Assembly: GCA_964615345.1 (NCBI GenBank)
Contig: CAZTMR010000003.1
Coordinates: 3,322 to 66,295, forward strand
From: an uncultured Dehalococcoidaceae bacterium
GTDB taxonomy: Bacteria; Chloroflexota; Dehalococcoidia; Dehalococcoidales; RBG-16-60-22
Direction: 5' to 3'
DNA length: 62,974 bases
In this document: positions 1 to 62,974 of the stretch, piece by piece
Position numbering within the stretch: the first letter of the stretch is position 1
How the letters are laid out: each line of letters starts with the position of its first letter
The notes under the pieces: model-generated
Database searches by the model: none
What the model was told of the DNA's origin: nothing
Seen by the model: only the letters and a program-made list of their open reading frames with translations
Position numbers and translations under genes: made by a program

Positions 1-1640
1 TGGGCGGCAAATCGCCGCTGACGGGGGGATACGGTGAAGCCGATTCCGGAGGCTACTGGGGAGCCGAGCTGAAGATGGCCGGATTTGACGCGATAATCAT
101 CGAGGGGCAGGCGGAAAAGCCGGTCTATATTTCCATCAAGGACGGGGAGGCATCCCTCAAAGACGCCGGGCATCTGTGGGGAATGAACACGCTGGAATGC
201 GAGAATACCATCCGCGAAGAGCTGGGTGATAAGAGCGTCAAGGTAGCCCAGATAGGGCCGGGGGGGGAGAACCTGGTACGTTACGCCAGCGTGATGAATG
301 ACCTGGACGCGGCCGCCGGCCGGACGGGGATGGGGGCGGTAATGGGCTCCAAGAAGCTCAAGGCGATTGCCTGCCGGGGTACCCGCCAGCTGCCGCTGGC
401 CGACCCGGATGCCGTGCGAGAGCTTTCCCGCTGGATAAGAGACCACGCACCGGCAACCATCCAGAGGTTCCGGGACCTGGGCACGGCGCAGATTGTGGAC
501 AGCCTGCAGGGACTGGGCGGACTGCCGACGCGCAACTTCCAGTTCGGCTCGTTCGAAGGCGCGGAAAAGATTACCGGTGAGACGATGGCGGATACCATAC
601 TGGTAAAAAGGCGGGCGTGTCACGCCTGCCCGGTGCAGTGCAAACGGGAAGTAAAAGTAGACGAGCCTTACCAGGTAGACCCGCGCTACGGAGGGCCGGA
701 ATACGAGACGATTGGCTCTCTGGGTTCCGACTGCGGCATCGACGATTTGAAGGCGATTGCGATGGGGAACCAGCTCTGCAACGCCTACGGGCTGGATAGC
801 ATTTCCTGCGGGGCGACAATCGCTTTTGCCATGGAGTGTTTTGAGAACGGGCTAATCAGCAAGGAGGATACCGGGGGGATAGAGTTGCGTTTCGGGAACG
901 CGGAGGCGATGCTGGAAACAATCGAGCAAATCGGCCGCCGGAAGGGCTTCGGTGACACGCTTGCCGAGGGGGTGGCCCGGGCGGCGAAGGAGATAGGCAA
1001 AGGCGCGGAGAAATACGCCCTGCATATCAAGGGGCAGGAACTGCCCATGCACGAACCCCGGTTAAAGCAGGGGCTGGGCGTTGGCTACAGCATATCACCC
1101 ACCGGCGCAGACCACTGCCATAATATCCATGACACGGCTTACGTTTCTCAGACGGGACTGATGGAGGATATACAGTCACTGGGCGTGCTGGAGCCGATGG
1201 AGCCGGATGACCTTTCCGGGGAAAAGATGCAGCTCCTGTCTTATTACGCCAACTGGATACATTTCCTGAACAGCGCCGTGTGCTGCTACTTCGTGATGTC
1301 TCTGGGGCGGGTAGGCTTCGAGAGAACGTCAAAGCTGGTAAACGCGGCCACGGGCTGGAACACCAGCGTTTTTGAAATCCTGAAGGTGGGAGAAAGGGCG
1401 GTCAACCTGGCGCGGGTTTTCAACGTGAGAGAGGGTTTCACCGTCAAGGATGATAGTATGCCGGAGCGTTTCTTCACGCCGCACCCTTCCGGCCCGCTGC
1501 CGGTAGCGCTCGACCGCGAGGCTTTCGAGAAGGCGAAGGAGATGTACTACGAACTGATGTCCTGGCCCGACGGGACACCTTCCGCAGGCAAACTGGCCGA
1601 GCTGGGCGTGGAATGGGCGATTCCGATGCTGAAAAAATAG
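1..1640 (+). CDS. aor: Aldehyde:ferredoxin oxidoreductase (tungstopterin AOR family), 5'-truncated by window edge
   Basis: ORF 75..1640 stays open back to nt 3 (GGKSPLTGGYGEADSGGYWGAELKMAGFDAIIIEG...). Typical AOR motifs run through domains 2-3. Stop at 1638-1640. Confidence 0.9.
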   Translation, partial: GGKSPLTGGYGEADSGGYWGAELKMAGFDAIIIEGQAEKPVYISIKDGEASLKDAGHLWGMNTLECENTIREELGDKSVKVAQIGPGGENLVRYASVMNDLDAAAGRTGMGAVMGSKKLKAIACRGTRQLPLADPDAVRELSRWIRDHAPATIQRFRDLGTAQIVDSLQGLGGLPTRNFQFGSFEGAEKITGETMADTILVKRRACHACPVQCKREVKVDEPYQVDPRYGGPEYETIGSLGSDCGIDDLKAIAMGNQLCNAYGLDSISCGATIAFAMECFENGLISKEDTGGIELRFGNAEAMLETIEQIGRRKGFGDTLAEGVARAAKEIGKGAEKYALHIKGQELPMHEPRLKQGLGVGYSISPTGADHCHNIHDTAYVSQTGLMEDIQSLGVLEPMEPDDLSGEKMQLLSYYANWIHFLNSAVCCYFVMSLGRVGFERTSKLVNAATGWNTSVFEILKVGERAVNLARVFNVREGFTVKDDSMPERFFTPHPSGPLPVALDREAFEKAKEMYYELMSWPDGTPSAGKLAELGVEWAIPMLKK

Positions 1641-1699
1641 CGACCCTCCTGGGGCAGGGTCTGGCCGGGAGACGACAGTCCTCACCAGAACAAGAGTAA

Positions 1700-1875
1700 A
1701 AAGAACAGGTTAAGCGGAGGCGCCCGAGCGGAAGCGAGGGCATAAGCGGAGAGCAAGCCGGTGCGATTCCGGCGCGGCCGCGCCGCTGTGATTGACGGGC
1801 CGACCGTCATCAGCCAGAACGCCCGCCTCCGAATATCCTGCACCGTTCCGCGGGGAGGGGTGGGGCTTTTTGTTT
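1700..1875 (+). ncRNA. Cobalamin (B12) riboswitch, leader of cbiB-cobD
   Basis: Core GCCGGTGCGATTCCGGCGCGGCCGCGCCGCTGTGA (1757-1791) resembles the conserved GGTG..AATCC..CCCGCCACTGT core. B12-box-like AGCCAGAACGCCCGCC lies at 1812-1827. A G-rich segment followed by TTTTTGTTT (1867-1875) is a possible expression platform. It sits directly upstream of cobalamin genes. Confidence 0.7.
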
Positions 1876-1948
1876 GGACTGACGGGGGGAAACGAAGAAA
1901 GGGCAAGCGCGGAGCGAGGGAAAACGGGACCGGAGGGATACGCAGAAG

Positions 1949-2881
1949 GTGGAGTACCTGCTGATACCGGTAGCGGCCATAGCCATAGACCTGGTAACGG
2001 GAGACCCGCCGAACAGTCTGCACCCGGTGGCCTGGATGGGGAAAGCCACGGCACTCCTGGAGAAAGGAAACCGGAGCCGGCGGCCATCTCTCCAGCTCCT
2101 CTACGGGGCCGGGCTGGCGCTGGCGGTCACCGGGCTGTTCACCGTTCCCGTCTACCTGGGATTGGCCTATCTGAAAAGCGTCAGCGTGATTGCCTACGTG
2201 GTCAGCGGGACGGTGATTCTAAAAAGCACTTTCTCCGTGCGGGGGCTGCGGAAAACCGCGCTGAGAATAAAGGGGCTGCTGGAGGCGGGTGAGCCGGGGC
2301 GGGCACGGGCCGAGCTGCGCGGACTGGTACACCGGGATACGGGAGACCTGAACCGGCCGCTGCTGGCATCAGCGGCGGTGGAATCAGTGGCGGAGAACGC
2401 CAGCGACAGTTTCGTGGCGCCGCTGTTCTACTTCCTGATACTGGGGGTGCCGGGGGCGGTGGGCTACCGGGTGGTGAATACCCTAGACGCGATGCTGGGA
2501 CACCACGGGAAATACGAATACCTGGGGAAGTGTGCCGCGCGGCTGGACGACCTGCTGAACCTGATACCGGCGCGGCTGACGGCGCTTCTCCTGGTGGCGG
2601 CCGCCTGGATTACCGGAAAAGACGGACAGTCAGCGTGGCGTACCGCCCGGCGGGAGCACGCCGGCACGGAAAGTCCCAACGCGGGCTGGCCGATGGCGGC
2701 GATGGCCGGAGCGCTCAGCGTGCGGCTGGAAAAAAAGGGACACTACCGGCTGGGGCGAGGAAAGCCTTTCCCCACGCCGGAGGCAATCGGCCAGGCGGTA
2801 AGGCTGATGGAAATAACGGCGCTGGCATGGGCGGTGATTGCCATCGCCGCGGGAGGGATACAGATTGTCCTTGCGTCCTAG
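1949..2881 (+). CDS. cbiB: Adenosylcobinamide-phosphate synthase CbiB/CobD (membrane)
   Basis: GTG start preceded by GGAGG. N-terminus IPVAAIAIDLVTGDPPNSLHPVAWMG and overall hydrophobic pattern are typical of CbiB. Confidence 0.9.
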   Translation: MEYLLIPVAAIAIDLVTGDPPNSLHPVAWMGKATALLEKGNRSRRPSLQLLYGAGLALAVTGLFTVPVYLGLAYLKSVSVIAYVVSGTVILKSTFSVRGLRKTALRIKGLLEAGEPGRARAELRGLVHRDTGDLNRPLLASAAVESVAENASDSFVAPLFYFLILGVPGAVGYRVVNTLDAMLGHHGKYEYLGKCAARLDDLLNLIPARLTALLLVAAAWITGKDGQSAWRTARREHAGTESPNAGWPMAAMAGALSVRLEKKGHYRLGRGKPFPTPEAIGQAVRLMEITALAWAVIAIAAGGIQIVLAS

Positions 2882-3962
2882 ACCGGAGATAGAGGGCCTG
2901 CGGCCGGCGGTACACGGCAGCATCGATTACGCGGAAGCGGCGGCGATGGGGCTGAAGCCGGATGGAGTCATCGATTTCAGCGTTTGCCTGAACCCGTTTC
3001 CGCTCCCGGGGATAAAGCGAGCAGTCAGCCGGGCGGAAATCGGGCAGTACCCCGATTCCGAAGCCACCGTGTTCCGGCAGCGGCTGGCCGAAAAGCTGGG
3101 GACGAGCGTGGAGAACGTACTGGCCGGCAGCGGCACCACGGAACTCATCCGCCTTATCGCCCTCGCCTATTTCCGGCCGGGAGACCGGGTGCTCATCCCG
3201 CAGCCGACATTTTCCGAGTACGAAGTTGCCTGCCGGATTTCCGGGGCCGAGCCGGTACTGCAGCCCCGGATGAAAGCGGCAGACGCCTTTTCCCTGGATA
3301 CGGAAGAGACGGCAGACCTGGCGCGGAAGTACCGGCCGCGGGCAATCTTCATCTGCAACCCGAACAATCCCACGGGGAGGTATCTTTCCCGGGAGAAGAT
3401 TGAAGCCCTTCTGGAGGCGGCCGGGGAGAGCCTGCTGGTCCTGGACGAAGCCTATATCAGCTTTATCGACGATGCCTGGCCGGCAATCGGGCTGGCAAAG
3501 CGGGAAAACGTGGTAGTCCTGCGCTCCATGACCAAGGACTACGCGCTGGCGGGACTGCGCCTCGGCTACGCGCTAGCTCACAGGGAGGTCATCGCAAACC
3601 TGCGCCGGGTCCGCCCTCCCTGGAACGTGAACGTCTTCGCCCAGGAGGCGGGACTGGCCGCCCTGTCCAGTGCCGGTCACCTGGAGAAGAGCCGGCGCAA
3701 AATCCAAGAGGCGAGGGAGTTTCTGGTGGCCGAGCTGGAACGGCTCGGGCTGAAGGCGCTGCCCGCGGAGACGCATTTCTTCCTGGTCAAAGCCGGCGAC
3801 GCCGGGGCCTTCCGCCGCGCCCTGCTGCGAGACGGCATCCTGGTGCGGGACTGTGCCTCGTTCGGACTGCCCGGCTACGTCCGCATCTCGCCCCGGACGC
3901 TTCCGGAGTGCCGGAAGCTCATCAACGCCATCCACCGGTGGCGGCAGAAGGTCAATAGCTGA
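2865..3962 (+). CDS. cobD: L-threonine-O-3-phosphate decarboxylase (class I/II aminotransferase fold)
   Basis: VHGSIDYAEAAAMGLKPDGVIDFSVCLNPFPLP matches the HGG...DFSxNxNP N-terminus of CobD. ORF track starts at TTG 2838; in-frame TTG 2865 has GGGAGGG 7 nt upstream and overlaps the cbiB stop, so the start is uncertain (2838/2865/2871). Confidence 0.8.
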   Translation: MSLRPRPEIEGLRPAVHGSIDYAEAAAMGLKPDGVIDFSVCLNPFPLPGIKRAVSRAEIGQYPDSEATVFRQRLAEKLGTSVENVLAGSGTTELIRLIALAYFRPGDRVLIPQPTFSEYEVACRISGAEPVLQPRMKAADAFSLDTEETADLARKYRPRAIFICNPNNPTGRYLSREKIEALLEAAGESLLVLDEAYISFIDDAWPAIGLAKRENVVVLRSMTKDYALAGLRLGYALAHREVIANLRRVRPPWNVNVFAQEAGLAALSSAGHLEKSRRKIQEAREFLVAELERLGLKALPAETHFFLVKAGDAGAFRRALLRDGILVRDCASFGLPGYVRISPRTLPECRKLINAIHRWRQKVNS

Positions 3963-4115
3963 CCCGGCGGGAGGCTTTTTCCCGTGAAAGTCCCCTCCCC
4001 AGCTTGAATAGCGCCTTCAGGCGTTTTATTGGACTATGTTGATAAAATTATCAAGTTTTTCCGAAATAAGACAGGTAATTAAGAGCGCCTGCTGGCATAT
4101 TTTTAAAGCTATCTA

Positions 4116-4144
4116 TTGACATTTGTCCCTTTCAATTTTATAAT
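4116..4144 (+). promoter_or_regulatory. Consensus sigma-70-type promoter (TTGACA-17 nt-TATAAT)
   Basis: TTGACA at 4116-4121, exactly 17 nt spacer, TATAAT at 4139-4144, inside a visibly AT-rich intergenic island. Confidence 0.6.
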
Positions 4145-4296
4145 TCAAGAAATCCCCCGGAAACAGGACAAAATTACCAGAGCAATCGGAACTAAAGTAC
4201 TATAGGCATTATGTGCATACGTACTACATAATGGATACAAAGAACGCTTTAAGCCCGGCCGCCGGAAGGTAGACGGTCCCTGAGAGGCAGCGTGCG

Positions 4297-4509
4297 TTGA
4301 ACGGCGAGTACGAAAACAGCGAAGAGATGGCGGAAGAAAGCCTGACCGCAGAGGCAGCAGAGTTGCGCCAGCAGCTACTCAAGCTGGAGACAACACGGAA
4401 CGGGCACAACCAGTTGACCGGCGTATCCAAGGCAAAGCTGGTATACAGCCTCGGCTGTTACCGGGCAAAGTATATCAAGCACCGGATGAGCGAACTGCCC
4501 TGGAGATAG
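4297..4509 (+). CDS. Hypothetical small protein (70 aa, predicted helical/charged)
   Basis: TTG start with GAGAGG 9 nt upstream. Third-codon positions are mostly G/C like neighbouring genes. No recognisable family. Confidence 0.4.
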   Translation: MNGEYENSEEMAEESLTAEAAELRQQLLKLETTRNGHNQLTGVSKAKLVYSLGCYRAKYIKHRMSELPWR

Positions 4510-4584
4510 GTGAGCGGATAGAGGCAACAGGCAAAAAACAGGAAGGGTAAATCTCCCGGCCAGCAACGCGGTTGTGCCAGGAAG

Positions 4585-6552
4585 ATGCAAATCCAAATGG
4601 CATCCAGAGATGAGACCAGAAAAGACCGGACGCCTGTCAGAGAGACGAAGGAAACACGCCGGCGGCGGGCGGGATTAACGGAGTCACCCCGCCGGGGGCG
4701 GGGAGAAAAACAAAAATCCGGCATCCTGATTGTAGAAGGGGAAACCAGTCCGGCGGCAGCCCTGCGGAGCGTCCTGGAAGCAAACGGCTTCCGCACCGAT
4801 ACTGCCAGTGACGGCCGGACCGCACTGGGCAAGTGCCGACGGGAATCATTCTCCCTGGCGCTCGTTGACGCCCGCCTGCCGGATACTTCCGGCGAACGTC
4901 TGGTCGAAGAGCTGGCCCGCTCATTCCCGGAGACGGAATACATCATAGTCACCGATTACGCTTCTCCGGGCACGGCAAGCGACCAGGGTAACCACGGACG
5001 CGTCATCGCCCACGAAAGCAAACCGATGGATATGAACCGCTTCCTGTCCCTGATAAGAGAAGTCAGCGAGCACAAGCAGCTGGAAACGGAGCTGAAAGAA
5101 AGCGAGGAAAGCTACCGCGCGCTCCTGGAACTGACCGCCGAAGCGGGGGAGGCGGTGGTGATATTGCAGGACACCGGCGGCAAGCCGGCCGTCCACAGGT
5201 ACGTTAACGAGGAGTGGCCTTACATCACCGGATACTCCCGGGAGGAACTGCTCGGCATGTCCTGGTTCGAGCTTATCAGCCCGGACTACCGCGCGGAAGC
5301 CAGGAAGAGGTACCGGAAAAGGGAGAGGGGAGAGCGGATAAGGGGTTTTTATGAGCTGGTCATTGTCAGCAAGGACGGCGCCGAGGTGCCGATTGAGGTA
5401 AACGGCGGCCATACCACCCTGCAGGGCAGACAGGCCCACGTGATTTATATCCGGGATATCAGCGAACGCAAGCGGGCGCAGCAGGGGATGGAACAGGCGG
5501 CCAGAGAATGGCGGACGACTTTCGACGCCATTCCGGACATGATTTCAATCCACGACCGTGATTTCCGAATTACGCGGGTCAATATGGCTTTTGCCAATAT
5601 GGTGGGAATGAGGCCGCAGGAAGTTATCGGCCGGGCCTGCTATGAACTGGTGCACGGCGCCGGCGAGCCGCTGCCGCAGTGCCCCTGCCGGCAGGTTTTC
5701 CGTTCCGGGGAGACGTGCCGGGAAGAGTACCTGGAGCCGAAGACCGGCCGCTTTCTGGAAGAGGTGTGCTCGCCGATATTCGATACCCGGGGTAATCTCA
5801 CCGCCGCGGTACACGTGGCCCGGGATGTGACCGAGCGGAAGAAACTGGAGGAACAGCTATTTCACAGTGACCGCCTGGCGTCCATCGGCGAGCTGGCATC
5901 AGGCATTGCCCACGAACTGAACAACCCGCTGACCAGCATCATCGGATTCTCCGAGCTGCTCAGAGCCAGAGACCTGTCCGAGGAAGTGCGCGACGACCTG
6001 GAAATCATTCACCGGGAAGCCCGGCGCAGCGCGGGAGTGGTCAATAACCTGCTCACTTTCGCCCGCAAGCACAAGACGGATAAAGAGCCGGTGGACATTC
6101 ACAAGATTTTAAGAAAAGTGCTGGAGCTGCGCGCCTACCAGCAGAAAGTCAACCGGATACGGGTGGTTACCCGGCTGGCAAGCCGGCTGCCCGGGGTGAT
6201 AGCCGACGAGTTCCAGCTGCAGCAGGTGTTCCTGAACCTGATTATCAACGCCGAGCATTTTATGATCGAGGCACACGGCGCGGGCACGCTTACCATCACC
6301 ACCGGGCGGAGCGGGGATACGGTCAAGGTCTCCTTCACCGATGACGGACCGGGGATTCCCCGGGAAAACCTGGCCCACGTGTTCGACCCATTTTTCACCA
6401 CCAAGGAAAGCGGCAAAGGCACCGGGCTGGGGCTGAGCGTAAGTCACGGCATCATTACGGAAAGCGGCGGCAGAATCCATGCCGAAAGCGAACCGGGCAG
6501 AGGAGCAACTTTCACCGTGGAGCTGCCCGTCAGCCGGCACCGGGCGGGATGA
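4585..6552 (+). CDS. Hybrid sensor histidine kinase (REC-PAS-PAS-HisKA-HATPase)
   Basis: N-terminal receiver (ILIVEGE...LVDARLPDTSG...KP), two PAS regions, H-box SIGELASGIAHELNNPLT, and ATPase G-boxes (DDGPGIP, GTGLGLS). Confidence 0.9.
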   Translation: MQIQMASRDETRKDRTPVRETKETRRRRAGLTESPRRGRGEKQKSGILIVEGETSPAAALRSVLEANGFRTDTASDGRTALGKCRRESFSLALVDARLPDTSGERLVEELARSFPETEYIIVTDYASPGTASDQGNHGRVIAHESKPMDMNRFLSLIREVSEHKQLETELKESEESYRALLELTAEAGEAVVILQDTGGKPAVHRYVNEEWPYITGYSREELLGMSWFELISPDYRAEARKRYRKRERGERIRGFYELVIVSKDGAEVPIEVNGGHTTLQGRQAHVIYIRDISERKRAQQGMEQAAREWRTTFDAIPDMISIHDRDFRITRVNMAFANMVGMRPQEVIGRACYELVHGAGEPLPQCPCRQVFRSGETCREEYLEPKTGRFLEEVCSPIFDTRGNLTAAVHVARDVTERKKLEEQLFHSDRLASIGELASGIAHELNNPLTSIIGFSELLRARDLSEEVRDDLEIIHREARRSAGVVNNLLTFARKHKTDKEPVDIHKILRKVLELRAYQQKVNRIRVVTRLASRLPGVIADEFQLQQVFLNLIINAEHFMIEAHGAGTLTITTGRSGDTVKVSFTDDGPGIPRENLAHVFDPFFTTKESGKGTGLGLSVSHGIITESGGRIHAESEPGRGATFTVELPVSRHRAG

Positions 6553-6950
6553 TTGACGTTATGAATAAATCCAGTTACGATATAAGGAGAGTCCTGGTGG
6601 TGGAAGACGAACCGTCCGTGGGGGACGTCTTCCGGAGGGTCCTCCGCCCGCAAGGGTTTGAGGTGGATATCGCCGTCAACGGAGTGGTGGCCCTGAGGAT
6701 GGTGGAGGAGAAGCACTATGACCACTGCCTGATTGACATCAGGACGCCGGAGATGAACGGGATGGAGTTTTATATGTGGCTCCAGGACAGGCAGCCAGAG
6801 CTGGCGGACCAGGTGATATTTACCAGCGGGGACATCATTGACGAGGAAACGCAGGCTTTCCTGAAAAAAAGCAGCCAGCCCTTCCTGTCCAAGCCGTTCA
6901 CACCAGAGGAACTGGTCAGGAAAACCAGGGAAGCCTGGAAAAGGAGATGA
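6549..6950 (+). CDS. Single-domain response regulator (REC only)
   Basis: VLVVEDEPSV...LIDIRTPEMNG...FTSG...SKPF. ATGA overlap with the kinase stop suggests translational coupling. Confidence 0.9.
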   Translation: MIDVMNKSSYDIRRVLVVEDEPSVGDVFRRVLRPQGFEVDIAVNGVVALRMVEEKHYDHCLIDIRTPEMNGMEFYMWLQDRQPELADQVIFTSGDIIDEETQAFLKKSSQPFLSKPFTPEELVRKTREAWKRR

Positions 6951-7023
6951 AACCATAGTTCAGTCACTGGGCAGAGTACTCATTGTTGACGATGAAGAAA
7001 CCGTCCGTAAGCTGCTGCAGCGG

Positions 7024-7587
7024 ATGATTGAGAACGCGGGGTATACCACGCTTGCCGCGGCCAACGGTCAAGAGGCCCTGGACCGGATAGCGGGGGAGGA
7101 GATAGGCATACTGGTTCTGGATATCAAGATGCCGGAGATGTCCGGCATCGAGGTGCTGAAAAGGGTGGCCACCGATTATCCGGACATTTGCGTGGTAATG
7201 GCCACCGCGGTTGCGGACACGGAGACAGCGGTGGAGACGATGCGGCTGGGTGCGGACGACTACATCACCAAGCCGTTCAGCCAGGATAACGTCCTCCAGG
7301 CGCTGAAAAGGGCCGCCGGAAAAAGGGACCAGAGGCTGGAAGAGGAGCGTCAGCGCCAGCAACTCGAGGAGACCATCAGCAAGCAGGCGGAACGGCTGCA
7401 GCAGCAGTTCGTCGACCTTGTGGAGACTCTGGCCAGAGAACATAAGCTTCTCTACGAACGGGCCGCGAAACAGCGAGGCGGCATAAAGTCGATGTTCAGC
7501 AAGCTCCCTCCGGAACTCCGCAAGCCGATGTCCTCCGTGGAAGAATACAGCGAAGCCCTGCTGAAAATACTGAGAAGAACGAAGTAA
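7024..7587 (+). CDS. Response regulator, REC + C-terminal coiled-coil; true start probably upstream (about 6955)
   Basis: LVLDIKMPEMSG...ATAV...DDYITKPF receiver motifs, then a Q/E/R-rich helix. The conserved beta1 VLIVDDEE is encoded in-frame upstream of the first canonical start (see finding). Confidence 0.8.
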   Translation: MIENAGYTTLAAANGQEALDRIAGEEIGILVLDIKMPEMSGIEVLKRVATDYPDICVVMATAVADTETAVETMRLGADDYITKPFSQDNVLQALKRAAGKRDQRLEEERQRQQLEETISKQAERLQQQFVDLVETLAREHKLLYERAAKQRGGIKSMFSKLPPELRKPMSSVEEYSEALLKILRRTK

Positions 7588-7603
7588 GCACCGGAGCAGG
7601 CGG

Positions 7604-8299
7604 ATGCCCAAAGCGACCATCCTCATCGTGGATGACGAACTCAGCATAATCAAGTTTCTGCGGGCCAACCTGCGGAACAGCGACTACGCCGTGCTGACGG
7701 CGATGGACGGCGACGAAGCCCTGAAGACGACAGAAACCGAGCTGCCGGACCTGGTTATCCTGGATATCACCATGCCGGTAATGGACGGGTTCGAGGTCTG
7801 CCGCCGGATACGGGAGTGGTCACAGGTGCCGATAATCATGCTCAGCGCCCGGAGCGACGAAAATGATAAAGTGAAGTGCCTGGACCTGGGCGCCGACGAT
7901 TATATTACCAAGCCGTTCGGTGCCGGGGAAATGCTGGCCCGTATCAACGCGGTGATGCGGCGCACGGAGTCAGCCGCCGCCACGCCGGCGCAGCCCGCTT
8001 TCAGCCGGGGCGACCTCCGGATAAACTTTGCCTGGAGACAGGTGAACATCGCCGACCGGGAAATAAAGCTGACCCCCACCGAGTATTCCCTGCTGCAGGA
8101 GCTGGCGCTGAACGCCGGTAAAGTGCTGACCCATACCCATCTTTTGAACAAGGTATGGGGGCCGGAGTACCGGGAGGAGCGGGAATACCTGCACGTCTTC
8201 GTGCGGCGCCTGCGGTCCAAGCTGGAGGGTTCTGCCAGCGAAGAAAGCTATATCACCACCGTGCCCGGGGTGGGCTACCAGTTTTCCGGTCCGGCGTGA
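7604..8299 (+). CDS. OmpR/PhoB-family response regulator (REC + winged helix), KdpE-like
   Basis: ILIVDDE...LDITMPVMDG...MLSA...DDYITKPF, plus Trans_reg_C-like TPTEYSLLQELALNAGKVLTHTHLLNKVWG...YLHVFVRRLRSKLE. Confidence 0.9.
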   Translation: MPKATILIVDDELSIIKFLRANLRNSDYAVLTAMDGDEALKTTETELPDLVILDITMPVMDGFEVCRRIREWSQVPIIMLSARSDENDKVKCLDLGADDYITKPFGAGEMLARINAVMRRTESAAATPAQPAFSRGDLRINFAWRQVNIADREIKLTPTEYSLLQELALNAGKVLTHTHLLNKVWGPEYREEREYLHVFVRRLRSKLEGSASEESYITTVPGVGYQFSGPA

Positions 8300-8327
8300 G
8301 CCGATACAAACAAGGGAAGAACTGCGT

Positions 8328-8366
8328 CCGCCAGCCGCAACGGGAGCCATCCCGGCGGTTTTTTTC
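8328..8366 (+). terminator. Putative rho-independent terminator
   Basis: CCGCC...GGCGG stem with internal GGGA/TCCC pairing, followed by TTTTTTT (8359-8365), just after the OmpR-type gene. Confidence 0.5.
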
Positions 8367-8501
8367 TTTCCGGGGGCGGATATTCAGAAAATGTTTAGAT
8401 TTCCCCGGATATTTTTAGGCTCTGTATACCCGGCCGGTCATATCCTGTAAACGGGCAAAGCCGGAAGCGGGGAATCACGGAGACAGAAGAGAGAGGCTGA
8501 A

Positions 8502-8900
8502 ATGAAAAGGCGCCCGTGTCTATTAGTAGTGGACGATGAAAAAGAAATAAGGAACTTCCTCAAGCGCGCCCTGGAAGGACAGGGGTACCGGGTGGTACCG
8601 GCCTGCGACGGGAAAAAGGCTCTCACCCTGTACCCGCTACACCAACCGGACCTGGTTATCCTGGATATCCTGATGCCGGAAATGAACGGGCTGGAGACTC
8701 TGGAAGCCCTGCGCAGGAGCTCCGATGTGCCGGTAATCATGCTGACCGGCAAGGGGGATACGAGCTCGCTACAGGCGGCGCTGGGGCTGGGGGCCGACGA
8801 TTTTGTGAGAAAGCCCTTCCACCTGAGGGAGTTGCTCGCCCGCATCAAAGCCAAGATACGGCGCGCCGCCCAGAGCTATCCTTGCCCACCGGCGAACTAA
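8502..8900 (+). CDS. Single-domain response regulator (REC only)
   Basis: LLVVDDEKEI...LDILMPEMNG...MLTG...DDFVRKPF. Confidence 0.9.
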   Translation: MKRRPCLLVVDDEKEIRNFLKRALEGQGYRVVPACDGKKALTLYPLHQPDLVILDILMPEMNGLETLEALRRSSDVPVIMLTGKGDTSSLQAALGLGADDFVRKPFHLRELLARIKAKIRRAAQSYPCPPAN

Positions 8901-8912
8901 ACCGGCCGAGGA

Positions 8913-10052
8913 CTAGGCGGTGATTACTTTTTCCAGGCGGCGGAGAAGCTCTTCCCGGTCCGGGGGGCAGCCGCCCACGGCATCCGGCGCTTCCGTCTCG
9001 TCACCGAGGGTACAGTTCCCTACCCGCAAGTAACCGGTATCTCCGTATTGCCGCGGCTCTTCACCCACATAGATGCGGAAAGGCCTTCGCAGCGTTTTAC
9101 CGCGCTCGGCGAGCAGACGCAGCCCGGAGATGAGGGGGATAAGGCAGCCGCTGCAGGCACGCTCCGCGCCCACAATTTCCAGTCCGGGAAAGCTGTGCCG
9201 CAGGCTGTCCCAGGGCAGTTCCGCCTTGAACTCCAGCCGCTTGATTTCCTCGCCAACGATGCTCATCCGGGTGAGGTCATTTTCTCCCAGGCCTGCCTGC
9301 GCGCCCAGGGTGATTGTGTCCACTCTTGCCGGGTCAATACCCATCAGAGCGCAGCCGACGACGTCAACGGCCACGGGGTCTTTGCCGGCGATGAGCAGCC
9401 CGGCACCGCGCCGCCGCCGGCTACCGCCGCCGATGCTGCCGATGGTATCCGGGGTGCCGTCGATGATGTTGATGGTGGGCCGGACCAGGCCGTTCAGGGC
9501 CACCACGGCGCGGTCCAGGTTAACCCGGTGAAAGCGGGGCTTGTCTTCCCGCTTCAGGCAGCCTTTCAGGTTTTTCATCGCCAGGGTGACCGTGGTCTGG
9601 TAGTGGGTCTTGAGCACCGGCAGATTGATAATGCGGTCGCAATCAAAAGCGAACTCGGTCACCCGGAACTCCGGCGGGCAGTCCGGGACGCCGCGGAAGG
9701 TCCGGTAACTGTGCTCGTCAAACAGCGCCCATTCGATGCCCAGCCGCGCCGCCATATCGCTGACGCCGGTGCGGGTGAAGCATTTCCGGAGGTCAGACTC
9801 GGGCTGGTAGTAACTGGGGCCCTCCCCGATGATAACCCGGCCGGCGCCGCGGTCAAGGCAGTAACGGGCGACCGCCTCAATGAGCCGGGGGGTGGTGATT
9901 TCCCCGCTGTCAGCGCGGCGGGGTTCCACCAGGTTCGGCTTGATGAGGACGGTCTCTCCCGCCCGGACGATTTCTTCTCCGGTGCCGTCAATTACCGCGG
10001 CAAGTTCCCGGTAAAGGTCATTGCCGGCTCTGATAAGTGAAACCGCGGTCAT
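8913..10052 (-). CDS. DUF362-family protein
   Basis: VLIKPNLVEP...TTPRLIEAVARYCLDRGAGRVIIGEGP...LPVLKTHYQTTVTLAMKNLKGC is the pattern I associate with DUF362. Last gene of a 4-gene minus-strand operon. Confidence 0.75.
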   Translation of the reverse strand: MTAVSLIRAGNDLYRELAAVIDGTGEEIVRAGETVLIKPNLVEPRRADSGEITTPRLIEAVARYCLDRGAGRVIIGEGPSYYQPESDLRKCFTRTGVSDMAARLGIEWALFDEHSYRTFRGVPDCPPEFRVTEFAFDCDRIINLPVLKTHYQTTVTLAMKNLKGCLKREDKPRFHRVNLDRAVVALNGLVRPTINIIDGTPDTIGSIGGGSRRRRGAGLLIAGKDPVAVDVVGCALMGIDPARVDTITLGAQAGLGENDLTRMSIVGEEIKRLEFKAELPWDSLRHSFPGLEIVGAERACSGCLIPLISGLRLLAERGKTLRRPFRIYVGEEPRQYGDTGYLRVGNCTLGDETEAPDAVGGCPPDREELLRRLEKVITA

Positions 10053-10076
10053 TTGTTCCTCACAGAGTACCTGCGC

Positions 10077-11123
10077 TCAGTGTGAAGCCGTCTGCTGCCG
10101 GTACTTCTTCTTTTCCGCCTGTACCAGGGTGTAGCTTTCGTCTATCATGTCCATAATGGGCAACCCGTAAGGGCACCGGGCTTCACATTCCCCGCAGCGG
10201 ATACAGTTGGCGGCTTTTTCCAGCTCCTCGCCGATGTGGCGGCTAAAAACGCTCTCCAGGGAAAGGCGCTTGAACAGGCTTTCCGCCTGCATCACCAGGG
10301 AAATGGCAATTCCTTCCGAGCAGGGCTGGCAGTAATCACAGCGGCGGCAGAAGACCGTGCCCAGCTCCTGACGCAGGCGCTCAATCTCCGCCCGCTCGGC
10401 CCCGGTAAGCGCCCGGGGGGATTCCATAATGGCGGCGATTTCCTCAATCTCCGCTCTGGTCTCGATGCCGGGGATGGGTAGGATGTCCGGGAACTGGAGA
10501 AGATAGCGGAAGGCCAGAGAAGCGTTTTCCAGCATCCCGCCGGCCAGCGGCTTCATCACGATAAAGCCGACGTCGTGCTGCCGGGCCAGGGGCAGCAGTT
10601 CTTCAGCCGGTTCACAGGTAATGAAGTTAAAGGAAAACATCAGGGTCTCAAAGCGGCCGGAACGGACCAGGTCTTTGGCCATATCAATCTGGTGGGAACT
10701 GATGCCGATGTGCCGCACCACGCCGGCCCGTTTCGCCTCTTCCAGTACGGACATCGGCCCGCCGGGGGCCAGAATGGCGTCCAGAGTGACCCTGTCGTTA
10801 ACGTTGTGGAACTGGTACAGGTCAATGTATGCCACGTCCAGCCGCCGCAGGCTCAGGGCCAGGTGTTCTTTTACTCCGGCGCCGGTGCGGTCGAGTGATT
10901 TTGTGGCCAGAAAAAGGCCCTCCCGCCGGCCGCGCACCGCCTTGCCGATGCGCTCCTCGCTGGTGGTATAGCCGTTGGCGGTATCGATAAAATTGACCCC
11001 GAGGTCGAGGGCGTGCCGCACCACGTCGACCGCCTCGTCTTCCTCAAGGCGCTGGATGGGGATGCCGCCAAAGCCCAGCCGGGAGACCATCATTTCCGTT
11101 CCGCCCAGTCTTATCTTTTCCAT
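10077..11123 (-). CDS. Aldo/keto reductase with C-terminal 4Fe-4S ferredoxin-like Cys motifs
   Basis: LGFGGIPIQR...GVNFIDTANGY AKR N-terminus. C-terminal CRRCDYCQPC and CIRCGECEARCP motifs. Confidence 0.9.
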   Translation of the reverse strand: MEKIRLGGTEMMVSRLGFGGIPIQRLEEDEAVDVVRHALDLGVNFIDTANGYTTSEERIGKAVRGRREGLFLATKSLDRTGAGVKEHLALSLRRLDVAYIDLYQFHNVNDRVTLDAILAPGGPMSVLEEAKRAGVVRHIGISSHQIDMAKDLVRSGRFETLMFSFNFITCEPAEELLPLARQHDVGFIVMKPLAGGMLENASLAFRYLLQFPDILPIPGIETRAEIEEIAAIMESPRALTGAERAEIERLRQELGTVFCRRCDYCQPCSEGIAISLVMQAESLFKRLSLESVFSRHIGEELEKAANCIRCGECEARCPYGLPIMDMIDESYTLVQAEKKKYRQQTASH

Positions 11124-11145
11124 CCGTTTCTCCTTTCCGCAACCG

Positions 11146-11553
11146 CTACCCGTAGATGATTTTCCGCATCGCCTGATAAAAGTCTTCCGGGCTTTTACCC
11201 AGGGAAAGCTCTTCCATGGGGCACATCGCCGAGCTATCGGCTTTCATAATGCGGGGGACGATTTGCGCCAGGCGGTGTTTTACACCGTAGCGGTCCAGAG
11301 TATCGGCACCGGGCTGGCTGCCCATGGGGCTGAAGACCTCGGTGCCGCCGGCTTTGACGGAGAGCAGGGCGGCGGCATTACCGGTGACTTTATCAAATAT
11401 CACCACCGGGGGAGGAGAGGCAGCCGCCTGCCCGATGTACTCCATCAGGGGCAGCAGGCGGTCTTTTCTCGAGGAGAAGACCAGCTTCCCGTCCCGATAA
11501 ATGCGGAGAGTATCCCCGCTCCGTAAAAAAGCGTGATAGCTGTCCGGGTACAT
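11146..11553 (-). CDS. DUF1893 (TM1506-like) protein
   Basis: DGKLVFSSRKDRLLPL...FDKVTGNAAALL...MCPME motifs recalled from the DUF1893 family. Confidence 0.6.
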   Translation of the reverse strand: MYPDSYHAFLRSGDTLRIYRDGKLVFSSRKDRLLPLMEYIGQAAASPPPVVIFDKVTGNAAALLSVKAGGTEVFSPMGSQPGADTLDRYGVKHRLAQIVPRIMKADSSAMCPMEELSLGKSPEDFYQAMRKIIYG

Positions 11554-11561
11554 ACTGACAG

Positions 11562-12155
11562 TTATTTTCCGCGGGTGGCAGGCGCCAGCCGGTGGACCAG
11601 CCAGACGAGCAGCGGTATCAAGGCCAGCTGGATGGCGATACCGGGCCAGCCCAGGCTAATGGCCGACCAGACGGCGGAGAAAGGACCCGCTTCCGCGCCC
11701 AGGGGGCTGAAAACGCTGCCGGTCACGGCGTACAGCGAGAGTACCGCCAGCAGCAGAGCCAGACGCCCGGCTACCATGGCACCCAGCAAAGACCAGGCAA
11801 TCTTCAGGTTAAACTTTTCCCGAAGCAGTCCGGCGACCACACCGTAAACGGCGAGCTCCGTGACTATCTGCGGCAGCACCGCCACTACCGGCATCCCCGA
11901 GACGGCATAGCTGGCCAGGGGGGTGAGCGAACCGACAATCAGACCGGCCCGCCAGCCGAAGAGCAAACCGGCCGCCAGCACGAAAATGTGCATGGGCAGG
12001 AAGGTGGGCCCGGCCAGGTGGAACTGATGGAAGACCCAGGGGGTGAGCACGCTCAGGGAGACAAGAACAAAAGTCAGAATGTAGCTGCGTACATCGGTGT
12101 ATCTCAACACCATCTCGGGCGTCCGTGTCCGGGCAACAACAATACTACTGGTCAT
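11562..12155 (-). CDS. ECF-transporter S-component-like / BioY-like integral membrane protein
   Basis: 5-6 hydrophobic helices. The FLPMHIFVLAAGLLFGW...PLASYAVSGMP motif is typical of ECF S components. Start chosen at ATG 12155 (AAGGAGG 6 nt upstream) rather than ORF-track 12206. Confidence 0.65.
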   Translation of the reverse strand: MTSSIVVARTRTPEMVLRYTDVRSYILTFVLVSLSVLTPWVFHQFHLAGPTFLPMHIFVLAAGLLFGWRAGLIVGSLTPLASYAVSGMPVVAVLPQIVTELAVYGVVAGLLREKFNLKIAWSLLGAMVAGRLALLLAVLSLYAVTGSVFSPLGAEAGPFSAVWSAISLGWPGIAIQLALIPLLVWLVHRLAPATRGK

Positions 12156-12231
12156 CTTTACCTCCTTAATATTCCGGGACGGCAGTCCGGGTTTTTCCCG
12201 GCCCAATCAGCAGTATACCCTATATGGATAT

Positions 12232-12260
12232 ATGATAGAGCCTCCGCGGGTGGCTGTCAA
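12232..12260 (-). promoter_or_regulatory. Candidate promoter of the S-component operon
   Basis: Minus strand reads TTGACA (12260-12255), 17 nt, TATCAT (12237-12232), about 70 nt upstream of the start codon. Confidence 0.45.
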
Positions 12261-12493
12261 ACCGGGGCAAGGCCGCGTTTTTCCGGAATTGCGTTTCAGG
12301 TTGACATTATTCACCACGGGTAGTAGTATTCCAGCGGGAAGAGCGGCGGGGCGGGGTCTAAACTCTCAACCGGCAGGTACCAATATTTCAGTAACCGCCA
12401 GCTTTACGCCGTCCGCTATCCGTGCCAGCGTGCAGGGCACAGGATGCGGCGGCGCCTGGAAACCGCAAGGAAATAATTTAAGGAGGAGCGCGC

Positions 12494-13396
12494 GTGAAAA
12501 ATATCGGATTTATTGGCTGCGGTCTGATGGGCAAATCCATGGCCCTGAACCTGGTCAAGGCGGGGTATCCCGTAACCGTCCATGATTTAAGGCCGGAGCC
12601 GGTGGCGGAACTGGTGGCCGCGGGAGCTACCGCTGCCGATTCCCCCCGTGAGGCAGCCAGTCAGGCAGACGTGGTGATTTCCGTGCTGACTTCATCGCCC
12701 AATGTGGAGCAGGTGATGTTCGGCCCGGACGGCGTCCTGGAGAGCCTGAAGGCGGGCGGCAGCATCATCGATATGAGCACCATTGACCCCATCGTAACGC
12801 GCAAGGTGGCGGCCGCGGCGGCGGAAAGAGGAATCAAGATGCTGGATGCGCCGGTGAGCGGCGCCCCGCTGAAAGCAGCCGATGGCACGCTTTCCATCAT
12901 GGTGGGGGGAGAGAAAGAGGTCTTTGAGGAGTGCCGTGAAATCCTTCAGGTGATGGGGGAGAAAATAGTGCATACCGGGGATATCGGTATGGGAGAGGTG
13001 GTCAAGCTGGCGAATAACCTGGTGGGGGCGATTTGCGGTATCGCCGTCTGCGAGGGGTTTCTCTTCGGCACCCGGCTGGGCGCCGACCCGAAGACGCTGT
13101 TCGAGGTTATCAGCGCCAGTGCCGGCAACTGCTGGTTCCTGCAGACCAGAGTCCCCTACCCGGACGTGATACCGGAAAGCCCGGCGAACAAGGACTTCGC
13201 GCCGGGATTCACCGTGGACCTGATGTCAAAAGACCTGGGGCTTATCCTTTCGGCGGCGGACGCTACCCGGACGCCCCTGCCGGGGGGCAGTCTGGCCCAG
13301 CAGTTCATGCTTGCCGCCAAGGCCGGTGGGCTGGGAGACCGGGACTGGTCCGTGATGAGCAAGATTTTCCACCGGCTGGCCGGAGAGGAAGCCTGA
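12494..13396 (+). CDS. NAD(P)-dependent 3-hydroxyisobutyrate/6-phosphogluconate-dehydrogenase-family oxidoreductase
   Basis: GTG start after AGGAGG. IGFIGCGLMGKSMALNLVKAGYPVTVHD Rossmann motif and family-typical length. Confidence 0.9.
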   Translation: MKNIGFIGCGLMGKSMALNLVKAGYPVTVHDLRPEPVAELVAAGATAADSPREAASQADVVISVLTSSPNVEQVMFGPDGVLESLKAGGSIIDMSTIDPIVTRKVAAAAAERGIKMLDAPVSGAPLKAADGTLSIMVGGEKEVFEECREILQVMGEKIVHTGDIGMGEVVKLANNLVGAICGIAVCEGFLFGTRLGADPKTLFEVISASAGNCWFLQTRVPYPDVIPESPANKDFAPGFTVDLMSKDLGLILSAADATRTPLPGGSLAQQFMLAAKAGGLGDRDWSVMSKIFHRLAGEEA

Positions 13397-13503
13397 AGAC
13401 GGGTTCCGGTTTAGCTTAAATGCCAGAGGGCTGAGGCCCCGGGGGAAATATCCGAGCGGAGAAGCTTTTTCCGCGGCGGGCAGGAAAAGAAAGAGAGGTT
13501 ATC

Positions 13504-14298
13504 ATGGGAGAGAGACTGAAGGGAAAAGTGGCTATCGTCACCGGCGCGGGCACGGTACTGGCGGGCCTGGGTAACGGCAAGGCAACGGCGATTGTTTTTG
13601 CCCGGGAAGGGGCCCGGGTAATGGCGGTGGACTATAATCTGGAAGCCGCCGAGGAGACCAAGCAGGTTATCGATAAAGAGGGGGGAGAGTGCATAACCTT
13701 CAAGGCGGACGTTTCCCGGGCCGAGGAGTGCCAGAAGATGATAGAGACCTGCGTCAAGACTTTCGGGCGGGTGGACATAGTGCATAATAATGTGGGTATC
13801 GGGCAGTGGGGCGGACCGGTGGAGACCACGGAAGAGACGTGGGACAAAGTGATGAAGGTCAACGTGAAGAGCATGTTCCTGACCTGCAAGTACGTGATTC
13901 CCCAGATGGAAAAGCAGGGGGGCGGCGCCATCATCAACATCGCCTCGGTGGGGGCAATCCGGAGCACGCTGCCGAACATTGCTTACGCGTCCTCCAAGGC
14001 GGCGGTGATTGGCCTTACCCGGGACGTGGCCATCCAGTACGCGGAAAAAGGCATCCGGGTCAACGTGATTCTGCCGGGACTGATGAAAACTCCCCAGGCG
14101 GAGTACTACAACAAGGACGCCTGGGCGGGCGGGGACGTCGAAGAGATGTGGCGCCGGCGCGATTCCATGGTGCCGATGAAGCGGCAGGGGCAGGGATGGG
14201 ACACGGCCAACGCCGCTCTTTTCCTGGCCTCAGATGAATCACAGTACATCACCGGACAGACCATCATCGTGGACGGCGGCATCAGCCAGACCATGTAG
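13504..14298 (+). CDS. SDR-family oxidoreductase
   Basis: LKGKVAIVTGAG..., NNVGI, and YASSK catalytic Y-x3-K. Confidence 0.9.
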   Translation: MGERLKGKVAIVTGAGTVLAGLGNGKATAIVFAREGARVMAVDYNLEAAEETKQVIDKEGGECITFKADVSRAEECQKMIETCVKTFGRVDIVHNNVGIGQWGGPVETTEETWDKVMKVNVKSMFLTCKYVIPQMEKQGGGAIINIASVGAIRSTLPNIAYASSKAAVIGLTRDVAIQYAEKGIRVNVILPGLMKTPQAEYYNKDAWAGGDVEEMWRRRDSMVPMKRQGQGWDTANAALFLASDESQYITGQTIIVDGGISQTM

Positions 14299-14325
14299 TC
14301 CCGGTAAAAGACCGGCGGGAACGGC

Positions 14326-14994
14326 CTAGTATTTTGAGGCGCCGGTCTCTTCCATCTTGCCGGTGACGCTGAAGATGACCCGCTCGCAGATATTGGTAAC
14401 CCGGTCCGCGCTGCGTTCCATATTATGGGCCGCCCAGAGGAGACGGGTGGCCCGGGTGAGCGTTCTGGGGTCTTCCGCCATAAAGGTGAGCAGTTCCCGG
14501 AAAATCTGGTCGTAAAGGTTATCAATCTCGTCGTCTTCGGCGATAATCTGGCGGGCGGCCCCGGTGTCAGCGTTGATGAAGGCTTCCAGGCTCCGGTGCA
14601 GCATAGCAGCGGTCTTTTCCGCCATACGGGGCAGGTCTATGAGCGGTTTCAGCGGCGGCTCGTCTCCGGTCATCACGACTATCTTGGCCACGCCTTCGGC
14701 GTGATCACCGATCCGCTCCAGGTCAGTAATAATGCTGAGTCCGCAGATAATACTGCGCAGGTCACCGGCCATCGGCTGCTGCGTGGCGATAAGCTGGATG
14801 CTCTTTTCCTCGATGTCAAACCGTTTCTCGTTTATTTTCACGTCTCCGGCGATTACTTTTTTCGCCAGCTCGAGGTCTCTCTCTTTGAGGGCCTGCATGG
14901 ACCAGCCGATGGCTTCCTCTACCATACTTCCCATCTGCAGGATTTCTTCCTGGATTTTCCGTAGTCGCTTGTGGAATTCCGTCCTGATTTCCAT
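14326..14994 (-). CDS. phoU: Phosphate signalling complex protein PhoU
   Basis: MEIRTEFHKRLRKIQEEILQMG...DLERIGDHAEG. ATG 14994 has AAGGAGG upstream. The ORF-track extension to 15264 overlaps pstB and is rejected. Confidence 0.9.
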   Translation of the reverse strand: MEIRTEFHKRLRKIQEEILQMGSMVEEAIGWSMQALKERDLELAKKVIAGDVKINEKRFDIEEKSIQLIATQQPMAGDLRSIICGLSIITDLERIGDHAEGVAKIVVMTGDEPPLKPLIDLPRMAEKTAAMLHRSLEAFINADTGAARQIIAEDDEIDNLYDQIFRELLTFMAEDPRTLTRATRLLWAAHNMERSADRVTNICERVIFSVTGKMEETGASKY

Positions 14995-15014
14995 CTGGAA
15001 CCTCCTTGCCGCCT

Positions 15015-15821
<807 letters not shown>

Positions 15822-15823
15822 GA

Positions 15824-16687
15824 CTAACCGTACCTCCGCTGACGAGCGCGCCACCGTATGCCGCTGGCCAGTAAATTAAAGGAGAGCACCACTGCCAGCA
15901 GGACCAGGGCGATGCCCCACTTAGTAGACTCCGGCATACCGGGAACATGCGCCGCCGCCGTGTACAGATGATAGGGCAAAGCCATGAACTGGTCAAAAGG
16001 CGATTGGGGCAGGCGGGAGACCAGAAACGCGGCGCCCACCACCAGTACGGGTGCCGTTTCTCCGGCGGCCCGGCTCATTGCCAGGATAGCCCCGGTGATT
16101 ATCCCGGGCTTGGCTTCCGGGATAATGATGTGTCGGATGGTCTGCCAGCGGGTGGTGCCTATGGCCAGGCTGCCTTCCCGGTATTCCCGGGGGACGGAAA
16201 GGATGGCTTCCCGCGAGGTGGTAATGGTCATGGCCAGCGCCTGGCAGGCGAGTGTAATGCTGGCCGCCAGCAGAGACATGCCGAAGTCCAGCATAAGCAC
16301 GAATACGCCGAGGCCGAAGAGGCCGTAGACGATACTGGGCACGCCGGCCAGATTCAGTATGGCCATATTGGTGAGCCGGGTGAGCCAGTTATCCCGGGCA
16401 TACTCCGTGAGGTAAATCCCGGCCAGCACCCCTACCGGCAGGGAAAAAATTATGGTGCCCAGCATCAGGTAAAAAGTGCCCACGATGGCCGGAAAGATGC
16501 CGCCGGCTTTACCCGCCTGCGAAGGGGGCTGGGTGAGAAACTCCCAGGAGATAGCCTCCATTCCGTTGACGATGACGTACCCCACGATAAAGAGCACCGG
16601 CACCACCACAATCGCCGCCGCCAGCGCCAGCAGGCTAAAAGCGGTGCGTTCCGAAAGGTGGCGTGATTTTCCAGACCGAGCGACCAT
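15824..16687 (-). CDS. pstA: Phosphate ABC transporter permease PstA
   Basis: Multi-TM permease with EAA-like motif ([21 protein letters not shown]), in operon context. Confidence 0.9.
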
Positions 16688-16696
16688 ACCGTACCG

Positions 16697-17638
16697 TTAC
16701 CTCGCGAACTTCCTTTTCTGACGCTCCAGCACCCGGTCCGCGATGAGGTTTACCGCCAGTGTCATCACGAAGAGAATCAGACCGATGGCGAAGAGCGCCT
16801 GGTACTGGAAACCACCCTGCACCGCGTTGCCGATTCCGGAAGCGATGGCGGCGGTCATCGGCATCATCGGCTCGGTGGGGGACAAAGGGACTGCCAGGGC
16901 GCCGCCGGCGACCATCAGCACCGTCATCGTTTCGCCGATGGCCCGGCCGACTCCCAGCATCACCGCGGCGGTGATTCCGGAGAGGGCCCCGGGAAGGCAG
17001 ACGTGTCTTACCGTCTGCCACCGGGTGGCACCCAGGGCGTAAGATGCCTGCCGGAACTCGTCAGGGACGGCGCGCAGGGCGTCTTCCGAGATACTGACGA
17101 TAATGGGCAGGCTCATCATAGAAAGCATAATGCCGGCGGTAAGACCGGAAAGTCCGGTGCTCAGATTGAAGGTGTTCTGTACCACCGGTGAGAGCAGCAT
17201 CAGCCCGATAAAACCCATGACCACGGATGGAATGCCGGCCAGGAGTTCGATGACCGGTTTCACCGTTTCCCGCAACCGGGAAGGGGCCACTTCCGCCAGG
17301 TAGGCGGCACAGCCGACACCGACCGGCACCGCGATGGCCGTGGCCACCAGGGTTATCCAGATGGTGGCCACGAAGAAGGGCATGATGCCGAAGGTGGGCG
17401 GCTCCGAGAGAGGATACCACCGGGTGCCGAAAAAGAACTCCCAGGGCGGGGTGTGCAGGAAAACGGGCAGTCCTTCACGCAAGAGGAGAATCAGGACTCC
17501 CAGCAGCACCACTATGGCCAGCATCCCGTTCATGGAAATGAGGGTTTCAATTATTTTCTCGCCGGGACGCCAGCGTCTCCGGAGGCTCCGGGTAAGGCCG
17601 GTCCCGGAGATAGTTGGCGCTGCTTCCTGTGTCAGCAT
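16697..17638 (-). CDS. pstC: Phosphate ABC transporter permease PstC
   Basis: Multi-TM permease with RQASYALGATRWQTVRHVCLP motif, in operon context. Confidence 0.9.
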   Translation of the reverse strand: MLTQEAAPTISGTGLTRSLRRRWRPGEKIIETLISMNGMLAIVVLLGVLILLLREGLPVFLHTPPWEFFFGTRWYPLSEPPTFGIMPFFVATIWITLVATAIAVPVGVGCAAYLAEVAPSRLRETVKPVIELLAGIPSVVMGFIGLMLLSPVVQNTFNLSTGLSGLTAGIMLSMMSLPIIVSISEDALRAVPDEFRQASYALGATRWQTVRHVCLPGALSGITAAVMLGVGRAIGETMTVLMVAGGALAVPLSPTEPMMPMTAAIASGIGNAVQGGFQYQALFAIGLILFVMTLAVNLIADRVLERQKRKFAR

Positions 17639-17695
17639 AAAGGCTTTCTTTTTTCCTTTCGCTGGTTTTTCGGGCTGGTCTTCCAGGATTCTACA

Positions 17696-18619
17696 CTATG
17701 GCAACGGCACATAGCCAACCCCGACCACTTTCTGCTGTCCTTGCTCGGAGAGGCAGTAATCGATAAAGGCTTTGACCACGCCGGCGGGTTCTCCGTCAGT
17801 GTAGAAGAGGAGGGGGCGGGCGATAGGGTAACTGCCGTCCAGGGCGGTTTCCTGCCCGGGCATAACCGCCGGGTCATCTGCCGTTTTCTGCACCGCCACC
17901 GCTTTCACTTTTTCAGTCAGGTAGCCGAGGCCGGGATAGAAAATGGCGCCCGGATTTTTGGCTACCTCCACGATGCCTTCCTCGGTAGAGGGCAGCAGAA
18001 GCACGTCAGGGCCGTATTCGAGGCTCTTGTCTTCGGAAGGGAGCCCCTTCATCTGTACCACGTTTTCCTTGAAGTAAAGATGGGTGCCGGAACTGGTATC
18101 CCGGGCGAGGGGAACTATCCGGGTGTCTTCGCCGCCCATTTCTTTCCAGCTGGTTATTTTACCGGTATAGATGTCAGACAGCTGGGTGAAGCTGAGTTCG
18201 GAGACCGGGTTCGAGGGGTGAACCACCACCGACAGGGCGTCAATGGCCACCGTAATTTCATACGGGTTTACGCCTTTATCCGCCGCCTGCTCGAACTCCT
18301 TCGGTTTAATCTCCCGGGAAGCCTGGGTGACGTCAGTGGTGCCGTTGATGAGGGCGGCAATCCCGGCCCCGGAGCCGGGGCCGCTAACGGCGATGCTAAC
18401 TCCCGGGTGGAGCTTCATGAACTCTTCCGCCCATACGGTGGTCAGCGGGGTGACCGTATTGGAGCCGATAACCTTGAAGGAACCGGAAAGCTCCGACCCG
18501 GACGGCGCCGGTTCCGTGCCCCCGCACCCGGAAATGGCGGCCAGGCCGACGCTGAGAAGCAGGGCGAGGGACAGCCAGCGGGTACGATTTTGCTTTATTC
18601 TGAATAACCTTGATAGCAA
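17696..18619 (-). CDS. pstS: Phosphate-binding lipoprotein PstS
   Basis: Lipobox LAAISGC. GSNTV...SGPGSGAGI...TQASR PBP motifs. TTG start after AAGGAG. Confidence 0.9.
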   Translation of the reverse strand: MLSRLFRIKQNRTRWLSLALLLSVGLAAISGCGGTEPAPSGSELSGSFKVIGSNTVTPLTTVWAEEFMKLHPGVSIAVSGPGSGAGIAALINGTTDVTQASREIKPKEFEQAADKGVNPYEITVAIDALSVVVHPSNPVSELSFTQLSDIYTGKITSWKEMGGEDTRIVPLARDTSSGTHLYFKENVVQMKGLPSEDKSLEYGPDVLLLPSTEEGIVEVAKNPGAIFYPGLGYLTEKVKAVAVQKTADDPAVMPGQETALDGSYPIARPLLFYTDGEPAGVVKAFIDYCLSEQGQQKVVGVGYVPLP

Positions 18620-18874
18620 TTAATTTTTCTCCTTGTTTTAGTCTGTATTCCGGTTTGCCGCGGTTCAGACAGGAAAAGGTGGTCCGCGACAGGTTTTAAT
18701 CACAATCTTTGCCGGACAGGGAGGACCCCGGCAGTCCATAAGAGTGTCAGCGTTTAAGGTCTTGAACTAACTTCCCCACTCTTTCTTGATTTCGCTTCTT
18801 ATTGCTCTTACCCGCTTGACCGGCTTACCGGCAGGGTCTTTCAGGCCCCAGTCTTCTTCTCCAGCGAGACAATT

Positions 18875-18904
18875 AAAAAAGGCCGTAGCCAGGTGGCTAC
18901 GGCC
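18875..18904 (-). terminator. Rho-independent terminator (minus strand)
   Basis: Perfect 10-bp stem GGCCGTAGCC/GGCTACGGCC (18881-18904), 4-nt loop, followed on the minus strand by TTTTTT (18880-18875). Lies downstream of the histidine phosphatase gene. Confidence 0.75.
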
Positions 18905-18957
18905 CGAGTTCTGCACACAAACGAAGAGTATTCTTTTACGTTTCACCTTCTTTTATT

Positions 18958-19590
18958 TTACCAAGTCCTTTTCAGGCCGTCAAGATGAGTGGTGTCATTC
19001 AAGCATACCAGGTGCGGCCTGTCACCCCTGACCTCGACCACGCTCAGAGAGGCGTTACTTAAATCGAACCGCCGGTAGATGCTGTTGGTGGCGCCGAGGG
19101 CATGGACGATGATTACCTTGACCACAATCTCGTGTGCCACGAGCAGGACCTGCCGGCCGGTATCCTCCGCCACGATTTTTTCGAAAGCGCGCACGGAACG
19201 TTCGGTCACTTCCCGGAAGCTTTCCCCGTTGGGCATGGTGAAATCGGTGGGGTCAGTCCGGGTATGCCGCCATTGTTCCGGCCATCCGGCGCTGATTTTA
19301 TCCACGTGCATCCCCTCCCAGTCTCCCTGGTGGATTTCAATCAGGTCTTCCAGTAATTTCAGCTCGAGGCCGTGGGGTTCCGCCAGGACCGAGGCGGTGC
19401 TGCAGGTCCTTCTCAGCGGGCTGGCATACACGGCGCTGACGGGACAGCCTGCCAGACGAGCGGAAAGGGCACGCGCCTGGGCGTATCCGGTTTCATTGAT
19501 GTCCTCGTCCAGGCGGCCCATATAGTAACCCTTGACGTTAGATTCGGTCTGTCCGTGACGAACGAGCATTACTGTGGTCGTGGTCATCAA
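18958..19590 (-). CDS. Histidine phosphatase family protein (phosphoglycerate mutase/CobC-like)
   Basis: LVRHGQTESN catalytic RHG motif, and a later H in the VAHE motif. Confidence 0.85.
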   Translation of the reverse strand: MMTTTTVMLVRHGQTESNVKGYYMGRLDEDINETGYAQARALSARLAGCPVSAVYASPLRRTCSTASVLAEPHGLELKLLEDLIEIHQGDWEGMHVDKISAGWPEQWRHTRTDPTDFTMPNGESFREVTERSVRAFEKIVAEDTGRQVLLVAHEIVVKVIIVHALGATNSIYRRFDLSNASLSVVEVRGDRPHLVCLNDTTHLDGLKRTW

Positions 19591-19655
19591 TACCTCCGTT
19601 AGAAATCAAACGCTTCCCCCGGCGAGCGGGCACGATGCAAAGAGTAGCACCATCC

Positions 19656-20048
19656 CTAGAAAAGCCGCCAGTCCCGCAATCCCTCCTGTATGACCTCCAG
19701 GTATTCCGGAGACGGCTTTGTTTCTTCCAGCTGACCGGCCCTGATGTAGGTTATCGCTTCCAGAGGCTCACTATCCTCGCCGAAAACAGTGACTTTCAAG
19801 CGGTTGTAGCCTTCCTCAAACCGGTCCAGCCGTTTCAAACAGGTCTCGGACACCTCATAAATGGCGCCCCGGACCCTGTCCCCCCGGAAAGGCCTGATGC
19901 TGGCAACGCCGCCACGCCATTTCCGGGACCAGCCGCCAAACACCAGCTTGTAGTTGGGCAAGGTGGCCACGAACAAGGGCTTGCTGTCCGGGCAGCGTTC
20001 TTTCATCCTTTTCTGGTTCAGGTTCAAAGCGTAGGCAAAATAATACAC
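19656..20048 (-). CDS. Gamma-glutamylcyclotransferase (AIG2/GGCT-like)
   Basis: YFAYALNLN...GAIYEV...LDRFEG-type motifs. GTG start. Confidence 0.8.
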   Translation of the reverse strand: MYYFAYALNLNQKRMKERCPDSKPLFVATLPNYKLVFGGWSRKWRGGVASIRPFRGDRVRGAIYEVSETCLKRLDRFEEGYNRLKVTVFGEDSEPLEAITYIRAGQLEETKPSPEYLEVIQEGLRDWRLF

Positions 20049-20125
20049 GCGCCCACCTTCCCACCGGCGATAACCGGCTCCGGTTTTCCGGGAGATAAAC
20101 TGTGGTAATAACGGCCGGGCAACTG

Positions 20126-20248
20126 CTAGCCGATTTTCTCCATATCCTCGCCGCAGCAGACCAGCGTGCCGCCGCCGACAACCGTCACCGTTACTTCATT
20201 ACCGCAAACGTTGCAGCGGTATTTTTCCCCTACTTTCTCTACGGCCAT
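20126..20248 (-). CDS. Desulforedoxin (40 aa, Cys4 Fe centre), not in ORF track
   Basis: Hand translation gives [40 protein letters not shown]. This matches the desulforedoxin signature Y.C..CG..V.V...[17 protein letters not shown] lies 7 nt upstream of ATG 20248. Confidence 0.85.
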
Positions 20249-20355
20249 CAAGGCACCTCCTCATTTCTCCTGCCGGTGCCGGAAATTCTTCTCCGGGTAT
20301 TTAGATTAAAGCATTTAGCGCAATGAGGAGTCAAGGCAGGACGGCGGCTTTCTGA

Positions 20356-22092
<1,737 letters not shown>

Positions 22093-22383
22093 AACCACCT
22101 GCATACTTTACAACCCTGACGGTTTTATTCGCCTCCGGCTGTTCCGTGCTTGCCTCACCCCCGGCTCTTCTCCAGCCGGTGACGGGGGCGGGAGACGCCT
22201 GCTCCCGCCCGGAGAGGGGAATACGGGGGCGAGCGTGAAAAGCAAACAGAACACCCGGAGGCCAGCTTGACAGAGCACCGAAAAAGGTGTAAAGGTGTAA
22301 TATAATGGTGTTTTTTGGTCCGGGTACGGGCGGATAATGGACATACCGTTACTGCCCGCAGAGAGGTACGGGAAAGCAGCGAC

Positions 22384-23673
22384 ATGGATAACGTAATGGC
22401 CCTGATTCTGGCCGGAGGAATGGGAGAGCGGCTGGGGATTCTGGCTTACGAAAGAACCAAGCCGGCGATTCCCTTTGCCGGCAAGTACCGCATTATCGAT
22501 TTCACCCTCAGTAACTGTGTCAATTCCGGAATTCACAACGTAGCCGTCTTTACCCAGTATCAGCCCCGTTCCCTGGCTGACCACATCAGCATCGGCATGC
22601 AGTGGGGATTCCTGGCGCTGCCGGACCGGAAGATACAGCTGCTGCAACCTTATCTGGCCCGCGAGGAGGGCCGGGACTGGTACAAGGGAACCGCTGACGC
22701 CGTTTACCAGAACATGCAGTACGTGGAGGAGCAGGATGTGGAGACGGTGGTTATCCTCAGCGGTGACCACATATACAAAATGGACTATTCCGATATGATT
22801 GAGTTTCACCACAAAAACAAGGCGGACGCCACGCTGGCGGTTACCCGTCTGCCGAGAGAAGAGCTGGCGGAGTTCGGGACGGTAGGGGTAGACCCGGAGG
22901 GCCAGGTGGTCCACTTTGAAGAGAAGGTGAAAGAGCCAAAAAGCGACCTGGTATCCATGGGGGTTTACTGCTTCCAGAAAGACTTTCTCTTCTCCTGCCT
23001 GGAGGAAGACGCCCAGCGCCGGTCTTCAAAACACGATTTCGGGCGGAACATCTTTCCGCAGCTGGTGGGCAACTGCCGCCTGTTTGCCTATAACTTCGGG
23101 GGCTACTGGCGGGACGTGGGCAACATCCGTAGCTACTGGGAGGCCAACATGAGGCTGCTGGACACGTCAGCGCCGCTGATGTTTACCGGGGACTGGCCAA
23201 TCCGCACCCGGGAGGAAGAGCACCGGCCGCCGGCTCTGGTTTCCCGCCGCGGCGATGTTCTCAACAGTATGATATCTCACGGTTGCATCATAGAGGGGCG
23301 CGTGGAGCACTCCGTTCTATCGCCGGGGGTCAGGGTAGCGGAAAATGCCTTGGTGAAAAACTCGGTAGTTATGGCGGATACGGTTATCGGGCGGGACAGC
23401 GTTATCGATTGCTCGATACTGGATAAAGATGTAATCGTTGACGTTGGCTGTCATATCGGCTTCGGCAATGATTTTCAACCGAACCGGGAGCAGCCGAGAA
23501 TACTGAGCACCGGCATCACGGTGGTGGGTAAGTCAGCCAAAATACCGTCCGGGACAACAATCGGGCGCAATTGCGCTATTGACAGTAACGTCACGGAGAA
23601 AGATTTCCGCAATGACAGAATTTCCAGCGGCGAAACGGTCAAGCCGAAACGCCAGCGGACGGCGAGAAAATAA
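22384..23673 (+). CDS. glgC: Glucose-1-phosphate adenylyltransferase
   Basis: ALILAGGMGERLGILAYERTKPAIPFAGKYRIIDFTLSNCVNSGI, with a C-terminal left-handed beta-helix region. The start at MDNVMA (22384) is preferred over 22315. Confidence 0.9.
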   Translation: MDNVMALILAGGMGERLGILAYERTKPAIPFAGKYRIIDFTLSNCVNSGIHNVAVFTQYQPRSLADHISIGMQWGFLALPDRKIQLLQPYLAREEGRDWYKGTADAVYQNMQYVEEQDVETVVILSGDHIYKMDYSDMIEFHHKNKADATLAVTRLPREELAEFGTVGVDPEGQVVHFEEKVKEPKSDLVSMGVYCFQKDFLFSCLEEDAQRRSSKHDFGRNIFPQLVGNCRLFAYNFGGYWRDVGNIRSYWEANMRLLDTSAPLMFTGDWPIRTREEEHRPPALVSRRGDVLNSMISHGCIIEGRVEHSVLSPGVRVAENALVKNSVVMADTVIGRDSVIDCSILDKDVIVDVGCHIGFGNDFQPNREQPRILSTGITVVGKSAKIPSGTTIGRNCAIDSNVTEKDFRNDRISSGETVKPKRQRTARK

Positions 23674-23736
23674 GGTAACGGGCAGCAAGCGATACAGGCT
23701 GGTTCATAATATTGGTTAAGCGGGGGAAAGGATATA

Positions 23737-24783
23737 ATGTCAGAACTCAGGCAGGACCCGACGAGCCGGGAATGGGTGATACTGGCCCCGGAGAGGGCCA
23801 AGCGCCCCCAGCAAAAAGCTAGGAAAAGACCGCCGGTTAAACTGCCCGAGTGGGAACCTACCTGCCCCTTTTGCCGGGGCAATGAAAGCCAGACTCCGGA
23901 AGAGGTGTTCCGCATACCGGCCACCAGCCAGGGGCCAGACTGGGAAGTAAGGGTGGTGCCGAACCGGTTTGCAGCGTTGACGCCGGGGGAGGATATTAGC
24001 CGGAAGAGAAACGGGCACTTTTTCCATAAAATGAACGGCACCGGGGTACATGAAGTAATCATTGAAAACCCGAGCCATAATGCCAGTATGGCACTAATGA
24101 CGTACGAACACGTGGAAAAAATACTGGTCACCTACCAGGAAAGATACAACGACCTGAAAAGAGACCGGCTGCTCAAATTCATCACCATCTTCAAGAACCA
24201 CGGCTGGGCGTCAGGGACTTCCCTGGTGCACCCGCATTCCCAGCTGGTGGGCACACCCATCATGGCTCCCCATTACCACCGGAAGTTTGACGTGGCGCAT
24301 GACTACAATGCGGACACGGGCAGCTGTCTCTACTGTGACTTGCTCGCTCAGGAAATCGAGGAGGGAAAAAGGATAGTGGCCGAGACCAGAGAATTCGCCG
24401 TCTTCCACCCCTTTGCCTCCCGGGTGCCTTTCGAGACCTGGATTATCCCCAAGGAGCATTGCGCTTCCTTCGGCCTCTTTCCGGTGGAGCAGCTCACCGA
24501 CCTGGCCCGGATACTGAAGGATACCCTTTTCTGTCTGTACGAGGAGCTCAATGACCCGGCGTTCAACCTGATGGTGGACACCTCTACCACGGAAGACGAA
24601 GAGGACCCCTACTATCACTGGCACATCCGGATAGTACCCCGCGTATCCACCCTGGCCGGGTTTGAAATGGGGTCTGGTATTTATGTAAACTCGTCCCTGC
24701 CGGAAGAAACGGCCGTTTCCGCGCGCCAGTGCGCCGAGTCCTGCATGCGCACCGGGCAGGTCTCGTCCGAAATGAAGTCTTGA
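23737..24783 (+). CDS. GalT-family (HIT superfamily) hexose-1-phosphate nucleotidyltransferase / ADP-glucose phosphorylase-like
   Basis: RQDPTSREWVILAPERAKRP, CPFCRGNE zinc motif, and HPHSQL histidine triad-like active site. Confidence 0.8.
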   Translation: MSELRQDPTSREWVILAPERAKRPQQKARKRPPVKLPEWEPTCPFCRGNESQTPEEVFRIPATSQGPDWEVRVVPNRFAALTPGEDISRKRNGHFFHKMNGTGVHEVIIENPSHNASMALMTYEHVEKILVTYQERYNDLKRDRLLKFITIFKNHGWASGTSLVHPHSQLVGTPIMAPHYHRKFDVAHDYNADTGSCLYCDLLAQEIEEGKRIVAETREFAVFHPFASRVPFETWIIPKEHCASFGLFPVEQLTDLARILKDTLFCLYEELNDPAFNLMVDTSTTEDEEDPYYHWHIRIVPRVSTLAGFEMGSGIYVNSSLPEETAVSARQCAESCMRTGQVSSEMKS

Positions 24784-24815
24784 GACGAGGGCACGGTTGC
24801 GGGGAATGTTTTTGC

Positions 24816-25628
24816 CTAGCTTTTCCCGGCGGGCACGGTCTGCACCAGCCAGCCCAGGAAAGCTTCCACTTCACTCACTCCCCTGAGGACGAGGTCAACG
24901 TTCTCCGCCACGTCAGGGGGGGTTTCCGCACCGATAACCCCCAGCGCCAGGCCGTGAAACCGGGGGCCGCGTGACAGCTCGCGCATGACATTGAAGGCGC
25001 CGATGTCCGCCACGTCGTCACCCATATAGACCGCCGATTTGAGGTTGTAGCTTTCAATGAGTTCCTTGAGCACGGAGCCCTTGCTGATTTCCAGCGGCGG
25101 CCTGAGCTCGATGACCGCCCTGGCTTTATCGATATGGAACGGCTGCGCCGCCGGGGAGCGGCTTATTTCCTGGAGGATGGTCTCCCGCACCTTTTCCCGG
25201 TCGGGCAGGGTGCGGTAGTGGAAGACGAGGCCGGCGCCTTTATCTTCAAAGCTGACGCCCATCGGCTTGAGGACCGGCCCCAGCTCCGCAATTACCGCCT
25301 GGATTTTGGCCACGTAAGGCTGCACTTCCGGCCTGACTTCCAGTTTCCCGTTAACCCATCTCTCCAGGCCGTGGTTGCCGTTATAGACCACCCCTTCCAC
25401 TCCCACCAGTTCCCGCAACACTTTAATCAGCCTGCCGGAGATGGCCGAGACCAGCGGCAGGCGCGGCACCAAGCAGGCCAGGTGCTCCTTTACCGCGGGG
25501 GTTGTTTTCACCTCTTCCGCAGTGGGGGCAATCTCGGCGATGGTGCCATCGACGTCAAAGACAAGCCCGAAGGGGCCGTCAAGCACCACTTCCCTTACCC
25601 GGTCCAGATTATCAAAGAGATAGTCCAT
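24816..25628 (-). CDS. otsB: HAD-IIB phosphatase, trehalose-6-phosphate phosphatase-like
   Basis: FDVDGTIAEI motif I, SGR motif II, and YMGDDVADIGAF motif IV. Confidence 0.75.
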   Translation of the reverse strand: MDYLFDNLDRVREVVLDGPFGLVFDVDGTIAEIAPTAEEVKTTPAVKEHLACLVPRLPLVSAISGRLIKVLRELVGVEGVVYNGNHGLERWVNGKLEVRPEVQPYVAKIQAVIAELGPVLKPMGVSFEDKGAGLVFHYRTLPDREKVRETILQEISRSPAAQPFHIDKARAVIELRPPLEISKGSVLKELIESYNLKSAVYMGDDVADIGAFNVMRELSRGPRFHGLALGVIGAETPPDVAENVDLVLRGVSEVEAFLGWLVQTVPAGKS

Positions 25629-25725
25629 TCTTTACCTCACTTTCCAGATATCCCGGTATTGGTTCCGGCCCGGCCGGGGCTACCAGAACATTGTAAGCAT
25701 TTTATCGGGACAAGTAAATAACGTC

Positions 25726-25755
25726 TTGCCAAAATGAAACAACCTCTGTTATAAT
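25726..25755 (+). promoter_or_regulatory. Candidate promoter with extended -10 (TGTTATAAT)
   Basis: TTGCCA 25726-25731, 18-nt spacer, TGT+TATAAT 25747-25755, about 30 nt upstream of the GT2 start. Confidence 0.5.
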
Positions 25756-25785
25756 CCACCAGCGATACGGCACAGGGGGTGTTCC

Positions 25786-27504
25786 ATGGAAAGTACTCCG
25801 CAGTCCAAACGGCAACGAGGCACTCCGGCTCCCGACCTGATTTCCAAGCGCAGCACGATGTACGCGCTGATACTGGCGGTCTGGGCGGTCTCCATCGTCC
25901 TGCTTGCCGTGCACGCCGTTTCACTTTACGGCACCCCGGCGTCAGCCGGAAGCTGGGTACTGGTCATCCTGGCGGCGGTCTGCATGGCCGTTTTCTGGTA
26001 TTATGCACTTTACCACTGGGGGCTGGTGCTTTTCCGGCGGATAAGCAAACTGAAGCCGCAAGAAGAGCTGGAAAGAGAAAGAGAGGCCGCGGGTGATTTT
26101 CCCCACATCGCGGTGCTGTATACCACGGTGGATGATTTCCGCCACAATGCCGCGCTGAGCTGCGTCAAGCAGGATTACCCCAATTTTCACGTCTTCCTGA
26201 TTGACGTGAGCCAGGGACAGGAAGGCCGGGACCGGGTGGACGAGTTTCACAAGCAGTTTCCCGAGAAGACCACCATCGTCCGGCGGGAAAAGCTGGAAGG
26301 GTTCAAGGCACGCAGCCTGAACCTGGCCCTGGCCAACCAGGCCAAGGGGTACGAGTTCTTCGCGCTGTGCGATGCCGACGGGATTCTGGCGAGCGATTTT
26401 CTGAAAAAGACTTCTTTCTACATCCGGCAGGACGAGCGGATAGGTTTCGTCCAGGCCAACCATGACAGCGGCTCCAGCACCCGGAACGCGTTCACCGAGC
26501 ATTTCCTGGCCGAGACCAGGATCCGCTGGGAACACAACAATGTGCCGCGGAACCATTACGGTTTCCCGCTCATGCTGGGACACGGCGTACTGGTACGCAC
26601 CGAGGCCCACACGAAGGCGGGCGGGTTCCCGGAAGTGGTGGCCGAGGACGTGGCTTTTACCATCGCCATGCGTGAGGCCGGCTATACCGGTTTCTTTGCC
26701 GAGGATATCGTCTGCAGCGAGGGCGTCCCGGAAGATTACGGACAGCTGCGGAAGCGTACCTACCGAATGACCACGGCGGACACGGAGACGTTCGCCCAGC
26801 ATACGGTGGCATTTATCCGGTCGGCTTCGGCCTCTTTCGCCGAGAAGTGGGACATCACTACCCACACCCTGAGGCGGACGGCCACATCCCTGTTTCTGCC
26901 CTACCTTTTGTTGCTACTGGCGGTCTCTTTTTTCTCGACGCGCCCCATGGCGGTCACCGGCTGGGGGCTGGCCGTTTTCGGCTGGCTGGCGCTACTCAGC
27001 GCTCTGGCCCGGGTTATCGTCAGCCGCTACCGCACGCCGTTCCAGATGTTCCGGCACCTGAGCCAGGTAACCTGCGTCTACGTCTCTTTCTACCTGCACA
27101 CCTTTGTCTCCATCCTGGCGCTTATCATCGCCGGCCGGGCCCACTTTATCGTGACGGGGGCGAGCGCCAAGGAAAAAGGTCAGGCCAAGCTGGGGTTCCG
27201 GCAGAGGGTTTCTCGCCTGAACCCGAACAGCACGGTCATGCTGAGCACCGCTTTTGTGCTGAGCCTGATACTGCTGGGCCTGGGCGCGGTTACCCTGAAC
27301 CTGGCGCTGATGGGGCTGGCGCTGGCCTTTTTCTCCCCTCTAATCCAGGGGAAAGCGGGCTGGGACAAGAAGCCGGCGGAGGCGACGGCGTGGCTGGCAC
27401 TGTTACTCGTTTTTGCCGGGGCGGTGCTGGGACCGCTGGGAGTCATCGGGCCCAACTGGCAGTACCTGGTGCCGGTGGGTTTTTCGGTGATGATACGCAC
27501 CTAG
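25786..27504 (+). CDS. Membrane-embedded family-2 glycosyltransferase (processive synthase-like)
   Basis: N-terminal TMs, GT2 core (VLYTTVDDF, CDADG, VQANH), TRIRW resembling the QxxRW motif, and several C-terminal TMs. Confidence 0.85.
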   Translation: MESTPQSKRQRGTPAPDLISKRSTMYALILAVWAVSIVLLAVHAVSLYGTPASAGSWVLVILAAVCMAVFWYYALYHWGLVLFRRISKLKPQEELEREREAAGDFPHIAVLYTTVDDFRHNAALSCVKQDYPNFHVFLIDVSQGQEGRDRVDEFHKQFPEKTTIVRREKLEGFKARSLNLALANQAKGYEFFALCDADGILASDFLKKTSFYIRQDERIGFVQANHDSGSSTRNAFTEHFLAETRIRWEHNNVPRNHYGFPLMLGHGVLVRTEAHTKAGGFPEVVAEDVAFTIAMREAGYTGFFAEDIVCSEGVPEDYGQLRKRTYRMTTADTETFAQHTVAFIRSASASFAEKWDITTHTLRRTATSLFLPYLLLLLAVSFFSTRPMAVTGWGLAVFGWLALLSALARVIVSRYRTPFQMFRHLSQVTCVYVSFYLHTFVSILALIIAGRAHFIVTGASAKEKGQAKLGFRQRVSRLNPNSTVMLSTAFVLSLILLGLGAVTLNLALMGLALAFFSPLIQGKAGWDKKPAEATAWLALLLVFAGAVLGPLGVIGPNWQYLVPVGFSVMIRT

Positions 27505-27540
27505 AGTGACGGGAAAAGCATAAGCGGCCCCGGCTGCGGT

Positions 27541-30252
27541 CTACTGCCGGCGCTCTCTTAGCGGCCGCCACCGGCCGATGGAAAAGAGCCGCGGGAAAAA
27601 GACTTTCCGTGTTTCCTCGATGACGAAAAGGCTGCCTCCGGCCAGAAGGGCAATTCCCCACCGGTCAATCCCCAGAGGTACGGTGCCGAAGGCTACCTGC
27701 ATGAAGGGAGCGTAAACCACCACCATCTGAAGCGCGATGGCCAGCGATATCGTCATCAGCAGCCAGCGGTTACTGAAGACGCCCAGCTTGAATATATGGT
27801 ATTCGTCAGAGCGGGCGTTGAAGGCGCGGAACCACTCGAAGGCAACCATCGAGCAGAAGGCCAGGGTGCGGGCTTCTTCCAGGCCCATTCTTGCCTGTGC
27901 CCAGTTGAAAATGAGGAATATGCCGACCCCCATCAGGCCCGCCAGGAAGAAAATGCGCAGCACCAGCCCCGGAAAGATGAGCCCCACGCGGGGGTGACGC
28001 GGCGGCTGCCTGAGCTCGTCACCTACCTTCGGTTCCAGCCCCAGGGGGATGGCGGCAGCGGTATCCGTGACCAGATTTACCCAGATAATCTGCACCGCCA
28101 GCAGCGGCGCCTTGCCGATAAAAAAGATGGTCAGCAGCAGGGCCAGCAGCTCTCCCAGGTTGGTACTGAGCAGGAAAAAAACCACCTTGCGCAATCGATT
28201 AAAGATGGCCCGGCCCTCTTCCACGGCGGCTACCACCGAGGTAAAGTTATCATCCGCCAGCACCATGTCCGAGCTTTCCTTGGAGACGTCCGTGCCGGTG
28301 ATGCCCATGGCGATGCCGATATCGGCCGCCTTCAGCGCCGGGGCGTCGTTGACCCCGTCCCCGGTCATCGCTACCACGTGTCCGCGGCTCTTGAGGGCAT
28401 TGACTATTCTCAGCTTGTGCAGGGGCTCGATGCGGGCGAAGACGGAGATATCCTCTATCTGCGCGGAGAGCTCTTCGTCACTCATCTCTTTCAGGTCAGC
28501 GCTGGTAACCGTTTTCCCGGCCGGCAGGTTCAGCCGGCGGCCGATGGCCTCCGCGGTGATCTTATGGTCGCCGGTAATCATCACCACCCGGATACCGGCC
28601 TGCTGGCTCAGCCGCACCGCTTCCCGGACCTCATCGCGGGGCGGGTCAGCCATTCCAAGCAGCCCGGCAAAGACCAGTTTTCCCGGGATATCCTGGTCAC
28701 GCAACTCCTCAACGTCCGGGGGGAGTTCGAAATAAGCGGTGGCGATGACTCTCAGCGCCTGTTCCGCCATGGCGGTGTTCGCCTCCATGATGGCGGCAGT
28801 ATCTTTTTCCTCGAGCGGCACCACGTTATCCCCTTGCAGACGGTACTGGCTCAGGGAGATAATTTTTTCCGCGGCGCCTTTAACGTAAATCACCCTGCCC
28901 CCGTCACGGGAGTGAAGGGTGGCCATATACTGCTTTTCGCTCTGGAAGGGGACCTCGTCAAGTCTGGGGGAAGTTTTTTCCAGCTTTTCCTTGTTCATTC
29001 CCGCCTTGGCGGCGGCCACCAGCAGGGCGCCCTCCGTAGGGTCGCCAAAGATGTCACAGCAATCGTCTTTCTCTCCGGTGAAAAGGGCGTCATTGCAGAG
29101 AGCGCCTATTCTCAAGAGAGTGGTCAGGGCGGGTTCATCTGCGGGGTTGATTTCCCGGCCGTCACGGCGGAACTTTCCCTCCGGGCGGTAACCCTCTCCG
29201 GTAACCTCCAGCCAGCGCCCGTCAACGTAGATGCGCTGCACCGTCATCTCGTTCAGGGTCAGGGTGCCGGTCTTATCCGAGCAGATAACCGTAGCCGCGC
29301 CCAGGGTCTCCACCGCCACCAGCTTGCGGATGATGGCGTTACGCCGGGCCATCATCCGCATCCCAATCGCCAGCACCACGGTAACCACCGCGGGCAGGCC
29401 TTCCGGTATGGCGGAAACGGCGGCGGCCACGGCCAGCAGGAACACTTCCAGCCATTCCAGTCCCCGGACCAGGCCGATTACAATGAGGAGAGCCACGATG
29501 GACAGGAAAAGGGCCACGATATAACGGCTCAGCTTGCTGATGTTTTTCTGGAGGGGGGTGCGCTGCTGCTCTATTCCCTGGATGGCGGTGGCAATCTGGC
29601 CGATGTCCGTGGACATCCCGGTGCGTACCGCCAGCGCGTTGGCCCGGCCGTAAGTGACGATGGTGCCCATATGCACCATGTTTTTTCTTTCCGCGAGCGG
29701 AGTTTCTTCCGGCACGGGATCAGTACGTTTGTCCACCGGCATCGATTCGCCGGTGAGCATAGCCTCATTCACTTTCAGGTTGGAAACTTCAATGAGGCGG
29801 CAGTCAGCCGGCACCCGGTCCCCGGTTTCGAGGAGGAGGACGTCTCCGGGCACAATCTCCCGGGCGGGGACCTGCTTTAACTTACCTCCGCGCCGAACCG
29901 TGGCTTTGGGGGCGGCGAGCTGAATGAGGGATTCCATGGCTTTTTCCGCCCGGGATTCCTGGACGAAGCCGATGACGGCATTGAGGACAAGCACGCCCAT
30001 AATCACGCCGGCATCGATAAAGTGTCCGACGACGACCGAGATTACCGCCGCCGCCAGCAGGACATAGATGAGCGGGCTGAGGAACTGCTTGAGGAAGACG
30101 ATTATCGCCGGGGTCTTTTTCCTGCCGGCGAGCTCGTTAGGGCCGTACTGGCCCAGCCGGTCACGGGCGGCATCGTCAGCCAGGCCGGAGCGGGCAGAGC
30201 CGAGCGCCTGCAGGGCTTCTTCGATGCTGATACTGTGCCAGCGTTTATCCAT
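27541..30252 (-). CDS. Cation-transporting P-type ATPase (P2/Ca2+-type)
   Basis: DKTGTLT phosphorylation site, TGES, MITGDH, TGDGVNDAPALK, and 10 TM pattern. ATG 30252 (MDKRWHS) is preferred over 30285. Confidence 0.95.
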   Translation of the reverse strand: MDKRWHSISIEEALQALGSARSGLADDAARDRLGQYGPNELAGRKKTPAIIVFLKQFLSPLIYVLLAAAVISVVVGHFIDAGVIMGVLVLNAVIGFVQESRAEKAMESLIQLAAPKATVRRGGKLKQVPAREIVPGDVLLLETGDRVPADCRLIEVSNLKVNEAMLTGESMPVDKRTDPVPEETPLAERKNMVHMGTIVTYGRANALAVRTGMSTDIGQIATAIQGIEQQRTPLQKNISKLSRYIVALFLSIVALLIVIGLVRGLEWLEVFLLAVAAAVSAIPEGLPAVVTVVLAIGMRMMARRNAIIRKLVAVETLGAATVICSDKTGTLTLNEMTVQRIYVDGRWLEVTGEGYRPEGKFRRDGREINPADEPALTTLLRIGALCNDALFTGEKDDCCDIFGDPTEGALLVAAAKAGMNKEKLEKTSPRLDEVPFQSEKQYMATLHSRDGGRVIYVKGAAEKIISLSQYRLQGDNVVPLEEKDTAAIMEANTAMAEQALRVIATAYFELPPDVEELRDQDIPGKLVFAGLLGMADPPRDEVREAVRLSQQAGIRVVMITGDHKITAEAIGRRLNLPAGKTVTSADLKEMSDEELSAQIEDISVFARIEPLHKLRIVNALKSRGHVVAMTGDGVNDAPALKAADIGIAMGITGTDVSKESSDMVLADDNFTSVVAAVEEGRAIFNRLRKVVFFLLSTNLGELLALLLTIFFIGKAPLLAVQIIWVNLVTDTAAAIPLGLEPKVGDELRQPPRHPRVGLIFPGLVLRIFFLAGLMGVGIFLIFNWAQARMGLEEARTLAFCSMVAFEWFRAFNARSDEYHIFKLGVFSNRWLLMTISLAIALQMVVVYAPFMQVAFGTVPLGIDRWGIALLAGGSLFVIEETRKVFFPRLFSIGRWRPLRERRQ

Positions 30253-30317
30253 AGCGCAAATATAACCTATCACCGAAGGCGGCACAGGAAGGGGAGAGTA
30301 ATTGCCGTCTCGCTTTC

Positions 30318-33300
30318 CTACCGGGGCGGGCCGGGTAAAGCGGCGGTCTCCGCCGGATTCCGGGCGCAGAACCGGATAAGCTCGGCGAAGTTGTTGACCC
30401 GGCTCAGGTTATTGGTCTCCAGGAAGCCGTCATAGGTGAGGCTTATCCAGGGCTTCCGGTAAATGGCGCTGAAGCTGTCCGCCATCGCCGCCACGATGCC
30501 GCCGGGCATACAGCCGTGGGGCATTACCGAGATAATGCCGGCGAAGTCTTTTCTTTCCGACCATTCCACTCCGCTGCCGATGCTGAGCACGGCCTCACTG
30601 CCGCAGCGGGCGGAGAGGTACTGGCCGGATTTTTCCAGCACCGCGGCCGTGGAGGGTTCTCTCCCGTTGAGCAGCTCGTGGTAATGGGCAGCGATGCGGC
30701 GTTCGTCACGCTCCTGGATAAACTTCTTGATGGAGGAGGTCACTATCTTTTTCAGCTTGCGGTCCGTGACGGCGTCTTCCAGGTTCCGGTACGAGGTGTA
30801 CTTAATCCATTCGCCCATCGGGGAGACGATAACCTCAAGGCCGGCGCCTTCACACACGCGTACCAGGTCGTTATTACTGAAGCGGTTGGAGCGCAGGTAG
30901 ATTTCGCCGTTGATACCCACCAGCGGGCGGGGAGGCAGGGCGGGGTCAATGAGTGCTTTGAAATGGGCAGTCGCCCGGCGCAGGATATGGTCATAGTCCG
31001 CCTTGCGGCGAACGCAATCGGCGATTCGGGCCAGGTATTCGTCAAAAAGCCGGTCCGCGGCTCCCTTTTCCTTCTCGTAGGGACGGGTGCGCCAGAGGAG
31101 CCGCTCCAATCCGTCCACGGCGACGATGCCGTTCCAGGCCATCCGCTCGAAATCCCGGCCCAGGTTCAGGTCACGGTAGGCGTTGTTCGATACCGAGGTC
31201 CGTATCGGCAGGTCAAAGCCTATCTCCCGGAGCACCCGGTGCTGTTCGACCGCGTATTTACCGAGCCGGCAGGGGCCGTAAGAGCCGCTCATAAAACCTT
31301 CCACGTTTTTCAGGTCAGTGCCGTCTTCGTAGTAGTAGCGCATAAAATCGCCCAGGGTTACCCGGTAGGGCAGACATTCCGTGCCGGAGGTCACCCGGTT
31401 ACTGTAGAGGAGGTTGCGTTCGTCCGGCTCCGGCAGCACCCTCACCCGGGCCCCGGCGGCTTCCATGGCGGCGCCGACTACCTCGGCGTGGGGGGCCATG
31501 CGGGGTATGAGCAGGGTTTTCTGCGAGTTGATATGGGGGGAAGCGCCGCGGTAAATGTTTTTACGGGTATCCGGTTTGCGCCCGGTCTGGTCAGCAAAAC
31601 CCTTGATGGTATCGACATAGGCTTCCAGGCGGGTGACCAGCCCGGCCTCGGCGGCGTGTTCGTCAATTTCCAGCTGCCCCAGGGGCTTGCCGCCCATAAT
31701 ATCTTCCATCATCCGGAGAATGAACGAGTTAGGGCCGCAGCCGAAGTTGGTCAGGGCAAGGCCGTAAAGCTGCGGGTCAGCTTCGGTGATGGCGGCGGCG
31801 GCGATGAACTTGCTTTCATAGAGCCAGTAGGGCCGGTCCGAGTAATGGCGGGGGTTCACCGCGGAGAGGGGCAGCAGGTCCAGCGGCACCGGCACCACGC
31901 CGAGCTGGGCCAGTTTTTCGGCGATGCCGAGGTTAGCCCCGGAGTCCTGGGACATATAGGAGCGTGAGAGGATGACCACGCCCAGTTTGCCGCTTTCATG
32001 GAGCTGTTTCAGCAGGCGGTTGCCCAGCACCATCCGGCTTTTTTCGAAGCGCTGCTGGGCGCGGAGGCCTTCCCGGGCGGCTTCCCGGCCCTGTTTCCGG
32101 CCGAAGCCCATCTTTACGGCGATTCCGGCCAGGGCGTTGATTACCCCGGCATTACCCCGGCTAAAATCAATGGTGGGGGTCAACATCCGGTCTCCCAGGT
32201 CCAGGGTCTGGCGTATGATATAGGGGGAAGCCTGGATGAGGGGGCAGGCATATTTCTGGTTTTCATCGCCGTCTTTTTCCCCCAGCCGGATAGCGCTGGG
32301 GTAGAGGATAAAATCAGAGTTTTTCAAAGCAGCCACGTGGCCGTGTAGCAGCTTGAGCGGGAAGCAGCTGTCAGTGTAGCTCAGCTCCACGGACCGCTCC
32401 ATAATCTCGCCGGTGGTCTTGCCGGAAAGAGCCGCTTTCACACCGAGCCCGTTGAGGAAGCCGATAAGCAGCGGGGCGTAATCATAGACCAGGAGGGCCC
32501 GGGGTATGCCCACGGTGGGCCCGCGGCCGGAGCCTTCCCGGTAATCGCTGAAGAGCAGCTTCTCCCGCTCATCGAAGAAGGTTTCCACCCTGGCCCGGCT
32601 GACGGCGCTGTCATAGCGGTCACACCGGCTGCCGTAATAGGTAAATTTCCCGTCCGGCATCCGCATACGGGTGATGGTGCAGTTATTATCGCAGGACTTG
32701 CAGATAAAAGTGGAAAGGTCACATTCAGCGTCCACCGCCGGCTGGAAGCCTTTGAACTGAGACGTCCGCCCGGCGGTCTCTTCCCGGGCGAGCAGGGCGG
32801 CACCGATGGCACCGCTGACTTCCCGGTGTTCGGCCACGGTGAGCGTTTTCCCGGGCAACTGCCGCCGGAAGGCAGAGACCACGGCCTGGTTGTAAAAAAC
32901 GGCCCCGGTGAGGATAACCCGGTCGCCCAGCTTGCGGTGACCGACCACCTTGGAGAGGTAGTTTCCGGCGACCGAGTTAGACAGGCTGGCGGTAATCACT
33001 TCCAGGGGCACGCCTTCCTGCTGGGCGGAAGGGACCGCCTGCCCCATAAAGGCGGCGCAACGCGTACCCAGGTCTATGGTGCAGGGCGCGGTAAAGGCAA
33101 GTCCGGCGAACTCCCCGTTTTTCACGGAGACACCGAGGGCGTCCGCCAGCTCGTCGATAAAACTGCCCGTCCCGGCGGCGCAGGCCTTGTTCATCTGGTA
33201 GTCGACCACCACGCCGTTCCGCTTGATGACCAGCTTGGAGTCCTGCCCGCCGATTTCGATAATATCCGCGTCAGGGTCGATTTCCACCGCGGCCCGGGTC

Positions 33301-34472
33301 TGGGCGGTTATCTCGTTTTTCACCAGGTCAGCCCCGATAAAGCCACCGACCAGGTAGCGTCCGGAGCCGGTAACGCCAGCGCCGAGGATGTCCACTTTGC
33401 CGGCGCCAGCGCGGAGCAGGTTGCGGAAAACGTCCTTGACGGCTTCAACCGGCCGGCCGGCGGTCATCAGGTAGCTCTTGGCCAGAATCCGGGTGCCGGT
33501 CTCATCCATTATTACCGCTTTGGTGCTGGTGGAGCCGACGTCCACGCCCAGATAGCCGGCGCAGGCTTCTTCTATGCGCCGGGGGTCACCGTTTCCGGGC
33601 AGGGAAACCTGCTCCAGGGGGGACATTTCAAAATAGTTCTGCCTTTCACCTTCCTCCGGAAGCCGGGCCACCCGCGATTCCGTTCCCCGCGCCAGCAGGG
33701 CGGAACCGATGGCTTCCAGATGAAGGGATTTCTCCGGGACGGTTACCGCCACTTTGTGCCCGTTGCGGGCAGAAATGGCCTCTTCAAGGGCTTTAACGAT
33801 GGCGCCGTTGGCGGCTACTCCACCGACGAGATAGACCGGCTCTTCAAAAACACCCCGGCGCAGCGACATTACCATCCGGGCGATGCTTTCACAGAGGGCG
33901 TAGAGCATCGCTTCCCGGGAGACGCCTTTCTGCTGCAGGTGAATAAGGTCACTCTTGGCGAAGACGCTGCAGCGGGCGGCGATACGGGGGGCCTTACCTT
34001 CAAACTGCAAGGCCAGACGGGCAAAATCTTCCAGGGTGATGCCGAGACGGTAAGCCTGCTGTTCCAGGAACCGGCCGGTGCCGGCGGCGCAGAGAGGGTT
34101 GGAGGCCACCTTCCAGGGTTTTTTCAGTCCGTCTTCCAGCCCGATGACCAGAGAGCTCTGCCCGCCAATCTGGATTATGGTCCGGGCGTCAGGGTGGTAG
34201 TGGAGCAAGCCGGAAGCTACCGCCAGCGAGCTGCTGTAATCCGCCCAGTTATACTCTTCCGGGATGACGCCCTTGCCGGCCCCGGAGACTCCGGCACCGG
34301 TGATACCGGCGACGCCAAACTTCCCGTCCAGGCGGTTAATCAGGGAGTTCACCGCGATGCGGGGGGAGCCGGTAATCTTTTCCGTGTCAAGATGAACCAC
34401 GTCACCGCTTTCCCCGGTCAGGGAAAGCTTGGCGTTAACGGAACCGATATCCAGGCCGAGAGAATAGTCCAT
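30318..34472 (-). CDS. Giant BadF/BadG/BcrA/BcrD-type double ATPase fused to a DUF2229-like domain ('CoA-substrate-specific enzyme activase')
   Basis: Two actin-fold ATPase repeats (LGLDIGSVNAK and LGVDVGSTSTKAV), a Cys-rich CKSCDNNC...RCD segment, and a long C-terminal domain. ORF track starts at TTG 34508; ATG 34472 (MDYSLGLDIGS) is more typical. Confidence 0.85.
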   Translation of the reverse strand: MDYSLGLDIGSVNAKLSLTGESGDVVHLDTEKITGSPRIAVNSLINRLDGKFGVAGITGAGVSGAGKGVIPEEYNWADYSSSLAVASGLLHYHPDARTIIQIGGQSSLVIGLEDGLKKPWKVASNPLCAAGTGRFLEQQAYRLGITLEDFARLALQFEGKAPRIAARCSVFAKSDLIHLQQKGVSREAMLYALCESIARMVMSLRRGVFEEPVYLVGGVAANGAIVKALEEAISARNGHKVAVTVPEKSLHLEAIGSALLARGTESRVARLPEEGERQNYFEMSPLEQVSLPGNGDPRRIEEACAGYLGVDVGSTSTKAVIMDETGTRILAKSYLMTAGRPVEAVKDVFRNLLRAGAGKVDILGAGVTGSGRYLVGGFIGADLVKNEITAQTRAAVEIDPDADIIEIGGQDSKLVIKRNGVVVDYQMNKACAAGTGSFIDELADALGVSVKNGEFAGLAFTAPCTIDLGTRCAAFMGQAVPSAQQEGVPLEVITASLSNSVAGNYLSKVVGHRKLGDRVILTGAVFYNQAVVSAFRRQLPGKTLTVAEHREVSGAIGAALLAREETAGRTSQFKGFQPAVDAECDLSTFICKSCDNNCTITRMRMPDGKFTYYGSRCDRYDSAVSRARVETFFDEREKLLFSDYREGSGRGPTVGIPRALLVYDYAPLLIGFLNGLGVKAALSGKTTGEIMERSVELSYTDSCFPLKLLHGHVAALKNSDFILYPSAIRLGEKDGDENQKYACPLIQASPYIIRQTLDLGDRMLTPTIDFSRGNAGVINALAGIAVKMGFGRKQGREAAREGLRAQQRFEKSRMVLGNRLLKQLHESGKLGVVILSRSYMSQDSGANLGIAEKLAQLGVVPVPLDLLPLSAVNPRHYSDRPYWLYESKFIAAAAITEADPQLYGLALTNFGCGPNSFILRMMEDIMGGKPLGQLEIDEHAAEAGLVTRLEAYVDTIKGFADQTGRKPDTRKNIYRGASPHINSQKTLLIPRMAPHAEVVGAAMEAAGARVRVLPEPDERNLLYSNRVTSGTECLPYRVTLGDFMRYYYEDGTDLKNVEGFMSGSYGPCRLGKYAVEQHRVLREIGFDLPIRTSVSNNAYRDLNLGRDFERMAWNGIVAVDGLERLLWRTRPYEKEKGAADRLFDEYLARIADCVRRKADYDHILRRATAHFKALIDPALPPRPLVGINGEIYLRSNRFSNNDLVRVCEGAGLEVIVSPMGEWIKYTSYRNLEDAVTDRKLKKIVTSSIKKFIQERDERRIAAHYHELLNGREPSTAAVLEKSGQYLSARCGSEAVLSIGSGVEWSERKDFAGIISVMPHGCMPGGIVAAMADSFSAIYRKPWISLTYDGFLETNNLSRVNNFAELIRFCARNPAETAALPGPPR

Positions 34473-34523
34473 ATGCTTCAAGTTTAGCAAAATCAGGCCG
34501 TCTTGCAAAGGCTGACCGGCCGG

Positions 34524-35057
34524 CTAATATCCGAGCCAGCCCTTACCTTTGAGCAGGCCGCGCAGGTAAGCTACCTGGCCGGCGTGCTGGTGGTTATCCC
34601 CCATAACACTGACCAGCCGGACGCCTACCGTGGGCAGCGGCTGATACCAGGGCTCGTCCAGTTCCCGGTCCAGGTCACTTTCCGAAAGGCTGTCAATATA
34701 ACGCCGGGTGCGGGCGAGCACGGCGCGGTGATAATCGACCAGGATACCGGCGGGCGGCGATTTGAAGACGGCCACTTCCGCGGAGCTGTGTCCCCAGCCT
34801 ACGTCGGCCGGGTCAGCCGGGCGGTTGAACCGCTCGTACCAGCTTTCAGACACCCAGAGCTGCTCCTCTCCCATCAGGTCGGCAACGTGGTCGTCCTGGA
34901 CGCGGGTCAGGTGCCACGCCAGCCAGCCCATACTGTTACAGTCAGGCCCGGGCTGCCAGTCCAGGTCGCTCCCGGTCAGCCCGTCCAGGGCCGATTCGAG
35001 AACGCCCAGCACGCGCTCATAACCATCTGTCAGCAGCTTGCGAAAGTCCATTGTCAC
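34524..35057 (-). CDS. DinB-family protein
   Basis: Four-helix DinB pattern with WLAWHLTRVQDDH and HAGQVAYLRG His motifs. Confidence 0.8.
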   Translation of the reverse strand: MTMDFRKLLTDGYERVLGVLESALDGLTGSDLDWQPGPDCNSMGWLAWHLTRVQDDHVADLMGEEQLWVSESWYERFNRPADPADVGWGHSSAEVAVFKSPPAGILVDYHRAVLARTRRYIDSLSESDLDRELDEPWYQPLPTVGVRLVSVMGDNHQHAGQVAYLRGLLKGKGWLGY

Positions 35058-35122
35058 CTCCCAGATTCACGGTGGCTGTTTTTCTCCCGCTCGTTCTTCC
35101 GGGAAAGCCCACCTGCTTGCGG

Positions 35123-35635
35123 TCATTCCGGTTCAACCGGCACGTACAGGGACGCGGACACGGGGTAGATTACCTCCAGGTAGACGGTGGCGCCGGCCGG
35201 GCCGTCTCCTTCCTCCGCGGGGTTGCGGAAGGTCAGCGTGTAGGTATCTCCTTCCGCTTCAGTGGCGATAAAGGAAAAACGGTCAGAGGCGGGGTTATCA
35301 GCGTCTCCGCCGGCGGGTAAAGGAGACCGGTAAACGGTCTGTTTGCCGGTAATGGAAAGGCGGATGTCCTCTCCTTTTTCCAGGTAGAAGTAGCCGTCCA
35401 CCTCTTCCCCGGGGGAAAGCTTCATCAGTATGGCGGTCTCATCTCCGGCGGCAACCCGGAAGCGCATCTGTTTCATTTTCCAGGCCGAACCGAGCTCCAC
35501 GGCCTTCTCTATCTTCAGGTCCGCCGAAGAGGATTGAGGGATATCCTGAGTCAGGCCGGACAGCTCTTCACAGCCGGCGACGGAGAAGAGCGCCAGCACC
35601 AGAAGGGCGATGACGATTTTCCGGGCCATTTTCAA
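35123..35635 (-). CDS. Hypothetical lipoprotein (beta-sandwich-like)
   Basis: Signal plus lipobox LFSVAGC. Lies 8 nt downstream of the carboxyltransferase gene. No family recognised. Confidence 0.6.
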   Translation of the reverse strand: MKMARKIVIALLVLALFSVAGCEELSGLTQDIPQSSSADLKIEKAVELGSAWKMKQMRFRVAAGDETAILMKLSPGEEVDGYFYLEKGEDIRLSITGKQTVYRSPLPAGGDADNPASDRFSFIATEAEGDTYTLTFRNPAEEGDGPAGATVYLEVIYPVSASLYVPVEPE

Positions 35636-35642
35636 CCCCCCG

Positions 35643-37127
35643 TTATTTTTCGGTCAGCTGGCCGGCTTTCGCCCTGGCGATAAGCTCGTCTTCCTTCCGC
35701 ACGTCTTCCATCGTCCGCGGCATGACTTCCGGCGGCGGCGTTTCCAGGCCGTGTTTCCATTTCAGGAAGCGCAGTCCGGTAATGGGATAAAGGGCGTTCA
35801 CCAGAATATCGCCGATATCGTCGGTAAAGTCTTTCACCGCCTCGCGGGCGGCATCCATTTCCGGCTCCAGTAAATCGGCCGGGCGGTGGGTTACCGGCGT
35901 CTGCCCCCGCTTGTAGCGCTTGAGCACCTCCGCCTGCACTTCGGGGTCGATGGGCGCCGGCGGTCTGCCGTAGAGCCCGTAACAGTAGTCCATAACCTGG
36001 GTGGTTACCAGCTTGTACCTGCCGACGAGCACGTTCTGCACCGCCTGCACTCCCACAATCTGGCTGGTGGGGGTGACCAGCGGCGGATAACCGAGCTCTT
36101 TCCTCACCCGGGAAACTTCCCGGTACACCTCGGGGAGGCGGTCCAAAGAGTTGGACTGCTGCAACTGGGAGACAAAGTTGGATATCATGCCGCCGGGTAT
36201 CTGGTGCACCAGAACGCCGGTATCAATGACGGACATCCGGGTCTGGTTCAGGAAGCTGCGGTATTTCGGGGCGATGGACTCGAAGTATTCTCCCAGCTTG
36301 AGCATATGGTTCAGGTCCAGGCCGGGGTCGCGGGGGGTTCCGCGCAGGGTGGCCAGTAGCGGCTCCAGAGCCGGCTCCGACGAGCGCAGGGCGAAGGGGG
36401 CCAGGGCGGTATCGATGACGTCCACGCCGGCTTCCGCCGCCTTGAAATAGGTCATCGCTCCCATACCGCTGGTGAAATGGGTATGGAGCTGGATGGGTAC
36501 CTTCACTTCTTTTTTCAGGGCACTGACCAGGTCATAAGCGTCATACGGGGAAATCAGCCCGGCCATATCCTTGACGCAGATACTGTCCGCGCCCATATCT
36601 TCCAGGATGCGGGCCTTCTGCAGGTAGTAATCAAGGTTAAACACCTCTCCACCCATCCTGGGTTCGGTCAGGGAAAAACAGATGGAGAGCTGGGAATGCT
36701 TGCCGCATTCCTTGACCACCTCGTGGGACCGGGCCAGGTTGCGCTCGTCATTGAGAGCATCGAAGATGCGGAAAATATCGATGCCCACCTCCGCGGCGTG
36801 GCGGACAAAGGCGGTGACCACATCGTCCGCGTAATGGCGGTAGCCGACCAGGTTCTGTCCCCGGAGCAGCATCTGCAGCGGGGTATCCGGCATCAGCTTC
36901 TTGAGGATGCGCGGTCTCTCCCAGGGGTCCTCATTCAGGAAGCGGGTGGCCACGTCAAAGGTGGCGCCGCCCCAGACTTCCATGGAGTGGAAGCCGGCTT
37001 TATTCATCTCGCCGGCGATTTCCACCATGTCATCGGTACGCATCCGGGTGGCCAGATTGGACTGGTGGCCGTCACGCAGGGTGACGTCAGTGATTTTCAG
37101 CGGTTCTTTACCTGTCGCTCTGCTCAT
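35643..37127 (-). CDS. Carboxyltransferase (oxaloacetate decarboxylase alpha / pyruvate carboxylase subunit B / transcarboxylase 5S type) without biotinyl domain
   Basis: ITDVTLRDGHQS...MEVWGGATFD...LLRGQNLVGY...HTH motifs. The protein ends without an (A/E)MKM biotinylation motif. Confidence 0.9.
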   Translation of the reverse strand: MSRATGKEPLKITDVTLRDGHQSNLATRMRTDDMVEIAGEMNKAGFHSMEVWGGATFDVATRFLNEDPWERPRILKKLMPDTPLQMLLRGQNLVGYRHYADDVVTAFVRHAAEVGIDIFRIFDALNDERNLARSHEVVKECGKHSQLSICFSLTEPRMGGEVFNLDYYLQKARILEDMGADSICVKDMAGLISPYDAYDLVSALKKEVKVPIQLHTHFTSGMGAMTYFKAAEAGVDVIDTALAPFALRSSEPALEPLLATLRGTPRDPGLDLNHMLKLGEYFESIAPKYRSFLNQTRMSVIDTGVLVHQIPGGMISNFVSQLQQSNSLDRLPEVYREVSRVRKELGYPPLVTPTSQIVGVQAVQNVLVGRYKLVTTQVMDYCYGLYGRPPAPIDPEVQAEVLKRYKRGQTPVTHRPADLLEPEMDAAREAVKDFTDDIGDILVNALYPITGLRFLKWKHGLETPPPEVMPRTMEDVRKEDELIARAKAGQLTEK

Positions 37128-37385
37128 CGCTGCAAGTCAACTCTCCCTAATAATATTTAGCGCTTAATACTTGTCCGGTGACCGGCTTTTTCTCCCGAAG
37201 GAACTTTCTCCGGCTATTATAGCACACAATGTTTACGGAGATAAGCCCGGGAGGAAAGGTGCTTTCCCGTCCGGCTCGTCCGGCAATTGATTTTTCCAGC
37301 CGGTTTCCCTTATCATACATTGACACCCGTAGTCACGTTCCGGCGATAAGACTACTGCGGGAGTGCCGGGTAGCGAGGTGGTTTT

Positions 37386-38546
37386 ATGATGAAACCGGAA
37401 GTCCCTTATCCATCCCTGGGCACGCCGTCCGTGCTGGTGGACCTGGACCGGCTGGAGGCCAACATTAAAGAAATGGCCACGCTGGCCGCCGGGGCCGGGG
37501 TGGGACTGCGGCCGCATACCAAGATCCACGAGAGCGCCCTTATCGCCCGGATGCAGACCGGGGAGGGAACCTGCGGGGTGGAAGTGGGGCCGGTGGACCA
37601 GGCGGAGGTAATGGCCGAAGCCGGTTTCAGGGATATAGTGGTGGCGCACCCTTTCTGCGGGCATCACAAGCTGGAAACGCTGAAGAGAGTGCTCGGCAGG
37701 CCGGAGGTCACCGTCACCGTGGTGGTGGATATGTTCGAGCAGGCGGAGGGGCTTTCACAGGCCGGACAGGCGATGGGCAGAAAAGTGCCGGTGCTGATAA
37801 AGCTGGAAACCGGGGCCAACCGGTATGGAGTGCTACCCGGCGGGCCGGCCCTGGAGCTGGCGCGGCAGCTCGGCCGGCTGCCCGGAATTGAGTTCAAGGG
37901 CGTATACGCCCACGAGGTTGGCCGGGAGCCGACGCCGGAGGGCATCGAGCGGGAGGCCTTTGAGGTGGCCACCGCGGCGGTGGAGACCGCCCGCCGGATT
38001 AAGCGAGAGGGCATCCCGGTGGCGCACGTCAGCGTGGGCGCCTCGGCAACCTACCGGGCCTCCTGCCGGCTGATAAAAGAGGGCAAGTTCCCAGAGATAA
38101 CCGAGATCCACCCGGGCAGCGGTATCGTCGGCGACCTGAAAGGGGTCTCCGTGCTCGCTTTGCCCGAAGAAAGCTGCACGCTTTCGGTGCTGGTGGGCGT
38201 TATGAGCACGTCACACCCCGGCCACGCGGTAATTGATGCCGGCGTAAAAACGTTCGGCGCCGACTCTTTGATCAATTTGCGGGAGCGGGAGGGGTTTTTC
38301 CGGGAGGGAAATCCCCGGTTCGGCGTGGTGCGGGGAAGACCTGACCTCTGGCTGGGCTCACTTCACGCCGAGACCGGCCGCATATTCTACCGGGACCGTT
38401 CCAAAACGCTGAAGGCGGAGGGCCGACTGGAAGTCATACCGAACAACGCCACCCTGGTAATCAACCTGCATGACCGGCTTTACGGGGTGAGGAACGGGGC
38501 CGTAGAGCAGTTAATCCCGGTCACCGGCCGGGGGCGGGGAAGCTAG
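37386..38546 (+). CDS. PLP-dependent D-threonine aldolase / D-serine dehydratase-like enzyme (alanine racemase N-terminal fold)
   Basis: TPSVLVDLDRLEANI...LRPHTKIHES (PLP-Lys context), with family-typical length. Confidence 0.8.
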   Translation: MMKPEVPYPSLGTPSVLVDLDRLEANIKEMATLAAGAGVGLRPHTKIHESALIARMQTGEGTCGVEVGPVDQAEVMAEAGFRDIVVAHPFCGHHKLETLKRVLGRPEVTVTVVVDMFEQAEGLSQAGQAMGRKVPVLIKLETGANRYGVLPGGPALELARQLGRLPGIEFKGVYAHEVGREPTPEGIEREAFEVATAAVETARRIKREGIPVAHVSVGASATYRASCRLIKEGKFPEITEIHPGSGIVGDLKGVSVLALPEESCTLSVLVGVMSTSHPGHAVIDAGVKTFGADSLINLREREGFFREGNPRFGVVRGRPDLWLGSLHAETGRIFYRDRSKTLKAEGRLEVIPNNATLVINLHDRLYGVRNGAVEQLIPVTGRGRGS

Positions 38547-38568
38547 TATTTCTGCGAGGAGGCAAGCG

Positions 38569-39135
38569 ATGCCGGAACATATTCCGACTTATGAAGAAGC
38601 CCGGGGGCTCTTCCGGGAATTCAACCAGACGGAAAGCCTGCAGAAGCACGCCTGCGCCGTGGAGGGGGTGATGGCGTACATGGCGCGCAAGAAGGGGGAA
38701 GACGAGATCAAATGGCGAATCATCGGGCTGGTGCATGACCTGGACTACGAGCGTTACCCGCAGGAGCACTGCCACAAGATACGGGAGATGCTGGAGGCGA
38801 GAGAATGGCCGGAAGAGTATATCCGGGCGGCCGTTTCTCACGGCTGGGGCATCTGCACGGATGTAGAACCGCAGACCGAGCTGGAAAAGACGCTGTATAC
38901 CATCGACGAGCTGACCGGTTTTATCACCGCGGTGGCGCTGGTGCGCCCTTCTAAAAGCCTGGCCGATCTGGAAGCGAAGTCGGTTATGAAGAAGTGGAAA
39001 GACCGGGCTTTCGCCGCCGGAGTGGACCGCTCGGTAATTGAAAAAGGAGCGGCCATGCTGGGGGTAGAGCTGCGCGACCTGGTAACCGATGTCATCCTGG
39101 GGATGCGGGAGGTCTCGGATAAACTCGGTCTCTAG
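38569..39135 (+). CDS. HD-domain phosphohydrolase
   Basis: H...HD motif (LQKHACAVE...GLVHDLDYE). Confidence 0.8.
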   Translation: MPEHIPTYEEARGLFREFNQTESLQKHACAVEGVMAYMARKKGEDEIKWRIIGLVHDLDYERYPQEHCHKIREMLEAREWPEEYIRAAVSHGWGICTDVEPQTELEKTLYTIDELTGFITAVALVRPSKSLADLEAKSVMKKWKDRAFAAGVDRSVIEKGAAMLGVELRDLVTDVILGMREVSDKLGL

Positions 39136-39211
39136 ACCGGCGCGGGAAATATTGCACCGGGCTGGAGATTGTATTAAGATGTATCGGCAATAACGAAGAG
39201 AGGGGGAAGCT

Positions 39212-40036
39212 ATGGCTCACGACGAAAAGTTAATCACGGAACTGGAGTCCAAAGCGAAAATCCTGCGGCGGGATACCATCGAAATGATAAAGGCCGGAGA
39301 GTCCGGCTGGCTGGGCGGTTCCTTTTCCCAGGCGGACATCATTGCCGCGCTGATGTTTCACCACATGAAGCATGACCCGGCCAACCCCGCGTGGGAGGAA
39401 AGAGACCGCCTCATCGTCTCCAAGGCACATTGCTGCGAGACGGTGTACGCAGCGCTGGGTGAAGCCGGCTATTTCGACAAGAAAGAATACCGGTCTTACG
39501 GGAAGTTCGGCGCCGTGCTGCAGGCGCACACGGAGCGGATAGTGCCCGGGGTTGAATACTCCGGCGGTTCGCTGGGGCAGGGGCTGTCTTTTGCTCTCGG
39601 CGAAGCGCTGGCGGCCAGAATCGGGCGGGAGAAACCGCTTTTCCGGGCGTTCTGTATCCTCGGCGACGGCGAGTGTAACGAGGGCCAGGTCTGGGAAGCG
39701 GTGATGGCGGCGGCCCATTACAAGGTGGATAACCTGGTAGCGATTATCGACCACAACAAGTTCCAGTCGGGCGGAAAAGTGGAAGACCGGATAGACCTGA
39801 CGCCGATGATTGAAAAGTGGCGGGCGTTTGGCTGGGACGCCGTGGAAATCGACGGCCACAACTATAACGAAATCCTCACCGCCCTGGAGAACGCAGACCA
39901 GACCGTGGGTAAGCCGCACGCCATCGTGGCACATACCATCAAGTGCAAGGGCGTGCCTTCCTTCGAGCAGAAGAACCTGCATTTCTGCAAGCTGAGCGAA
40001 GAAATGTACGCCGAGGCCCTGGGAGCGCTGCAGTAG
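39212..40036 (+). CDS. Transketolase, N-terminal subunit
   Basis: GGSFSQADIIAAL...SKAH...GSLGQGLS...GDGECNEGQVWEA TPP-binding motifs. Confidence 0.9.
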   Translation: MAHDEKLITELESKAKILRRDTIEMIKAGESGWLGGSFSQADIIAALMFHHMKHDPANPAWEERDRLIVSKAHCCETVYAALGEAGYFDKKEYRSYGKFGAVLQAHTERIVPGVEYSGGSLGQGLSFALGEALAARIGREKPLFRAFCILGDGECNEGQVWEAVMAAAHYKVDNLVAIIDHNKFQSGGKVEDRIDLTPMIEKWRAFGWDAVEIDGHNYNEILTALENADQTVGKPHAIVAHTIKCKGVPSFEQKNLHFCKLSEEMYAEALGALQ

Positions 40037-40095
40037 AAGCGCCGGCGGGGGAAGCAGGCGGCCGTACCGAAAAAGAGAGCAAGGGAGTCAGAAGA

Positions 40096-41061
40096 ATGAA
40101 GCGAAACTTTGTGATGGAACCCTTCGGCGAGCCGAAGACGATGTATGACGCCTATAACGAAGCCCTGGTGGCGGAGGCGAAACAAAACAGTGACATTGTG
40201 GTACTTTACGGAGACTTCCCGCGGGGCGCCGTGGGGGAGCTCTTCGAGAAAGAGTTTCCGGACCGGCTGGTGGACGTGGGAATCGCCGAGGCCAATCTGA
40301 TAACCACCGCCGCCGGGATAGCCGGGGCGGGCAAAATAGCCTTCACCCACTGCCACGGCATTTTCGCCGTGGGACGGGCCTACAACCAGATAAGGCAGAA
40401 TGTGGCTTTCGACTGGCTGAACGTTAAGATAGTCATGTGCAACTCCGGCATGCTCTGGGCTTTCATGGGCGGTTCTCACCAGATAATCGAGCAGATAGCC
40501 GCCCTCCGCGCCATACCCAACATCCTCCTTATCTCCCCGGCCGACCAGGTGGAGACCCGGAAAATGGTGCCGGCGATTACCAGATACGAGGGGCCGGTGG
40601 CCGTGCGGCTGGCAAGTCCGGCGGTACCCACCGTTTATACCGAAGAGCTTCCCTTCGAGCTGGGCAAAGCGGTAACCGCGGCGGACGGTGATGACGTTAC
40701 CATCATCGCCACCGGCATCATGCTTTCGGACTCGCTGCAGGCGGTGGATATCCTCTCCGGAGAAGGCGTCAAGGCGCGCCTGCTGGATATGCATACCATC
40801 AAGCCGATTGACGAAGAGGCGGTGCTCAAGGCGGCCAGAGAGACCGGAGCGATTGTTACCGTGGAAGACGGTTCCGTCCTGGGCGGCCTGGGTGGGGCCG
40901 TGGCCGAGATTGTCACCGAAAACAGCCCGGTGCCGGTCAGACGCGTCGGCATCAAGGACCGCTTCGGCCAGTCCGGCACTATCGCCGAACTGAAGAAAGA
41001 GTACCAGCTTACCGCCGAGGACATTGCCCGGGCGGCCAGAGAGGCGATAAAGGGGAAATAG
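40096..41061 (+). CDS. Transketolase, C-terminal (pyrimidine-binding) subunit
   Basis: DVGIAEANLITTAAG...plus a C-terminal domain. ATG 40096 (MKRNFVM) was chosen; the ORF-track 39943 start overlaps the upstream gene. Confidence 0.9.
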   Translation: MKRNFVMEPFGEPKTMYDAYNEALVAEAKQNSDIVVLYGDFPRGAVGELFEKEFPDRLVDVGIAEANLITTAAGIAGAGKIAFTHCHGIFAVGRAYNQIRQNVAFDWLNVKIVMCNSGMLWAFMGGSHQIIEQIAALRAIPNILLISPADQVETRKMVPAITRYEGPVAVRLASPAVPTVYTEELPFELGKAVTAADGDDVTIIATGIMLSDSLQAVDILSGEGVKARLLDMHTIKPIDEEAVLKAARETGAIVTVEDGSVLGGLGGAVAEIVTENSPVPVRRVGIKDRFGQSGTIAELKKEYQLTAEDIARAAREAIKGK

Positions 41062-41303
41062 CCTGCCTCCGGCGCGCGGCCGGGCCGCCGTGACCGGACT
41101 CGTATCCGGGCAAAGCAGGGCCAGTTTTTCCGGGTGGGGTTTTCCGCCGGATTTCTGGCTGGCGGCTTTCTTCCTGCCACAGAGGAGGATATGCAGGGTC
41201 CGCCGGGACCACCCGGCCAGACTCTTCCCCGGTCACTTTCTTATGATAAACTGGCGGTATCCGGACAAACCGGTAACCGCTTGCCGGAGGGGAAGAGACC
41301 CCG

Positions 41304-42119
41304 ATGAGTTACCGTCCAAAGCGCGCCGCTTTTTTATTATTGCTGGTGCCGGCACTGGTTTTCCCGCTTTCCTGTGCGGGCACCCCCGGGGAACCCGTCC
41401 CCGCCGGCGGCAAAGACGCCGTTCCCGTCTACGGCTACCGCGTGGTCAATGCCTACCGGCACGACAGCGCTGCTTTCACTCAGGGACTGGCCTTTGTTGA
41501 TGGCTGGCTGTACGAAGGGACGGGGCTCCACGGTCATTCCACCCTGCGGCGGGTAGAGCTACAAACCGGTGAGGTCCGGCGGCTGGTAAAACTTCCGGGC
41601 CGGTATTTCGGCGAAGGGGTAACCGTATCCGGCGACCGCGTCATCCAGCTCACCTGGCAGGCCGGCACCGGCTTTGTCTACGACCGGGAAAGCTTCGCCA
41701 GGCTCGAAGAGTTTCACTACGAGACGGAAGGCTGGGGCATCACCGGAGACGGAGAAAACCTGATTATGAGTGACGGCTCCGCGGTGCTGCGCTTCCTGAA
41801 CCCGGAAACTTTCCGGGAGACCCGCCGCGTGGAAGTGAGCGGACCGGACGGGCCGGTAAGCCGCCTCAACGAGCTGGAATACGTAAGAGGCGAGATATAC
41901 GCCAACGTCTGGCAGACGGACAGAATCGTCCGGATAGACCCGGGCCGCGGACAGATAACCGGCTGGATAGACCTGGGCGGACTCCTCAGCCGCGACGAGG
42001 CGGCCGGAGCCGACGTTCTGAACGGGATTGCCTACGACAGAAACGGGGAAAGGCTGTTCGTAACCGGAAAGCTCTGGCCCTGGCTTTTTGAGATAGAGCT
42101 GGTGCCATCCGGTAATTGA
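41304..42119 (+). CDS. Glutaminyl-peptide cyclotransferase (beta-propeller type), lipoprotein
   Basis: Lipobox PLSCAG. YRHDSAAFTQGLAFVDGWLYEGTGLHGHSTLRRVELQTG and NELEYVRGEIYANVW motifs. Confidence 0.85.
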   Translation: MSYRPKRAAFLLLLVPALVFPLSCAGTPGEPVPAGGKDAVPVYGYRVVNAYRHDSAAFTQGLAFVDGWLYEGTGLHGHSTLRRVELQTGEVRRLVKLPGRYFGEGVTVSGDRVIQLTWQAGTGFVYDRESFARLEEFHYETEGWGITGDGENLIMSDGSAVLRFLNPETFRETRRVEVSGPDGPVSRLNELEYVRGEIYANVWQTDRIVRIDPGRGQITGWIDLGGLLSRDEAAGADVLNGIAYDRNGERLFVTGKLWPWLFEIELVPSGN

Positions 42120-42251
42120 ATTCGTACCAATATCCGGATGAGACACCCTCTTGACGTATTCGTGTGGTTCGTAGTATGCTACTACTCATTATCCCTTTAT
42201 CCGGCAGAGAATACCAGTGTTTTCAAACACGGAGCAACGAGGTATGGCGAC

Positions 42252-43997
42252 ATGGAGTATCCGGAGATAACCAAACCAGACATAAGCGAGTTTCCGGTCA
42301 GGCCAAACCTGACCACGGAGCTTTCCCCGGGGAGCGATTTCGAGTGGACGGCCATCGAAAAAGAGCTGGGGATAAACTCCCGGGAAGAGGTAAACCTGGC
42401 GCACCTGGCAATCGACCGGCACGCCGCTTCTTCTCGCCGCGATAGAGTAGCCCTGCACTGGGAAGGAAAGAAAGGCGAACGGGAAAGCTACACTTTTGCC
42501 GAACTGGCCGGGCTGACCGGCCGGTTTGCCAACGCTCTCCGGAAGCTGGGGGTGAGAAAGGGCGACCGGGTCTTCACCTTTCTTGACCGCGTCCCGGAGC
42601 ATTACATCGCCATTTTTGGCGCTCTCAAGATGGGGGCCATCATCGGGCCGCTTTTCGCCGATTTCGGTCCGGACCCGGTGCGGGACCGCCTGCAGGACAG
42701 CGGCGCCAGGGTGCTGGTGACCAGCCCCGCGTTGAGGGAGCGCATCGCCGCCCTGCTGCCGGAACTGCCCGAACTGAAACACCTGGTTATCGTCGACCGG
42801 GAAGGGGGCTATACGGCACAGCCGGGTGACGTGCTTTACCGGGAGATGATGGAAGCCGCTTCCCCGGAATTTCCCGGCATCAGCACCGGGGCGGAAGATT
42901 ATTCCGTTATGCACTACACTTCCGGGACCACGGGCAAACCCAAGGGAGCGGTGCATGTCCACTATACCGCCGTCCAGCAGTTTGCCACCGGCAAGTGGGT
43001 GCTGGACTTTCACGATGACGACGTTTACTGGTGCACCGCCGACCCGGGCTGGGTCACCGGCACTTCTTACGGGATGTTCGCTCCCTGGACCAACGGGCTG
43101 TCCCAGGTGGTCTACGAAGGCGGCTTCCGCGCCAGCACTTGGTACTCGATTATCGAGAGGTACCGGGTGACGGTCTGGTACACGGCGCCCACGGCGATAC
43201 GTATGCTGATGAAGGCGGGGGAAAAGGCAGTCCAGCAACATGACATCAGCAGCCTGCGCCATATCTGCAGCGTGGGTGAGCCGCTGAACCCGGAAGCGGT
43301 GATGTGGGGGCTGAAAGCATTCCGGCAGCCGATTCACGATAACTGGTGGCAGACGGAGACCGGCGCCCAGCTCATCGCCAACTACCCGTTCATGGCGGTG
43401 CGCCCCGGTTCCATGGGACGTCCCATACCCGGAATCAGGGCGGCCATCCTAGACGAAAACTACGCCGAACTGCCGCCCGGGAAAGAGGGGCAGCTGGCCA
43501 TCAGGCCGGGGTGGCCTTCCATGTTCCGCATCTACTGGAACAACCCCGAACTGTACCAGTCCCGCTTCCAGAACGGCTGGTACATTACCGGCGACAACGC
43601 CTATACCGACGCCGACGGTTATTTCTGGTTCGTCGGCCGCGCTGACGACGTGATAAACACGGCCGGGCACCTGGTGGGGCCGTTCGAGGTGGAAAGCGCC
43701 CTCATCGAGCACCCGGCGGTGGCCGAGGCCGGGGTCATCGGCAAGCCGGACCCCATCGCCATGGAAGTGGTCAAAGCCTTCGTGGCGCTCAAGGACGGGT
43801 ACGAACCGACCACCGAACTGCGCCGGGAGCTGCTCAAGTTTACCCGCCGCAAGCTGGCTTCAGCGGCAGCGCCCCGGGACATCGAGTTTATCGCTTCCCT
43901 GCCCAAGACCCGCAGCGGCAAGATAATGCGCCGCCTGCTGAAAGCGAAAGAGCTGGGCCTGCCGCCCGGAGATACCTCTACTTTAGAAGAGTTTTAA
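42252..43997 (+). CDS. acsA: Acetyl-CoA synthetase (AMP-forming acyl-CoA ligase)
   Basis: YTSGTTGKPKG, WWQTETG, YITGDNAYTDADGYFWFVGRADDVI, and PKTRSGKIMRR. Start at ATG 42252 (MEYPEI). Confidence 0.9.
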   Translation: MEYPEITKPDISEFPVRPNLTTELSPGSDFEWTAIEKELGINSREEVNLAHLAIDRHAASSRRDRVALHWEGKKGERESYTFAELAGLTGRFANALRKLGVRKGDRVFTFLDRVPEHYIAIFGALKMGAIIGPLFADFGPDPVRDRLQDSGARVLVTSPALRERIAALLPELPELKHLVIVDREGGYTAQPGDVLYREMMEAASPEFPGISTGAEDYSVMHYTSGTTGKPKGAVHVHYTAVQQFATGKWVLDFHDDDVYWCTADPGWVTGTSYGMFAPWTNGLSQVVYEGGFRASTWYSIIERYRVTVWYTAPTAIRMLMKAGEKAVQQHDISSLRHICSVGEPLNPEAVMWGLKAFRQPIHDNWWQTETGAQLIANYPFMAVRPGSMGRPIPGIRAAILDENYAELPPGKEGQLAIRPGWPSMFRIYWNNPELYQSRFQNGWYITGDNAYTDADGYFWFVGRADDVINTAGHLVGPFEVESALIEHPAVAEAGVIGKPDPIAMEVVKAFVALKDGYEPTTELRRELLKFTRRKLASAAAPRDIEFIASLPKTRSGKIMRRLLKAKELGLPPGDTSTLEEF

Positions 43998-44008
43998 GGA
44001 GCCGGCCG

Positions 44009-45391
44009 ATGAACCAGTACCGGATTAACCCGAAACCGAAATACTTTAACTTCAGGGGCGGGATACCGCCCATACCGCTGGAGTCCAGCCCGGCGGAAAT
44101 ACCCGCGGACGGCCCGCTGACACACCCCAAGCGCATCACCGATACCACACTGCGGGACGGCGCCCAGGACCCTTGCTTTGCCATCTTTCCCAACGAGGCC
44201 AAGGTAAGGTACTTTGACCTCCTTCACGAAATGGACAACGGCACGGGCGTAATCGATAACGTGGAAGTGTTCATCTACCAGAAACGAGACCGGTGGGCGC
44301 TGGAAAAGCTCCTGGAGCGGGGCTACGATTTCCCGCGGGTAACCACCTGGACGCGCGCCAGCCCCAAGGATATCCGTAACCTGGTGCAGATTTCCGGGGG
44401 CAAGATTACCGAGACCGGGATGCTCGCTTCCTGTTCCGACCATCACCTCCTCGACCGGCTCGGCTTCCGCAGCAAGGAGGAAGCCGCGGAAAAGTTTCTG
44501 GCGCCCATCCTCACCGCCTGCGAGAACGGCATCACTCCCCGGGTCCACCTGGAGGACGCCACGCGCGCCGACATCGAAGGCTGGGTGCTCCCCTTTATGC
44601 AGCGCGTGATGGCGGAGACTGAAGGCAAAGCGCTTTTCCGGGTCTGCGATACACTGGGCATCGGGTCGCCGGACCCTTACGCCGCCCTGCCCTTTGGCGT
44701 CCCGCGGCTGGTATCCACGCTGCTCAAGGAGTCAGGAGCACGGCTGGAGTTTCACGGGCATAACGATTTCGGCTGTGCGGCAGCAAACAGCATGGCTGCT
44801 TTCCGCTACGGCTGCCAGCGCATAAACGCGGGCTTCGCCGGGCTCGGCGAGCGAACCGGAAACACCGCCCTGGAGCAGGTGCTGGTGAACTACGTCCGCC
44901 AGTACGGCAACCCCGGTCTGAAACTGGAAGCGCTGACGGAGATAGCCGACCTGATAAGAACAGAGGTAGTCCCCATACCGGGAAAACAGCCGATAATCGG
45001 CAGTGACATTTTCAGTACCCAGGCGGGGCTGCACCAGACCGGGATACAGCGCCAGGCACAGGCTTCCGGCGGGCTGATTTATCTTCCTTATGACCCCCGC
45101 ATCGTCGGCCGCCGGGAAGCGGAGTTGAACCGCATCGGCTCCCTGTCCGGAATGGACGGCATTATCTCCCTCCTCAACCAGCACCGGCAGGATTCCGGCA
45201 GCCAGGAGCCACCGTTCACCGGCGTCAGCCGGACGGTAAAACACGTTTACGACCGTGTCCACGAGGCCTACGACGGGTGCTATGACGAGGCCACGGGCCG
45301 GTACGCCGGCTACCGGACCACCTTTTTCGAGGCCGAGGACCTGGCCAGAATCGCCGAGCAGTTCCAGAGCGAGAAAACGGAACCGGCCTGA
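44009..45391 (+). CDS. Homocitrate/isopropylmalate-synthase-family (HMGL-like) enzyme; Re-citrate synthase candidate
   Basis: ITDTTLRDGAQ, and FHGHNDFGCAAANSMAA metal-binding motif. It has no LeuA regulatory C-terminal domain. Lies 11 nt downstream of acs. Confidence 0.75.
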   Translation: MNQYRINPKPKYFNFRGGIPPIPLESSPAEIPADGPLTHPKRITDTTLRDGAQDPCFAIFPNEAKVRYFDLLHEMDNGTGVIDNVEVFIYQKRDRWALEKLLERGYDFPRVTTWTRASPKDIRNLVQISGGKITETGMLASCSDHHLLDRLGFRSKEEAAEKFLAPILTACENGITPRVHLEDATRADIEGWVLPFMQRVMAETEGKALFRVCDTLGIGSPDPYAALPFGVPRLVSTLLKESGARLEFHGHNDFGCAAANSMAAFRYGCQRINAGFAGLGERTGNTALEQVLVNYVRQYGNPGLKLEALTEIADLIRTEVVPIPGKQPIIGSDIFSTQAGLHQTGIQRQAQASGGLIYLPYDPRIVGRREAELNRIGSLSGMDGIISLLNQHRQDSGSQEPPFTGVSRTVKHVYDRVHEAYDGCYDEATGRYAGYRTTFFEAEDLARIAEQFQSEKTEPA

Positions 45392-45470
45392 CCCGAACAC
45401 CCGCCGGCAAGCGTTGCCTGAGATAAATGTCACATACGTCTCAATCGCCGTCGCCTATAATTCAAGGTGT

Positions 45471-46943
45471 ATGAAAGCGGTTTTTCGGGGCAGATTTCAG
45501 GCAATTGTATTGATTGCGCTGCTGGTGGCCGGTCCTGGACTGGCCGCCTGTTCTCCGCCCGGCGAAACGGGTGGGGAGAGGGAAATCGGGAAGGAAGAAG
45601 CCGGGAAGCTTATGGAGCAGCTTTCCGGCTTGAACGAGGAGGCGGCGCAGGCGGCGGTTGAACGCGTCATTGAGACCGGAGACAGCCGCTTCACCAGCGT
45701 TTTCATTGAGCTGGTCGGCGGTCGCCAGGTGGACATTATTGAAATGTCCCAGGAGCGCTTCGAGAGCTATGTCAGCGCGCTAAAAACGCTCACCGGGGAA
45801 GACTTTGGCTACCACTGGGCGGACTGGGTGGAATGGTACGGCCAGACGGACCTCGAACCGCCGCCGGGCTATACCGGCTGGAAAGGGAACTTTCTTTCCC
45901 GAATCGACCCCCGTTTTGCCGATTTTTTGAATGAAGACGCCGAAACGGCGGTACGGGTGGAGGAAATCATGTGGGGCGGGGTCAGGGTGGACGGCATCCC
46001 GGCGCTGGACAATCCGAAAATGGTAGCGCCGGAAGAGGCCGGTTACCTGCTGCCGGAGGAGCCGGTTTTCGGCGTGGTGGTTAACGGGGACGCCCGCGCC
46101 TACCCGCTGCGCATTATGGACTGGCACGAAATGGCCAATGACGTTATCGGCGGGGTCCCGGTTTCCCTGGCTTACTGCACGCTGTGCGGTGCCGCCATCG
46201 CCTATGACGGCCGGGCCCCGGACGGGGAGACCTACACCTTCGGCTCTTCCGGCCTGCTCCTGCGCAGCAACAAGCTGATGTACGACCGCCAGACGAATAC
46301 TCTGTGGAACCACCTCACCGGGGAGCCGGTAATGGGGGAACTGGCCGGGGAGGACATCAGTCTCCGCCTGCTCCCGGTAGTGCTCACCGCCTGGCAGGAC
46401 TGGCAGGAGCAACACCCGGAGACAGTGGTGCTGGATTTAGACACCGGGTACAGCCGGAACTACTGGCCGGCGGCCGCTTACGGTCACTACTTCGTCAGCG
46501 AGGATACGATGTTCCCCGTCTGGCAGCGGAGCAGTCTGCTGGATGATAAGGCACAGATATACGCGCTGAGAATAGACGGTATCCCCAAGGCCTATCCGGT
46601 AGACATCCTGGCGAGAGAAGAAGTGGTCAATGACACCGTGGGCGAGACGCCGGTGGTGATAGTGGCGGGGCGGGGCACGGTGGATGTCACCGGAATCAGC
46701 CGGTTCGGGCCGGTGACATATACCGCGGGCGGCGAGGTCCGCGCCTACGAGCGCGGCGAGCAGACCTTCCATCCCGGTCCTGAAGCGGATACGGTGCTGG
46801 ACACCGCCGACCGGCCCTGGCAGGTTACCGAAGACGCCCTCATCAGTCCGGACGGTGAAACGGCGCCCCGCGTCAACGGTCACATCGCTTACTGGTTCGG
46901 CTGGTACGCTTTTTTCCCCAAAACCCTGGTCTACGGACAGTGA
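45471..46943 (+). CDS. DUF3179-family secreted/lipoprotein
   Basis: Signal LVAGPGLAAC. DGIPALDNPKMV...DARAYPLRIMDWHEMANDVIGGVPVSLAYCTLCG is the DUF3179 pattern. ATG 45471 is preferred over 45255, which overlaps the upstream gene. Confidence 0.8.
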   Translation: MKAVFRGRFQAIVLIALLVAGPGLAACSPPGETGGEREIGKEEAGKLMEQLSGLNEEAAQAAVERVIETGDSRFTSVFIELVGGRQVDIIEMSQERFESYVSALKTLTGEDFGYHWADWVEWYGQTDLEPPPGYTGWKGNFLSRIDPRFADFLNEDAETAVRVEEIMWGGVRVDGIPALDNPKMVAPEEAGYLLPEEPVFGVVVNGDARAYPLRIMDWHEMANDVIGGVPVSLAYCTLCGAAIAYDGRAPDGETYTFGSSGLLLRSNKLMYDRQTNTLWNHLTGEPVMGELAGEDISLRLLPVVLTAWQDWQEQHPETVVLDLDTGYSRNYWPAAAYGHYFVSEDTMFPVWQRSSLLDDKAQIYALRIDGIPKAYPVDILAREEVVNDTVGETPVVIVAGRGTVDVTGISRFGPVTYTAGGEVRAYERGEQTFHPGPEADTVLDTADRPWQVTEDALISPDGETAPRVNGHIAYWFGWYAFFPKTLVYGQ

Positions 46944-46955
46944 GGCCGCGGCAGC

Positions 46956-47180
46956 TCAAGGCTTAACGGTAAACCCCTGCTTTTCCAGCTCCGCAATCAC
47001 TTCCGCCAGGTCCTTACCCTGCCTTTCACAGCCCCGGGGAAGGGTGGTTGCCCGGCCCAGAGTGTTCCTGACCACGGGATTGGCCACGCCGAAAAATCCC
47101 ATCTCTTTCAGGATACCAATGAGCTCCGGGTAGTCTTCAGTCAGCGCATAGACGCTTTTCTTCAGGTCAATCTCTTTCAT
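46956..47180 (-). CDS. DUF1858-domain protein (ScdA N-terminal-like)
   Basis: MKEIDLKKSVYALTEDYPELIGILKEMGFFGVANPVVRNTLGRATTL. Start ATG 47180 overlaps the upstream gene end by 14 nt. Confidence 0.75.
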   Translation of the reverse strand: MKEIDLKKSVYALTEDYPELIGILKEMGFFGVANPVVRNTLGRATTLPRGCERQGKDLAEVIAELEKQGFTVKP

Positions 47181-48390
47181 CGAGGAGTCTCTTTTCGCCC
47201 TCGAGCTTTCTGATTCCGGTGACGTCCTGGGCAACCTCCAGCGTCCCCAGATAGCGCCCCTCTCTGTCCCTGACGGCAAAGAACTGGATATAGAGGAACT
47301 TCTCTTTTACGGTGAGCCAGAACTCGTAGCGGTCTTTTTTTCCTTCTTTCAAGGAGGTGATTATCTGTTTCACCGCGTCCACGCTCTGCGGCGGGTGGCA
47401 GTTCTCCACGTTACGGCCGATTACCGACCGCGTCCGGCGGAACACCCGGTCTTTACTGTCCGAGAAGAACTTCACCCGGTCTTCATTATCGACATAGGTC
47501 AGGTCTACCGGAAGCGTATTTATCAGGTACATCAACTCCGTGACCGGGACCGTTCCGGTGGTGAACGCCACCGAGTTATCCTGAATAACGGGTTCCTCAA
47601 GCAGCACCCCTTTAAGCTCTTTCACCAGCGCGCCGGTCTCCTCCGGCTTTTCAATGTAGACATAGCCTATCTCGTCGCTCTCCTGCAGGATGTCCACCCA
47701 ATCGCTGGCGCCCAGTTTCTCCATCGCGGTGGGGAAAAGGATGTTTTCCTCTTTGAAAATCATCCCCAGGACTTCCTCCAGTAATGGCTCCAGAGTCTGC
47801 TGGCTGTAATCGGCAAACTCCGCCGGTTTCTCCAGAGCGTCAATACCCCGGACGGCTTTCTTCAGCATATCCCTCACTTCATTGTCTTTACCCCACATCA
47901 CCTTGGAAGGGCCGAAGAAGCCCTGTTTCTCCAGGAAGGGGAAAAGGAGCTGCTCCTTGCGCTCGTAGTGAGTCTCTATGCCGCGCAGGTCAAGCAGCAT
48001 GTCTTTCAGCTTCTTTTTGAAAGCCGGGAAGTCCCCCTTCTCCCGTTTCCCCGCCAGGTCCCGAATGGCGGCAACCAGTTTTTCTATCTCCCGGTTCTCC
48101 TGGCGGAAAAGATGAACCGGGTGGGAGGGAAACGTCTCCCCGGAAGCGGCCTTTTCCAGCGCCGATTGAAAGATGAGGGCATGAACGTTGCAAAACTTCT
48201 TTATCTCCTCCGGAGAGAGCCCTTCATTAATCAGCGTCTGCTCGATATCGGCTATCTCCGCGGAAGTAATATTGCCGATCTCTTTTTCAAACCGCTGCCG
48301 GGCTTCTTCCGCGGATAGACCTTCGTGCAGTTTCAGGATGATGTCCTTCATCACCTCTTTTTTGGTCATCTCACTGGAGCTCCTGCTCAT
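47167..48390 (-). CDS. DUF438-family protein (hemerythrin-like + PAS)
   Basis: LKLHEGLSAEEARQRFEKEIGNITSAEIADIEQTLINEGLSPEEIKKFCNVHALIF N-terminus is typical of DUF438. Hemerythrin-like middle region and C-terminal PAS-like region. Confidence 0.8.
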   Translation of the reverse strand: MSRSSSEMTKKEVMKDIILKLHEGLSAEEARQRFEKEIGNITSAEIADIEQTLINEGLSPEEIKKFCNVHALIFQSALEKAASGETFPSHPVHLFRQENREIEKLVAAIRDLAGKREKGDFPAFKKKLKDMLLDLRGIETHYERKEQLLFPFLEKQGFFGPSKVMWGKDNEVRDMLKKAVRGIDALEKPAEFADYSQQTLEPLLEEVLGMIFKEENILFPTAMEKLGASDWVDILQESDEIGYVYIEKPEETGALVKELKGVLLEEPVIQDNSVAFTTGTVPVTELMYLINTLPVDLTYVDNEDRVKFFSDSKDRVFRRTRSVIGRNVENCHPPQSVDAVKQIITSLKEGKKDRYEFWLTVKEKFLYIQFFAVRDREGRYLGTLEVAQDVTGIRKLEGEKRLLDERD

Positions 48391-48676
48391 CTTCCTGCCT
48401 CCTTAGTTTGATGGGTACCGGGCCCGTTGCACAGCGCGCCACTATTATGTTAGGCTACCGTTCTCCGGGTGTCAATCAGTTTCCGGAAACAGCCTTCCCG
48501 GTGAAAACGGAAAGATGAACCGGGCCGGCTTTTCACGGGTGAAATTATCTTTCAGTCCTATTATAATTAAGTATGGCAGCTTCATATATGACCTGCGTCA
48601 GGGAGTATCCCCTTTTTCTTAATGAGCGGGGAGGGGTATTTGCAGAGCCCGCCATGCACGGAGGCGGGGAGGTATC

Positions 48677-51007
48677 ATGATATCCCTGTCCAACCTGGCT
48701 TTACAGAAAAAAATAAGTTTGCTGGTCCTGGTGGGGCTGGTGGTGGGACTGGGACTCTTCAGCTGGCTGGGCATCCAATCGCTGAGAGAGAGTACGGACC
48801 GGGTGCTGGCGGAGCGGCTGACCATCGCCCGTATCATGGCGGACCACCTGGACGAAACATTGACCCACACCCTGACCCACCTGCAGAGCGCGGCTGGTCT
48901 GATTGACCGCCTGCCTCCGGGAGAGGGTTTCCACCGGGCAACCGATTCATTAAGGCAGATGTTTGCCGAATCCGGTATCCACATAAACGGCATCATCCTG
49001 GCCGATAAAAGCGGTGGCATCGTCCGGGTGGAGCCGGAAGATACCACGCTTACCGGGCCGGATATGTTCCGGGACGCAGAAATAAAGCGGGCACTGGGGG
49101 CGGGCCGGCCGGTCATATCCAACCTGGTTGCCAGCCAGCAGATAGAAATGCCGACGATTCTGGCGGCAGCCCCGGTCTACGATGGAGACGGTGACATCAT
49201 CGGGGTGCTGGCCGCCTCCATTGACGTGGAGCGGTCCGGTCTGGGCAGCTTTGGCCGCAACATCGAGATAGGCGATACCGGCTACACCGAGGTGGTGGAC
49301 GGCAACGGACTGGTCCTGGCCCGCAGTATGCCCGGTTCTCCGCCGGTGGCTTTCGAAAGGAGCGATCATCCCGGCCGCTTCGCCGAATTGATAGACGAAG
49401 GACAGGCGAGTGTCAGGACCTGCCACCGGTGCCACGAGGCGGAGGGGCAGGAGGTGGAAAGGCGCCGTGATGTGCTCGCTTTCGCCCCGCTCAGTTCGGC
49501 GACGTGGGGGGTAGCCATCCGCCAGGCGGAAGAGGAAGCCCTTGCCCCGACCCGGCAACTGGAGAGGAGGTTTCTCTTCCTGGGAGCGGCGGTCCTGGTA
49601 GGGGCCCTGTTGCTGGCGTGGGTAATGATGCGGGGAATCATCAGGCCGGTCAGGCTCCTCACCGCCGCGGCGCAAAAAGTAGCCGCCGGCAATTTCAAGG
49701 CGGCCGTTCCCATCAACCGCCGGGACGAGATAGGTCAGCTCAGCGATGCGTTTTCCACGATGACGGAAGAGCTCTCCATATCAAGAGACGAGCTAATGTC
49801 ACGTAACGAAGCCCTGTCCGCGCTCAACACCATCTCCGCCACGGTGAGCCAGTCACTAAACCTGAAGCAGGTACTGACCACCGCCCTGGAAAAAGTGCTG
49901 GAAGTTACCCGGACCAGTGCCGGCTGCGTGTTTCTCAGCGGTGACGGGGGCCGCCGGCTGGAGGTAGCGACCTGTATCGGGACGTCCAGGTTTTTCGAAT
50001 GCCGGGAAGCCGGCACGGCGGCCGCCGGTTGCGCCTGCCACCAGACGCTGAAGTGCGGGGAGACACTGCTGGTAAACCACGTCTCGCAGTGTCCCCGGTT
50101 CGGTGACGAGACCCTGCAGGAAACCGTTGATTACTTTGTCTGCGTTCCGCTCAAGTCCAGAGACAGGGTGCTTGGGGTTATGAATATTGCCGCAAGCGGG
50201 GAGCCCGGCTTCACGGAGGACGATTTCCACCTGCTCGACTCTATCGGCAGCCAGATTGGGCTGGCGATAGAAAACTCAATTCTTTACGAGGAAAGCAGGC
50301 AGAAAGAGCAGCTGCGGGGAGAGTTGCTGAACAGTGTCATCAGCGCCCAGGAAGAAGAACGCAAGCGGATTGCGCGGGAGCTGCATGACGATTACGGACA
50401 GACCCTGACCAGCGTAATCATGAGCATGGAATCGGTCGAGGAGATGCTCCCGGCGGGGAAATCAAAACTGAAAGAAAAGATAAGCGGCTCCCGGTCACTG
50501 GTGGCGCGCGCCCTGGAAGACATGCGCCGTTTGACCTTTGACCTGCGGCCCTCGGTACTGGATGACCTGGGCCTGAGCAGCGCCATCCGGGAATATGCCC
50601 AGAACCACCTGGAAGCAAAGGGCATAACGGTGAAATATGAGGGTAACGGTCTGCCGGTGAGACTGCCGGCGGCGGTGGAGACGGCGCTGTTCCGGATTAT
50701 CCAGGAAGCCATTCATAACATCGCCAAACACGCCGGCGCCACTCAGGTCAGGATGCAACTTTCCCTGAGTGATGGTAATATTACGGCAACAGTGGAAGAT
50801 AACGGCAGGGGGTTTGACGTAAACGCCGCTCTCAGGACAGATACCGGCCGACAGCCGATGGGCCTCCTGGGTATCAGGGAAAGGACGGCATTGCTCGGAG
50901 GCAGCTTTACCATCAGCTCAGAGACAGGGAAAGGAACTCGCCTGAAAGTGGAAATACCGGCGGGCCTATCCGCTTCCGGTCCCGGTGGCGGGAAAGAGAC
51001 CGGGTAA
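48677..51007 (+). CDS. Sensor histidine kinase: extracytoplasmic Cache-like domain (with CXXCH) - HAMP - GAF - HisKA_3 - HATPase
   Basis: TM1 at about aa 13-33 and TM2 at about aa 287-307. HAMP follows TM2, then a GAF-like region. H-box EERKRIARELHDDYGQ (NarX/LiaS type). ATPase motifs DNGRGF and GLLGIRER. Confidence 0.9.
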   Translation: MISLSNLALQKKISLLVLVGLVVGLGLFSWLGIQSLRESTDRVLAERLTIARIMADHLDETLTHTLTHLQSAAGLIDRLPPGEGFHRATDSLRQMFAESGIHINGIILADKSGGIVRVEPEDTTLTGPDMFRDAEIKRALGAGRPVISNLVASQQIEMPTILAAAPVYDGDGDIIGVLAASIDVERSGLGSFGRNIEIGDTGYTEVVDGNGLVLARSMPGSPPVAFERSDHPGRFAELIDEGQASVRTCHRCHEAEGQEVERRRDVLAFAPLSSATWGVAIRQAEEEALAPTRQLERRFLFLGAAVLVGALLLAWVMMRGIIRPVRLLTAAAQKVAAGNFKAAVPINRRDEIGQLSDAFSTMTEELSISRDELMSRNEALSALNTISATVSQSLNLKQVLTTALEKVLEVTRTSAGCVFLSGDGGRRLEVATCIGTSRFFECREAGTAAAGCACHQTLKCGETLLVNHVSQCPRFGDETLQETVDYFVCVPLKSRDRVLGVMNIAASGEPGFTEDDFHLLDSIGSQIGLAIENSILYEESRQKEQLRGELLNSVISAQEEERKRIARELHDDYGQTLTSVIMSMESVEEMLPAGKSKLKEKISGSRSLVARALEDMRRLTFDLRPSVLDDLGLSSAIREYAQNHLEAKGITVKYEGNGLPVRLPAAVETALFRIIQEAIHNIAKHAGATQVRMQLSLSDGNITATVEDNGRGFDVNAALRTDTGRQPMGLLGIRERTALLGGSFTISSETGKGTRLKVEIPAGLSASGPGGGKETG

Positions 51008-51030
51008 ACGGTTTTGAAGGAGGTACGGCG

Positions 51031-51690
51031 ATGGGCAAGATACGGGTACTGATTGCCGACGACCACGTGCTGGTCCGGGAAGGACTGCGGACACTCATCG
51101 AGGCGCAGCCGGATATCGAAGTGGTTGCCGAGGCCACCAACGGCGAAGAGGCGGTACGGCTAGCGGAGGAGGCCATTCCGGATATCATCCTGATGGACAT
51201 CACCATGCCGGGGACAAACGGCCTGGAGGCCACCCGCCGGATAAAACGGGACCAGCCGGAGATAAAAATCCTGGTACTGACCATGCACGAGAGCGACGAG
51301 TATTTCTTTAAAATACTGGAAGCCGGGGCGTCCGGCTATTTCATCAAGGGAGGGTCTTCCAACGAGCTTATTTCCGCCATACGGACGGTCTGCCGGGGTG
51401 AAGCCTTCATCTATCCGACGATGGCGAACAAACTTCTCAGCGATTATATGAAGCGGGTACAGACCGGACAGGATGAAGAGAGGTATGACGGCCTGACGAA
51501 AAGGCAGAGAGAAATCCTCAAGCTCATCGCTGAAGGGCACACCAATCAGGAGATTGCTGACCTGCTGGTGCTCAGCGTGGCCACCGTGCAGACCCACCGC
51601 GCCCACATAATGTCCAAACTGGAATTTCGCAGTCGCACCGAACTCATCAAGTACGCCATCCGGCACGGTTTTATCCGGCTGGATACTTAG
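51031..51690 (+). CDS. NarL/LuxR-family response regulator
   Basis: VLIADDH...LMDITMPGTNG...VLTM..., plus GerE HTH (LTKRQREILKLIAEGHTNQEIADLLVLSVATVQTHR). Confidence 0.95.
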   Translation: MGKIRVLIADDHVLVREGLRTLIEAQPDIEVVAEATNGEEAVRLAEEAIPDIILMDITMPGTNGLEATRRIKRDQPEIKILVLTMHESDEYFFKILEAGASGYFIKGGSSNELISAIRTVCRGEAFIYPTMANKLLSDYMKRVQTGQDEERYDGLTKRQREILKLIAEGHTNQEIADLLVLSVATVQTHRAHIMSKLEFRSRTELIKYAIRHGFIRLDT

Positions 51691-51848
51691 TTTCAAGTAT
51701 CCCCCCTACAATTTTCCGTTACGTCAGTTTCCGCAAGATACACACTCCACAGTACGCAGGTTCCCCTGTGCTCAGGATTTCCCGGCCCCGCGTTCCGTGC
51801 TAACCTTCCGGATATAAACCAGAGGAGAGCGCCCGGAGAGGTGTCATT

Positions 51849-52532
51849 ATGCCAAAGCAGTTTGCCAGGGTAATCGTGGCTTCAGAGCATCCCAGAATGC
51901 GGTACCGGTTGAAAGAGCTGGTGGAGGACGAGCCGGGGACGGTGGTTATCGGGCAGGCGGAAAACGCGGCCCGGGCGCTGGCTCTCGCCCGGAAGCTGAG
52001 GCCTGACTTTGCCGTCATCGATAGCTATCTTCCCCATGTGGTGGGAATGGATACCATTCCGTTATCACGTGCCGGCGGCCTGGACACGGCCCAGGTCATC
52101 TCTGAAGAGATACCGCACGTCAGAGTGATACTGCTGACCAACGCGGAAAAAGGGATACCTCCCGGCAGCAGTTTCAGGCAGGATGTCGCCCTGTCCTACG
52201 CGCGCAAAGAGCTGGAAGCCAGCGTTCCACTCAAGCTGCGGGAGCTTTACTGCGATACGGTAAAGCCCTGCTCGCTCGTCTTCGCCAATATCGAACCGCT
52301 GGCCCGGCCTTCTGACCGGGGAAAACTGGCGGAGATAAGCGGCACCGCTATTTTCCTGGGAGGCATCGGGGTTCTGGCCGGGCTGGGGCTTATTGCCACC
52401 CTGGTGCTGGCCCGGGCGGGGGGAATTATCGCGCTGGCCGGGGGCGCGGCCATGCTTTTCGGAATCGCCGGTAAACTGATTGCCGCGGTACGCTCCCGTT
52501 CCGCTCCGGGCGGGAATACCGGCGGCAGGTAA
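51849..52532 (+). CDS. Atypical receiver-like domain with C-terminal Gly-rich double-TM anchor
   Basis: REC-like layout (VIVASEH in place of DD, AVIDSYLP, VILLTN). It is followed by ISGTAIFLGGIGVLAGLGLIATLVLARAGGIIALAGGAAMLFGIAGKLIAAV. Confidence 0.6.
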   Translation: MPKQFARVIVASEHPRMRYRLKELVEDEPGTVVIGQAENAARALALARKLRPDFAVIDSYLPHVVGMDTIPLSRAGGLDTAQVISEEIPHVRVILLTNAEKGIPPGSSFRQDVALSYARKELEASVPLKLRELYCDTVKPCSLVFANIEPLARPSDRGKLAEISGTAIFLGGIGVLAGLGLIATLVLARAGGIIALAGGAAMLFGIAGKLIAAVRSRSAPGGNTGGR

Positions 52533-52601
52533 AACGGACCTAACCCCGCGGCAAAAGTCCGCCACGGCAAAGGCGCGGCAGAAAGGCCGAGACAGGCAGG
52601 A

Positions 52602-53084
52602 ATGAACGCAGCGCAAGTTCTCCACAGGTGTCCGGTTTTTGCCGAACTTACCCGCTACGAGCTGGGCAAGATAGCCGCTTTTGCTGCCCATAGAGAGTAC
52701 GCCGCCGGAGACACCATCTGCTGGGAGCAGGACAGTGCGGAAGAGCTCCTGGTGCTCGAGAAAGGGAAATTGGCGCTGCAAATGACGGTTCCGGCCACGC
52801 CCACGCAGAAAGCAAGGCAGGTAACCGTGGACGTGATTACCGACAATGAAGTGGCCGGCTGGTCGATAGTCGTCGAGCCGTTCGTCTACACTTTTACCGC
52901 CATCTGTCTCCAGAACACTTCCGTGGTGGCCATTAACGGCGCCCGGCTCCGGGAGCTATTCCGGAGGGACAGTCAAACAGGCTACAAGGTGATGAAGGGG
53001 CTTATCAGTGTGGTGGCGGCGCGGCTGGACGATACCCGGCGCCTGCTGCTGAGCGAACGGATGCAAACCCCCCGGGAAGATTGA
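52602..53084 (+). CDS. Stand-alone cyclic-nucleotide-binding-domain protein
   Basis: CPVFAELTRYELGKIA...YAAGDTICWEQDSAEELLVLEKGKL is a cNMP-binding beta-barrel pattern. At 160 aa there is no HTH or other output domain. Confidence 0.8.
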   Translation: MNAAQVLHRCPVFAELTRYELGKIAAFAAHREYAAGDTICWEQDSAEELLVLEKGKLALQMTVPATPTQKARQVTVDVITDNEVAGWSIVVEPFVYTFTAICLQNTSVVAINGARLRELFRRDSQTGYKVMKGLISVVAARLDDTRRLLLSERMQTPRED

Positions 53085-53183
53085 CCTCTTCCCGCGCGAC
53101 AAAAAAAGACGCTGGTGCGGAGAAGACACGGCGGTTTGGAGGTAGAGTGCCGTTTCCTTCGAAGTCAAGGAAAGGTTGAAGTC

Positions 53184-54083
53184 ATGAGTATAAACCGGCG
53201 GGAGTTTATCAAGCGGGCGGTCGGCGCCGTGGGACTAACGGCAGCGCTTTCCTCGCCGCTGATGCCGGTAATCAGAAAAGCGCGGGCGACCGGGGACGAT
53301 AGCGAAGGCGCCCCGCCCGAGAAAAAAAGAAAGTGGGTGATGGTCATCGACCTGAAAAAGTGCGATGGCTGCATCGGGCTGGGGATACAGCCGCAATGCA
53401 TGAAGGCCTGCATCCAGGGGCACTACGTTCCCAAGGGGCAGAAGTGGATAGAGATTTTTGAAGATGACCTTCCCGGAGGCGGCACCTATTTCCTGCCCAC
53501 TCCCTGCTACCACTGCGATAATGCGCCCTGCGTTAACGTTTGCCCGGTGGCGGCCACCTACCACACCGAGTCCGGGGTTGTCCTCATTGACCAGCGGCGC
53601 TGCATCGGCTGCCGGATGTGCATGGCGGCCTGCCCCTACCACCGCCGTTTCTTTAACTGGGGCACTCCGGAGCTGCCCCCAGAGGCGGCTCTGGCCGAGT
53701 ATTCCCCGGAACACCAGGTGCCGGCGATAAAGGGAACGGTCATGAAATGCGATTTCTGCCCTGACATGATGCAACAGGGCAGATTACCCTTTTGCGTAAC
53801 CGCCTGTCCCCGGAAGGTGCTCTACATGGGCGATTTAACGGACGACCTTGCCTCCAACGGGGCGGAGGTGGTGAAACTTTCCCGGTTTCTCGGTGATAAC
53901 GATGCCTTCCGTTACAAGGAGGGCCTGGGTACCCAGCCCAACGTCTATTATCTGCCCGGACACGGGCAGCTCTCCGGCAGAAAGCCCGAAGACGGGCGTG
54001 ATCTCTTCCCTACCACCTGGGACTGGGGAGGAAAAGGCTACGACCGAACTTTTAATTTCTGGCCGCCAGGGGAGGCGGAATAA
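53184..54083 (+). CDS. Tat-exported 4Fe-4S subunit (NrfC/PsrB/HmcB/DsrO family)
   Basis: Twin-arginine signal NRREFIK, and four Cys clusters (CDGC..C, CYHCDNAPCVNVCP, CIGCRMCMAACP, CDFC...CVTACP). ATG 53184. Confidence 0.9.
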   Translation: MSINRREFIKRAVGAVGLTAALSSPLMPVIRKARATGDDSEGAPPEKKRKWVMVIDLKKCDGCIGLGIQPQCMKACIQGHYVPKGQKWIEIFEDDLPGGGTYFLPTPCYHCDNAPCVNVCPVAATYHTESGVVLIDQRRCIGCRMCMAACPYHRRFFNWGTPELPPEAALAEYSPEHQVPAIKGTVMKCDFCPDMMQQGRLPFCVTACPRKVLYMGDLTDDLASNGAEVVKLSRFLGDNDAFRYKEGLGTQPNVYYLPGHGQLSGRKPEDGRDLFPTTWDWGGKGYDRTFNFWPPGEAE

Positions 54084-55492
54084 TGAGACCGCGGGTGGAG
54101 AGCGAAAGTCAGCGCCTGGAACGGACGGTGCTCAGCCCTCTGGAGCGGACGGGGACAGCTTACTACGTTTTTATTTTATTTCTGCTGGGCGTAGTGGCCC
54201 TGGGGGTATACGCTTACATTACCCAGATTTATTACGGTCTGGTAGTCACCGGGATGCGGGACACGGTCTTCTGGGGGCTGTACCTGGTAAACTTCGTCTT
54301 CTTTATCGGCATCAGCCACGCCGGAACGCTCATTTCCGCCATTCTCCGGGTGACCAATGCCGGCTGGCGGACTCCCATCACCCGCATGGCGGAATTGATA
54401 ACGGTGGTGGCGATATCCATCGGCGCCCTGATGCCGATTATCGACCTGGGACACCCGGAGCGGGTGTGGCACCTTATCGCCTACGGGCGCTTCCAGTCGC
54501 CGCTGCTCTGGGACATAATCTCCATCACTTCTTACCTGACCGGGAGCCTTATCTATCTTTACCTGCCGCTCATTCCTGACTTTGCCCTGATGCGGGACCG
54601 GCTGGCGCGGAGCACCTCTACCCTGAAGCGGAAGGTTTACTCCCTGCTGGCGCTCGGCTGGAAGGACACCCCCGAGCAGCGGCACCGGCTGGAGAAGGCT
54701 ATCGGCATTATGGCGGTCACCATAATTCCCATCGCCGTTTCCGTTCACACGGTGGTCTCTTACGTTTTTTCGATGACCCTGCGCCCCGGATGGGACAGTA
54801 CCGTCTTCGGCATTTACTTCGTCATCGGGGCCATCTTTTCCGGCATAGCTTCCATCCTCATCGTCATGGCCATCTTCCGCAAGTTTTTCCACCTGGAGGA
54901 ATACATTACCGAGCGTCACTTCAAAAACCTGGGCACCCTGCTCCTGGCCACGCTGCTCATTTACCTTTACCTTACCCTCGGCGAGTACCTGACGGTGGGT
55001 TACAAGCTGGAAACGGAAGAGGAACACCTGCTCACCCTGCTGATGGTGGGGAAGAACGCTTTCTGGTTCTGGTCATTTATCATCGGCGGGCTGGTAATAC
55101 CGGGGGCGCTGCTGCTGGCCCGCCGCGGGCCGGTCATCACCAGGGTGGTCACGGCTTCCGCGCTGGTAAACGTGACCATGTGGATAAAGCGGTTCGTCAT
55201 CGTCATCCCTTCTCTCCAGGTGCCGTTGATGCCTTTCGAGTTTGGCAGCTACACCCCGACCTGGGTTGAGTGGTCCATAACCGCGGCCGCTTTTGCCGCC
55301 TTTATCCTGATTTTCGCCATTTTCGCCAAGCTGGTGCCGCTTATTTCCATCTGGGAGGTGGCGGCAGAAAGCAAGGCCACCCCGGTAAGCCGCCTGAGCT
55401 CGCTCATCGAGCGCCTGGGGATGGCGCCGGGAGAAATCGAAAGCCTGGTAAACCGGCTTATCACGGAAAGGGGCGGGCGCCGGGAGAGGTGA
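54083..55492 (+). CDS. NrfD-family integral membrane quinone-interacting subunit (ActC/HmcC/DsrP-like, about 10 TM)
   Basis: GMRDTVFWGLYLVNFVFFIGISHAGTLISAILR motif. The TAATG overlap with the FeS gene suggests coupling. Confidence 0.9.
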   Translation: MRPRVESESQRLERTVLSPLERTGTAYYVFILFLLGVVALGVYAYITQIYYGLVVTGMRDTVFWGLYLVNFVFFIGISHAGTLISAILRVTNAGWRTPITRMAELITVVAISIGALMPIIDLGHPERVWHLIAYGRFQSPLLWDIISITSYLTGSLIYLYLPLIPDFALMRDRLARSTSTLKRKVYSLLALGWKDTPEQRHRLEKAIGIMAVTIIPIAVSVHTVVSYVFSMTLRPGWDSTVFGIYFVIGAIFSGIASILIVMAIFRKFFHLEEYITERHFKNLGTLLLATLLIYLYLTLGEYLTVGYKLETEEEHLLTLLMVGKNAFWFWSFIIGGLVIPGALLLARRGPVITRVVTASALVNVTMWIKRFVIVIPSLQVPLMPFEFGSYTPTWVEWSITAAAFAAFILIFAIFAKLVPLISIWEVAAESKATPVSRLSSLIERLGMAPGEIESLVNRLITERGGRRER

Positions 55493-55540
55493 AAATGTAT
55501 CCCGGGCCGTAATCCGGCCCGGTGAACGGAGACGAAAAAA

Positions 55541-56677
55541 GTGTCAAAGGTCAAATCAGGGCTTGCGGCATTGCTGGTGGCGTTTTTGTTCTGGGTGATG
55601 GCGGCGGCGGTTCTGGCCCAGGAAGAAGTGCCGGCGCCCTACGCCGGACAGGAAAACCCCTTTGCCTGGGATGAAGAAACGGCTATCTCCGCCGGCCAGG
55701 AAATCTACAAGAAGTCATGTCTGGGCTGCCACGGCATTGCGGGTGACAACCTTGCCGGGGCCGATTTCAGCGACGCCGATTACGCCCGCCAGTTAAAAGG
55801 CAGGCCAGATTTTTCCTTCTGGATTATCAGTGAAGGAGCGCTGGAGAGGGGTATGCCGCCTTTTAAGTCATCCCTCTCCGGAGAAGAGCGGTGGCAGCTG
55901 ATAACTTATTTGCCTGCGCTGGCCGCGGCGGAGCCTCCGCCCGAAGCAAAAGAGGACGGGGCAAAAGAAACGCCGGAGACACCTTCCCCGGCGCCGGAAC
56001 AGCCGGGGGAAGAGAAAGCAACCGAACCAAACACCCTGGCGATGGCGGCACCGGAACAGGTGGCCGCCGGAGAGCCGTTGATGGTCACCGCCTACCTCCG
56101 TGACGGTGAGGAAAAGCCGGTCAGCGGCGCCGAGGTAACCTTTTTTATCGAGGTGAACTTCTTTACCCGAGACCGGGTGGAGATAGGGCGGGCGGAGACG
56201 GACGAAGACGGAATGGCCGTTCTCCATTACACTCCCCGCCCGACGGGAAACCTGCAAATAGTTGCCCGCACCGGGGAAGCCGAGACCTCGGTACCACTGC
56301 GAGTCACCGGGGGTGACGGACCGCACCGGGCAGCGGAACTGGGCGTTCCGCTGCCCGCCCCCGGGGAAGAGGTGTTTATCGGCCCTGAATCTTCCCGGTT
56401 CCTGGATGAAAGCAGCAGCGCCCCCACCAGCGCCCTCCGGCTGCCCGGCGGTATCCTTTCCTGGCTCCTGCTGGTTATCTTAACGGTAGCTCTCATCTGG
56501 TTTACCTATTTTCGCGTCGTCTACCAGATGTACCGGCTCCCGGTGCTCCGCGATATCAGAGATACTGACACCAGGCTGTTGCCCAGAATAGGGATGGTTG
56601 TTGTAGTAGTCATCGGCGCCACGCTGGTGCTGATGATACTGACGGGGCCGTACAGCCATTTCCACACGCTTCCCTGA
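55541..56677 (+). CDS. Monohaem class-I cytochrome c fused to Pro/Glu linker, beta-sandwich-like domain and two C-terminal TMs
   Basis: Signal peptide, CLGCHG haem site with downstream GMPPF Met ligand, PPPEAKEDGAKETPETPSPAPEQPGEE linker, then hydrophobic helices at the C-terminus. GTG start with GGAG 9 nt upstream. Confidence 0.8.
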   Translation: MSKVKSGLAALLVAFLFWVMAAAVLAQEEVPAPYAGQENPFAWDEETAISAGQEIYKKSCLGCHGIAGDNLAGADFSDADYARQLKGRPDFSFWIISEGALERGMPPFKSSLSGEERWQLITYLPALAAAEPPPEAKEDGAKETPETPSPAPEQPGEEKATEPNTLAMAAPEQVAAGEPLMVTAYLRDGEEKPVSGAEVTFFIEVNFFTRDRVEIGRAETDEDGMAVLHYTPRPTGNLQIVARTGEAETSVPLRVTGGDGPHRAAELGVPLPAPGEEVFIGPESSRFLDESSSAPTSALRLPGGILSWLLLVILTVALIWFTYFRVVYQMYRLPVLRDIRDTDTRLLPRIGMVVVVVIGATLVLMILTGPYSHFHTLP

Positions 56678-56679
56678 CC

Positions 56680-56721
56680 GGGCCGGATAAGGAACCCCGA
56701 TGCCGCCGCCGGCCCTCTTTT
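56680..56721 (+). terminator. Possible terminator after the cytochrome gene
   Basis: GGGCCGG (56680-56686) / CCGGCCC (56709-56715) stem with a large loop, then TCTTTT. Confidence 0.35.
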
Positions 56722-56774
56722 CCCCGGGATACCCTCCCGAGTTCACCGTATGACGGTGAAAAACACACAATACT

Positions 56775-56801
56775 TTCATTCCATCTTCATAATACCTTCA
56801 T
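56775..56801 (+). promoter_or_regulatory. Three direct TTCAT repeats at 11-bp phasing (candidate OmpR-family regulator site)
   Basis: TTCAT at 56775, 56786 and 56797, in the contexts cTTTCATt, tCTTCATa and cCTTCATa. They lie about 130-155 nt upstream of the Gly/Met-rich protein gene. Confidence 0.5.
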
Positions 56802-56929
56802 ATCTGCCTGTTATTCTGAGAGTGTACGGGGGAAGCCGGGGATGAGCCAAAACCGCCGGGGCTGCTTACCGGCAATAATATTCACCTCCCGCACAGCGAT
56901 AGAAAGAAGAAGAAAGAGGAGGAAACATT

Positions 56930-57625
56930 ATGAAAAAGCTACTGGTTATCGGTTCACTGGTGCTGCTGGGGCTTCTGGTTATCGGCTCCGCGTTCCCGGT
57001 CCTGGCGCACACGGAAGACTCTGAGGGAACGGTCGCCCCCGGCGGCATCTCTGAGAGCCATCCCACCGTGGTGAGGCTGGCAGAAGTCCTGGGGCTGACC
57101 CCGGAGGCACTCGCTGGCCTTCTCCAGGAAGGAAATAACCTTTCTGAAATTGCCGCCGAACAGGGCGTAGCCGAAGAGGCGGTGCTGGAAACAATCCTGG
57201 CCCCACACACCAGCCAGATAGAACTGCGCCTGGAGTACGGATACCTCACCCAGGAACAGGCGGATGCCATGCTGGCCGAGGCAGAAGAGCACGCCCGGTT
57301 ACTGCTGGAGCGGGACTTCTCGACTGTCGCGAGTTACGGCGACCGGGAAGAGATGGAGGAGTACTGCGGCGGGATGATGAGCGGCTGGGGCGGCCCGGCC
57401 GGGTTTGACGGCGGTATGCCACACCACGGTTACGGGATGATGGGTTACGGCGGAGGTCACGGGATGATGGGAAGCTGGAGCAGCCCGGCGGACGGATGGG
57501 AAGAAAGTCCCCGCTTCCGCAACTATGAGGAAACCGGCCGGGGAGGCTGGGGCGGCATGATGGGACGCTTCGGGAATAACCTCACCCCCGGGAGCCGGGG
57601 TGGCGGCAATATGATGGGCTGGTAA
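56930..57625 (+). CDS. Secreted protein: helical N-domain + Gly/Met/His-rich C-terminal tail
   Basis: Signal peptide ending PVLAH. A helical LTQEQADAMLAEAEEH region may be DUF2680-like (from memory). The tail has GGMMSGWGG, GGMPHHGYGMMGYGGGHGMMG, GGWGGMMG and GGGNMMGW. RBS is GAGGAGG. Confidence 0.75.
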   Translation: MKKLLVIGSLVLLGLLVIGSAFPVLAHTEDSEGTVAPGGISESHPTVVRLAEVLGLTPEALAGLLQEGNNLSEIAAEQGVAEEAVLETILAPHTSQIELRLEYGYLTQEQADAMLAEAEEHARLLLERDFSTVASYGDREEMEEYCGGMMSGWGGPAGFDGGMPHHGYGMMGYGGGHGMMGSWSSPADGWEESPRFRNYEETGRGGWGGMMGRFGNNLTPGSRGGGNMMGW

Positions 57626-57663
57626 ATACCGGCCGGTCAGGGCAAGACAGTAAACAAAGCTTG

Positions 57664-57703
57664 AAGCGGCGGCCGGGGTGTATGTCCCGGCCGCCGCTTT
57701 TTT
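57664..57703 (+). terminator. Strong rho-independent terminator
   Basis: 12-bp GC stem GCGGCGGCCGGG/CCCGGCCGCCGC (57666-57697), 8-nt loop, then TTTTTT (57698-57703). Confidence 0.85.
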
Positions 57704-57769
57704 GCATAGTTCAAAAAGTAATTGTATGCTGGTATTGACTGGTGTTAAACAGATTGGAGCGACGCAAAA

Positions 57770-58471
57770 GTGGTCAGGGGCACGATACTGGTAGTGGACG
57801 ATGAACCGAAGATGGTAGACCTGGTGCGCGCCTACCTGGAACGGGACGGCTACCGGGTGGCCGAGGCGGGGGACGGACGCCAGGCCCTTGAGGTCTTCCG
57901 TAAGGTGTCACCAGACCTGATTGTCCTTGACCTGATGCTGCCGGAAATGGACGGTCTGGAAGTGTGCCGGGAGATACGCCGGACATCAGACGTACCCGTC
58001 ATTATGCTCACCGCCCGCGATGACGACGCGGACAAGCTGATAGGGCTGGAAATCGGCGCCGATGACTACATCACCAAGCCCTTCAGCCCCCGGGAGCTGG
58101 TGGCGAGGGTGCGGGTGGTGCTGCGCCGGGTCCGGCCGGAGACGCCGGCCCGGCCTGAAGGGCGGCTGGTCCACGGCGAACTGGTGCTCGACCAGGAACG
58201 GGTGGAAGTGAGCTGCCACGGGCAACCGCTGCCGCTTACCCTGACCGAATTCCGCATCCTGGCCGCCCTGGCGGCTTCACCCGGGCGGGTGCTTTCCCGT
58301 TCCCGGCTGCTGGACGCGCTGGGAGAGACCTACGAAGGTTACGAGCGCACCATAGACGTCCACATCAAGAACCTGCGGCGCAAAATGAATGCGGCCGGCG
58401 CCGGGAAGGGCTGTAGCATCGCCACCGTGCACGGTCTGGGCTACAAGCTTCAGGAGTCACCGGATGTTTAG
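57770..58471 (+). CDS. OmpR/PhoB-family response regulator
   Basis: ILVVDDEPKM...LDLMLPEMDG...MLTA...DDYITKPF, plus a winged helix (LTLTEFRILAALA...IDVHIKNLRRKM). GTG start. Confidence 0.95.
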   Translation: MVRGTILVVDDEPKMVDLVRAYLERDGYRVAEAGDGRQALEVFRKVSPDLIVLDLMLPEMDGLEVCREIRRTSDVPVIMLTARDDDADKLIGLEIGADDYITKPFSPRELVARVRVVLRRVRPETPARPEGRLVHGELVLDQERVEVSCHGQPLPLTLTEFRILAALAASPGRVLSRSRLLDALGETYEGYERTIDVHIKNLRRKMNAAGAGKGCSIATVHGLGYKLQESPDV

Positions 58472-59606
58472 CTGGTTGAAGCCAGACCGGTTATCGGTGA
58501 GGCTTGGCGCGGCTTTCCTGCTGGCCGCCCTGGCCGGAATCGGTCTGGTGGCCGTGCTGGCTTACCAGAATACTTCCAACGAGTTCAATTCGTTTTTGGC
58601 TCACGTGGAGGCGATGGAGCGGGCGATGGGGGGCGGAATGATGGGCGGAATGATGGGCAGCCGGGCTTTTCTCCAGGCACAGCGGGACTTCCTGGACAGC
58701 CTGGGGCAGACGCTCCTTATCGCCGGAATTTCCGGCGCGCTCCTGGCGATAATTCTCAGCGGCCTGTTCGCCCGGCAAATCGTGAGACCCCTGGATAAAG
58801 TGGCCTCCGCGGCGCGGCGCGTGGCGGGAGGCGATTTCAATCAACGGGTGGAAATCAGCGGTTCCAGTGAAATCGCCGAGCTGGGACAGTCCTTCAATAC
58901 CATGGCGGCAACTCTGAGCCATGACCGCGAAACGCGACAGAAAATGGCGGCTGACATCGCCCACGAGCTGCGCACACCCCTTTCCATATTACAGGGCAAC
59001 GTAGAGGCGATGCTGGACGGAGTTATGCAGACGGACCGGAAAAACCTGGAGTCACTGCACCAGGAGACGGCGCACCTGACCCGGCTGGTGGAAGACCTGC
59101 GCATCCTTTCTCTGGCCGAAGCCGGACAGCTCAGCTTTCAGCCGGTGAGCACCGATATGAGGAAACTCGCCGGGCAGATTACGGAAACGTTCCGTACCCG
59201 TTTCTCTCAAAAGAACATCAGGTTTTCCCTGGAAACCCCGGATGACCTGCCTCCGGCGCTGGCGGACCCGGACCGGACGGCGCAGGTACTGCGCAACCTG
59301 CTCAACAACGCCCTCCAGTACACGCCGGAAGGAGGTCAAGTAACGGTGAAGCTGACCCCGGAGCAGGAGAGTATTACCATCTCGGCACGGGACAGCGGCT
59401 CGGGTATCCCTGCCGAGCACCTGTCCCGTATCTTTGACCGTTTTTACCGGGTTGACCGTTCCCGCCGGCGCAGCACGGGGGGCTCCGGCCTGGGGCTGGC
59501 CATAGTGAAACAGCTCACGGAGGCACAGGGCGGCCGGGTGTGGGCGGAAAGCGAACCGGACCAGGGCAGCTCTTTCTTCGTCCGGCTGCCACGGGCAGAC
59601 CGGTAA
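58464..59606 (+). CDS. Sensor histidine kinase (2 TM, short Met/Gly-containing loop, HAMP, HisKA, HATPase)
   Basis: ATG 58464 overlaps the regulator stop. Loop is ...HVEAMERAMGGGMMGGMMGSRAF.... H-box is AADIAHELRTPLS. ATPase motifs are DSGSGIP and GSGLGLAIV. Confidence 0.9.
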   Translation: MFSWLKPDRLSVRLGAAFLLAALAGIGLVAVLAYQNTSNEFNSFLAHVEAMERAMGGGMMGGMMGSRAFLQAQRDFLDSLGQTLLIAGISGALLAIILSGLFARQIVRPLDKVASAARRVAGGDFNQRVEISGSSEIAELGQSFNTMAATLSHDRETRQKMAADIAHELRTPLSILQGNVEAMLDGVMQTDRKNLESLHQETAHLTRLVEDLRILSLAEAGQLSFQPVSTDMRKLAGQITETFRTRFSQKNIRFSLETPDDLPPALADPDRTAQVLRNLLNNALQYTPEGGQVTVKLTPEQESITISARDSGSGIPAEHLSRIFDRFYRVDRSRRRSTGGSGLGLAIVKQLTEAQGGRVWAESEPDQGSSFFVRLPRADR

Positions 59607-59639
59607 AAAACCTTCCCCCGGTTATTCCCTGGTCACCGG

Positions 59640-59873
59640 CTATCTTTGCCGGCGCACCAGATAGTGCCCGATGAGAAAGCCTAGGCTACCCAGAACAAAG
59701 AGCATGGCCAGGATGACCAGCTGCAGGCTGCCCAGGAAGCTGCAGGCCCCGGGGATAACAAAGAGGACCAGCAGGCCCGCCACCAGGCTGGAAACGGCCA
59801 GGAAACCGCCGGTCAGCCGGAGCAGCTCTCTGCCCGTGGTGTTGGGGTTGAACGCAGGATTCAGGGTTACCAT
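59640..59873 (-). CDS. Small two-TM membrane protein (77 aa), last gene of the decahaem operon
   Basis: GGGAGG 7 nt upstream of the ATG, two hydrophobic helices, 37 nt downstream of the NrfD-like gene. Confidence 0.6.
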   Translation of the reverse strand: MVTLNPAFNPNTTGRELLRLTGGFLAVSSLVAGLLVLFVIPGACSFLGSLQLVILAMLFVLGSLGFLIGHYLVRRQR

Positions 59874-59910
59874 AGGGCTACCTCCCTTGCTTGTCTATCT
59901 TCAAGCACGG

Positions 59911-61086
59911 TTAAAAACTGAACCTTCTTCTTTCCGGCGCTTTAGCGGTTTCCTCCCGCCACGGCGGCAGCAGATAGGCGATAACCGCCAGAAGAACGAA
60001 AGGGAACAGCGTCAGCGTTACCGCGGTAACTATCCCCTCCAGCCCCAGCAGGGGCGGGGTATAGCTGGTGAACCCGCGCAGGCTTTTTGACATCAGCTGC
60101 CCGCCGATGACCACATTCCAGCGCATGGCAAACACGCCGATAAGCACCAGGACCGAGGTCAGCGCCCGGATAAACGTTTTGTGGCGGGCCTCCAGGTCAA
60201 CGATTTCCACGCCACCCAGGACGATTAGAGGCAGCAGGGCGCCGAGCAGGAACTGGATGCCAAAGTAGCTCACCCCGATAACTTCGGTTATCAGGCGGGA
60301 GACTATTTCCCAGCTTTCTTCGGCCTCGTAGAGCATGGAAAATACTTCCAGCCCTTCCAGCACCACGTTGATGCTCAGGAAGCCGAGCAGCCAGAGGGAC
60401 ATAAACCGCAGGGCGTCATGGTCCAGCCGGGCTTTCCTGATTCTGGTTACCAGGACGTAGAGGACAATGAGCAGGGCGATGCCGGAGACGGTAGCTGACA
60501 TCAGGAAGATGACCGGCATCAGCGGAGTTGACCACCAGGGGTTGGCCTTGATTGCCCCGAAGATAAAGCCCACGTAGCCGTGGAGCAGAAAAGCGGTGGG
60601 GATTCCGATGAAAGCAAGCACTTTAATAATTTTTTCGTCAACGGCGCGTGCCCGTTCCGATATCCGGTACACGCCCAGGGCGAGGACGGCGTAAATGGTT
60701 TTCAGAGTGCCCTCGCTGGAATGGTAGTAACGCACGATGTCTTCCCGGAAAACCAGCCAGACTTCACCCGTCACCATCAGCAGGTAGAAAAACCAGATGT
60801 AACCGAAAGCGGACATCGCCGAGTTCAGGTTCGGCGTCAGGAACATCTCGAAAGCCCTTTCCGGTCGGCCCAGGTGGATGGTCAAGGGCAGGGGGGTTAC
60901 CAGCAGAAAAGCCAGCGCCGTAACCAGTGAAAAACGGGCGACGGGCTCCAGCCTTTTCAGCCCGAAGACGTGGTAAAGCGAAGAGACGATGAAAGCGCCG
61001 GCCACCAGGCCGGTAATATAAGGATAGATGACGATAAGCAGGTCCCACTCGATGACGCCTTCGTTAGGGTAAATGAATCCCGCCAC
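59911..61086 (-). CDS. NrfD/PsrC-family integral membrane quinone-interacting subunit (about 8-9 TM)
   Basis: EWDLLIVIYPYITGLVAGAFIV...HLGRPERAFEMF motifs typical of the NrfD/PsrC type. Confidence 0.9.
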   Translation of the reverse strand: MAGFIYPNEGVIEWDLLIVIYPYITGLVAGAFIVSSLYHVFGLKRLEPVARFSLVTALAFLLVTPLPLTIHLGRPERAFEMFLTPNLNSAMSAFGYIWFFYLLMVTGEVWLVFREDIVRYYHSSEGTLKTIYAVLALGVYRISERARAVDEKIIKVLAFIGIPTAFLLHGYVGFIFGAIKANPWWSTPLMPVIFLMSATVSGIALLIVLYVLVTRIRKARLDHDALRFMSLWLLGFLSINVVLEGLEVFSMLYEAEESWEIVSRLITEVIGVSYFGIQFLLGALLPLIVLGGVEIVDLEARHKTFIRALTSVLVLIGVFAMRWNVVIGGQLMSKSLRGFTSYTPPLLGLEGIVTAVTLTLFPFVLLAVIAYLLPPWREETAKAPERRRFSF

Positions 61087-61089
61087 GAC

Positions 61090-61893
61090 CTAATGCACCC
61101 CCTTTTCGAAGCCGATATAGTAGACCTTGGGTTCGGTGCCCAGGTCCGGTTTCAAGACGTAGACGCGCTTTTCCCGGAGCACCGTTTTCACCACGCTCTG
61201 CGGGTCACGCAGGTCCCCAAACGCTCTGGCGCCCACCGGGCACGCTTCCACGCAGGCCGGCAAAAGGCCCCGGCTTATCCGGTGGTAACACCAGGTGCAC
61301 TTATCAACGACCCCCTCTTCCGGCAGGAAAAATCTCGCGCCGTAGGGGCAGGCCTGAATGCAGTAGCGGCAACCGATACAGTGCTCCCGGTCAATCAGGA
61401 TTACGCCGTCATCGGTCAGGTAGGTGGCACCAACCGGGCACACCTTCACACAGGGAGGGTCGTCACACTGGTTGCACAGCTTGGGGATGAAAAAACTTTT
61501 CCGGATATTCAGCCCCCGGTATTTGGCGTTCATATGCTCGGCGGCAAACCCGTCCCGGCCGCCGTTGGGCGAGTCCACGAAGATTTCTCCGTCCTCGGTA
61601 ATGATGTATCTTTCCACCCAGGTGCGGTTGAACTCCGGTTCCCAGGGGACCCCGTTTTCCAGTTTGCAGGCGACGACACAGCGCCCGCAGCCGATGCATT
61701 TCTCGTTATCACAGACAAAGCCCCAGTAATGCTTCTCCCAGCTTTCCTCCCCTATCTTCGCCGGGCCCAGAGAACTCGGGCCATCCTGGGCCTGCGCCGT
61801 GTTCCGGCGCAGGGACGGCACCGCGCCGGCCACGGCTCCCCCGAGCAATCCGGCCGAACCGAGTTTGATAAAGTCCCGCCGCGTTATTTTCAT
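61090..61893 (-). CDS. Tat-exported 4Fe-4S subunit (NrfC/PsrB/HybA family)
   Basis: MKITRRDFIK twin-arginine signal. Cys clusters CIGCGRCVVAC, CNQCDDPPCVKVCP, CIGCRYCIQACP, CTWC...CVEACP. ATG 61893 follows GAGGGAGG. Confidence 0.9.
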   Translation of the reverse strand: MKITRRDFIKLGSAGLLGGAVAGAVPSLRRNTAQAQDGPSSLGPAKIGEESWEKHYWGFVCDNEKCIGCGRCVVACKLENGVPWEPEFNRTWVERYIITEDGEIFVDSPNGGRDGFAAEHMNAKYRGLNIRKSFFIPKLCNQCDDPPCVKVCPVGATYLTDDGVILIDREHCIGCRYCIQACPYGARFFLPEEGVVDKCTWCYHRISRGLLPACVEACPVGARAFGDLRDPQSVVKTVLREKRVYVLKPDLGTEPKVYYIGFEKGVH

Positions 61894-61903
61894 TTTTCCT
61901 CCC

Positions 61904-62875
61904 TCAGGTCCCGCTGTGACAGCCGGTACAGGTGTCACTGGTGCGTCCGGAGTGGTCTTCCGGCACGGCCAGGTCTCCCGCGGAATGGCACATCAGGCAA
62001 TCTTCCCGCCCTTCCAGGTCATGCGGTATCCGGGTGGGCCCGTCAGCGGTCTCTGCTGGCTCCGGAACCATCTCCGGAACCGGAGAAGGCGTTACCGGGG
62101 CGGACGCCACCGGTGCGGCTATTTTTACTTCCGCGGGCTGGTGACAGATCTGGCAGGAAACGCTTTTCCGGCCGATATGGTCTGCCGGAAAAGGCTTGAT
62201 AGCGCCGGAGTTGTGGCATTCCAGACAGTCTTCCCTTCCCTCCAGAGAATGGGGGATGTGAGGCAGTTCCAGGCCCCTGACTTCTTCCGGTCCGTGGCAG
62301 GTGAGACACTCCGTACGCCCTTCCAGGGTATGGGGAACGATGGGCGGGGGCTCTTCCCAGAACTCGTGTTTACCGTGGCAGGACTGGCACTCGGCGCGGT
62401 CCTCCAGGGAGTGGGGGACCTGGGGCGGCATCCCTGCTCGCGGTTCGTGCGGGTCATGGCAGCTGACACATTTTTCACCGTGACCCATCTCCGCCATATC
62501 CACCTGGGGAAAACCGGCGGGACGGGAAACAAGCCGGGCATGGCAGGTGCCGCAGAGTTCCCGCTCCGTACTCAGCCTGAGCGGTGCGCCCGTATCCAGA
62601 TGTTCCCGGGCCGGGCCGTGGCAGTTTTCACAGCTCACAGTCTGGTGGTCCCCTTTTTGCCACATGGCATAATTTTCCTGGTGGCAATCAGCACACAGTG
62701 AAGAACTGGCGAACTGCATCGGCAGAGCGGCCCATTCATGCCGGTTGGCTTCTTTATCCGGCTGGTGAAAACCGTAATCGGCCAGGGTATCCGGCACCGG
62801 CATCACTCTCAGGCCGATGAAAACGAAGCCCAGCACCGCCGCCAGCAAAAGGCCCGCCCTTTTCAAATGCGTCAT
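61904..62875 (-). CDS. Membrane-anchored decahaem c-type cytochrome
   Basis: N-terminal hydrophobic anchor. Ten CXXCH motifs: CADCH, CENCH, CGTCH, CVSCH, CQSCH, CLTCH, CLECH, CQICH, CLMCH, CTGCH. Confidence 0.9.
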   Translation of the reverse strand: MTHLKRAGLLLAAVLGFVFIGLRVMPVPDTLADYGFHQPDKEANRHEWAALPMQFASSSLCADCHQENYAMWQKGDHQTVSCENCHGPAREHLDTGAPLRLSTERELCGTCHARLVSRPAGFPQVDMAEMGHGEKCVSCHDPHEPRAGMPPQVPHSLEDRAECQSCHGKHEFWEEPPPIVPHTLEGRTECLTCHGPEEVRGLELPHIPHSLEGREDCLECHNSGAIKPFPADHIGRKSVSCQICHQPAEVKIAAPVASAPVTPSPVPEMVPEPAETADGPTRIPHDLEGREDCLMCHSAGDLAVPEDHSGRTSDTCTGCHSGT

Positions 62876-62974
62876 CTATCAGCGTCTTCCCGCCTTTACT
62901 TTTTCCGGGTTACCCGGCGGCTATTTCCCGCTCAGCCGGGAAAGACCGGAGAGGGCATTCTGGATGTCTACCGT

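What the first reader, a model, noticed from the sequence alone, without database searches (positions are those of the whole stretch)
48677..62875. About 14-kb redox-sensing / electron-transfer island: two NrfC-NrfD modules without catalytic subunits, unusual cytochromes, and three embedded signalling units
From 48.7 to 56.7 kb on the plus strand the genes are:
- a kinase with a periplasmic CXXCH motif;
- a NarL-type regulator;
- a membrane-anchored receiver;
- a stand-alone cNMP-binding protein;
- a Tat FeS protein, a 10-TM NrfD-like protein and a monohaem cytochrome c fusion.

From 62.9 to 59.6 kb on the minus strand the genes are a decahaem cytochrome, a Tat FeS protein, an NrfD-like protein and a 77-aa membrane protein. 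Between the two lies a Gly/Met-rich secreted protein with its own OmpR/HK pair.

Neither module has a molybdopterin or other catalytic subunit in the window. They therefore look like quinol:cytochrome electron conduits, comparable in logic to Hmc/Nhc complexes of sulfate reducers or a pared-down alternative complex III. The subunit combinations and fusions do not match those described complexes. The whole region may be a dedicated, metal- or redox-regulated periplasmic or extracellular electron-transfer system. The gene just upstream of the decahaem gene is cut by the window end (only 17 codons, 62921-62974), so the operon could extend further.
Basis: partly seen in the sequence, partly recalled or inferred. 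Interest (0 to 1): 0.7.

Follow-up and report, generated by a model that had tools for sequence, protein, structure and literature searches.

The report
Two quinol-cytochrome modules with haem sensor
A Dehalococcoidales bacterium carries two membrane complexes that probably pass electrons from membrane quinols to anchored c-type cytochromes; both are conserved variants of known kinds, and the kinase beside them belongs to a large, apparently undescribed family of sensors with a haem-binding motif.

Summary
All 14 genes are real, the haem counts, Tat signals and membrane helices are as described, and no molybdopterin subunit lies in the window or next to relatives.

The cut gene at the window end is a Band_7/SPFH protein, not a catalytic subunit.

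- **Module 2** (decahaem, FeS, NrfD, 77-aa protein) belongs to a conserved cytochrome-FeS-NrfD family. I found the same gene order in 80 genome loci, from Chloroflexota, Candidatus Methanoperedens, Thermincola and Clostridia. Leu et al. 2020 already proposed it as a menaquinol:cytochrome c oxidoreductase and noted the Dehalococcoidales relatives.
- **Module 1** (FeS, NrfD, monohaem cytochrome) has an ActC-type NrfD (E 2e-67 to alternative complex III subunit C). It lacks ActA, the ActB1 domain and ActF, so it is a pared-down relative rather than a member.
- **Gene order.** In close relatives the two modules are contiguous on one strand behind Band_7 and a kinase/regulator pair. The window shows an inversion plus an inserted envelope-stress-like unit.

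The freshest element is the kinase. Its CHRCH motif lies in the membrane-proximal half of a dCache domain. The motif is kept in 122 of 154 family representatives, and every named one is from Chloroflexota. Distant members also sit next to cytochrome modules.

The parts
48677..51007 (+). Sensor histidine kinase HK1: TM, dCache sensor with CHRCH (residue 249), TM, HAMP, GAF, HisKA_3, HATPase_c
   Evidence: Pfam. Helices and motif. The AF2 sensor model is a classical dCache. The motif is invariant in close homologues and kept in 122 of 154 family representatives.
51031..51690 (+). NarL/GerE-type response regulator RR1, partner of HK1
   Evidence: Pfam Response_reg and GerE. It follows the HK in L007, L090, L091 and L092.
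51849..52532 (+). Atypical receiver domain with two C-terminal membrane helices
   Evidence: Response_reg 37.5 bits. Helices at 160-198. 'SE' replaces the usual acidic 'DD' pair while the phospho-acceptor Asp context (VID) is kept (read from the sequence). The orthologue in L007 is 61% identical.
52602..53084 (+). Stand-alone cyclic-nucleotide-binding domain protein
   Evidence: PF00027, 43.5 bits. The orthologue in L007 is 61% identical and in the same position.
53184..54083 (+). Module 1 FeS subunit: Tat-exported ferredoxin with four cubane-type Cys motifs (NrfC/PsrB/ActB2-like)
   Evidence: Fer4_11. Best NCBIfam hit DsrO, 173.7 bits against a cut-off of 200. Best PDB hits ArrB, PsrB and ActB residues 795-957. 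RREFIK motif and four Cys clusters read.
54083..55492 (+). Module 1 NrfD-like membrane subunit, ActC type (469 aa)
   Evidence: PF03916, 131.7 bits. ActC chains 6lod_C and 6f0k_C at E 2e-67 and 3e-67 over the full length; ActF only 4e-8. Asp121, Ser139 and Asp144 align with ActC His139, Ser164 and Asp169.
55541..56677 (+). Module 1 cytochrome: signal peptide, monohaem class-I cytochrome c (C60xxCH, invariant GMP Met105), Pro/Glu-rich linker, possible Ig-like domain, two C-terminal membrane helices
   Evidence: Pfam. Helices. The alignment of 7 orthologues shows an invariant haem site and conserved C-terminal helices.
56930..57625 (+). Secreted Gly/Met/His-rich protein (41 Gly, 14 Met, 7 His in 231 aa); probably not part of the electron-transfer system
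   Evidence: Sequence. Third-position GC 0.74 and an AGGAGG site. No homologue in 92 related loci. No BLASTP similarity to E. coli ZraP.
57770..58471 (+). OmpR-type response regulator RR2
   Evidence: Pfam. Best NCBIfam hits CreB and BaeR, below cut-off. 91% identical in L001.
58464..59606 (+). Histidine kinase HK2 (HAMP, HisKA, HATPase_c) with a short extracytoplasmic loop containing MGGGMMGGMMGS
   Evidence: Pfam. Best NCBIfam hit BaeS, below cut-off. Loop sequence.
59640..59873 (-). Module 2 small membrane protein (77 aa)
   Evidence: No Pfam hit. Conserved after NrfD2 in L001 (88%), L012, L018, L022, L025, L027 and L028 at 41-66%. A small ORF with membrane helices follows NrfD2 in many Dehalococcoidales loci.
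59911..61086 (-). Module 2 NrfD-like membrane subunit (391 aa)
   Evidence: PF03916, 145.9 bits. No PDB sequence hit, even with a profile. The AF2 model (pLDDT 80.6) matches ActC at TM 0.76-0.79. Invariant His71 and Ser89 align with NrfD1 Asp121 and Ser139. 53-56% identical to Methanoperedens NrfD.
61090..61893 (-). Module 2 FeS subunit: Tat-exported ferredoxin with four cubane-type Cys motifs
   Evidence: Fer4_11, 94.2 bits. Best NCBIfam hits TtrB and DsrO, below cut-off. PsrB 2vpw_B at 5e-46. RRDFIK motif.
61904..62875 (-). Module 2 membrane-anchored decahaem cytochrome c, equivalent to the octahaem of relatives plus a Pro/Ala/Val-rich linker and a duplicated dihaem unit
   Evidence: Ten CXXCH, one N-terminal helix and 15 further His. 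Orthologues carry 4, 6, 8 or 10 haem sites.
62921..62974 (-). 3' end of a Band_7/SPFH gene cut by the window edge
   Evidence: The C-terminal peptide matches the L009 253-aa ORF, which is PF01145 at 127.5 bits. Band_7 at 65-85% identity lies in more than 20 related Chloroflexota loci, upstream of the modules in nearly all.

Best explanation
The region encodes two separate membrane complexes. Each most likely oxidises menaquinol and passes the electrons to a c-type cytochrome tethered on the outer face of the single membrane of this Dehalococcoidales cell.

**Module 2.** Quinol is oxidised at a site in NrfD2 near the outer face. Electrons run through the four FeS clusters of the Tat-exported FeS2 into the anchored decahaem cytochrome. 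From there they go to other cytochromes or to extracellular acceptors.

**Module 1.** This is a trimmed relative of alternative complex III. An ActC-type NrfD and a four-cluster FeS protein feed a His/Met monohaem cytochrome held by its own C-terminal helices. That exit probably has a higher potential.

**Control and scaffolding.** The two modules would give two exits from the quinone pool. They are under transcriptional control of a kinase whose extracytoplasmic dCache domain binds haem c and reports the redox or ligand state outside the membrane. A Band_7/SPFH protein probably scaffolds the complexes.

**Shown:** gene content, homology, conserved gene order, conserved motifs, absence of a catalytic subunit.

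**Inferred:** quinone dependence, direction of electron flow, the potentials, haem attachment to the sensor, and the regulatory link.
For: **Conserved trio.** The cytochrome-FeS-NrfD order of module 2 is kept in all 80 genome loci found. These come from Chloroflexota, Candidatus Methanoperedens, Thermincola, Clostridia, Hydrothermarchaeota and a spirochaete. The cytochrome has 4 to 10 haem sites.

**Published proposal.**
- The Methanoperedens clusters are proposed menaquinol:cytochrome c oxidoreductases, and their NrfD groups with Dehalococcoidales RBG-16-60-22 (PMC7327174).
- An NrfD/FeS operon with 3- and 6-haem cytochromes is highly expressed during Mn(IV)-dependent methane oxidation (PMC7082337).
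- The upstream Methanoperedens cytochrome I found has 3 CXXCH motifs plus one longer motif.

**Module 1.**
- NrfD1 matches ActC at E 2e-67.
- The FeS-NrfD-cytochrome trio recurs in L007, L008, L010-L012 and L092.

**Quinone site.**
- Both NrfDs keep the two positions that Calisto and Pereira (PMC8076601) find in every quinone-reactive NrfD and not in ActF.
- Those positions are Asp121 and Ser139 in NrfD1, and the invariant His71 and Ser89 in NrfD2.
- Relatives L018 and L022 carry a Rieske/cytochrome b complex in the same cluster, which implies that this lineage has a quinone pool.

**Linked modules.** The two modules are contiguous on one strand in L010, L011, L012 and L071.

**Kinase.**
- CH[RT]CH is kept in 9 of 11 homologues that are only about 30% identical.
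- It is kept in 122 of 154 family representatives.
- Three distant members sit next to cytochrome/quinone modules.

**No catalytic partner** was found.
Against: - No experiment exists for any Chloroflexota member, and nothing here fixes the direction of electron flow.
- Quinone biosynthesis genes were not seen in the window, and the whole genome could not be examined. Dehalococcoides, in the same class, lacks quinones and uses an NrfD-like subunit without them (PMC10772276).
- ActC Asp253 is Val228 in NrfD1.
- NrfD2 has no equivalent of ActC Asp169.
- No acceptor for either cytochrome was identified.
- Only 6 of 34 Chloroflexota module-2 loci have an ActC-type module immediately upstream. The pairing is therefore frequent but not obligatory.
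- Haem attachment to the sensor is predicted from the motif only.
Confidence: 0.6

Rival explanations
1. The modules run in the opposite direction. They take electrons from extracytoplasmic donors (reduced cytochromes, Fe(II), humics, a partner cell) through the cytochromes and FeS proteins and reduce menaquinone, as QrcABCD and NhcABCD do in sulfate reducers.
For: - The architecture is identical to NhcABCD, which is described as a cytochrome c3:quinone oxidoreductase (PMC8076601).
- NrfCD modules are reversible in principle.
- The best NCBIfam hits for module 1 include QrcC and QrcD.
Against: - QrcC and QrcD scores are far below cut-off (126 against 400 and 60 against 570).
- The closest non-Chloroflexota relatives are in organisms that export electrons (Methanoperedens, Thermincola).
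- The Methanoperedens operon is expressed during Mn(IV) reduction.
- No periplasmic hydrogenase or formate dehydrogenase lies nearby.
Confidence: 0.2
2. The NrfD subunits do not use quinones. As in the quinone-free organohalide-respiration complex of Dehalococcoides, they only anchor the FeS and cytochrome subunits. They may conduct protons while electrons pass between extracytoplasmic partners.
For: - The organism is in the same class as Dehalococcoides, whose NrfD-like OmeB works without quinones (PMC10772276).
- One ActC quinol ligand (Asp253) is lost in NrfD1.
- No quinone biosynthesis genes are in the window.
Against: - Dehalococcoides also lacks cytochromes (abstract of PMC10772276), whereas this cluster is built around them.
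- The Asp/His and Ser positions that mark quinone-reactive NrfDs are kept and invariant.
- Rieske/cytochrome b complexes, which need quinol, sit in the same cluster in L018 and L022.
Confidence: 0.1
3. The FeS-NrfD pairs are membrane anchors for a catalytic subunit encoded elsewhere in the genome (a molybdopterin reductase, a reductive dehalogenase or a haem reductase). The modules would then be ordinary Psr/Nrf/Ttr-type terminal reductases.
For: - Public annotations call both NrfDs 'NrfD/PsrC family molybdoenzyme membrane anchor subunit'.
- FeS2 scores best against TtrB and PsrB.
- Up to about 2.6 kb of the source contig beyond Band_7 was not seen (contig 66295 bases).
Against: - No such gene lies in the window.
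- None lies in seven Pfam-annotated related loci, nor among 10 large neighbouring ORFs in other loci.
- A cytochrome always occupies the position of the catalytic subunit.
- All NCBIfam equivalog scores are below cut-off.
Confidence: 0.08

Closest known systems
Methanoperedenaceae NrfD-type menaquinone:cytochrome c oxidoreductase clusters (Leu et al. 2020, PMC7327174; PMC7082337)
   Same: - The gene order is the same: anchored multihaem cytochrome, 4Fe-4S protein, NrfD.
- NrfD2 is 53-56% and FeS2 53-57% identical to the archaeal proteins over their full length.
- The published tree places the archaeal NrfDs next to Dehalococcoidales RBG-16-60-22.
   Different: - The window's cytochrome has 10 haems against about 4 sites in 149 aa.
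- A 77-aa membrane protein follows NrfD2, and Band_7 precedes the cytochrome.
- Bacterial versions have two-component regulators upstream; none of the 38 archaeal loci does.
- The function is predicted and supported only by expression data, not by biochemistry.
Alternative complex III (ActABCDEF; PDB 6f0k, 6btm, 6lod, 8k9e)
   Same: - NrfD1 aligns with ActC over the full length (E 2e-67) and keeps Ser164 and Asp169.
- A four-cluster FeS partner and a monohaem cytochrome exit parallel ActB2 and ActE.
- The NrfD2 model also superposes best on ActC (TM 0.76-0.79).
   Different: - There is no pentahaem ActA, no molybdopterin-like ActB1 domain, no ActD and no ActF in module 1.
- FeS1 matches ActB only over residues 795-957 and is no closer to ActB than to ArrB or PsrB.
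- The cytochrome shows no sequence similarity to ActE and carries its own two membrane helices.
NhcABCD / HmcABCDEF of Desulfovibrio
   Same: Module 2 has the Nhc subunit plan: multihaem cytochrome, four-cluster FeS protein, a 10-helix NrfD-like subunit and a small membrane protein, with no catalytic subunit (PMC8076601).
   Different: - NCBIfam scores are far below cut-off: HmcA 17 against 400, HmcB 92 against 420, HmcC 31.6 against 550.
- The cytochrome is membrane-anchored and built from repeated PHxLEGRxxCxxCH units rather than c3-type domains.
- The proposed direction of electron flow is the opposite.
Geobacter sulfurreducens Cbc4 (CbcSTU, GSU0068-0070)
   Same: A membrane-anchored tetrahaem cytochrome, a protein with four [4Fe-4S] clusters and an integral membrane subunit, proposed as a quinol:cytochrome c oxidoreductase (bioRxiv 10.1101/2025.04.14.648717). 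This is the same plan as the four-haem core versions of module 2.
   Different: The window version has ten haems, a small extra subunit and sits in a single-membrane cell.
sCache_haem domains (DUF3365/Tll0287, PF11845; GSU0582, GSU0935; Deshpande et al. 2026, PMC12889525)
   Same: An extracytoplasmic Cache-type sensor with a conserved CXXCH. In the model the motif follows the third strand of a Cache module, a position similar to the insertion described for sCache_haem.
   Different: - HK1 has a double Cache domain (PF02743).
- It gives no PF11845 hit at E 0.01 or better.
- The motif is in the membrane-proximal module.
- The family is found in Chloroflexota, where sCache_haem is reported as rare or absent.

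Membership tests
NrfD/PsrC family (PF03916) | Pfam model above the gathering score | tested here: met
   NrfD1 131.7 bits and NrfD2 145.9 bits against a cut-off of 25.8.
NrfD/PsrC family (PF03916) | Polytopic fold made of two four-helix bundles, as in ActC and PsrC | tested here: met
   The NrfD2 AF2 model (pLDDT 80.6, pTM 0.84) matches ActC at TM 0.76-0.79 and PsrC at a target-normalised TM of 0.61. NrfD1 aligns with ActC residues 26-451.
NrfD/PsrC family (PF03916) | Quinone-site acid or His in helix 2 and the nearby Ser (present in all quinone-reactive members, absent in ActF; PMC8076601) | tested here: met
   NrfD1 Asp121 and Ser139 align with ActC His139 and Ser164. NrfD2 His71 and Ser89 are invariant and align with these. 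Quinone binding itself was not tested.
NrfC/PsrB-type Tat-exported four-cluster ferredoxin | Twin-arginine signal, four Cys motifs, Fer4_11 above cut-off | tested here: met
   RREFIK and RRDFIK motifs and four Cys motifs in each protein. Fer4_11 scores of 79 and 94.2 bits against a cut-off of 26.2.
Alternative complex III | ActC-type quinol-oxidising NrfD subunit | tested here: met
   NrfD1 against 6lod_C, 6f0k_C, 8k9e_C and 6btm_C gives E 2e-67 to 1e-60.
Alternative complex III | ActB with an N-terminal molybdopterin-like domain fused to the FeS domain | tested here: not met
   FeS1 is 299 aa and matches only ActB residues 795-957. No molybdopterin-family domain is in the window.
Alternative complex III | Pentahaem ActA and a second NrfD-like ActF in the same operon | tested here: not met
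   Module 1 has only FeS, NrfD and a monohaem cytochrome. NrfD2 has no sequence hit to ActF and superposes worse on ActF (TM 0.54-0.57) than on ActC.
Alternative complex III | Monohaem ActE | tested here: inconclusive
   The module 1 cytochrome is monohaem. Its PDB search (E 0.01 or better) returned no chain from an alternative complex III entry. The role may be similar, but homology is not shown.
Methanoperedenaceae NrfD-type MK:cytochrome c oxidoreductase cluster | Contiguous multihaem cytochrome, 4Fe-4S protein and NrfD-like protein | tested here: met
   Nearly all 38 archaeal loci and the window share the order; two short loci are cut at their 5' end.
Methanoperedenaceae NrfD-type MK:cytochrome c oxidoreductase cluster | NrfD groups with Dehalococcoidales RBG-16-60-22 sequences | tested here: met
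   The L026 (RBG_16_60_22) NrfD is 73% identical to NrfD2. The Methanoperedens NrfDs are 53-56% identical and are the next-best group after Chloroflexota. No tree was built here.
NhcABCD / HmcABCDEF | Equivalog-level similarity to HmcA, HmcB and HmcC | tested here: not met
   17 against 400, 92.3 against 420 and 31.6 against 550 bits. No NhcC model was available.
DsrMKJOP | DsrO and DsrP above cut-off, together with DsrM, DsrK and DsrJ | tested here: not met
   FeS1 173.7 against 200 and NrfD1 128 against 350. No DsrMKJ-like genes are in the window.
Psr/Ttr/Nrf terminal reductases | Adjacent catalytic subunit (molybdopterin enzyme or NrfA) | tested here: not met
   None is in the window, in annotated relatives or among 10 large neighbouring ORFs. 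TtrB 210 against 416 and NrfD 65 against 348 bits.
Geobacter Cbc4 (CbcSTU) | Sequence relatedness to GSU0068-0070 | not testable with these tools
Only the architecture was compared, from bioRxiv 10.1101/2025.04.14.648717.
sCache_haem (DUF3365/PF11845) | Match to PF11845; single Cache module | tested here: not met
   No PF11845 hit at E 0.01 or better, while dCache_1 scores 50.5 bits. The model is a tandem Cache, and Foldseek's best matches are dCache sensors.
sCache_haem (DUF3365/PF11845) | Conserved CXXCH with covalently bound haem c | tested here: inconclusive
   The motif is conserved. Haem attachment cannot be tested computationally.

The most novel reading that the evidence does not exclude
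The kinase defines an unrecognised family of haem-c double-Cache sensors, largely confined to Chloroflexota, that gained its haem site independently of the sCache_haem (DUF3365) family. Together with Band_7 and interchangeable quinol-oxidising modules (ActC-type, NrfD-type, Rieske/cytochrome b, cytochrome b plus multihaem cytochromes), it would form a self-regulating toolkit for extracellular electron transfer. That toolkit would let single-membrane Dehalococcoidia respire external acceptors. The Dehalococcoidales lineage would also be the likely source of the NrfD-type conduit used by metal-reducing Methanoperedens.
Probability: 0.25. Interest if true: 0.75.

Novelty: new variant of a known kind. 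Interest (0 to 1): 0.55.

Why it matters
**Respiration in uncultured Dehalococcoidia.** These bacteria are abundant in aquifers and sediments. Outside the organohalide respirers their respiration is almost unknown. A conserved, regulated pair of quinol:cytochrome conduits suggests that many of them respire external or cytochrome-linked acceptors.

**A bacterial counterpart for Methanoperedens.** The cluster is the bacterial relative of the conduit invoked for metal-dependent methane oxidation. That could make the biochemistry easier to reach in a bacterial system.

**A second route to haem in Cache sensors.** If the kinase binds haem, it shows a second way in which the largest family of extracytoplasmic bacterial sensors acquired a covalently bound haem. 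A 2026 preprint reports haem-c Cache sensors as rare or absent in this phylum.

**A minimal complex III.** Module 1 offers a three-subunit version of the ActB-ActC core of alternative complex III. It could be used to study quinol oxidation and proton movement in NrfD-type subunits.

Tried and rejected
- **Extending the contig.** Exact look-ups of three window proteins found nothing on record. Only the contig length (66295 bases) was learned.
- **NrfD2 against solved structures by sequence.** No hit, either alone or as a 20-sequence profile. A structure prediction was needed instead.
- **Decahaem against solved structures.** Only weak local matches around haem motifs, to MccA and octahaem nitrite reductases. 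No assignment was made.
- **Gly/Met-rich protein as a ZraP/CpxP-type metal chaperone.** BLASTP against E. coli ZraP gave E = 1, and Pfam and NCBIfam gave nothing meaningful. Only a resemblance in composition remains.
- **HK2/RR2 as a copper sensor.** The best NCBIfam hits are BaeS/BaeR and CreB. The heavy-metal and Cu/Ag kinase models score lower, and all are below cut-off.
- **Promoter and terminator scan of the region.** Counts were near those of shuffled sequence, so no operon boundaries were drawn from it.
- **A compositional island.** Rejected, because GC is uniform across the window.
- **The kinase sensor as a member of the published sCache_haem family.** Rejected on the Pfam result and the fold.
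- **First structure-prediction attempt.** It was repeated with database proteins only.

Full report
**Observation**

Each has third-position GC of 0.68-0.79, and most have a GGAGG-like site upstream.

Pfam confirms the following:
- a kinase with dCache_1, HAMP, GAF, HisKA_3 and HATPase_c domains;
- a NarL-type regulator;
- a receiver domain followed by two hydrophobic helices;
- a stand-alone cNMP-binding protein;
- two Fer4_11 ferredoxins with twin-arginine signals;
- two NrfD-family proteins;
- a monohaem class-I cytochrome with two C-terminal helices;
- an OmpR/HK pair.

The minus-strand cytochrome has ten CXXCH motifs, one N-terminal anchor helix and 15 further histidines. That is enough for bis-His ligation of all ten haems. 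The kinase motif CHRCH is at residue 249, between the two membrane helices, so it faces outward.

The likely start codons of FeS1 (53184), FeS2 (61893) and HK2 (58464) differ slightly from the longest ORFs. GC content is uniform across the window, so this is not an island by composition.

**Source organism and what lies beyond the window**

Both NrfD proteins have hundreds of homologues at 67-95% identity. Wherever these are named, they come from Dehalococcoidales, Dehalococcoidia or Chloroflexota genomes assembled from metagenomes. The window's own NrfD1 is on record from a contig of 66295 bases, so at most about 3.3 kb was not seen.

The gene cut at 62921-62974 ends ...TVDIQNALSGLSRLSGK. A 253-aa ORF in the same position in L009 ends ...TIDIQSALAGIQKLSGK and is a Band_7/SPFH protein. 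Band_7 homologues at 65-85% identity lie in more than 20 related Chloroflexota loci, upstream of the modules in nearly all of them.

No molybdopterin enzyme is among the large ORFs of the window. None is in seven annotated related loci. None is among ten large ORFs next to the trio in other genomes; these are a GH65 hydrolase, phosphorylases, CDC48, a TonB receptor, DNA polymerase III and CcmF.

**Module 2**

A scan of one genome per species with NrfD2 returned 80 loci. Wherever the sequence reaches that far, the order cytochrome, FeS protein, NrfD is kept.

| Group | Identity to NrfD2 |
|---|---|
| Chloroflexota | 57-85% |
| Candidatus Methanoperedens and related archaea (38 loci) | 53-56% |
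| Thermincola, Clostridia and other Firmicutes (6 loci) | 50-55% |
| One spirochaete | 48% |

The cytochrome has about four haem sites in the archaea and Firmicutes. In Chloroflexota it has six, eight or ten, and ten only in the window and its closest relatives. The window protein equals the octahaem version plus a Pro/Ala/Val-rich linker and a duplicated dihaem unit.

This family is already in the literature.
- Leu et al. 2020 describe Methanoperedenaceae clusters of an NrfD-like protein, a 4Fe-4S protein and multihaem cytochromes as putative menaquinone:cytochrome c oxidoreductases. They report that the NrfD groups with Dehalococcoidales family RBG-16-60-22 (PMC7327174). The RBG_16_60_22 NrfD (L026) is 73% identical to NrfD2.
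- Such an operon, with 3- and 6-haem cytochromes, is highly expressed during Mn(IV)-dependent methane oxidation (PMC7082337).
- The subunit plan also equals NhcABCD (PMC8076601) and Geobacter Cbc4.

Curated models for Hmc, Ttr, Nrf, Dsr and Qrc all score far below their cut-offs.

NrfD2 is divergent. It has no sequence match in the PDB, even as a profile. Its predicted structure (pLDDT 80.6) nevertheless superposes on ActC at TM 0.76-0.79.

**Module 1**

NrfD1 aligns over its full length with subunit C of alternative complex III (E 2e-67 to 1e-60), and only weakly with ActF (4e-8).
- ActC Ser164 and Asp169 are kept, in the motif FQSPLLWD.
- ActC His139 is Asp121 in NrfD1. Asp is the residue found at this position in DsrP, QrcD and NhcC (PMC8076601).
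- ActC Asp253 is Val228 in NrfD1.

FeS1 is a plain four-cluster protein of 299 aa without the molybdopterin-like ActB1 domain. Module 1 has no pentahaem ActA and no ActF. It therefore works like a minimal alternative complex III but is not a member.

The cytochrome has an invariant haem site and an invariant Gly-Met-Pro that probably supplies the axial Met. Its conserved C-terminal helix pair may dock on NrfD1. Its Ig-like domain rests only on a Pfam hit below the cut-off.

The FeS-NrfD-cytochrome trio recurs in L007, L008, L010, L011, L012 and L092.

**How the two modules relate**

A profile-profile comparison shows NrfD1 and NrfD2 are distant homologues (probability 98.6%, 23% identity). NrfD1 Asp121 and Ser139 align with the invariant His71 and Ser89 of NrfD2. 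These are the two positions reported in every quinone-reactive NrfD-like subunit and missing in ActF.

In L010, L011, L012 and L071 the genes run FeS1, NrfD1, cytochrome, multihaem cytochrome, FeS2, NrfD2 on one strand. In L012 they are preceded by a kinase, a regulator and Band_7, and followed by the small membrane protein. The window differs by an inversion of the Band_7-to-small-protein block and by an insertion of the Gly/Met-rich gene with RR2 and HK2.

Other relatives place a different quinol-reactive module in front of module 2:
- a divergent cytochrome-FeS-NrfD set, about 36% identical to module 1 (L002, L004, L011, L019);
- a Rieske/cytochrome b complex (L018, L022).

Only 6 of 34 Chloroflexota loci have an ActC-type module directly upstream. 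The modules are probably independent complexes that are often co-located, not one obligatory supercomplex.

**Signalling genes**

The kinase, NarL regulator, membrane receiver and cNMP protein all precede module 1 in L007, at 61-79% identity. A kinase or regulator lies on the same strand within 9 kb upstream of module 2 as follows:

| Group | Kinase | Regulator |
|---|---|---|
| Chloroflexota (34 loci) | 15 | 17 |
| Firmicutes (6 loci) | 3 | 5 |
| Archaea (38 loci) | 0 | 0 |

The motif CH[RT]CH is kept in 9 of 11 sensor homologues that are only about 30% identical to HK1. It is invariant, with a nearby Ser-Asp-His, in close homologues.

A profile search of 1.84 billion representative proteins found 442 clusters at E 1e-30 or better. 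Of 154 members read, 122 have the motif at about residue 246. All named members are from Chloroflexota.

The predicted sensor structure is a classical double Cache domain. The motif follows the third strand of the membrane-proximal module.

A 2026 preprint describes haem-c Cache sensors as the DUF3365/PF11845 single-Cache family, which binds NO and is rare or absent in Chloroflexota (PMC12889525). HK1 has no PF11845 match. It therefore looks like a separate, apparently undescribed double-Cache family carrying a haem-c motif.

Three distant family members also sit next to membrane cytochrome modules:
- L090: multihaem cytochrome, cytochrome b, multihaem cytochrome, NfeD and Band_7;
- L091: a c7-like cytochrome;
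- L092: a module-1-type trio.

**The third signalling unit**

The Gly/Met/His-rich secreted protein has no detectable homologue in 92 related loci. It shows no similarity to ZraP. HK2 and RR2 score best against BaeS/BaeR and CreB, below cut-off. The pair is adjacent to module 2 only in the near-identical L001. I treat it as a neighbouring envelope- or metal-stress unit, not as part of the conduit.

**Mechanism**

The best-supported reading is two menaquinol:cytochrome c oxidoreductases.
- One ends in a low-potential bis-His decahaem wire.
- The other ends in a His/Met monohaem cytochrome.
- Both are controlled by a kinase that reads the extracytoplasmic redox or ligand state through a haem.

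Quinone dependence, direction of flow, potentials and haem attachment are inferred. The rivals are reverse flow as in Qrc and Nhc, quinone-free operation as in Dehalococcoides, and a catalytic subunit encoded elsewhere. They cannot be excluded, but each is disfavoured by the evidence listed with it.

**Verdict**

This is a new variant of known kinds. The kinase family is the most original element.

Noticed in passing
window 48677-49600 (HK1 sensor); P0241-P0394: A large family of dCache-HAMP sensor kinases carries a CHxCH motif at about residue 246. It has 442 representative clusters at E 1e-30 or better, and 122 of 154 members read have the motif. All named members are from Chloroflexota. It is distinct from the published sCache_haem (DUF3365) family.
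   Followed up: yes
window 62921-62974; L009:7385-8146 and more than 20 other loci: A highly conserved Band_7/SPFH gene (65-85% identity, more conserved than the cytochromes) precedes the electron-transfer modules in nearly all of the Chloroflexota loci that have it. In L090 an NfeD-Band_7 pair follows a cytochrome b/multihaem cluster. This suggests a scaffolding role for these complexes.
   Followed up: partly
L018:5983-8199; L022:248-2562: In two Dehalococcoidales relatives, a Rieske protein, a cytochrome b and a fusion of the cytochrome b C-terminal part with cytochrome c (3 CXXCH) sit between Band_7 and the cytochrome-FeS-NrfD trio.
   Followed up: partly
L035, L037, L049, L062, L064 (765-801 aa); L038-L040 (788-868 aa): In some genomes the ORF holding the NrfD2 homologue runs on into an extra C-terminal region. 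In the cases scanned this region is NHL repeats (L035, L049) or an FAD_binding_4/FAD-oxidase domain (L040, Hydrothermarchaeota). I did not check whether these are true fusions or missed stop codons.
   Followed up: partly
window 61904-62875 and orthologues in L001-L088: The haem count of the module-2 cytochrome rises in steps of two (4, 6, 8, 10). The steps come from duplication of units of roughly 27 to 50 aa, of the form PHxLEGRxxCxxCH / xDHxGRxxxxCxxCH. A 101-aa ORF made of such units lies separately in L002 (965-1270).
   Followed up: partly
L007:7267-8047: In the closest module-1 relative, two short ORFs lie between the cNMP gene and FeS1: one of 191 aa with a collagen-like stretch, and one of 60 aa with an EB_dh (haem-b/DOMON-like) hit. 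They are absent from the window and may be a broken gene.
   Followed up: no
window 46956-48390 (minus strand): Directly upstream of HK1 and divergent from it lie a DUF438-haemerythrin-PAS_10 protein (407 aa) and a DUF1858 protein. This may be another O2, NO or metal-sensing pair next to the redox cluster.
   Followed up: no
window 30318-34508 (minus strand): A 1396-aa protein with two BcrAD/BadFG ATPase domains and DUF2229. It resembles a fused activase of 2-hydroxyacyl-CoA dehydratase or benzoyl-CoA reductase type.
   Followed up: no
window 75-1640; 20365-22092: An aldehyde:ferredoxin oxidoreductase (its N-terminus cut by the window start) and a fumarate-reductase/succinate-dehydrogenase-like flavoprotein. 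Both fit an anaerobic metabolism. No membrane anchor for the flavoprotein was looked for.
   Followed up: no
window 58560-58680 (HK2 loop) and 57350-57625: The short outward-facing loop of HK2 carries MGGGMMGGMMGS. This echoes the Gly/Met-rich tail of the secreted protein encoded two genes upstream. It hints that both bind the same ligand, possibly a soft metal ion.
   Followed up: partly
L011:15264-17246: A CcmF-type cytochrome c maturation gene lies about 4 kb downstream of the two modules in one relative. An 844-aa cytochrome with 9 CXXCH lies between them.
   Followed up: no

Follow-up and report, generated by a model that had tools for sequence, protein, structure and literature searches.

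The window analysed here, a stretch of 62,974 nucleotides from an uncultured Dehalococcoidaceae bacterium, carries a module of three genes, coding for an exported protein (SEC), a response regulator, and a sensor histidine kinase, all of which are confirmed as outlined in the initial annotation of this DNA (Table 1). The module is situated between two NrfCD-type electron-transfer operons.

Table 1. Features of the SEC–regulator–kinase module (positions in the window)
Feature	Position	Strand	Characteristics
Three direct TTCAT repeats, 11-bp spacing	56775..56801	+	Presumed binding site of the OmpR/PhoB-type regulator
Putative -10 hexamer TATTCT	56812..56817	+	Exactly 10 nt past the proximal repeat; pho-box-like geometry, no -35
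SEC ORF	56930..57625	+	Exported, 231 aa: signal peptide, helical DUF2680-like domain, disordered Gly/Met/Trp/His tail
SEC signal peptide, residues 1-26	56930..57007	+	Hydropathy; predicted cleavage after VLA
SEC helical N-domain, residues ~41-133	57050..57328	+	Contains YLTQEQADAML
SEC low-complexity tail, residues 146-231 (86 aa)	57365..57622	+	Five GMM/MMG motifs, 34% Gly, 13% Met
Intrinsic terminator hairpin	57666..57703	+	12-bp GC stem and T-run, between SEC and the regulator gene
OmpR/PhoB-family response regulator, 233 aa	57770..58471	+	Response_reg E 4e-36, Trans_reg_C E 6e-21
Sensor histidine kinase, 380 aa	58464..59606	+	TM1, helical hairpin with Gly/Met tip, TM2, HAMP, HisKA, HATPase_c
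Kinase extracytoplasmic loop, ~48 aa	58569..58712	+	Hydropathy; AMERAMGGGMMGGMMGS at 58611-58661

The signal peptide of SEC is of the classical type, MKKLLVIGSLVLLGLLVIGSAFPVLA followed by HT in the mature protein, with the cleavage site assigned from the AxA rule and hydropathy rather than by a dedicated prediction tool. A26 is invariant in the SEC alignment (A1), and H27, the first mature residue, is nearly so, being kept in at least 90% of close homologues. The N-domain is modelled by AlphaFold2 with a pLDDT of ca. 85–95 and helices within residues 45–127, and the tail, with a pLDDT of ca. 30, is predicted to be disordered. The 86 residues of the tail include 29 Gly, 11 Met, 5 Trp, and 3 His, arranged among others in the motifs GGMMSGWGG, GYGMMGYGGGHGMMG, GGWGGMMG, and GGGNMMGW. 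Altogether, 37 SEC homologues were found, the close ones coming from Dehalococcoidales/Chloroflexota; their tails differ in length but always end with GGMMG(GS)W, and C146, W207, and the terminal GGMMG..W are invariant in the alignment.

The initial annotation had named DUF2680 (PF10925) as a candidate family for the N-domain, which holds loosely: SEC itself scores 15.2–16.7 bits (E 0.008–0.024), below the Pfam gathering score of 25 bits, while a match to the model was obtained for 18 of the 30 relatives aligned (best E 2.2e-8), so that SEC is, judging by these scores, tied to DUF2680 through transitive homology and not as a scored member. DUF2680 proteins, such as YckD of Bacillus subtilis, resemble the SEC relatives in being secreted helical repeats with a (Y/L)TQEQAD signature. 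The N-domain is matched at E≤1e-3 by 2,843 representative clusters, many with 2–7 tandem copies joined by linkers of widely varying composition, and SEC-like domains were found in 151 of the 401 Chloroflexota genomes sampled (ca. 38%). Literature searches for a function of DUF2680 or YckD returned no functional study, only unrelated subjects, and the query "GMMG" gave only a myeloma trial group and nothing functional. The LTXXQ, Spy, and Metal_resist models are absent both from the 25 most-matched families listed for the 30 SEC relatives (E≤0.1) and among the matches of the window SEC at E≤10, and DUF305, the family of CopM-type copper-binding proteins, gave no match to SEC even at E≤10, nor is it among the families listed for the relatives. 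In a profile search of PDB sequences no chain fell below E 0.08, and the matches were weak and helix-turn-helix-like (sigma region 3, phage terminase small subunit). A Foldseek comparison of the SEC model with the PDB gave no match with E<0.5. Neither sequence nor fold thus revealed homology of SEC to the CpxP/Spy/ZraP chaperone–regulators, and the CpxP/CpxA-type accessory function initially considered for it is not borne out by homology, although a CpxP-like logic may still apply.

The response regulator belongs to the OmpR/PhoB family (PF00072, E 3.9e-36, and PF00486, E 5.9e-21, both above cut-off), with CreB, BaeR, and PhoB as its best NCBIfam models, each below cut-off; its score against TIGR01387, comprising heavy-metal regulators, is 152.6 with a cut-off of 279.2. 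The kinase, in which PF00672, PF00512, and PF02518 are all above cut-off, is a transmembrane sensor kinase of the HisKA class. Its translation most likely begins at 58464 with an ATG (MFSWLK...), since this codon overlaps the regulator stop and gives a protein of 380 aa, the length of all orthologues. With BaeS models (NF012163 and NF007837) the kinase reaches 269 and 268 bits, below the cut-offs of 500 and 603, and the match spans the cytoplasmic part only; with TIGR01386 (CusS/CopS/SilS) it reaches 200.6 bits, the cut-off being 292.55. Hydropathy places TM1 at residues ca. 13–35 and TM2 at ca. 84–103, and the external segment is therefore ca. 48 aa long and not ca. 35 aa as first estimated, whereas the motif located at its centre stands: the MGGGMMGGMMG core at 58626–58658, inside AMERAMGGGMMGGMMGS. 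In the AlphaFold2 model two helices, 9–54 and 64–121, are broken only at residues 55–63, i.e., the Gly/Met segment, with a pLDDT below 50. The sole external part of the kinase is thus modelled as a helical hairpin tipped by this core, in contrast to the folded periplasmic sensor domain of ca. 130 aa in CusS/CopS/SilS. The orthologue alignment of the loop reads (H)xEAMxxMM, a variable G/M run, GGMMG, and AQAxxDFL. At the hairpin tip the GGMMG core hardly varies, and the motif is kept, with a variable number of repeats, in nearly all of the 34 kinase orthologues. The GGMMG-type motif is common to the SEC tail and the kinase loop, as had been noticed from the window sequence, and the terminal motif of SEC is the same as the invariant core of the loop.

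SEC is preceded by a putative PhoB-type promoter, identified from the DNA sequence, in which the TTCAT repeats, beginning at 56775, 56786, and 56797, take the place of a -35 element. This dedicated promoter is absent from the initial annotation. The arrangement of three TTCAY repeats with 11-bp spacing occurs once in the 1.7-Mb genome, and a looser scan for two repeats upstream of ORFs again returned the SEC promoter as the sole credible site. In ca. 20 lineages the SEC genes are preceded by equivalent repeats (CTTCAY/CTCCAY), and the 10-nt gap to a TAnnnT hexamer is found in ca. 15, including L001, L004, L005, L039, L040, L046, L049, L012, L052, L056, L016, and L007. Since the promoter is dedicated to SEC, SEC appears to be the only target of the regulator in this genome. 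That the same system also controls copA or the flanking NrfCD operons was rejected, the repeat sites being absent there; copA has a palindromic operator of its own, different from the SEC repeats. The terminator downstream of SEC was read from the sequence and was omitted by a simple terminator scan; equivalent hairpins are located downstream of SEC in L001–L004. A riboswitch in the SEC leader of ca. 100 nt is not proposed, as an Rfam search of the leader and terminator region gave only sub-threshold matches, which fell on the terminator hairpin.

The gene order SEC–regulator–kinase is kept in the close relatives (L001–L005, L031, and L037), and the regulator and kinase genes adjoin SEC in 18 of 20 loci sampled throughout the phylum from distinct genera. 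A distant SEC relative devoid of the Met-rich tail (P0029) is not linked to any two-component system, so the linkage is true of most, though not all, family members. The pairing of SEC and the kinase as a conserved unit, proposed from the window alone, is thereby upheld, linkage and motif being common to orthologues and distant relatives. The cytochrome/quinone flanks, regarded at first as part of the picture, are no general trait of the module and are conserved only in part. The three-gene module is self-contained and frequent in Chloroflexota, yet undescribed.

The genome has 9,206 ORFs with a length of 50 aa or more, and only three of them contain two or more GMM/MMG motifs, namely SEC (five), the neighbouring kinase (two), and an unlinked SHOCT membrane protein. 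At the DNA level the SEC and kinase genes share only a 16-nt codon motif, GGCGGNATGATGGG, which rules out recent gene conversion between tail and loop. The Gly/Met segment was present in both partners in 10 of 18 SEC clusters, in SEC only in two, in the kinase only in none, and in neither in six (Fisher p=0.0015); in the two SEC-only clusters, residues 1–320 of the kinase contain no counterpart of the Gly/Met tail. Cognate tail–loop pairs share more 4-mers than non-cognate ones (2.83 against 1.71, p=0.005), and the low-complexity composition of the partners still matches after the removal of Gly and Met (p=0.024). The flavour of the motif also co-varies between SEC and the kinase (p=0.003–0.02), with Arg-, Asn-, Phe-, and Gly/Ala/Pro-flavoured variants found in both partners at the same locus and, in some lineages, Met-poor, Gly/Ala/Pro-rich segments in both.

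One alternative reading is that the two partners meet directly. By the logic of CpxP–CpxA or ZraP–ZraS, the SEC tail, especially its invariant C-terminal GGMMG(GS)W, would dock on the matching Gly/Met tip of the hairpin, whether or not an ion bridges the two, and damp or tune the kinase; the signal would be a stress of the envelope or of secretion by which SEC is titrated away. We regard this arrangement as rather unlikely, although several observations favour it: the regulatory loop closes on itself, as SEC is the only credible promoter target, the cognate pairs share 4-mers and residual composition, variants of the same flavour are paired locus by locus, the presence or absence of the motif is coupled between the partners, and SEC ends in the very motif that forms the invariant core of the loop. 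The lack of CpxP/Spy/ZraP homology among the 30 relatives, the PDB sequences, and folds speaks against it, as do the two clusters with a tail and no counterpart in the kinase. Moreover, a lineage-wide composition bias could also yield the co-variation, and the metal-gene neighbourhood described below is left unexplained unless a metal is also involved. Direct feedback and metal sensing are compatible. A related and similarly doubtful possibility is that the shared low-complexity segment acts as a lineage-specific "barcode" of the sensor and its secreted decoy, with co-evolving composition (Met-, Arg-, Asn-, Phe-, or Gly/Ala/Pro-flavoured pairs), by way of mutual recognition (homotypic and possibly Cu(I)-bridged) or of matched-affinity competition for one ligand. 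Perception would then rely on a disordered motif instead of a folded sensor domain, and the set-point would be fixed by the matching of the sensor and buffer motifs.

The neighbourhood of the module in other lineages is rich in metal-export genes. A heavy-metal P1B ATPase is encoded in 6 of the 20 phylum-wide loci (windows of ca. 17 kb, within ca. 8 kb) against ca. 0.35 expected from the per-genome P1B counts, i.e., a ca. 17-fold enrichment (Poisson p ~2e-6). In L007 the locus comprises SEC, a CueO-like multicopper oxidase with GGRMGMMGGMD beside its copper ligands, the regulator, and the kinase, while in L024 it comprises CopA (CPC/MSFSS), DoxX, a cupredoxin, the regulator, the kinase, and SEC. 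A CPH-type His-rich CopB and a CopY-like repressor are encoded nearby in L029, CopA, a cupredoxin, and DUF302 at the L084 locus, and adjacent ArsR and HMA-ATPase in L037/L068, L016/L018, and L075; ArsR/SmtB regulators are among the neighbours of the module in many lineages. An unusual CSC motif is found in several of the adjacent ATPases, whose scores are slightly higher for the Cd/Zn type, so the metal need not be copper. In the genome of the window itself no metal genes lie next to the module, CopA (C9) and a CopB-like protein (C65) being encoded elsewhere. The P1B ATPases, CueO-like oxidase, cupredoxin, and ArsR/SmtB and CopY-like regulators thus lend indirect support to the initial reading of the module as a copper-like metal sensor.

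In our opinion there is about an even chance (probability ca. 0.5) that the module is an extracytoplasmic sensor of a soft metal, probably Cu(I), driving the production of a motif-matched secreted buffer in monoderm Chloroflexota; in this scheme we infer the ligand, its binding by either partner, and the direction of regulation. Only the kinase hairpin would be exposed, its tip forming a flexible cluster of His, Met, and Gly, where a soft thiophilic metal, most likely Cu(I) (or Ag(I)), would be bound by methionine thioethers, perhaps bridging two hairpins of the kinase dimer. The binding would alter the packing of TM1/TM2 and HAMP and shift the kinase/phosphatase balance, whereupon the phosphorylated OmpR-type regulator would bind the three direct repeats and switch SEC on. 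The disordered tail of the exported SEC would offer at least five copies of the motif together with Trp, His, and one Cys; as it carries the kinase's own motif, it would bind the same ligand by similar chemistry, lower the amount of free ligand at the membrane surface, and thereby reset the sensor.

Some observations speak against a metal model: in its own genome the module lies apart from the metal genes, the kinase and regulator are below the CusS/CopS–CusR cut-offs and nearer to BaeSR/CreBC, and Gly/Met-rich disordered regions can be purely structural. The Met-poor paired segments and the co-variation of residues beyond Gly and Met are not predicted by a pure methionine-ligand model.

If the metal-sensing reading is true, it provides the first testable function for a large orphan family of DUF2680-like proteins, and shows how wall-less/monoderm Chloroflexota, among them the organohalide-respiring Dehalococcoidia employed in bioremediation, keep watch on metals at their surface. 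The sensor would then be a minimal one, consisting of a helical hairpin and its disordered Gly/Met tip, and the effector under its control would reproduce the ligand chemistry of that sensor. The compact promoter/regulator/kinase set, apparently insulated by having a single target, would make an attractive biosensor part.

The methionines could alternatively serve redox chemistry, the Met pairs of the kinase being a switch for hypochlorite-like species, peroxides, or oxidants from the neighbouring respiratory complexes, and SEC a sacrificial Met-rich scavenger like MrpX. There are precedents for both parts: the activity of E. coli HypV/HprS is controlled by periplasmic Met72, Met73, and Met153 (bioRxiv 10.1101/2021.09.09.459708), while MrpX, a methionine-rich periplasmic protein, is induced and oxidised by hypochlorite (PMC4436054). 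The location of the window module between two electron-transfer operons also fits. Nevertheless, this variant seems to us improbable, as both precedents are tied to MsrP/YedY and no methionine sulfoxide reductase was found among the Pfam-scanned neighbours and annotated contexts; in addition, the neighbourhood signal is that of metal export, the relatives include strict anaerobes, e.g., Dehalogenimonas, and the conserved Trp, His, and Cys suit ligand binding better than scavenging. An equally slim chance is given to SEC being a generic envelope or matrix protein. The tail would then be a sticky, flexible polymer located in the pseudo-periplasm or the space of the S-layer, the two-component system would sense general envelope stress, and the motif would reflect common membrane-surface chemistry and not a shared ligand. 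A tail of variable length and predicted full disorder, the varied linkers of the multi-repeat relatives, and the BaeS-like, i.e., envelope-stress type, kinase agree with it, but the near-invariant GGMMG core in both proteins, its coupled presence and absence, and the enrichment of metal-export genes would all be left without explanation.

Several known systems resemble the module in part. In ZraP–ZraSR and CpxP–CpxAR of E. coli and Salmonella, a periplasmic accessory protein induced by the system feeds back on the sensor, and ZraP binds metal. Both accessory proteins are folded helical chaperones whose sensors have large periplasmic domains, and to our knowledge they share no motif with them; no homology of SEC to them was found in sequence or fold. 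SEC does contain an LTXXQ-like string, LTQEQ. Cu(I)/Ag(I) is also bound in the periplasm by PcoE, SilE, and the Met-rich inserts of CueO-type oxidases, all of them rich in Met/His and largely disordered; PcoE and SilE are induced by copper/silver two-component systems. Their motifs are MxxH/HxxM rather than GGMMG as in SEC, and we know of no folded DUF2680-like domain or matching sensor loop associated with them. The oxidase next to SEC in L007 has inserts of the GGRMGMMGG type.

Another comparable system is CopRS of Corynebacterium glutamicum, a two-component system of a monoderm with a short external kinase loop containing His and Met; the CopS loop is 31 aa long and its His and Met residues have been proposed as the copper site (PMC3140484). 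Unlike in the module described here, the loop has no Gly/Met repeat, there is no partner protein with its motif, and the regulon includes, among others, genes for an oxidase and an ATPase; the window kinase, for its part, scores below the cut-off of the heavy-metal sensor family. In Synechocystis sp. PCC 6803, the copM-copR-copS genes code for CopM, a periplasmic and partly extracellular Cu(I)-binding protein under the control of its own two-component system, which confers resistance by sequestration, while CopRS also governs an RND efflux operon (PMC4335983). The order of genes for an exported binding protein, a response regulator, and a kinase, and the induction by the own two-component system, are common to copMRS and the module. 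However, CopM is folded and shows no detectable relationship to SEC, a motif shared by CopM and the CopS sensor is unreported (PMC4335983), whereas SEC and its kinase share one, and SEC is apparently the only target of its regulator. The module also differs from copMRS in the terminator separating SEC from the regulator gene.

The module comprises the genes of the exported Gly/Met-rich protein (SEC), an OmpR/PhoB-type response regulator (RR) and a BaeS-like sensor histidine kinase (HK), and the three open reading frames exist as the initial annotation described them. The likely start ATG of the kinase overlaps the stop codon of the regulator gene, and the resulting protein has the length of all orthologues. 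Hydropathy places its transmembrane helices at residues ~13-35 and ~84-103, so the external segment comprises ~48 aa; the loop is short, as first claimed, but the ~35 aa then given was too low. In the AlphaFold2 model of the kinase one helix spans residues 9-54 and another residues 64-121, and since they are interrupted solely at the Gly/Met segment (residues 55-63), the entire external part is predicted to form a helical hairpin whose Met-rich tip is flexible. SEC, modelled by AlphaFold2 with 21 homologues, has a confident helical domain (residues ~41-133) and a tail predicted to be disordered (pLDDT ~30), whose 86 aa include 29 Gly, 11 Met, 5 Trp and 3 His. The N-termini of 44 aligned kinases show the pattern (H)xEAMxxMM, a variable G/M run, GGMMG, and AQAxxDFL, with a nearly invariant GGMMG core and a repeat number ranging from MMG alone up to three GGGMM units. 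Close SEC homologues conserve a single Cys that precedes the tail, one Trp and a C-terminal GGMMG(GS)W, and at least 90% of them carry a His directly after the predicted signal-peptidase site; distant relatives do not retain this His. As in CopC-type proteins, it could give the N-terminus a Cu(II) site.

Features of the module, its surroundings and related loci (L, loci from other genomes with SEC homologues; C, contigs of the window's own genome)
Feature	Sequence	Coordinates	Strand	Remarks
FeS protein, NrfD protein, membrane-anchored cytochrome c	window	53115-56677		5' of SEC
TTCAT repeats	window	56775, 56786, 56797		upstream of SEC
SEC	window	56930-57625		231 aa; typical N-terminal signal peptide
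Predicted signal-peptidase site, LA/H	window	57005-57010		SEC residues 26-27
GC-rich hairpin with T-run	window	57666-57703		3' of SEC
OmpR-type regulator	window	57770-58471		between hairpin and kinase gene
HAMP/HisKA/HATPase kinase	window	likely start ATG at 58464		380 aa
AMERAMGGGMMGGMMGS	window	58611-58661		kinase external segment
Decahaem-FeS-NrfD-77-aa operon	window	59640-62875	-	convergent, downstream of module
CopA	C9	44220-47105		outside window; own palindromic operator
CopA with upstream region	C9	44150-47105		
SHOCT-domain membrane protein	C29	2896-3243	-	outside window; third Gly/Met ORF of the genome
SHOCT-domain membrane proteins	L005	4894-5244, 6714-7013		
SHOCT-domain membrane protein	L073	5896-6153		
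SHOCT-domain membrane protein	L077	2655-2993		
ATPase, (A/S)CSC in TM4, not CPC/CPH	L016	804-2909		also in L068, L070, L075
ATPase, (A/S)CSC in TM4	L018	860-3196		
ATPase, (A/S)CSC in TM4	L037	4100-6412		
77-aa/NrfD/FeS/decahaem operon	L031	9655-12895		convergent
FeS-NrfD counterparts	L026	2301-5597		
Repeat lipoprotein	L026	6492-7028		178 aa
Neighbours	L007			SEC, Tat-exported CueO-like multicopper oxidase with GGRMGMMGG-type inserts, RR, HK
Neighbours	L024			CopA (CPC, MSFSS), DoxX, cupredoxin, RR, HK, SEC
Neighbours	L029			CPH-type ATPase with His-rich N-terminus; CopY-like repressor
Neighbours	L037/L068 (Dehalogenimonas)			ArsR, HMA-ATPase, SEC, RR, HK, all on one strand
Neighbours	L016, L018, L075			ArsR and ATPase adjacent
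Neighbours	L077			oxidase, SHOCT, CopA upstream
Neighbours	L084			CopA, cupredoxin, DUF302
Neighbour	L023			cation-diffusion transporter
Loop; tail	L043			GRGMMWGRG; GRGGGMMGRGMMGGW
Loop; tail	L044			MMGGNVNGMMG; GGNMMNNYGG
Loop; tail	L012			GRMGPRAGMG; GMGRGGFGMMGPGGMRG
Loop; tail	L055 group			both Gly/Ala/Pro-rich

The motif common to SEC and the kinase is neither a chance nor a composition effect, since only three of the 9,206 ORFs of the whole genome, a 1.7-Mb Dehalococcoidia-type Chloroflexota assembly, contain at least two GMM/MMG motifs—SEC, the kinase and an unlinked SHOCT-domain membrane protein. The DNA of the two partners has just a 16-nt codon motif in common. SEC proteins were grouped at 50% identity into 18 clusters, and a Gly/Met segment was called where 12 residues included no fewer than 4 Gly and 2 Met. 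Such a segment was found in both partners in 10 clusters, in SEC only in 2, in the kinase only in none, and in neither in 6 (p=0.0015 by a one-sided Fisher test). When 12 clusters were compared by permutation, cognate SEC-kinase pairs had more 4-mers in common than non-cognate ones (2.83 vs 1.71, p=0.005) and their low-complexity composition was more alike (cosine 0.62 vs 0.49, p=0.003), also when Gly and Met were left out (p=0.024). All these pair statistics are uncorrected for a composition bias of whole lineages, and the clusters are not fully independent. That SEC is a purely structural low-complexity protein is improbable, as neither the invariant core nor the coupling between SEC and the kinase would be explained. 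Direct feedback of the tail on the loop, of the CpxP/ZraP kind, is a reading that we hold to be unlikely; the self-contained circuit and the co-variation of SEC and kinase extending beyond methionine speak for it. SEC has no homology to the CpxP/ZraP chaperones.

Upstream of SEC, the last of three TTCAT repeats is followed after 10 nt by the hexamer TATTCT. The triple TTCAT-type pattern occurs once in the genome, and in a looser two-repeat scan upstream of ORFs the SEC promoter was the sole credible site. The same design, 2-4 CTTCAY or CTCCAY repeats at 11-bp spacing, then 10 nt and TAnnnT, recurs upstream of the SEC genes in L001-L005, L031, L037 and ~15 more distant lineages. This geometry, which is that of PhoB-type activated promoters, points to an OmpR-family regulator, presumably the neighbouring RR, that acts directly on SEC and, here, apparently on no other target.

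SEC has 37 homologues in a set of 5.8 billion proteins, the close ones in Dehalococcoidales/Chloroflexota; taken by itself, its N-domain has matches in 2,843 representative clusters, frequently as 2-7 tandem copies, and a profile search found the domain in 151 of 401 Chloroflexota genomes (88 of 218 genera). An OmpR-type regulator and a kinase usually adjoin SEC, mostly in the order SEC-RR-HK (29 loci of a species-level collection and 29 short loci of a phylum sample), and the RR-HK pair does so in 18 of 20 windows of ~17 kb from distinct genera. The linkage is not universal: the Met-poor distant relative P0029 stands alone.

As regards the class of ligand, the neighbours of the module point to metals. 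A heavy-metal-transporting P-type (P1B) ATPase gene was present in 6 of the 20 sampled windows, against ~0.35 expected from P1B gene number per genome, window length and genome size (Poisson p ~2e-6, genera treated as independent). Several of the adjoining ATPases have an unusual CSC in place of CPC and fit the Cd/Zn type of NCBIfam marginally better, so the sensed metal may be other than copper; the (A/S)CSC enzymes are paired with an ArsR/SmtB regulator. Cu(I) and Ag(I) are well known to be bound by thioether-rich Met/His/Trp segments. In the favoured reading, to which we assign a probability of about 0.5, the kinase would be a soft-metal sensor driving the expression of SEC, a secreted buffer with a matching motif. 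In logic and gene order the module resembles copMRS of Synechocystis (PMC4335983), and for CopS of C. glutamicum the copper site is proposed to be a short loop with His and Met (PMC3140484). Such metal sensing and tail-loop feedback are mutually compatible. A methionine-oxidation switch combined with a sacrificial scavenger has good precedents in HypV/HprS and MrpX (PMC4436054), but we consider it very doubtful: in loci other than the 20 phylum-wide ones, the expected methionine sulfoxide reductase partner was found neither among the Pfam-scanned neighbours nor in the annotated contexts, and the metal context would be left unexplained.

None of the parts of the module is unusual: the regulator is of the OmpR type, the kinase of the HisKA type, and SEC carries a DUF2680-like domain. 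Metal-responsive two-component systems that induce a periplasmic binder are likewise an already known kind. What would be new is a sensor predicted as a hairpin whose Gly/Met tip is disordered, with its motif apparently copied, and co-varying, in a single induced protein; moreover, the effector SEC comes from an orphan family. In the literature, no paper was found describing such a Gly/Met sensor-SEC module.

In the window's own genome no metal genes lie beside the module. Upstream of the CopA gene lies TTGACA...TATACTAGTATA, a perfect palindrome that overlaps the -10 element, and its 3' end encodes a Cys-rich extension resembling YHS/TRASH, which together suggest a separate cytoplasmic copper regulator; the CPH-type ATPase sits elsewhere, on contig C65. 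In the window, the module does lie between two cytochrome/quinone modules, as initially described, and this setting is partly kept in relatives: the downstream operon retains its position in L031, whose SEC is 51% identical, but whose genes upstream of SEC differ, and the FeS (322 aa) and NrfD (469 aa) proteins have 46% and 56% identical counterparts encoded directly 5' of the SEC homologue in the distant Anaerolineales contig L026. The third gene of this set codes in L026 for a cupredoxin-like N-terminal part, Big_1 and a TM anchor, and in the window for cytochrome c, Big_1 and two TM helices; within one module, a haem carrier and a copper carrier may have been exchanged. This may be a hint, seen in two lineages only, of a link to electron carriers that depend on copper. 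The ORFs and match coordinates of L026 are identical to those of L027, the MAG labels being Anaerolineales and Verrucomicrobiota, respectively, and therefore one of them is probably mis-binned. Directly 3' of SEC and 5' of a DUF302 gene, L026 also encodes a lipoprotein without a Pfam match, made almost entirely of (N/T)GQxMM repeats. Small SHOCT-domain membrane proteins display a GWGMMGPWMMGG-type segment; in relatives some of them flank SEC or copper genes, and they may therefore also belong to the same Gly/Met motif network.
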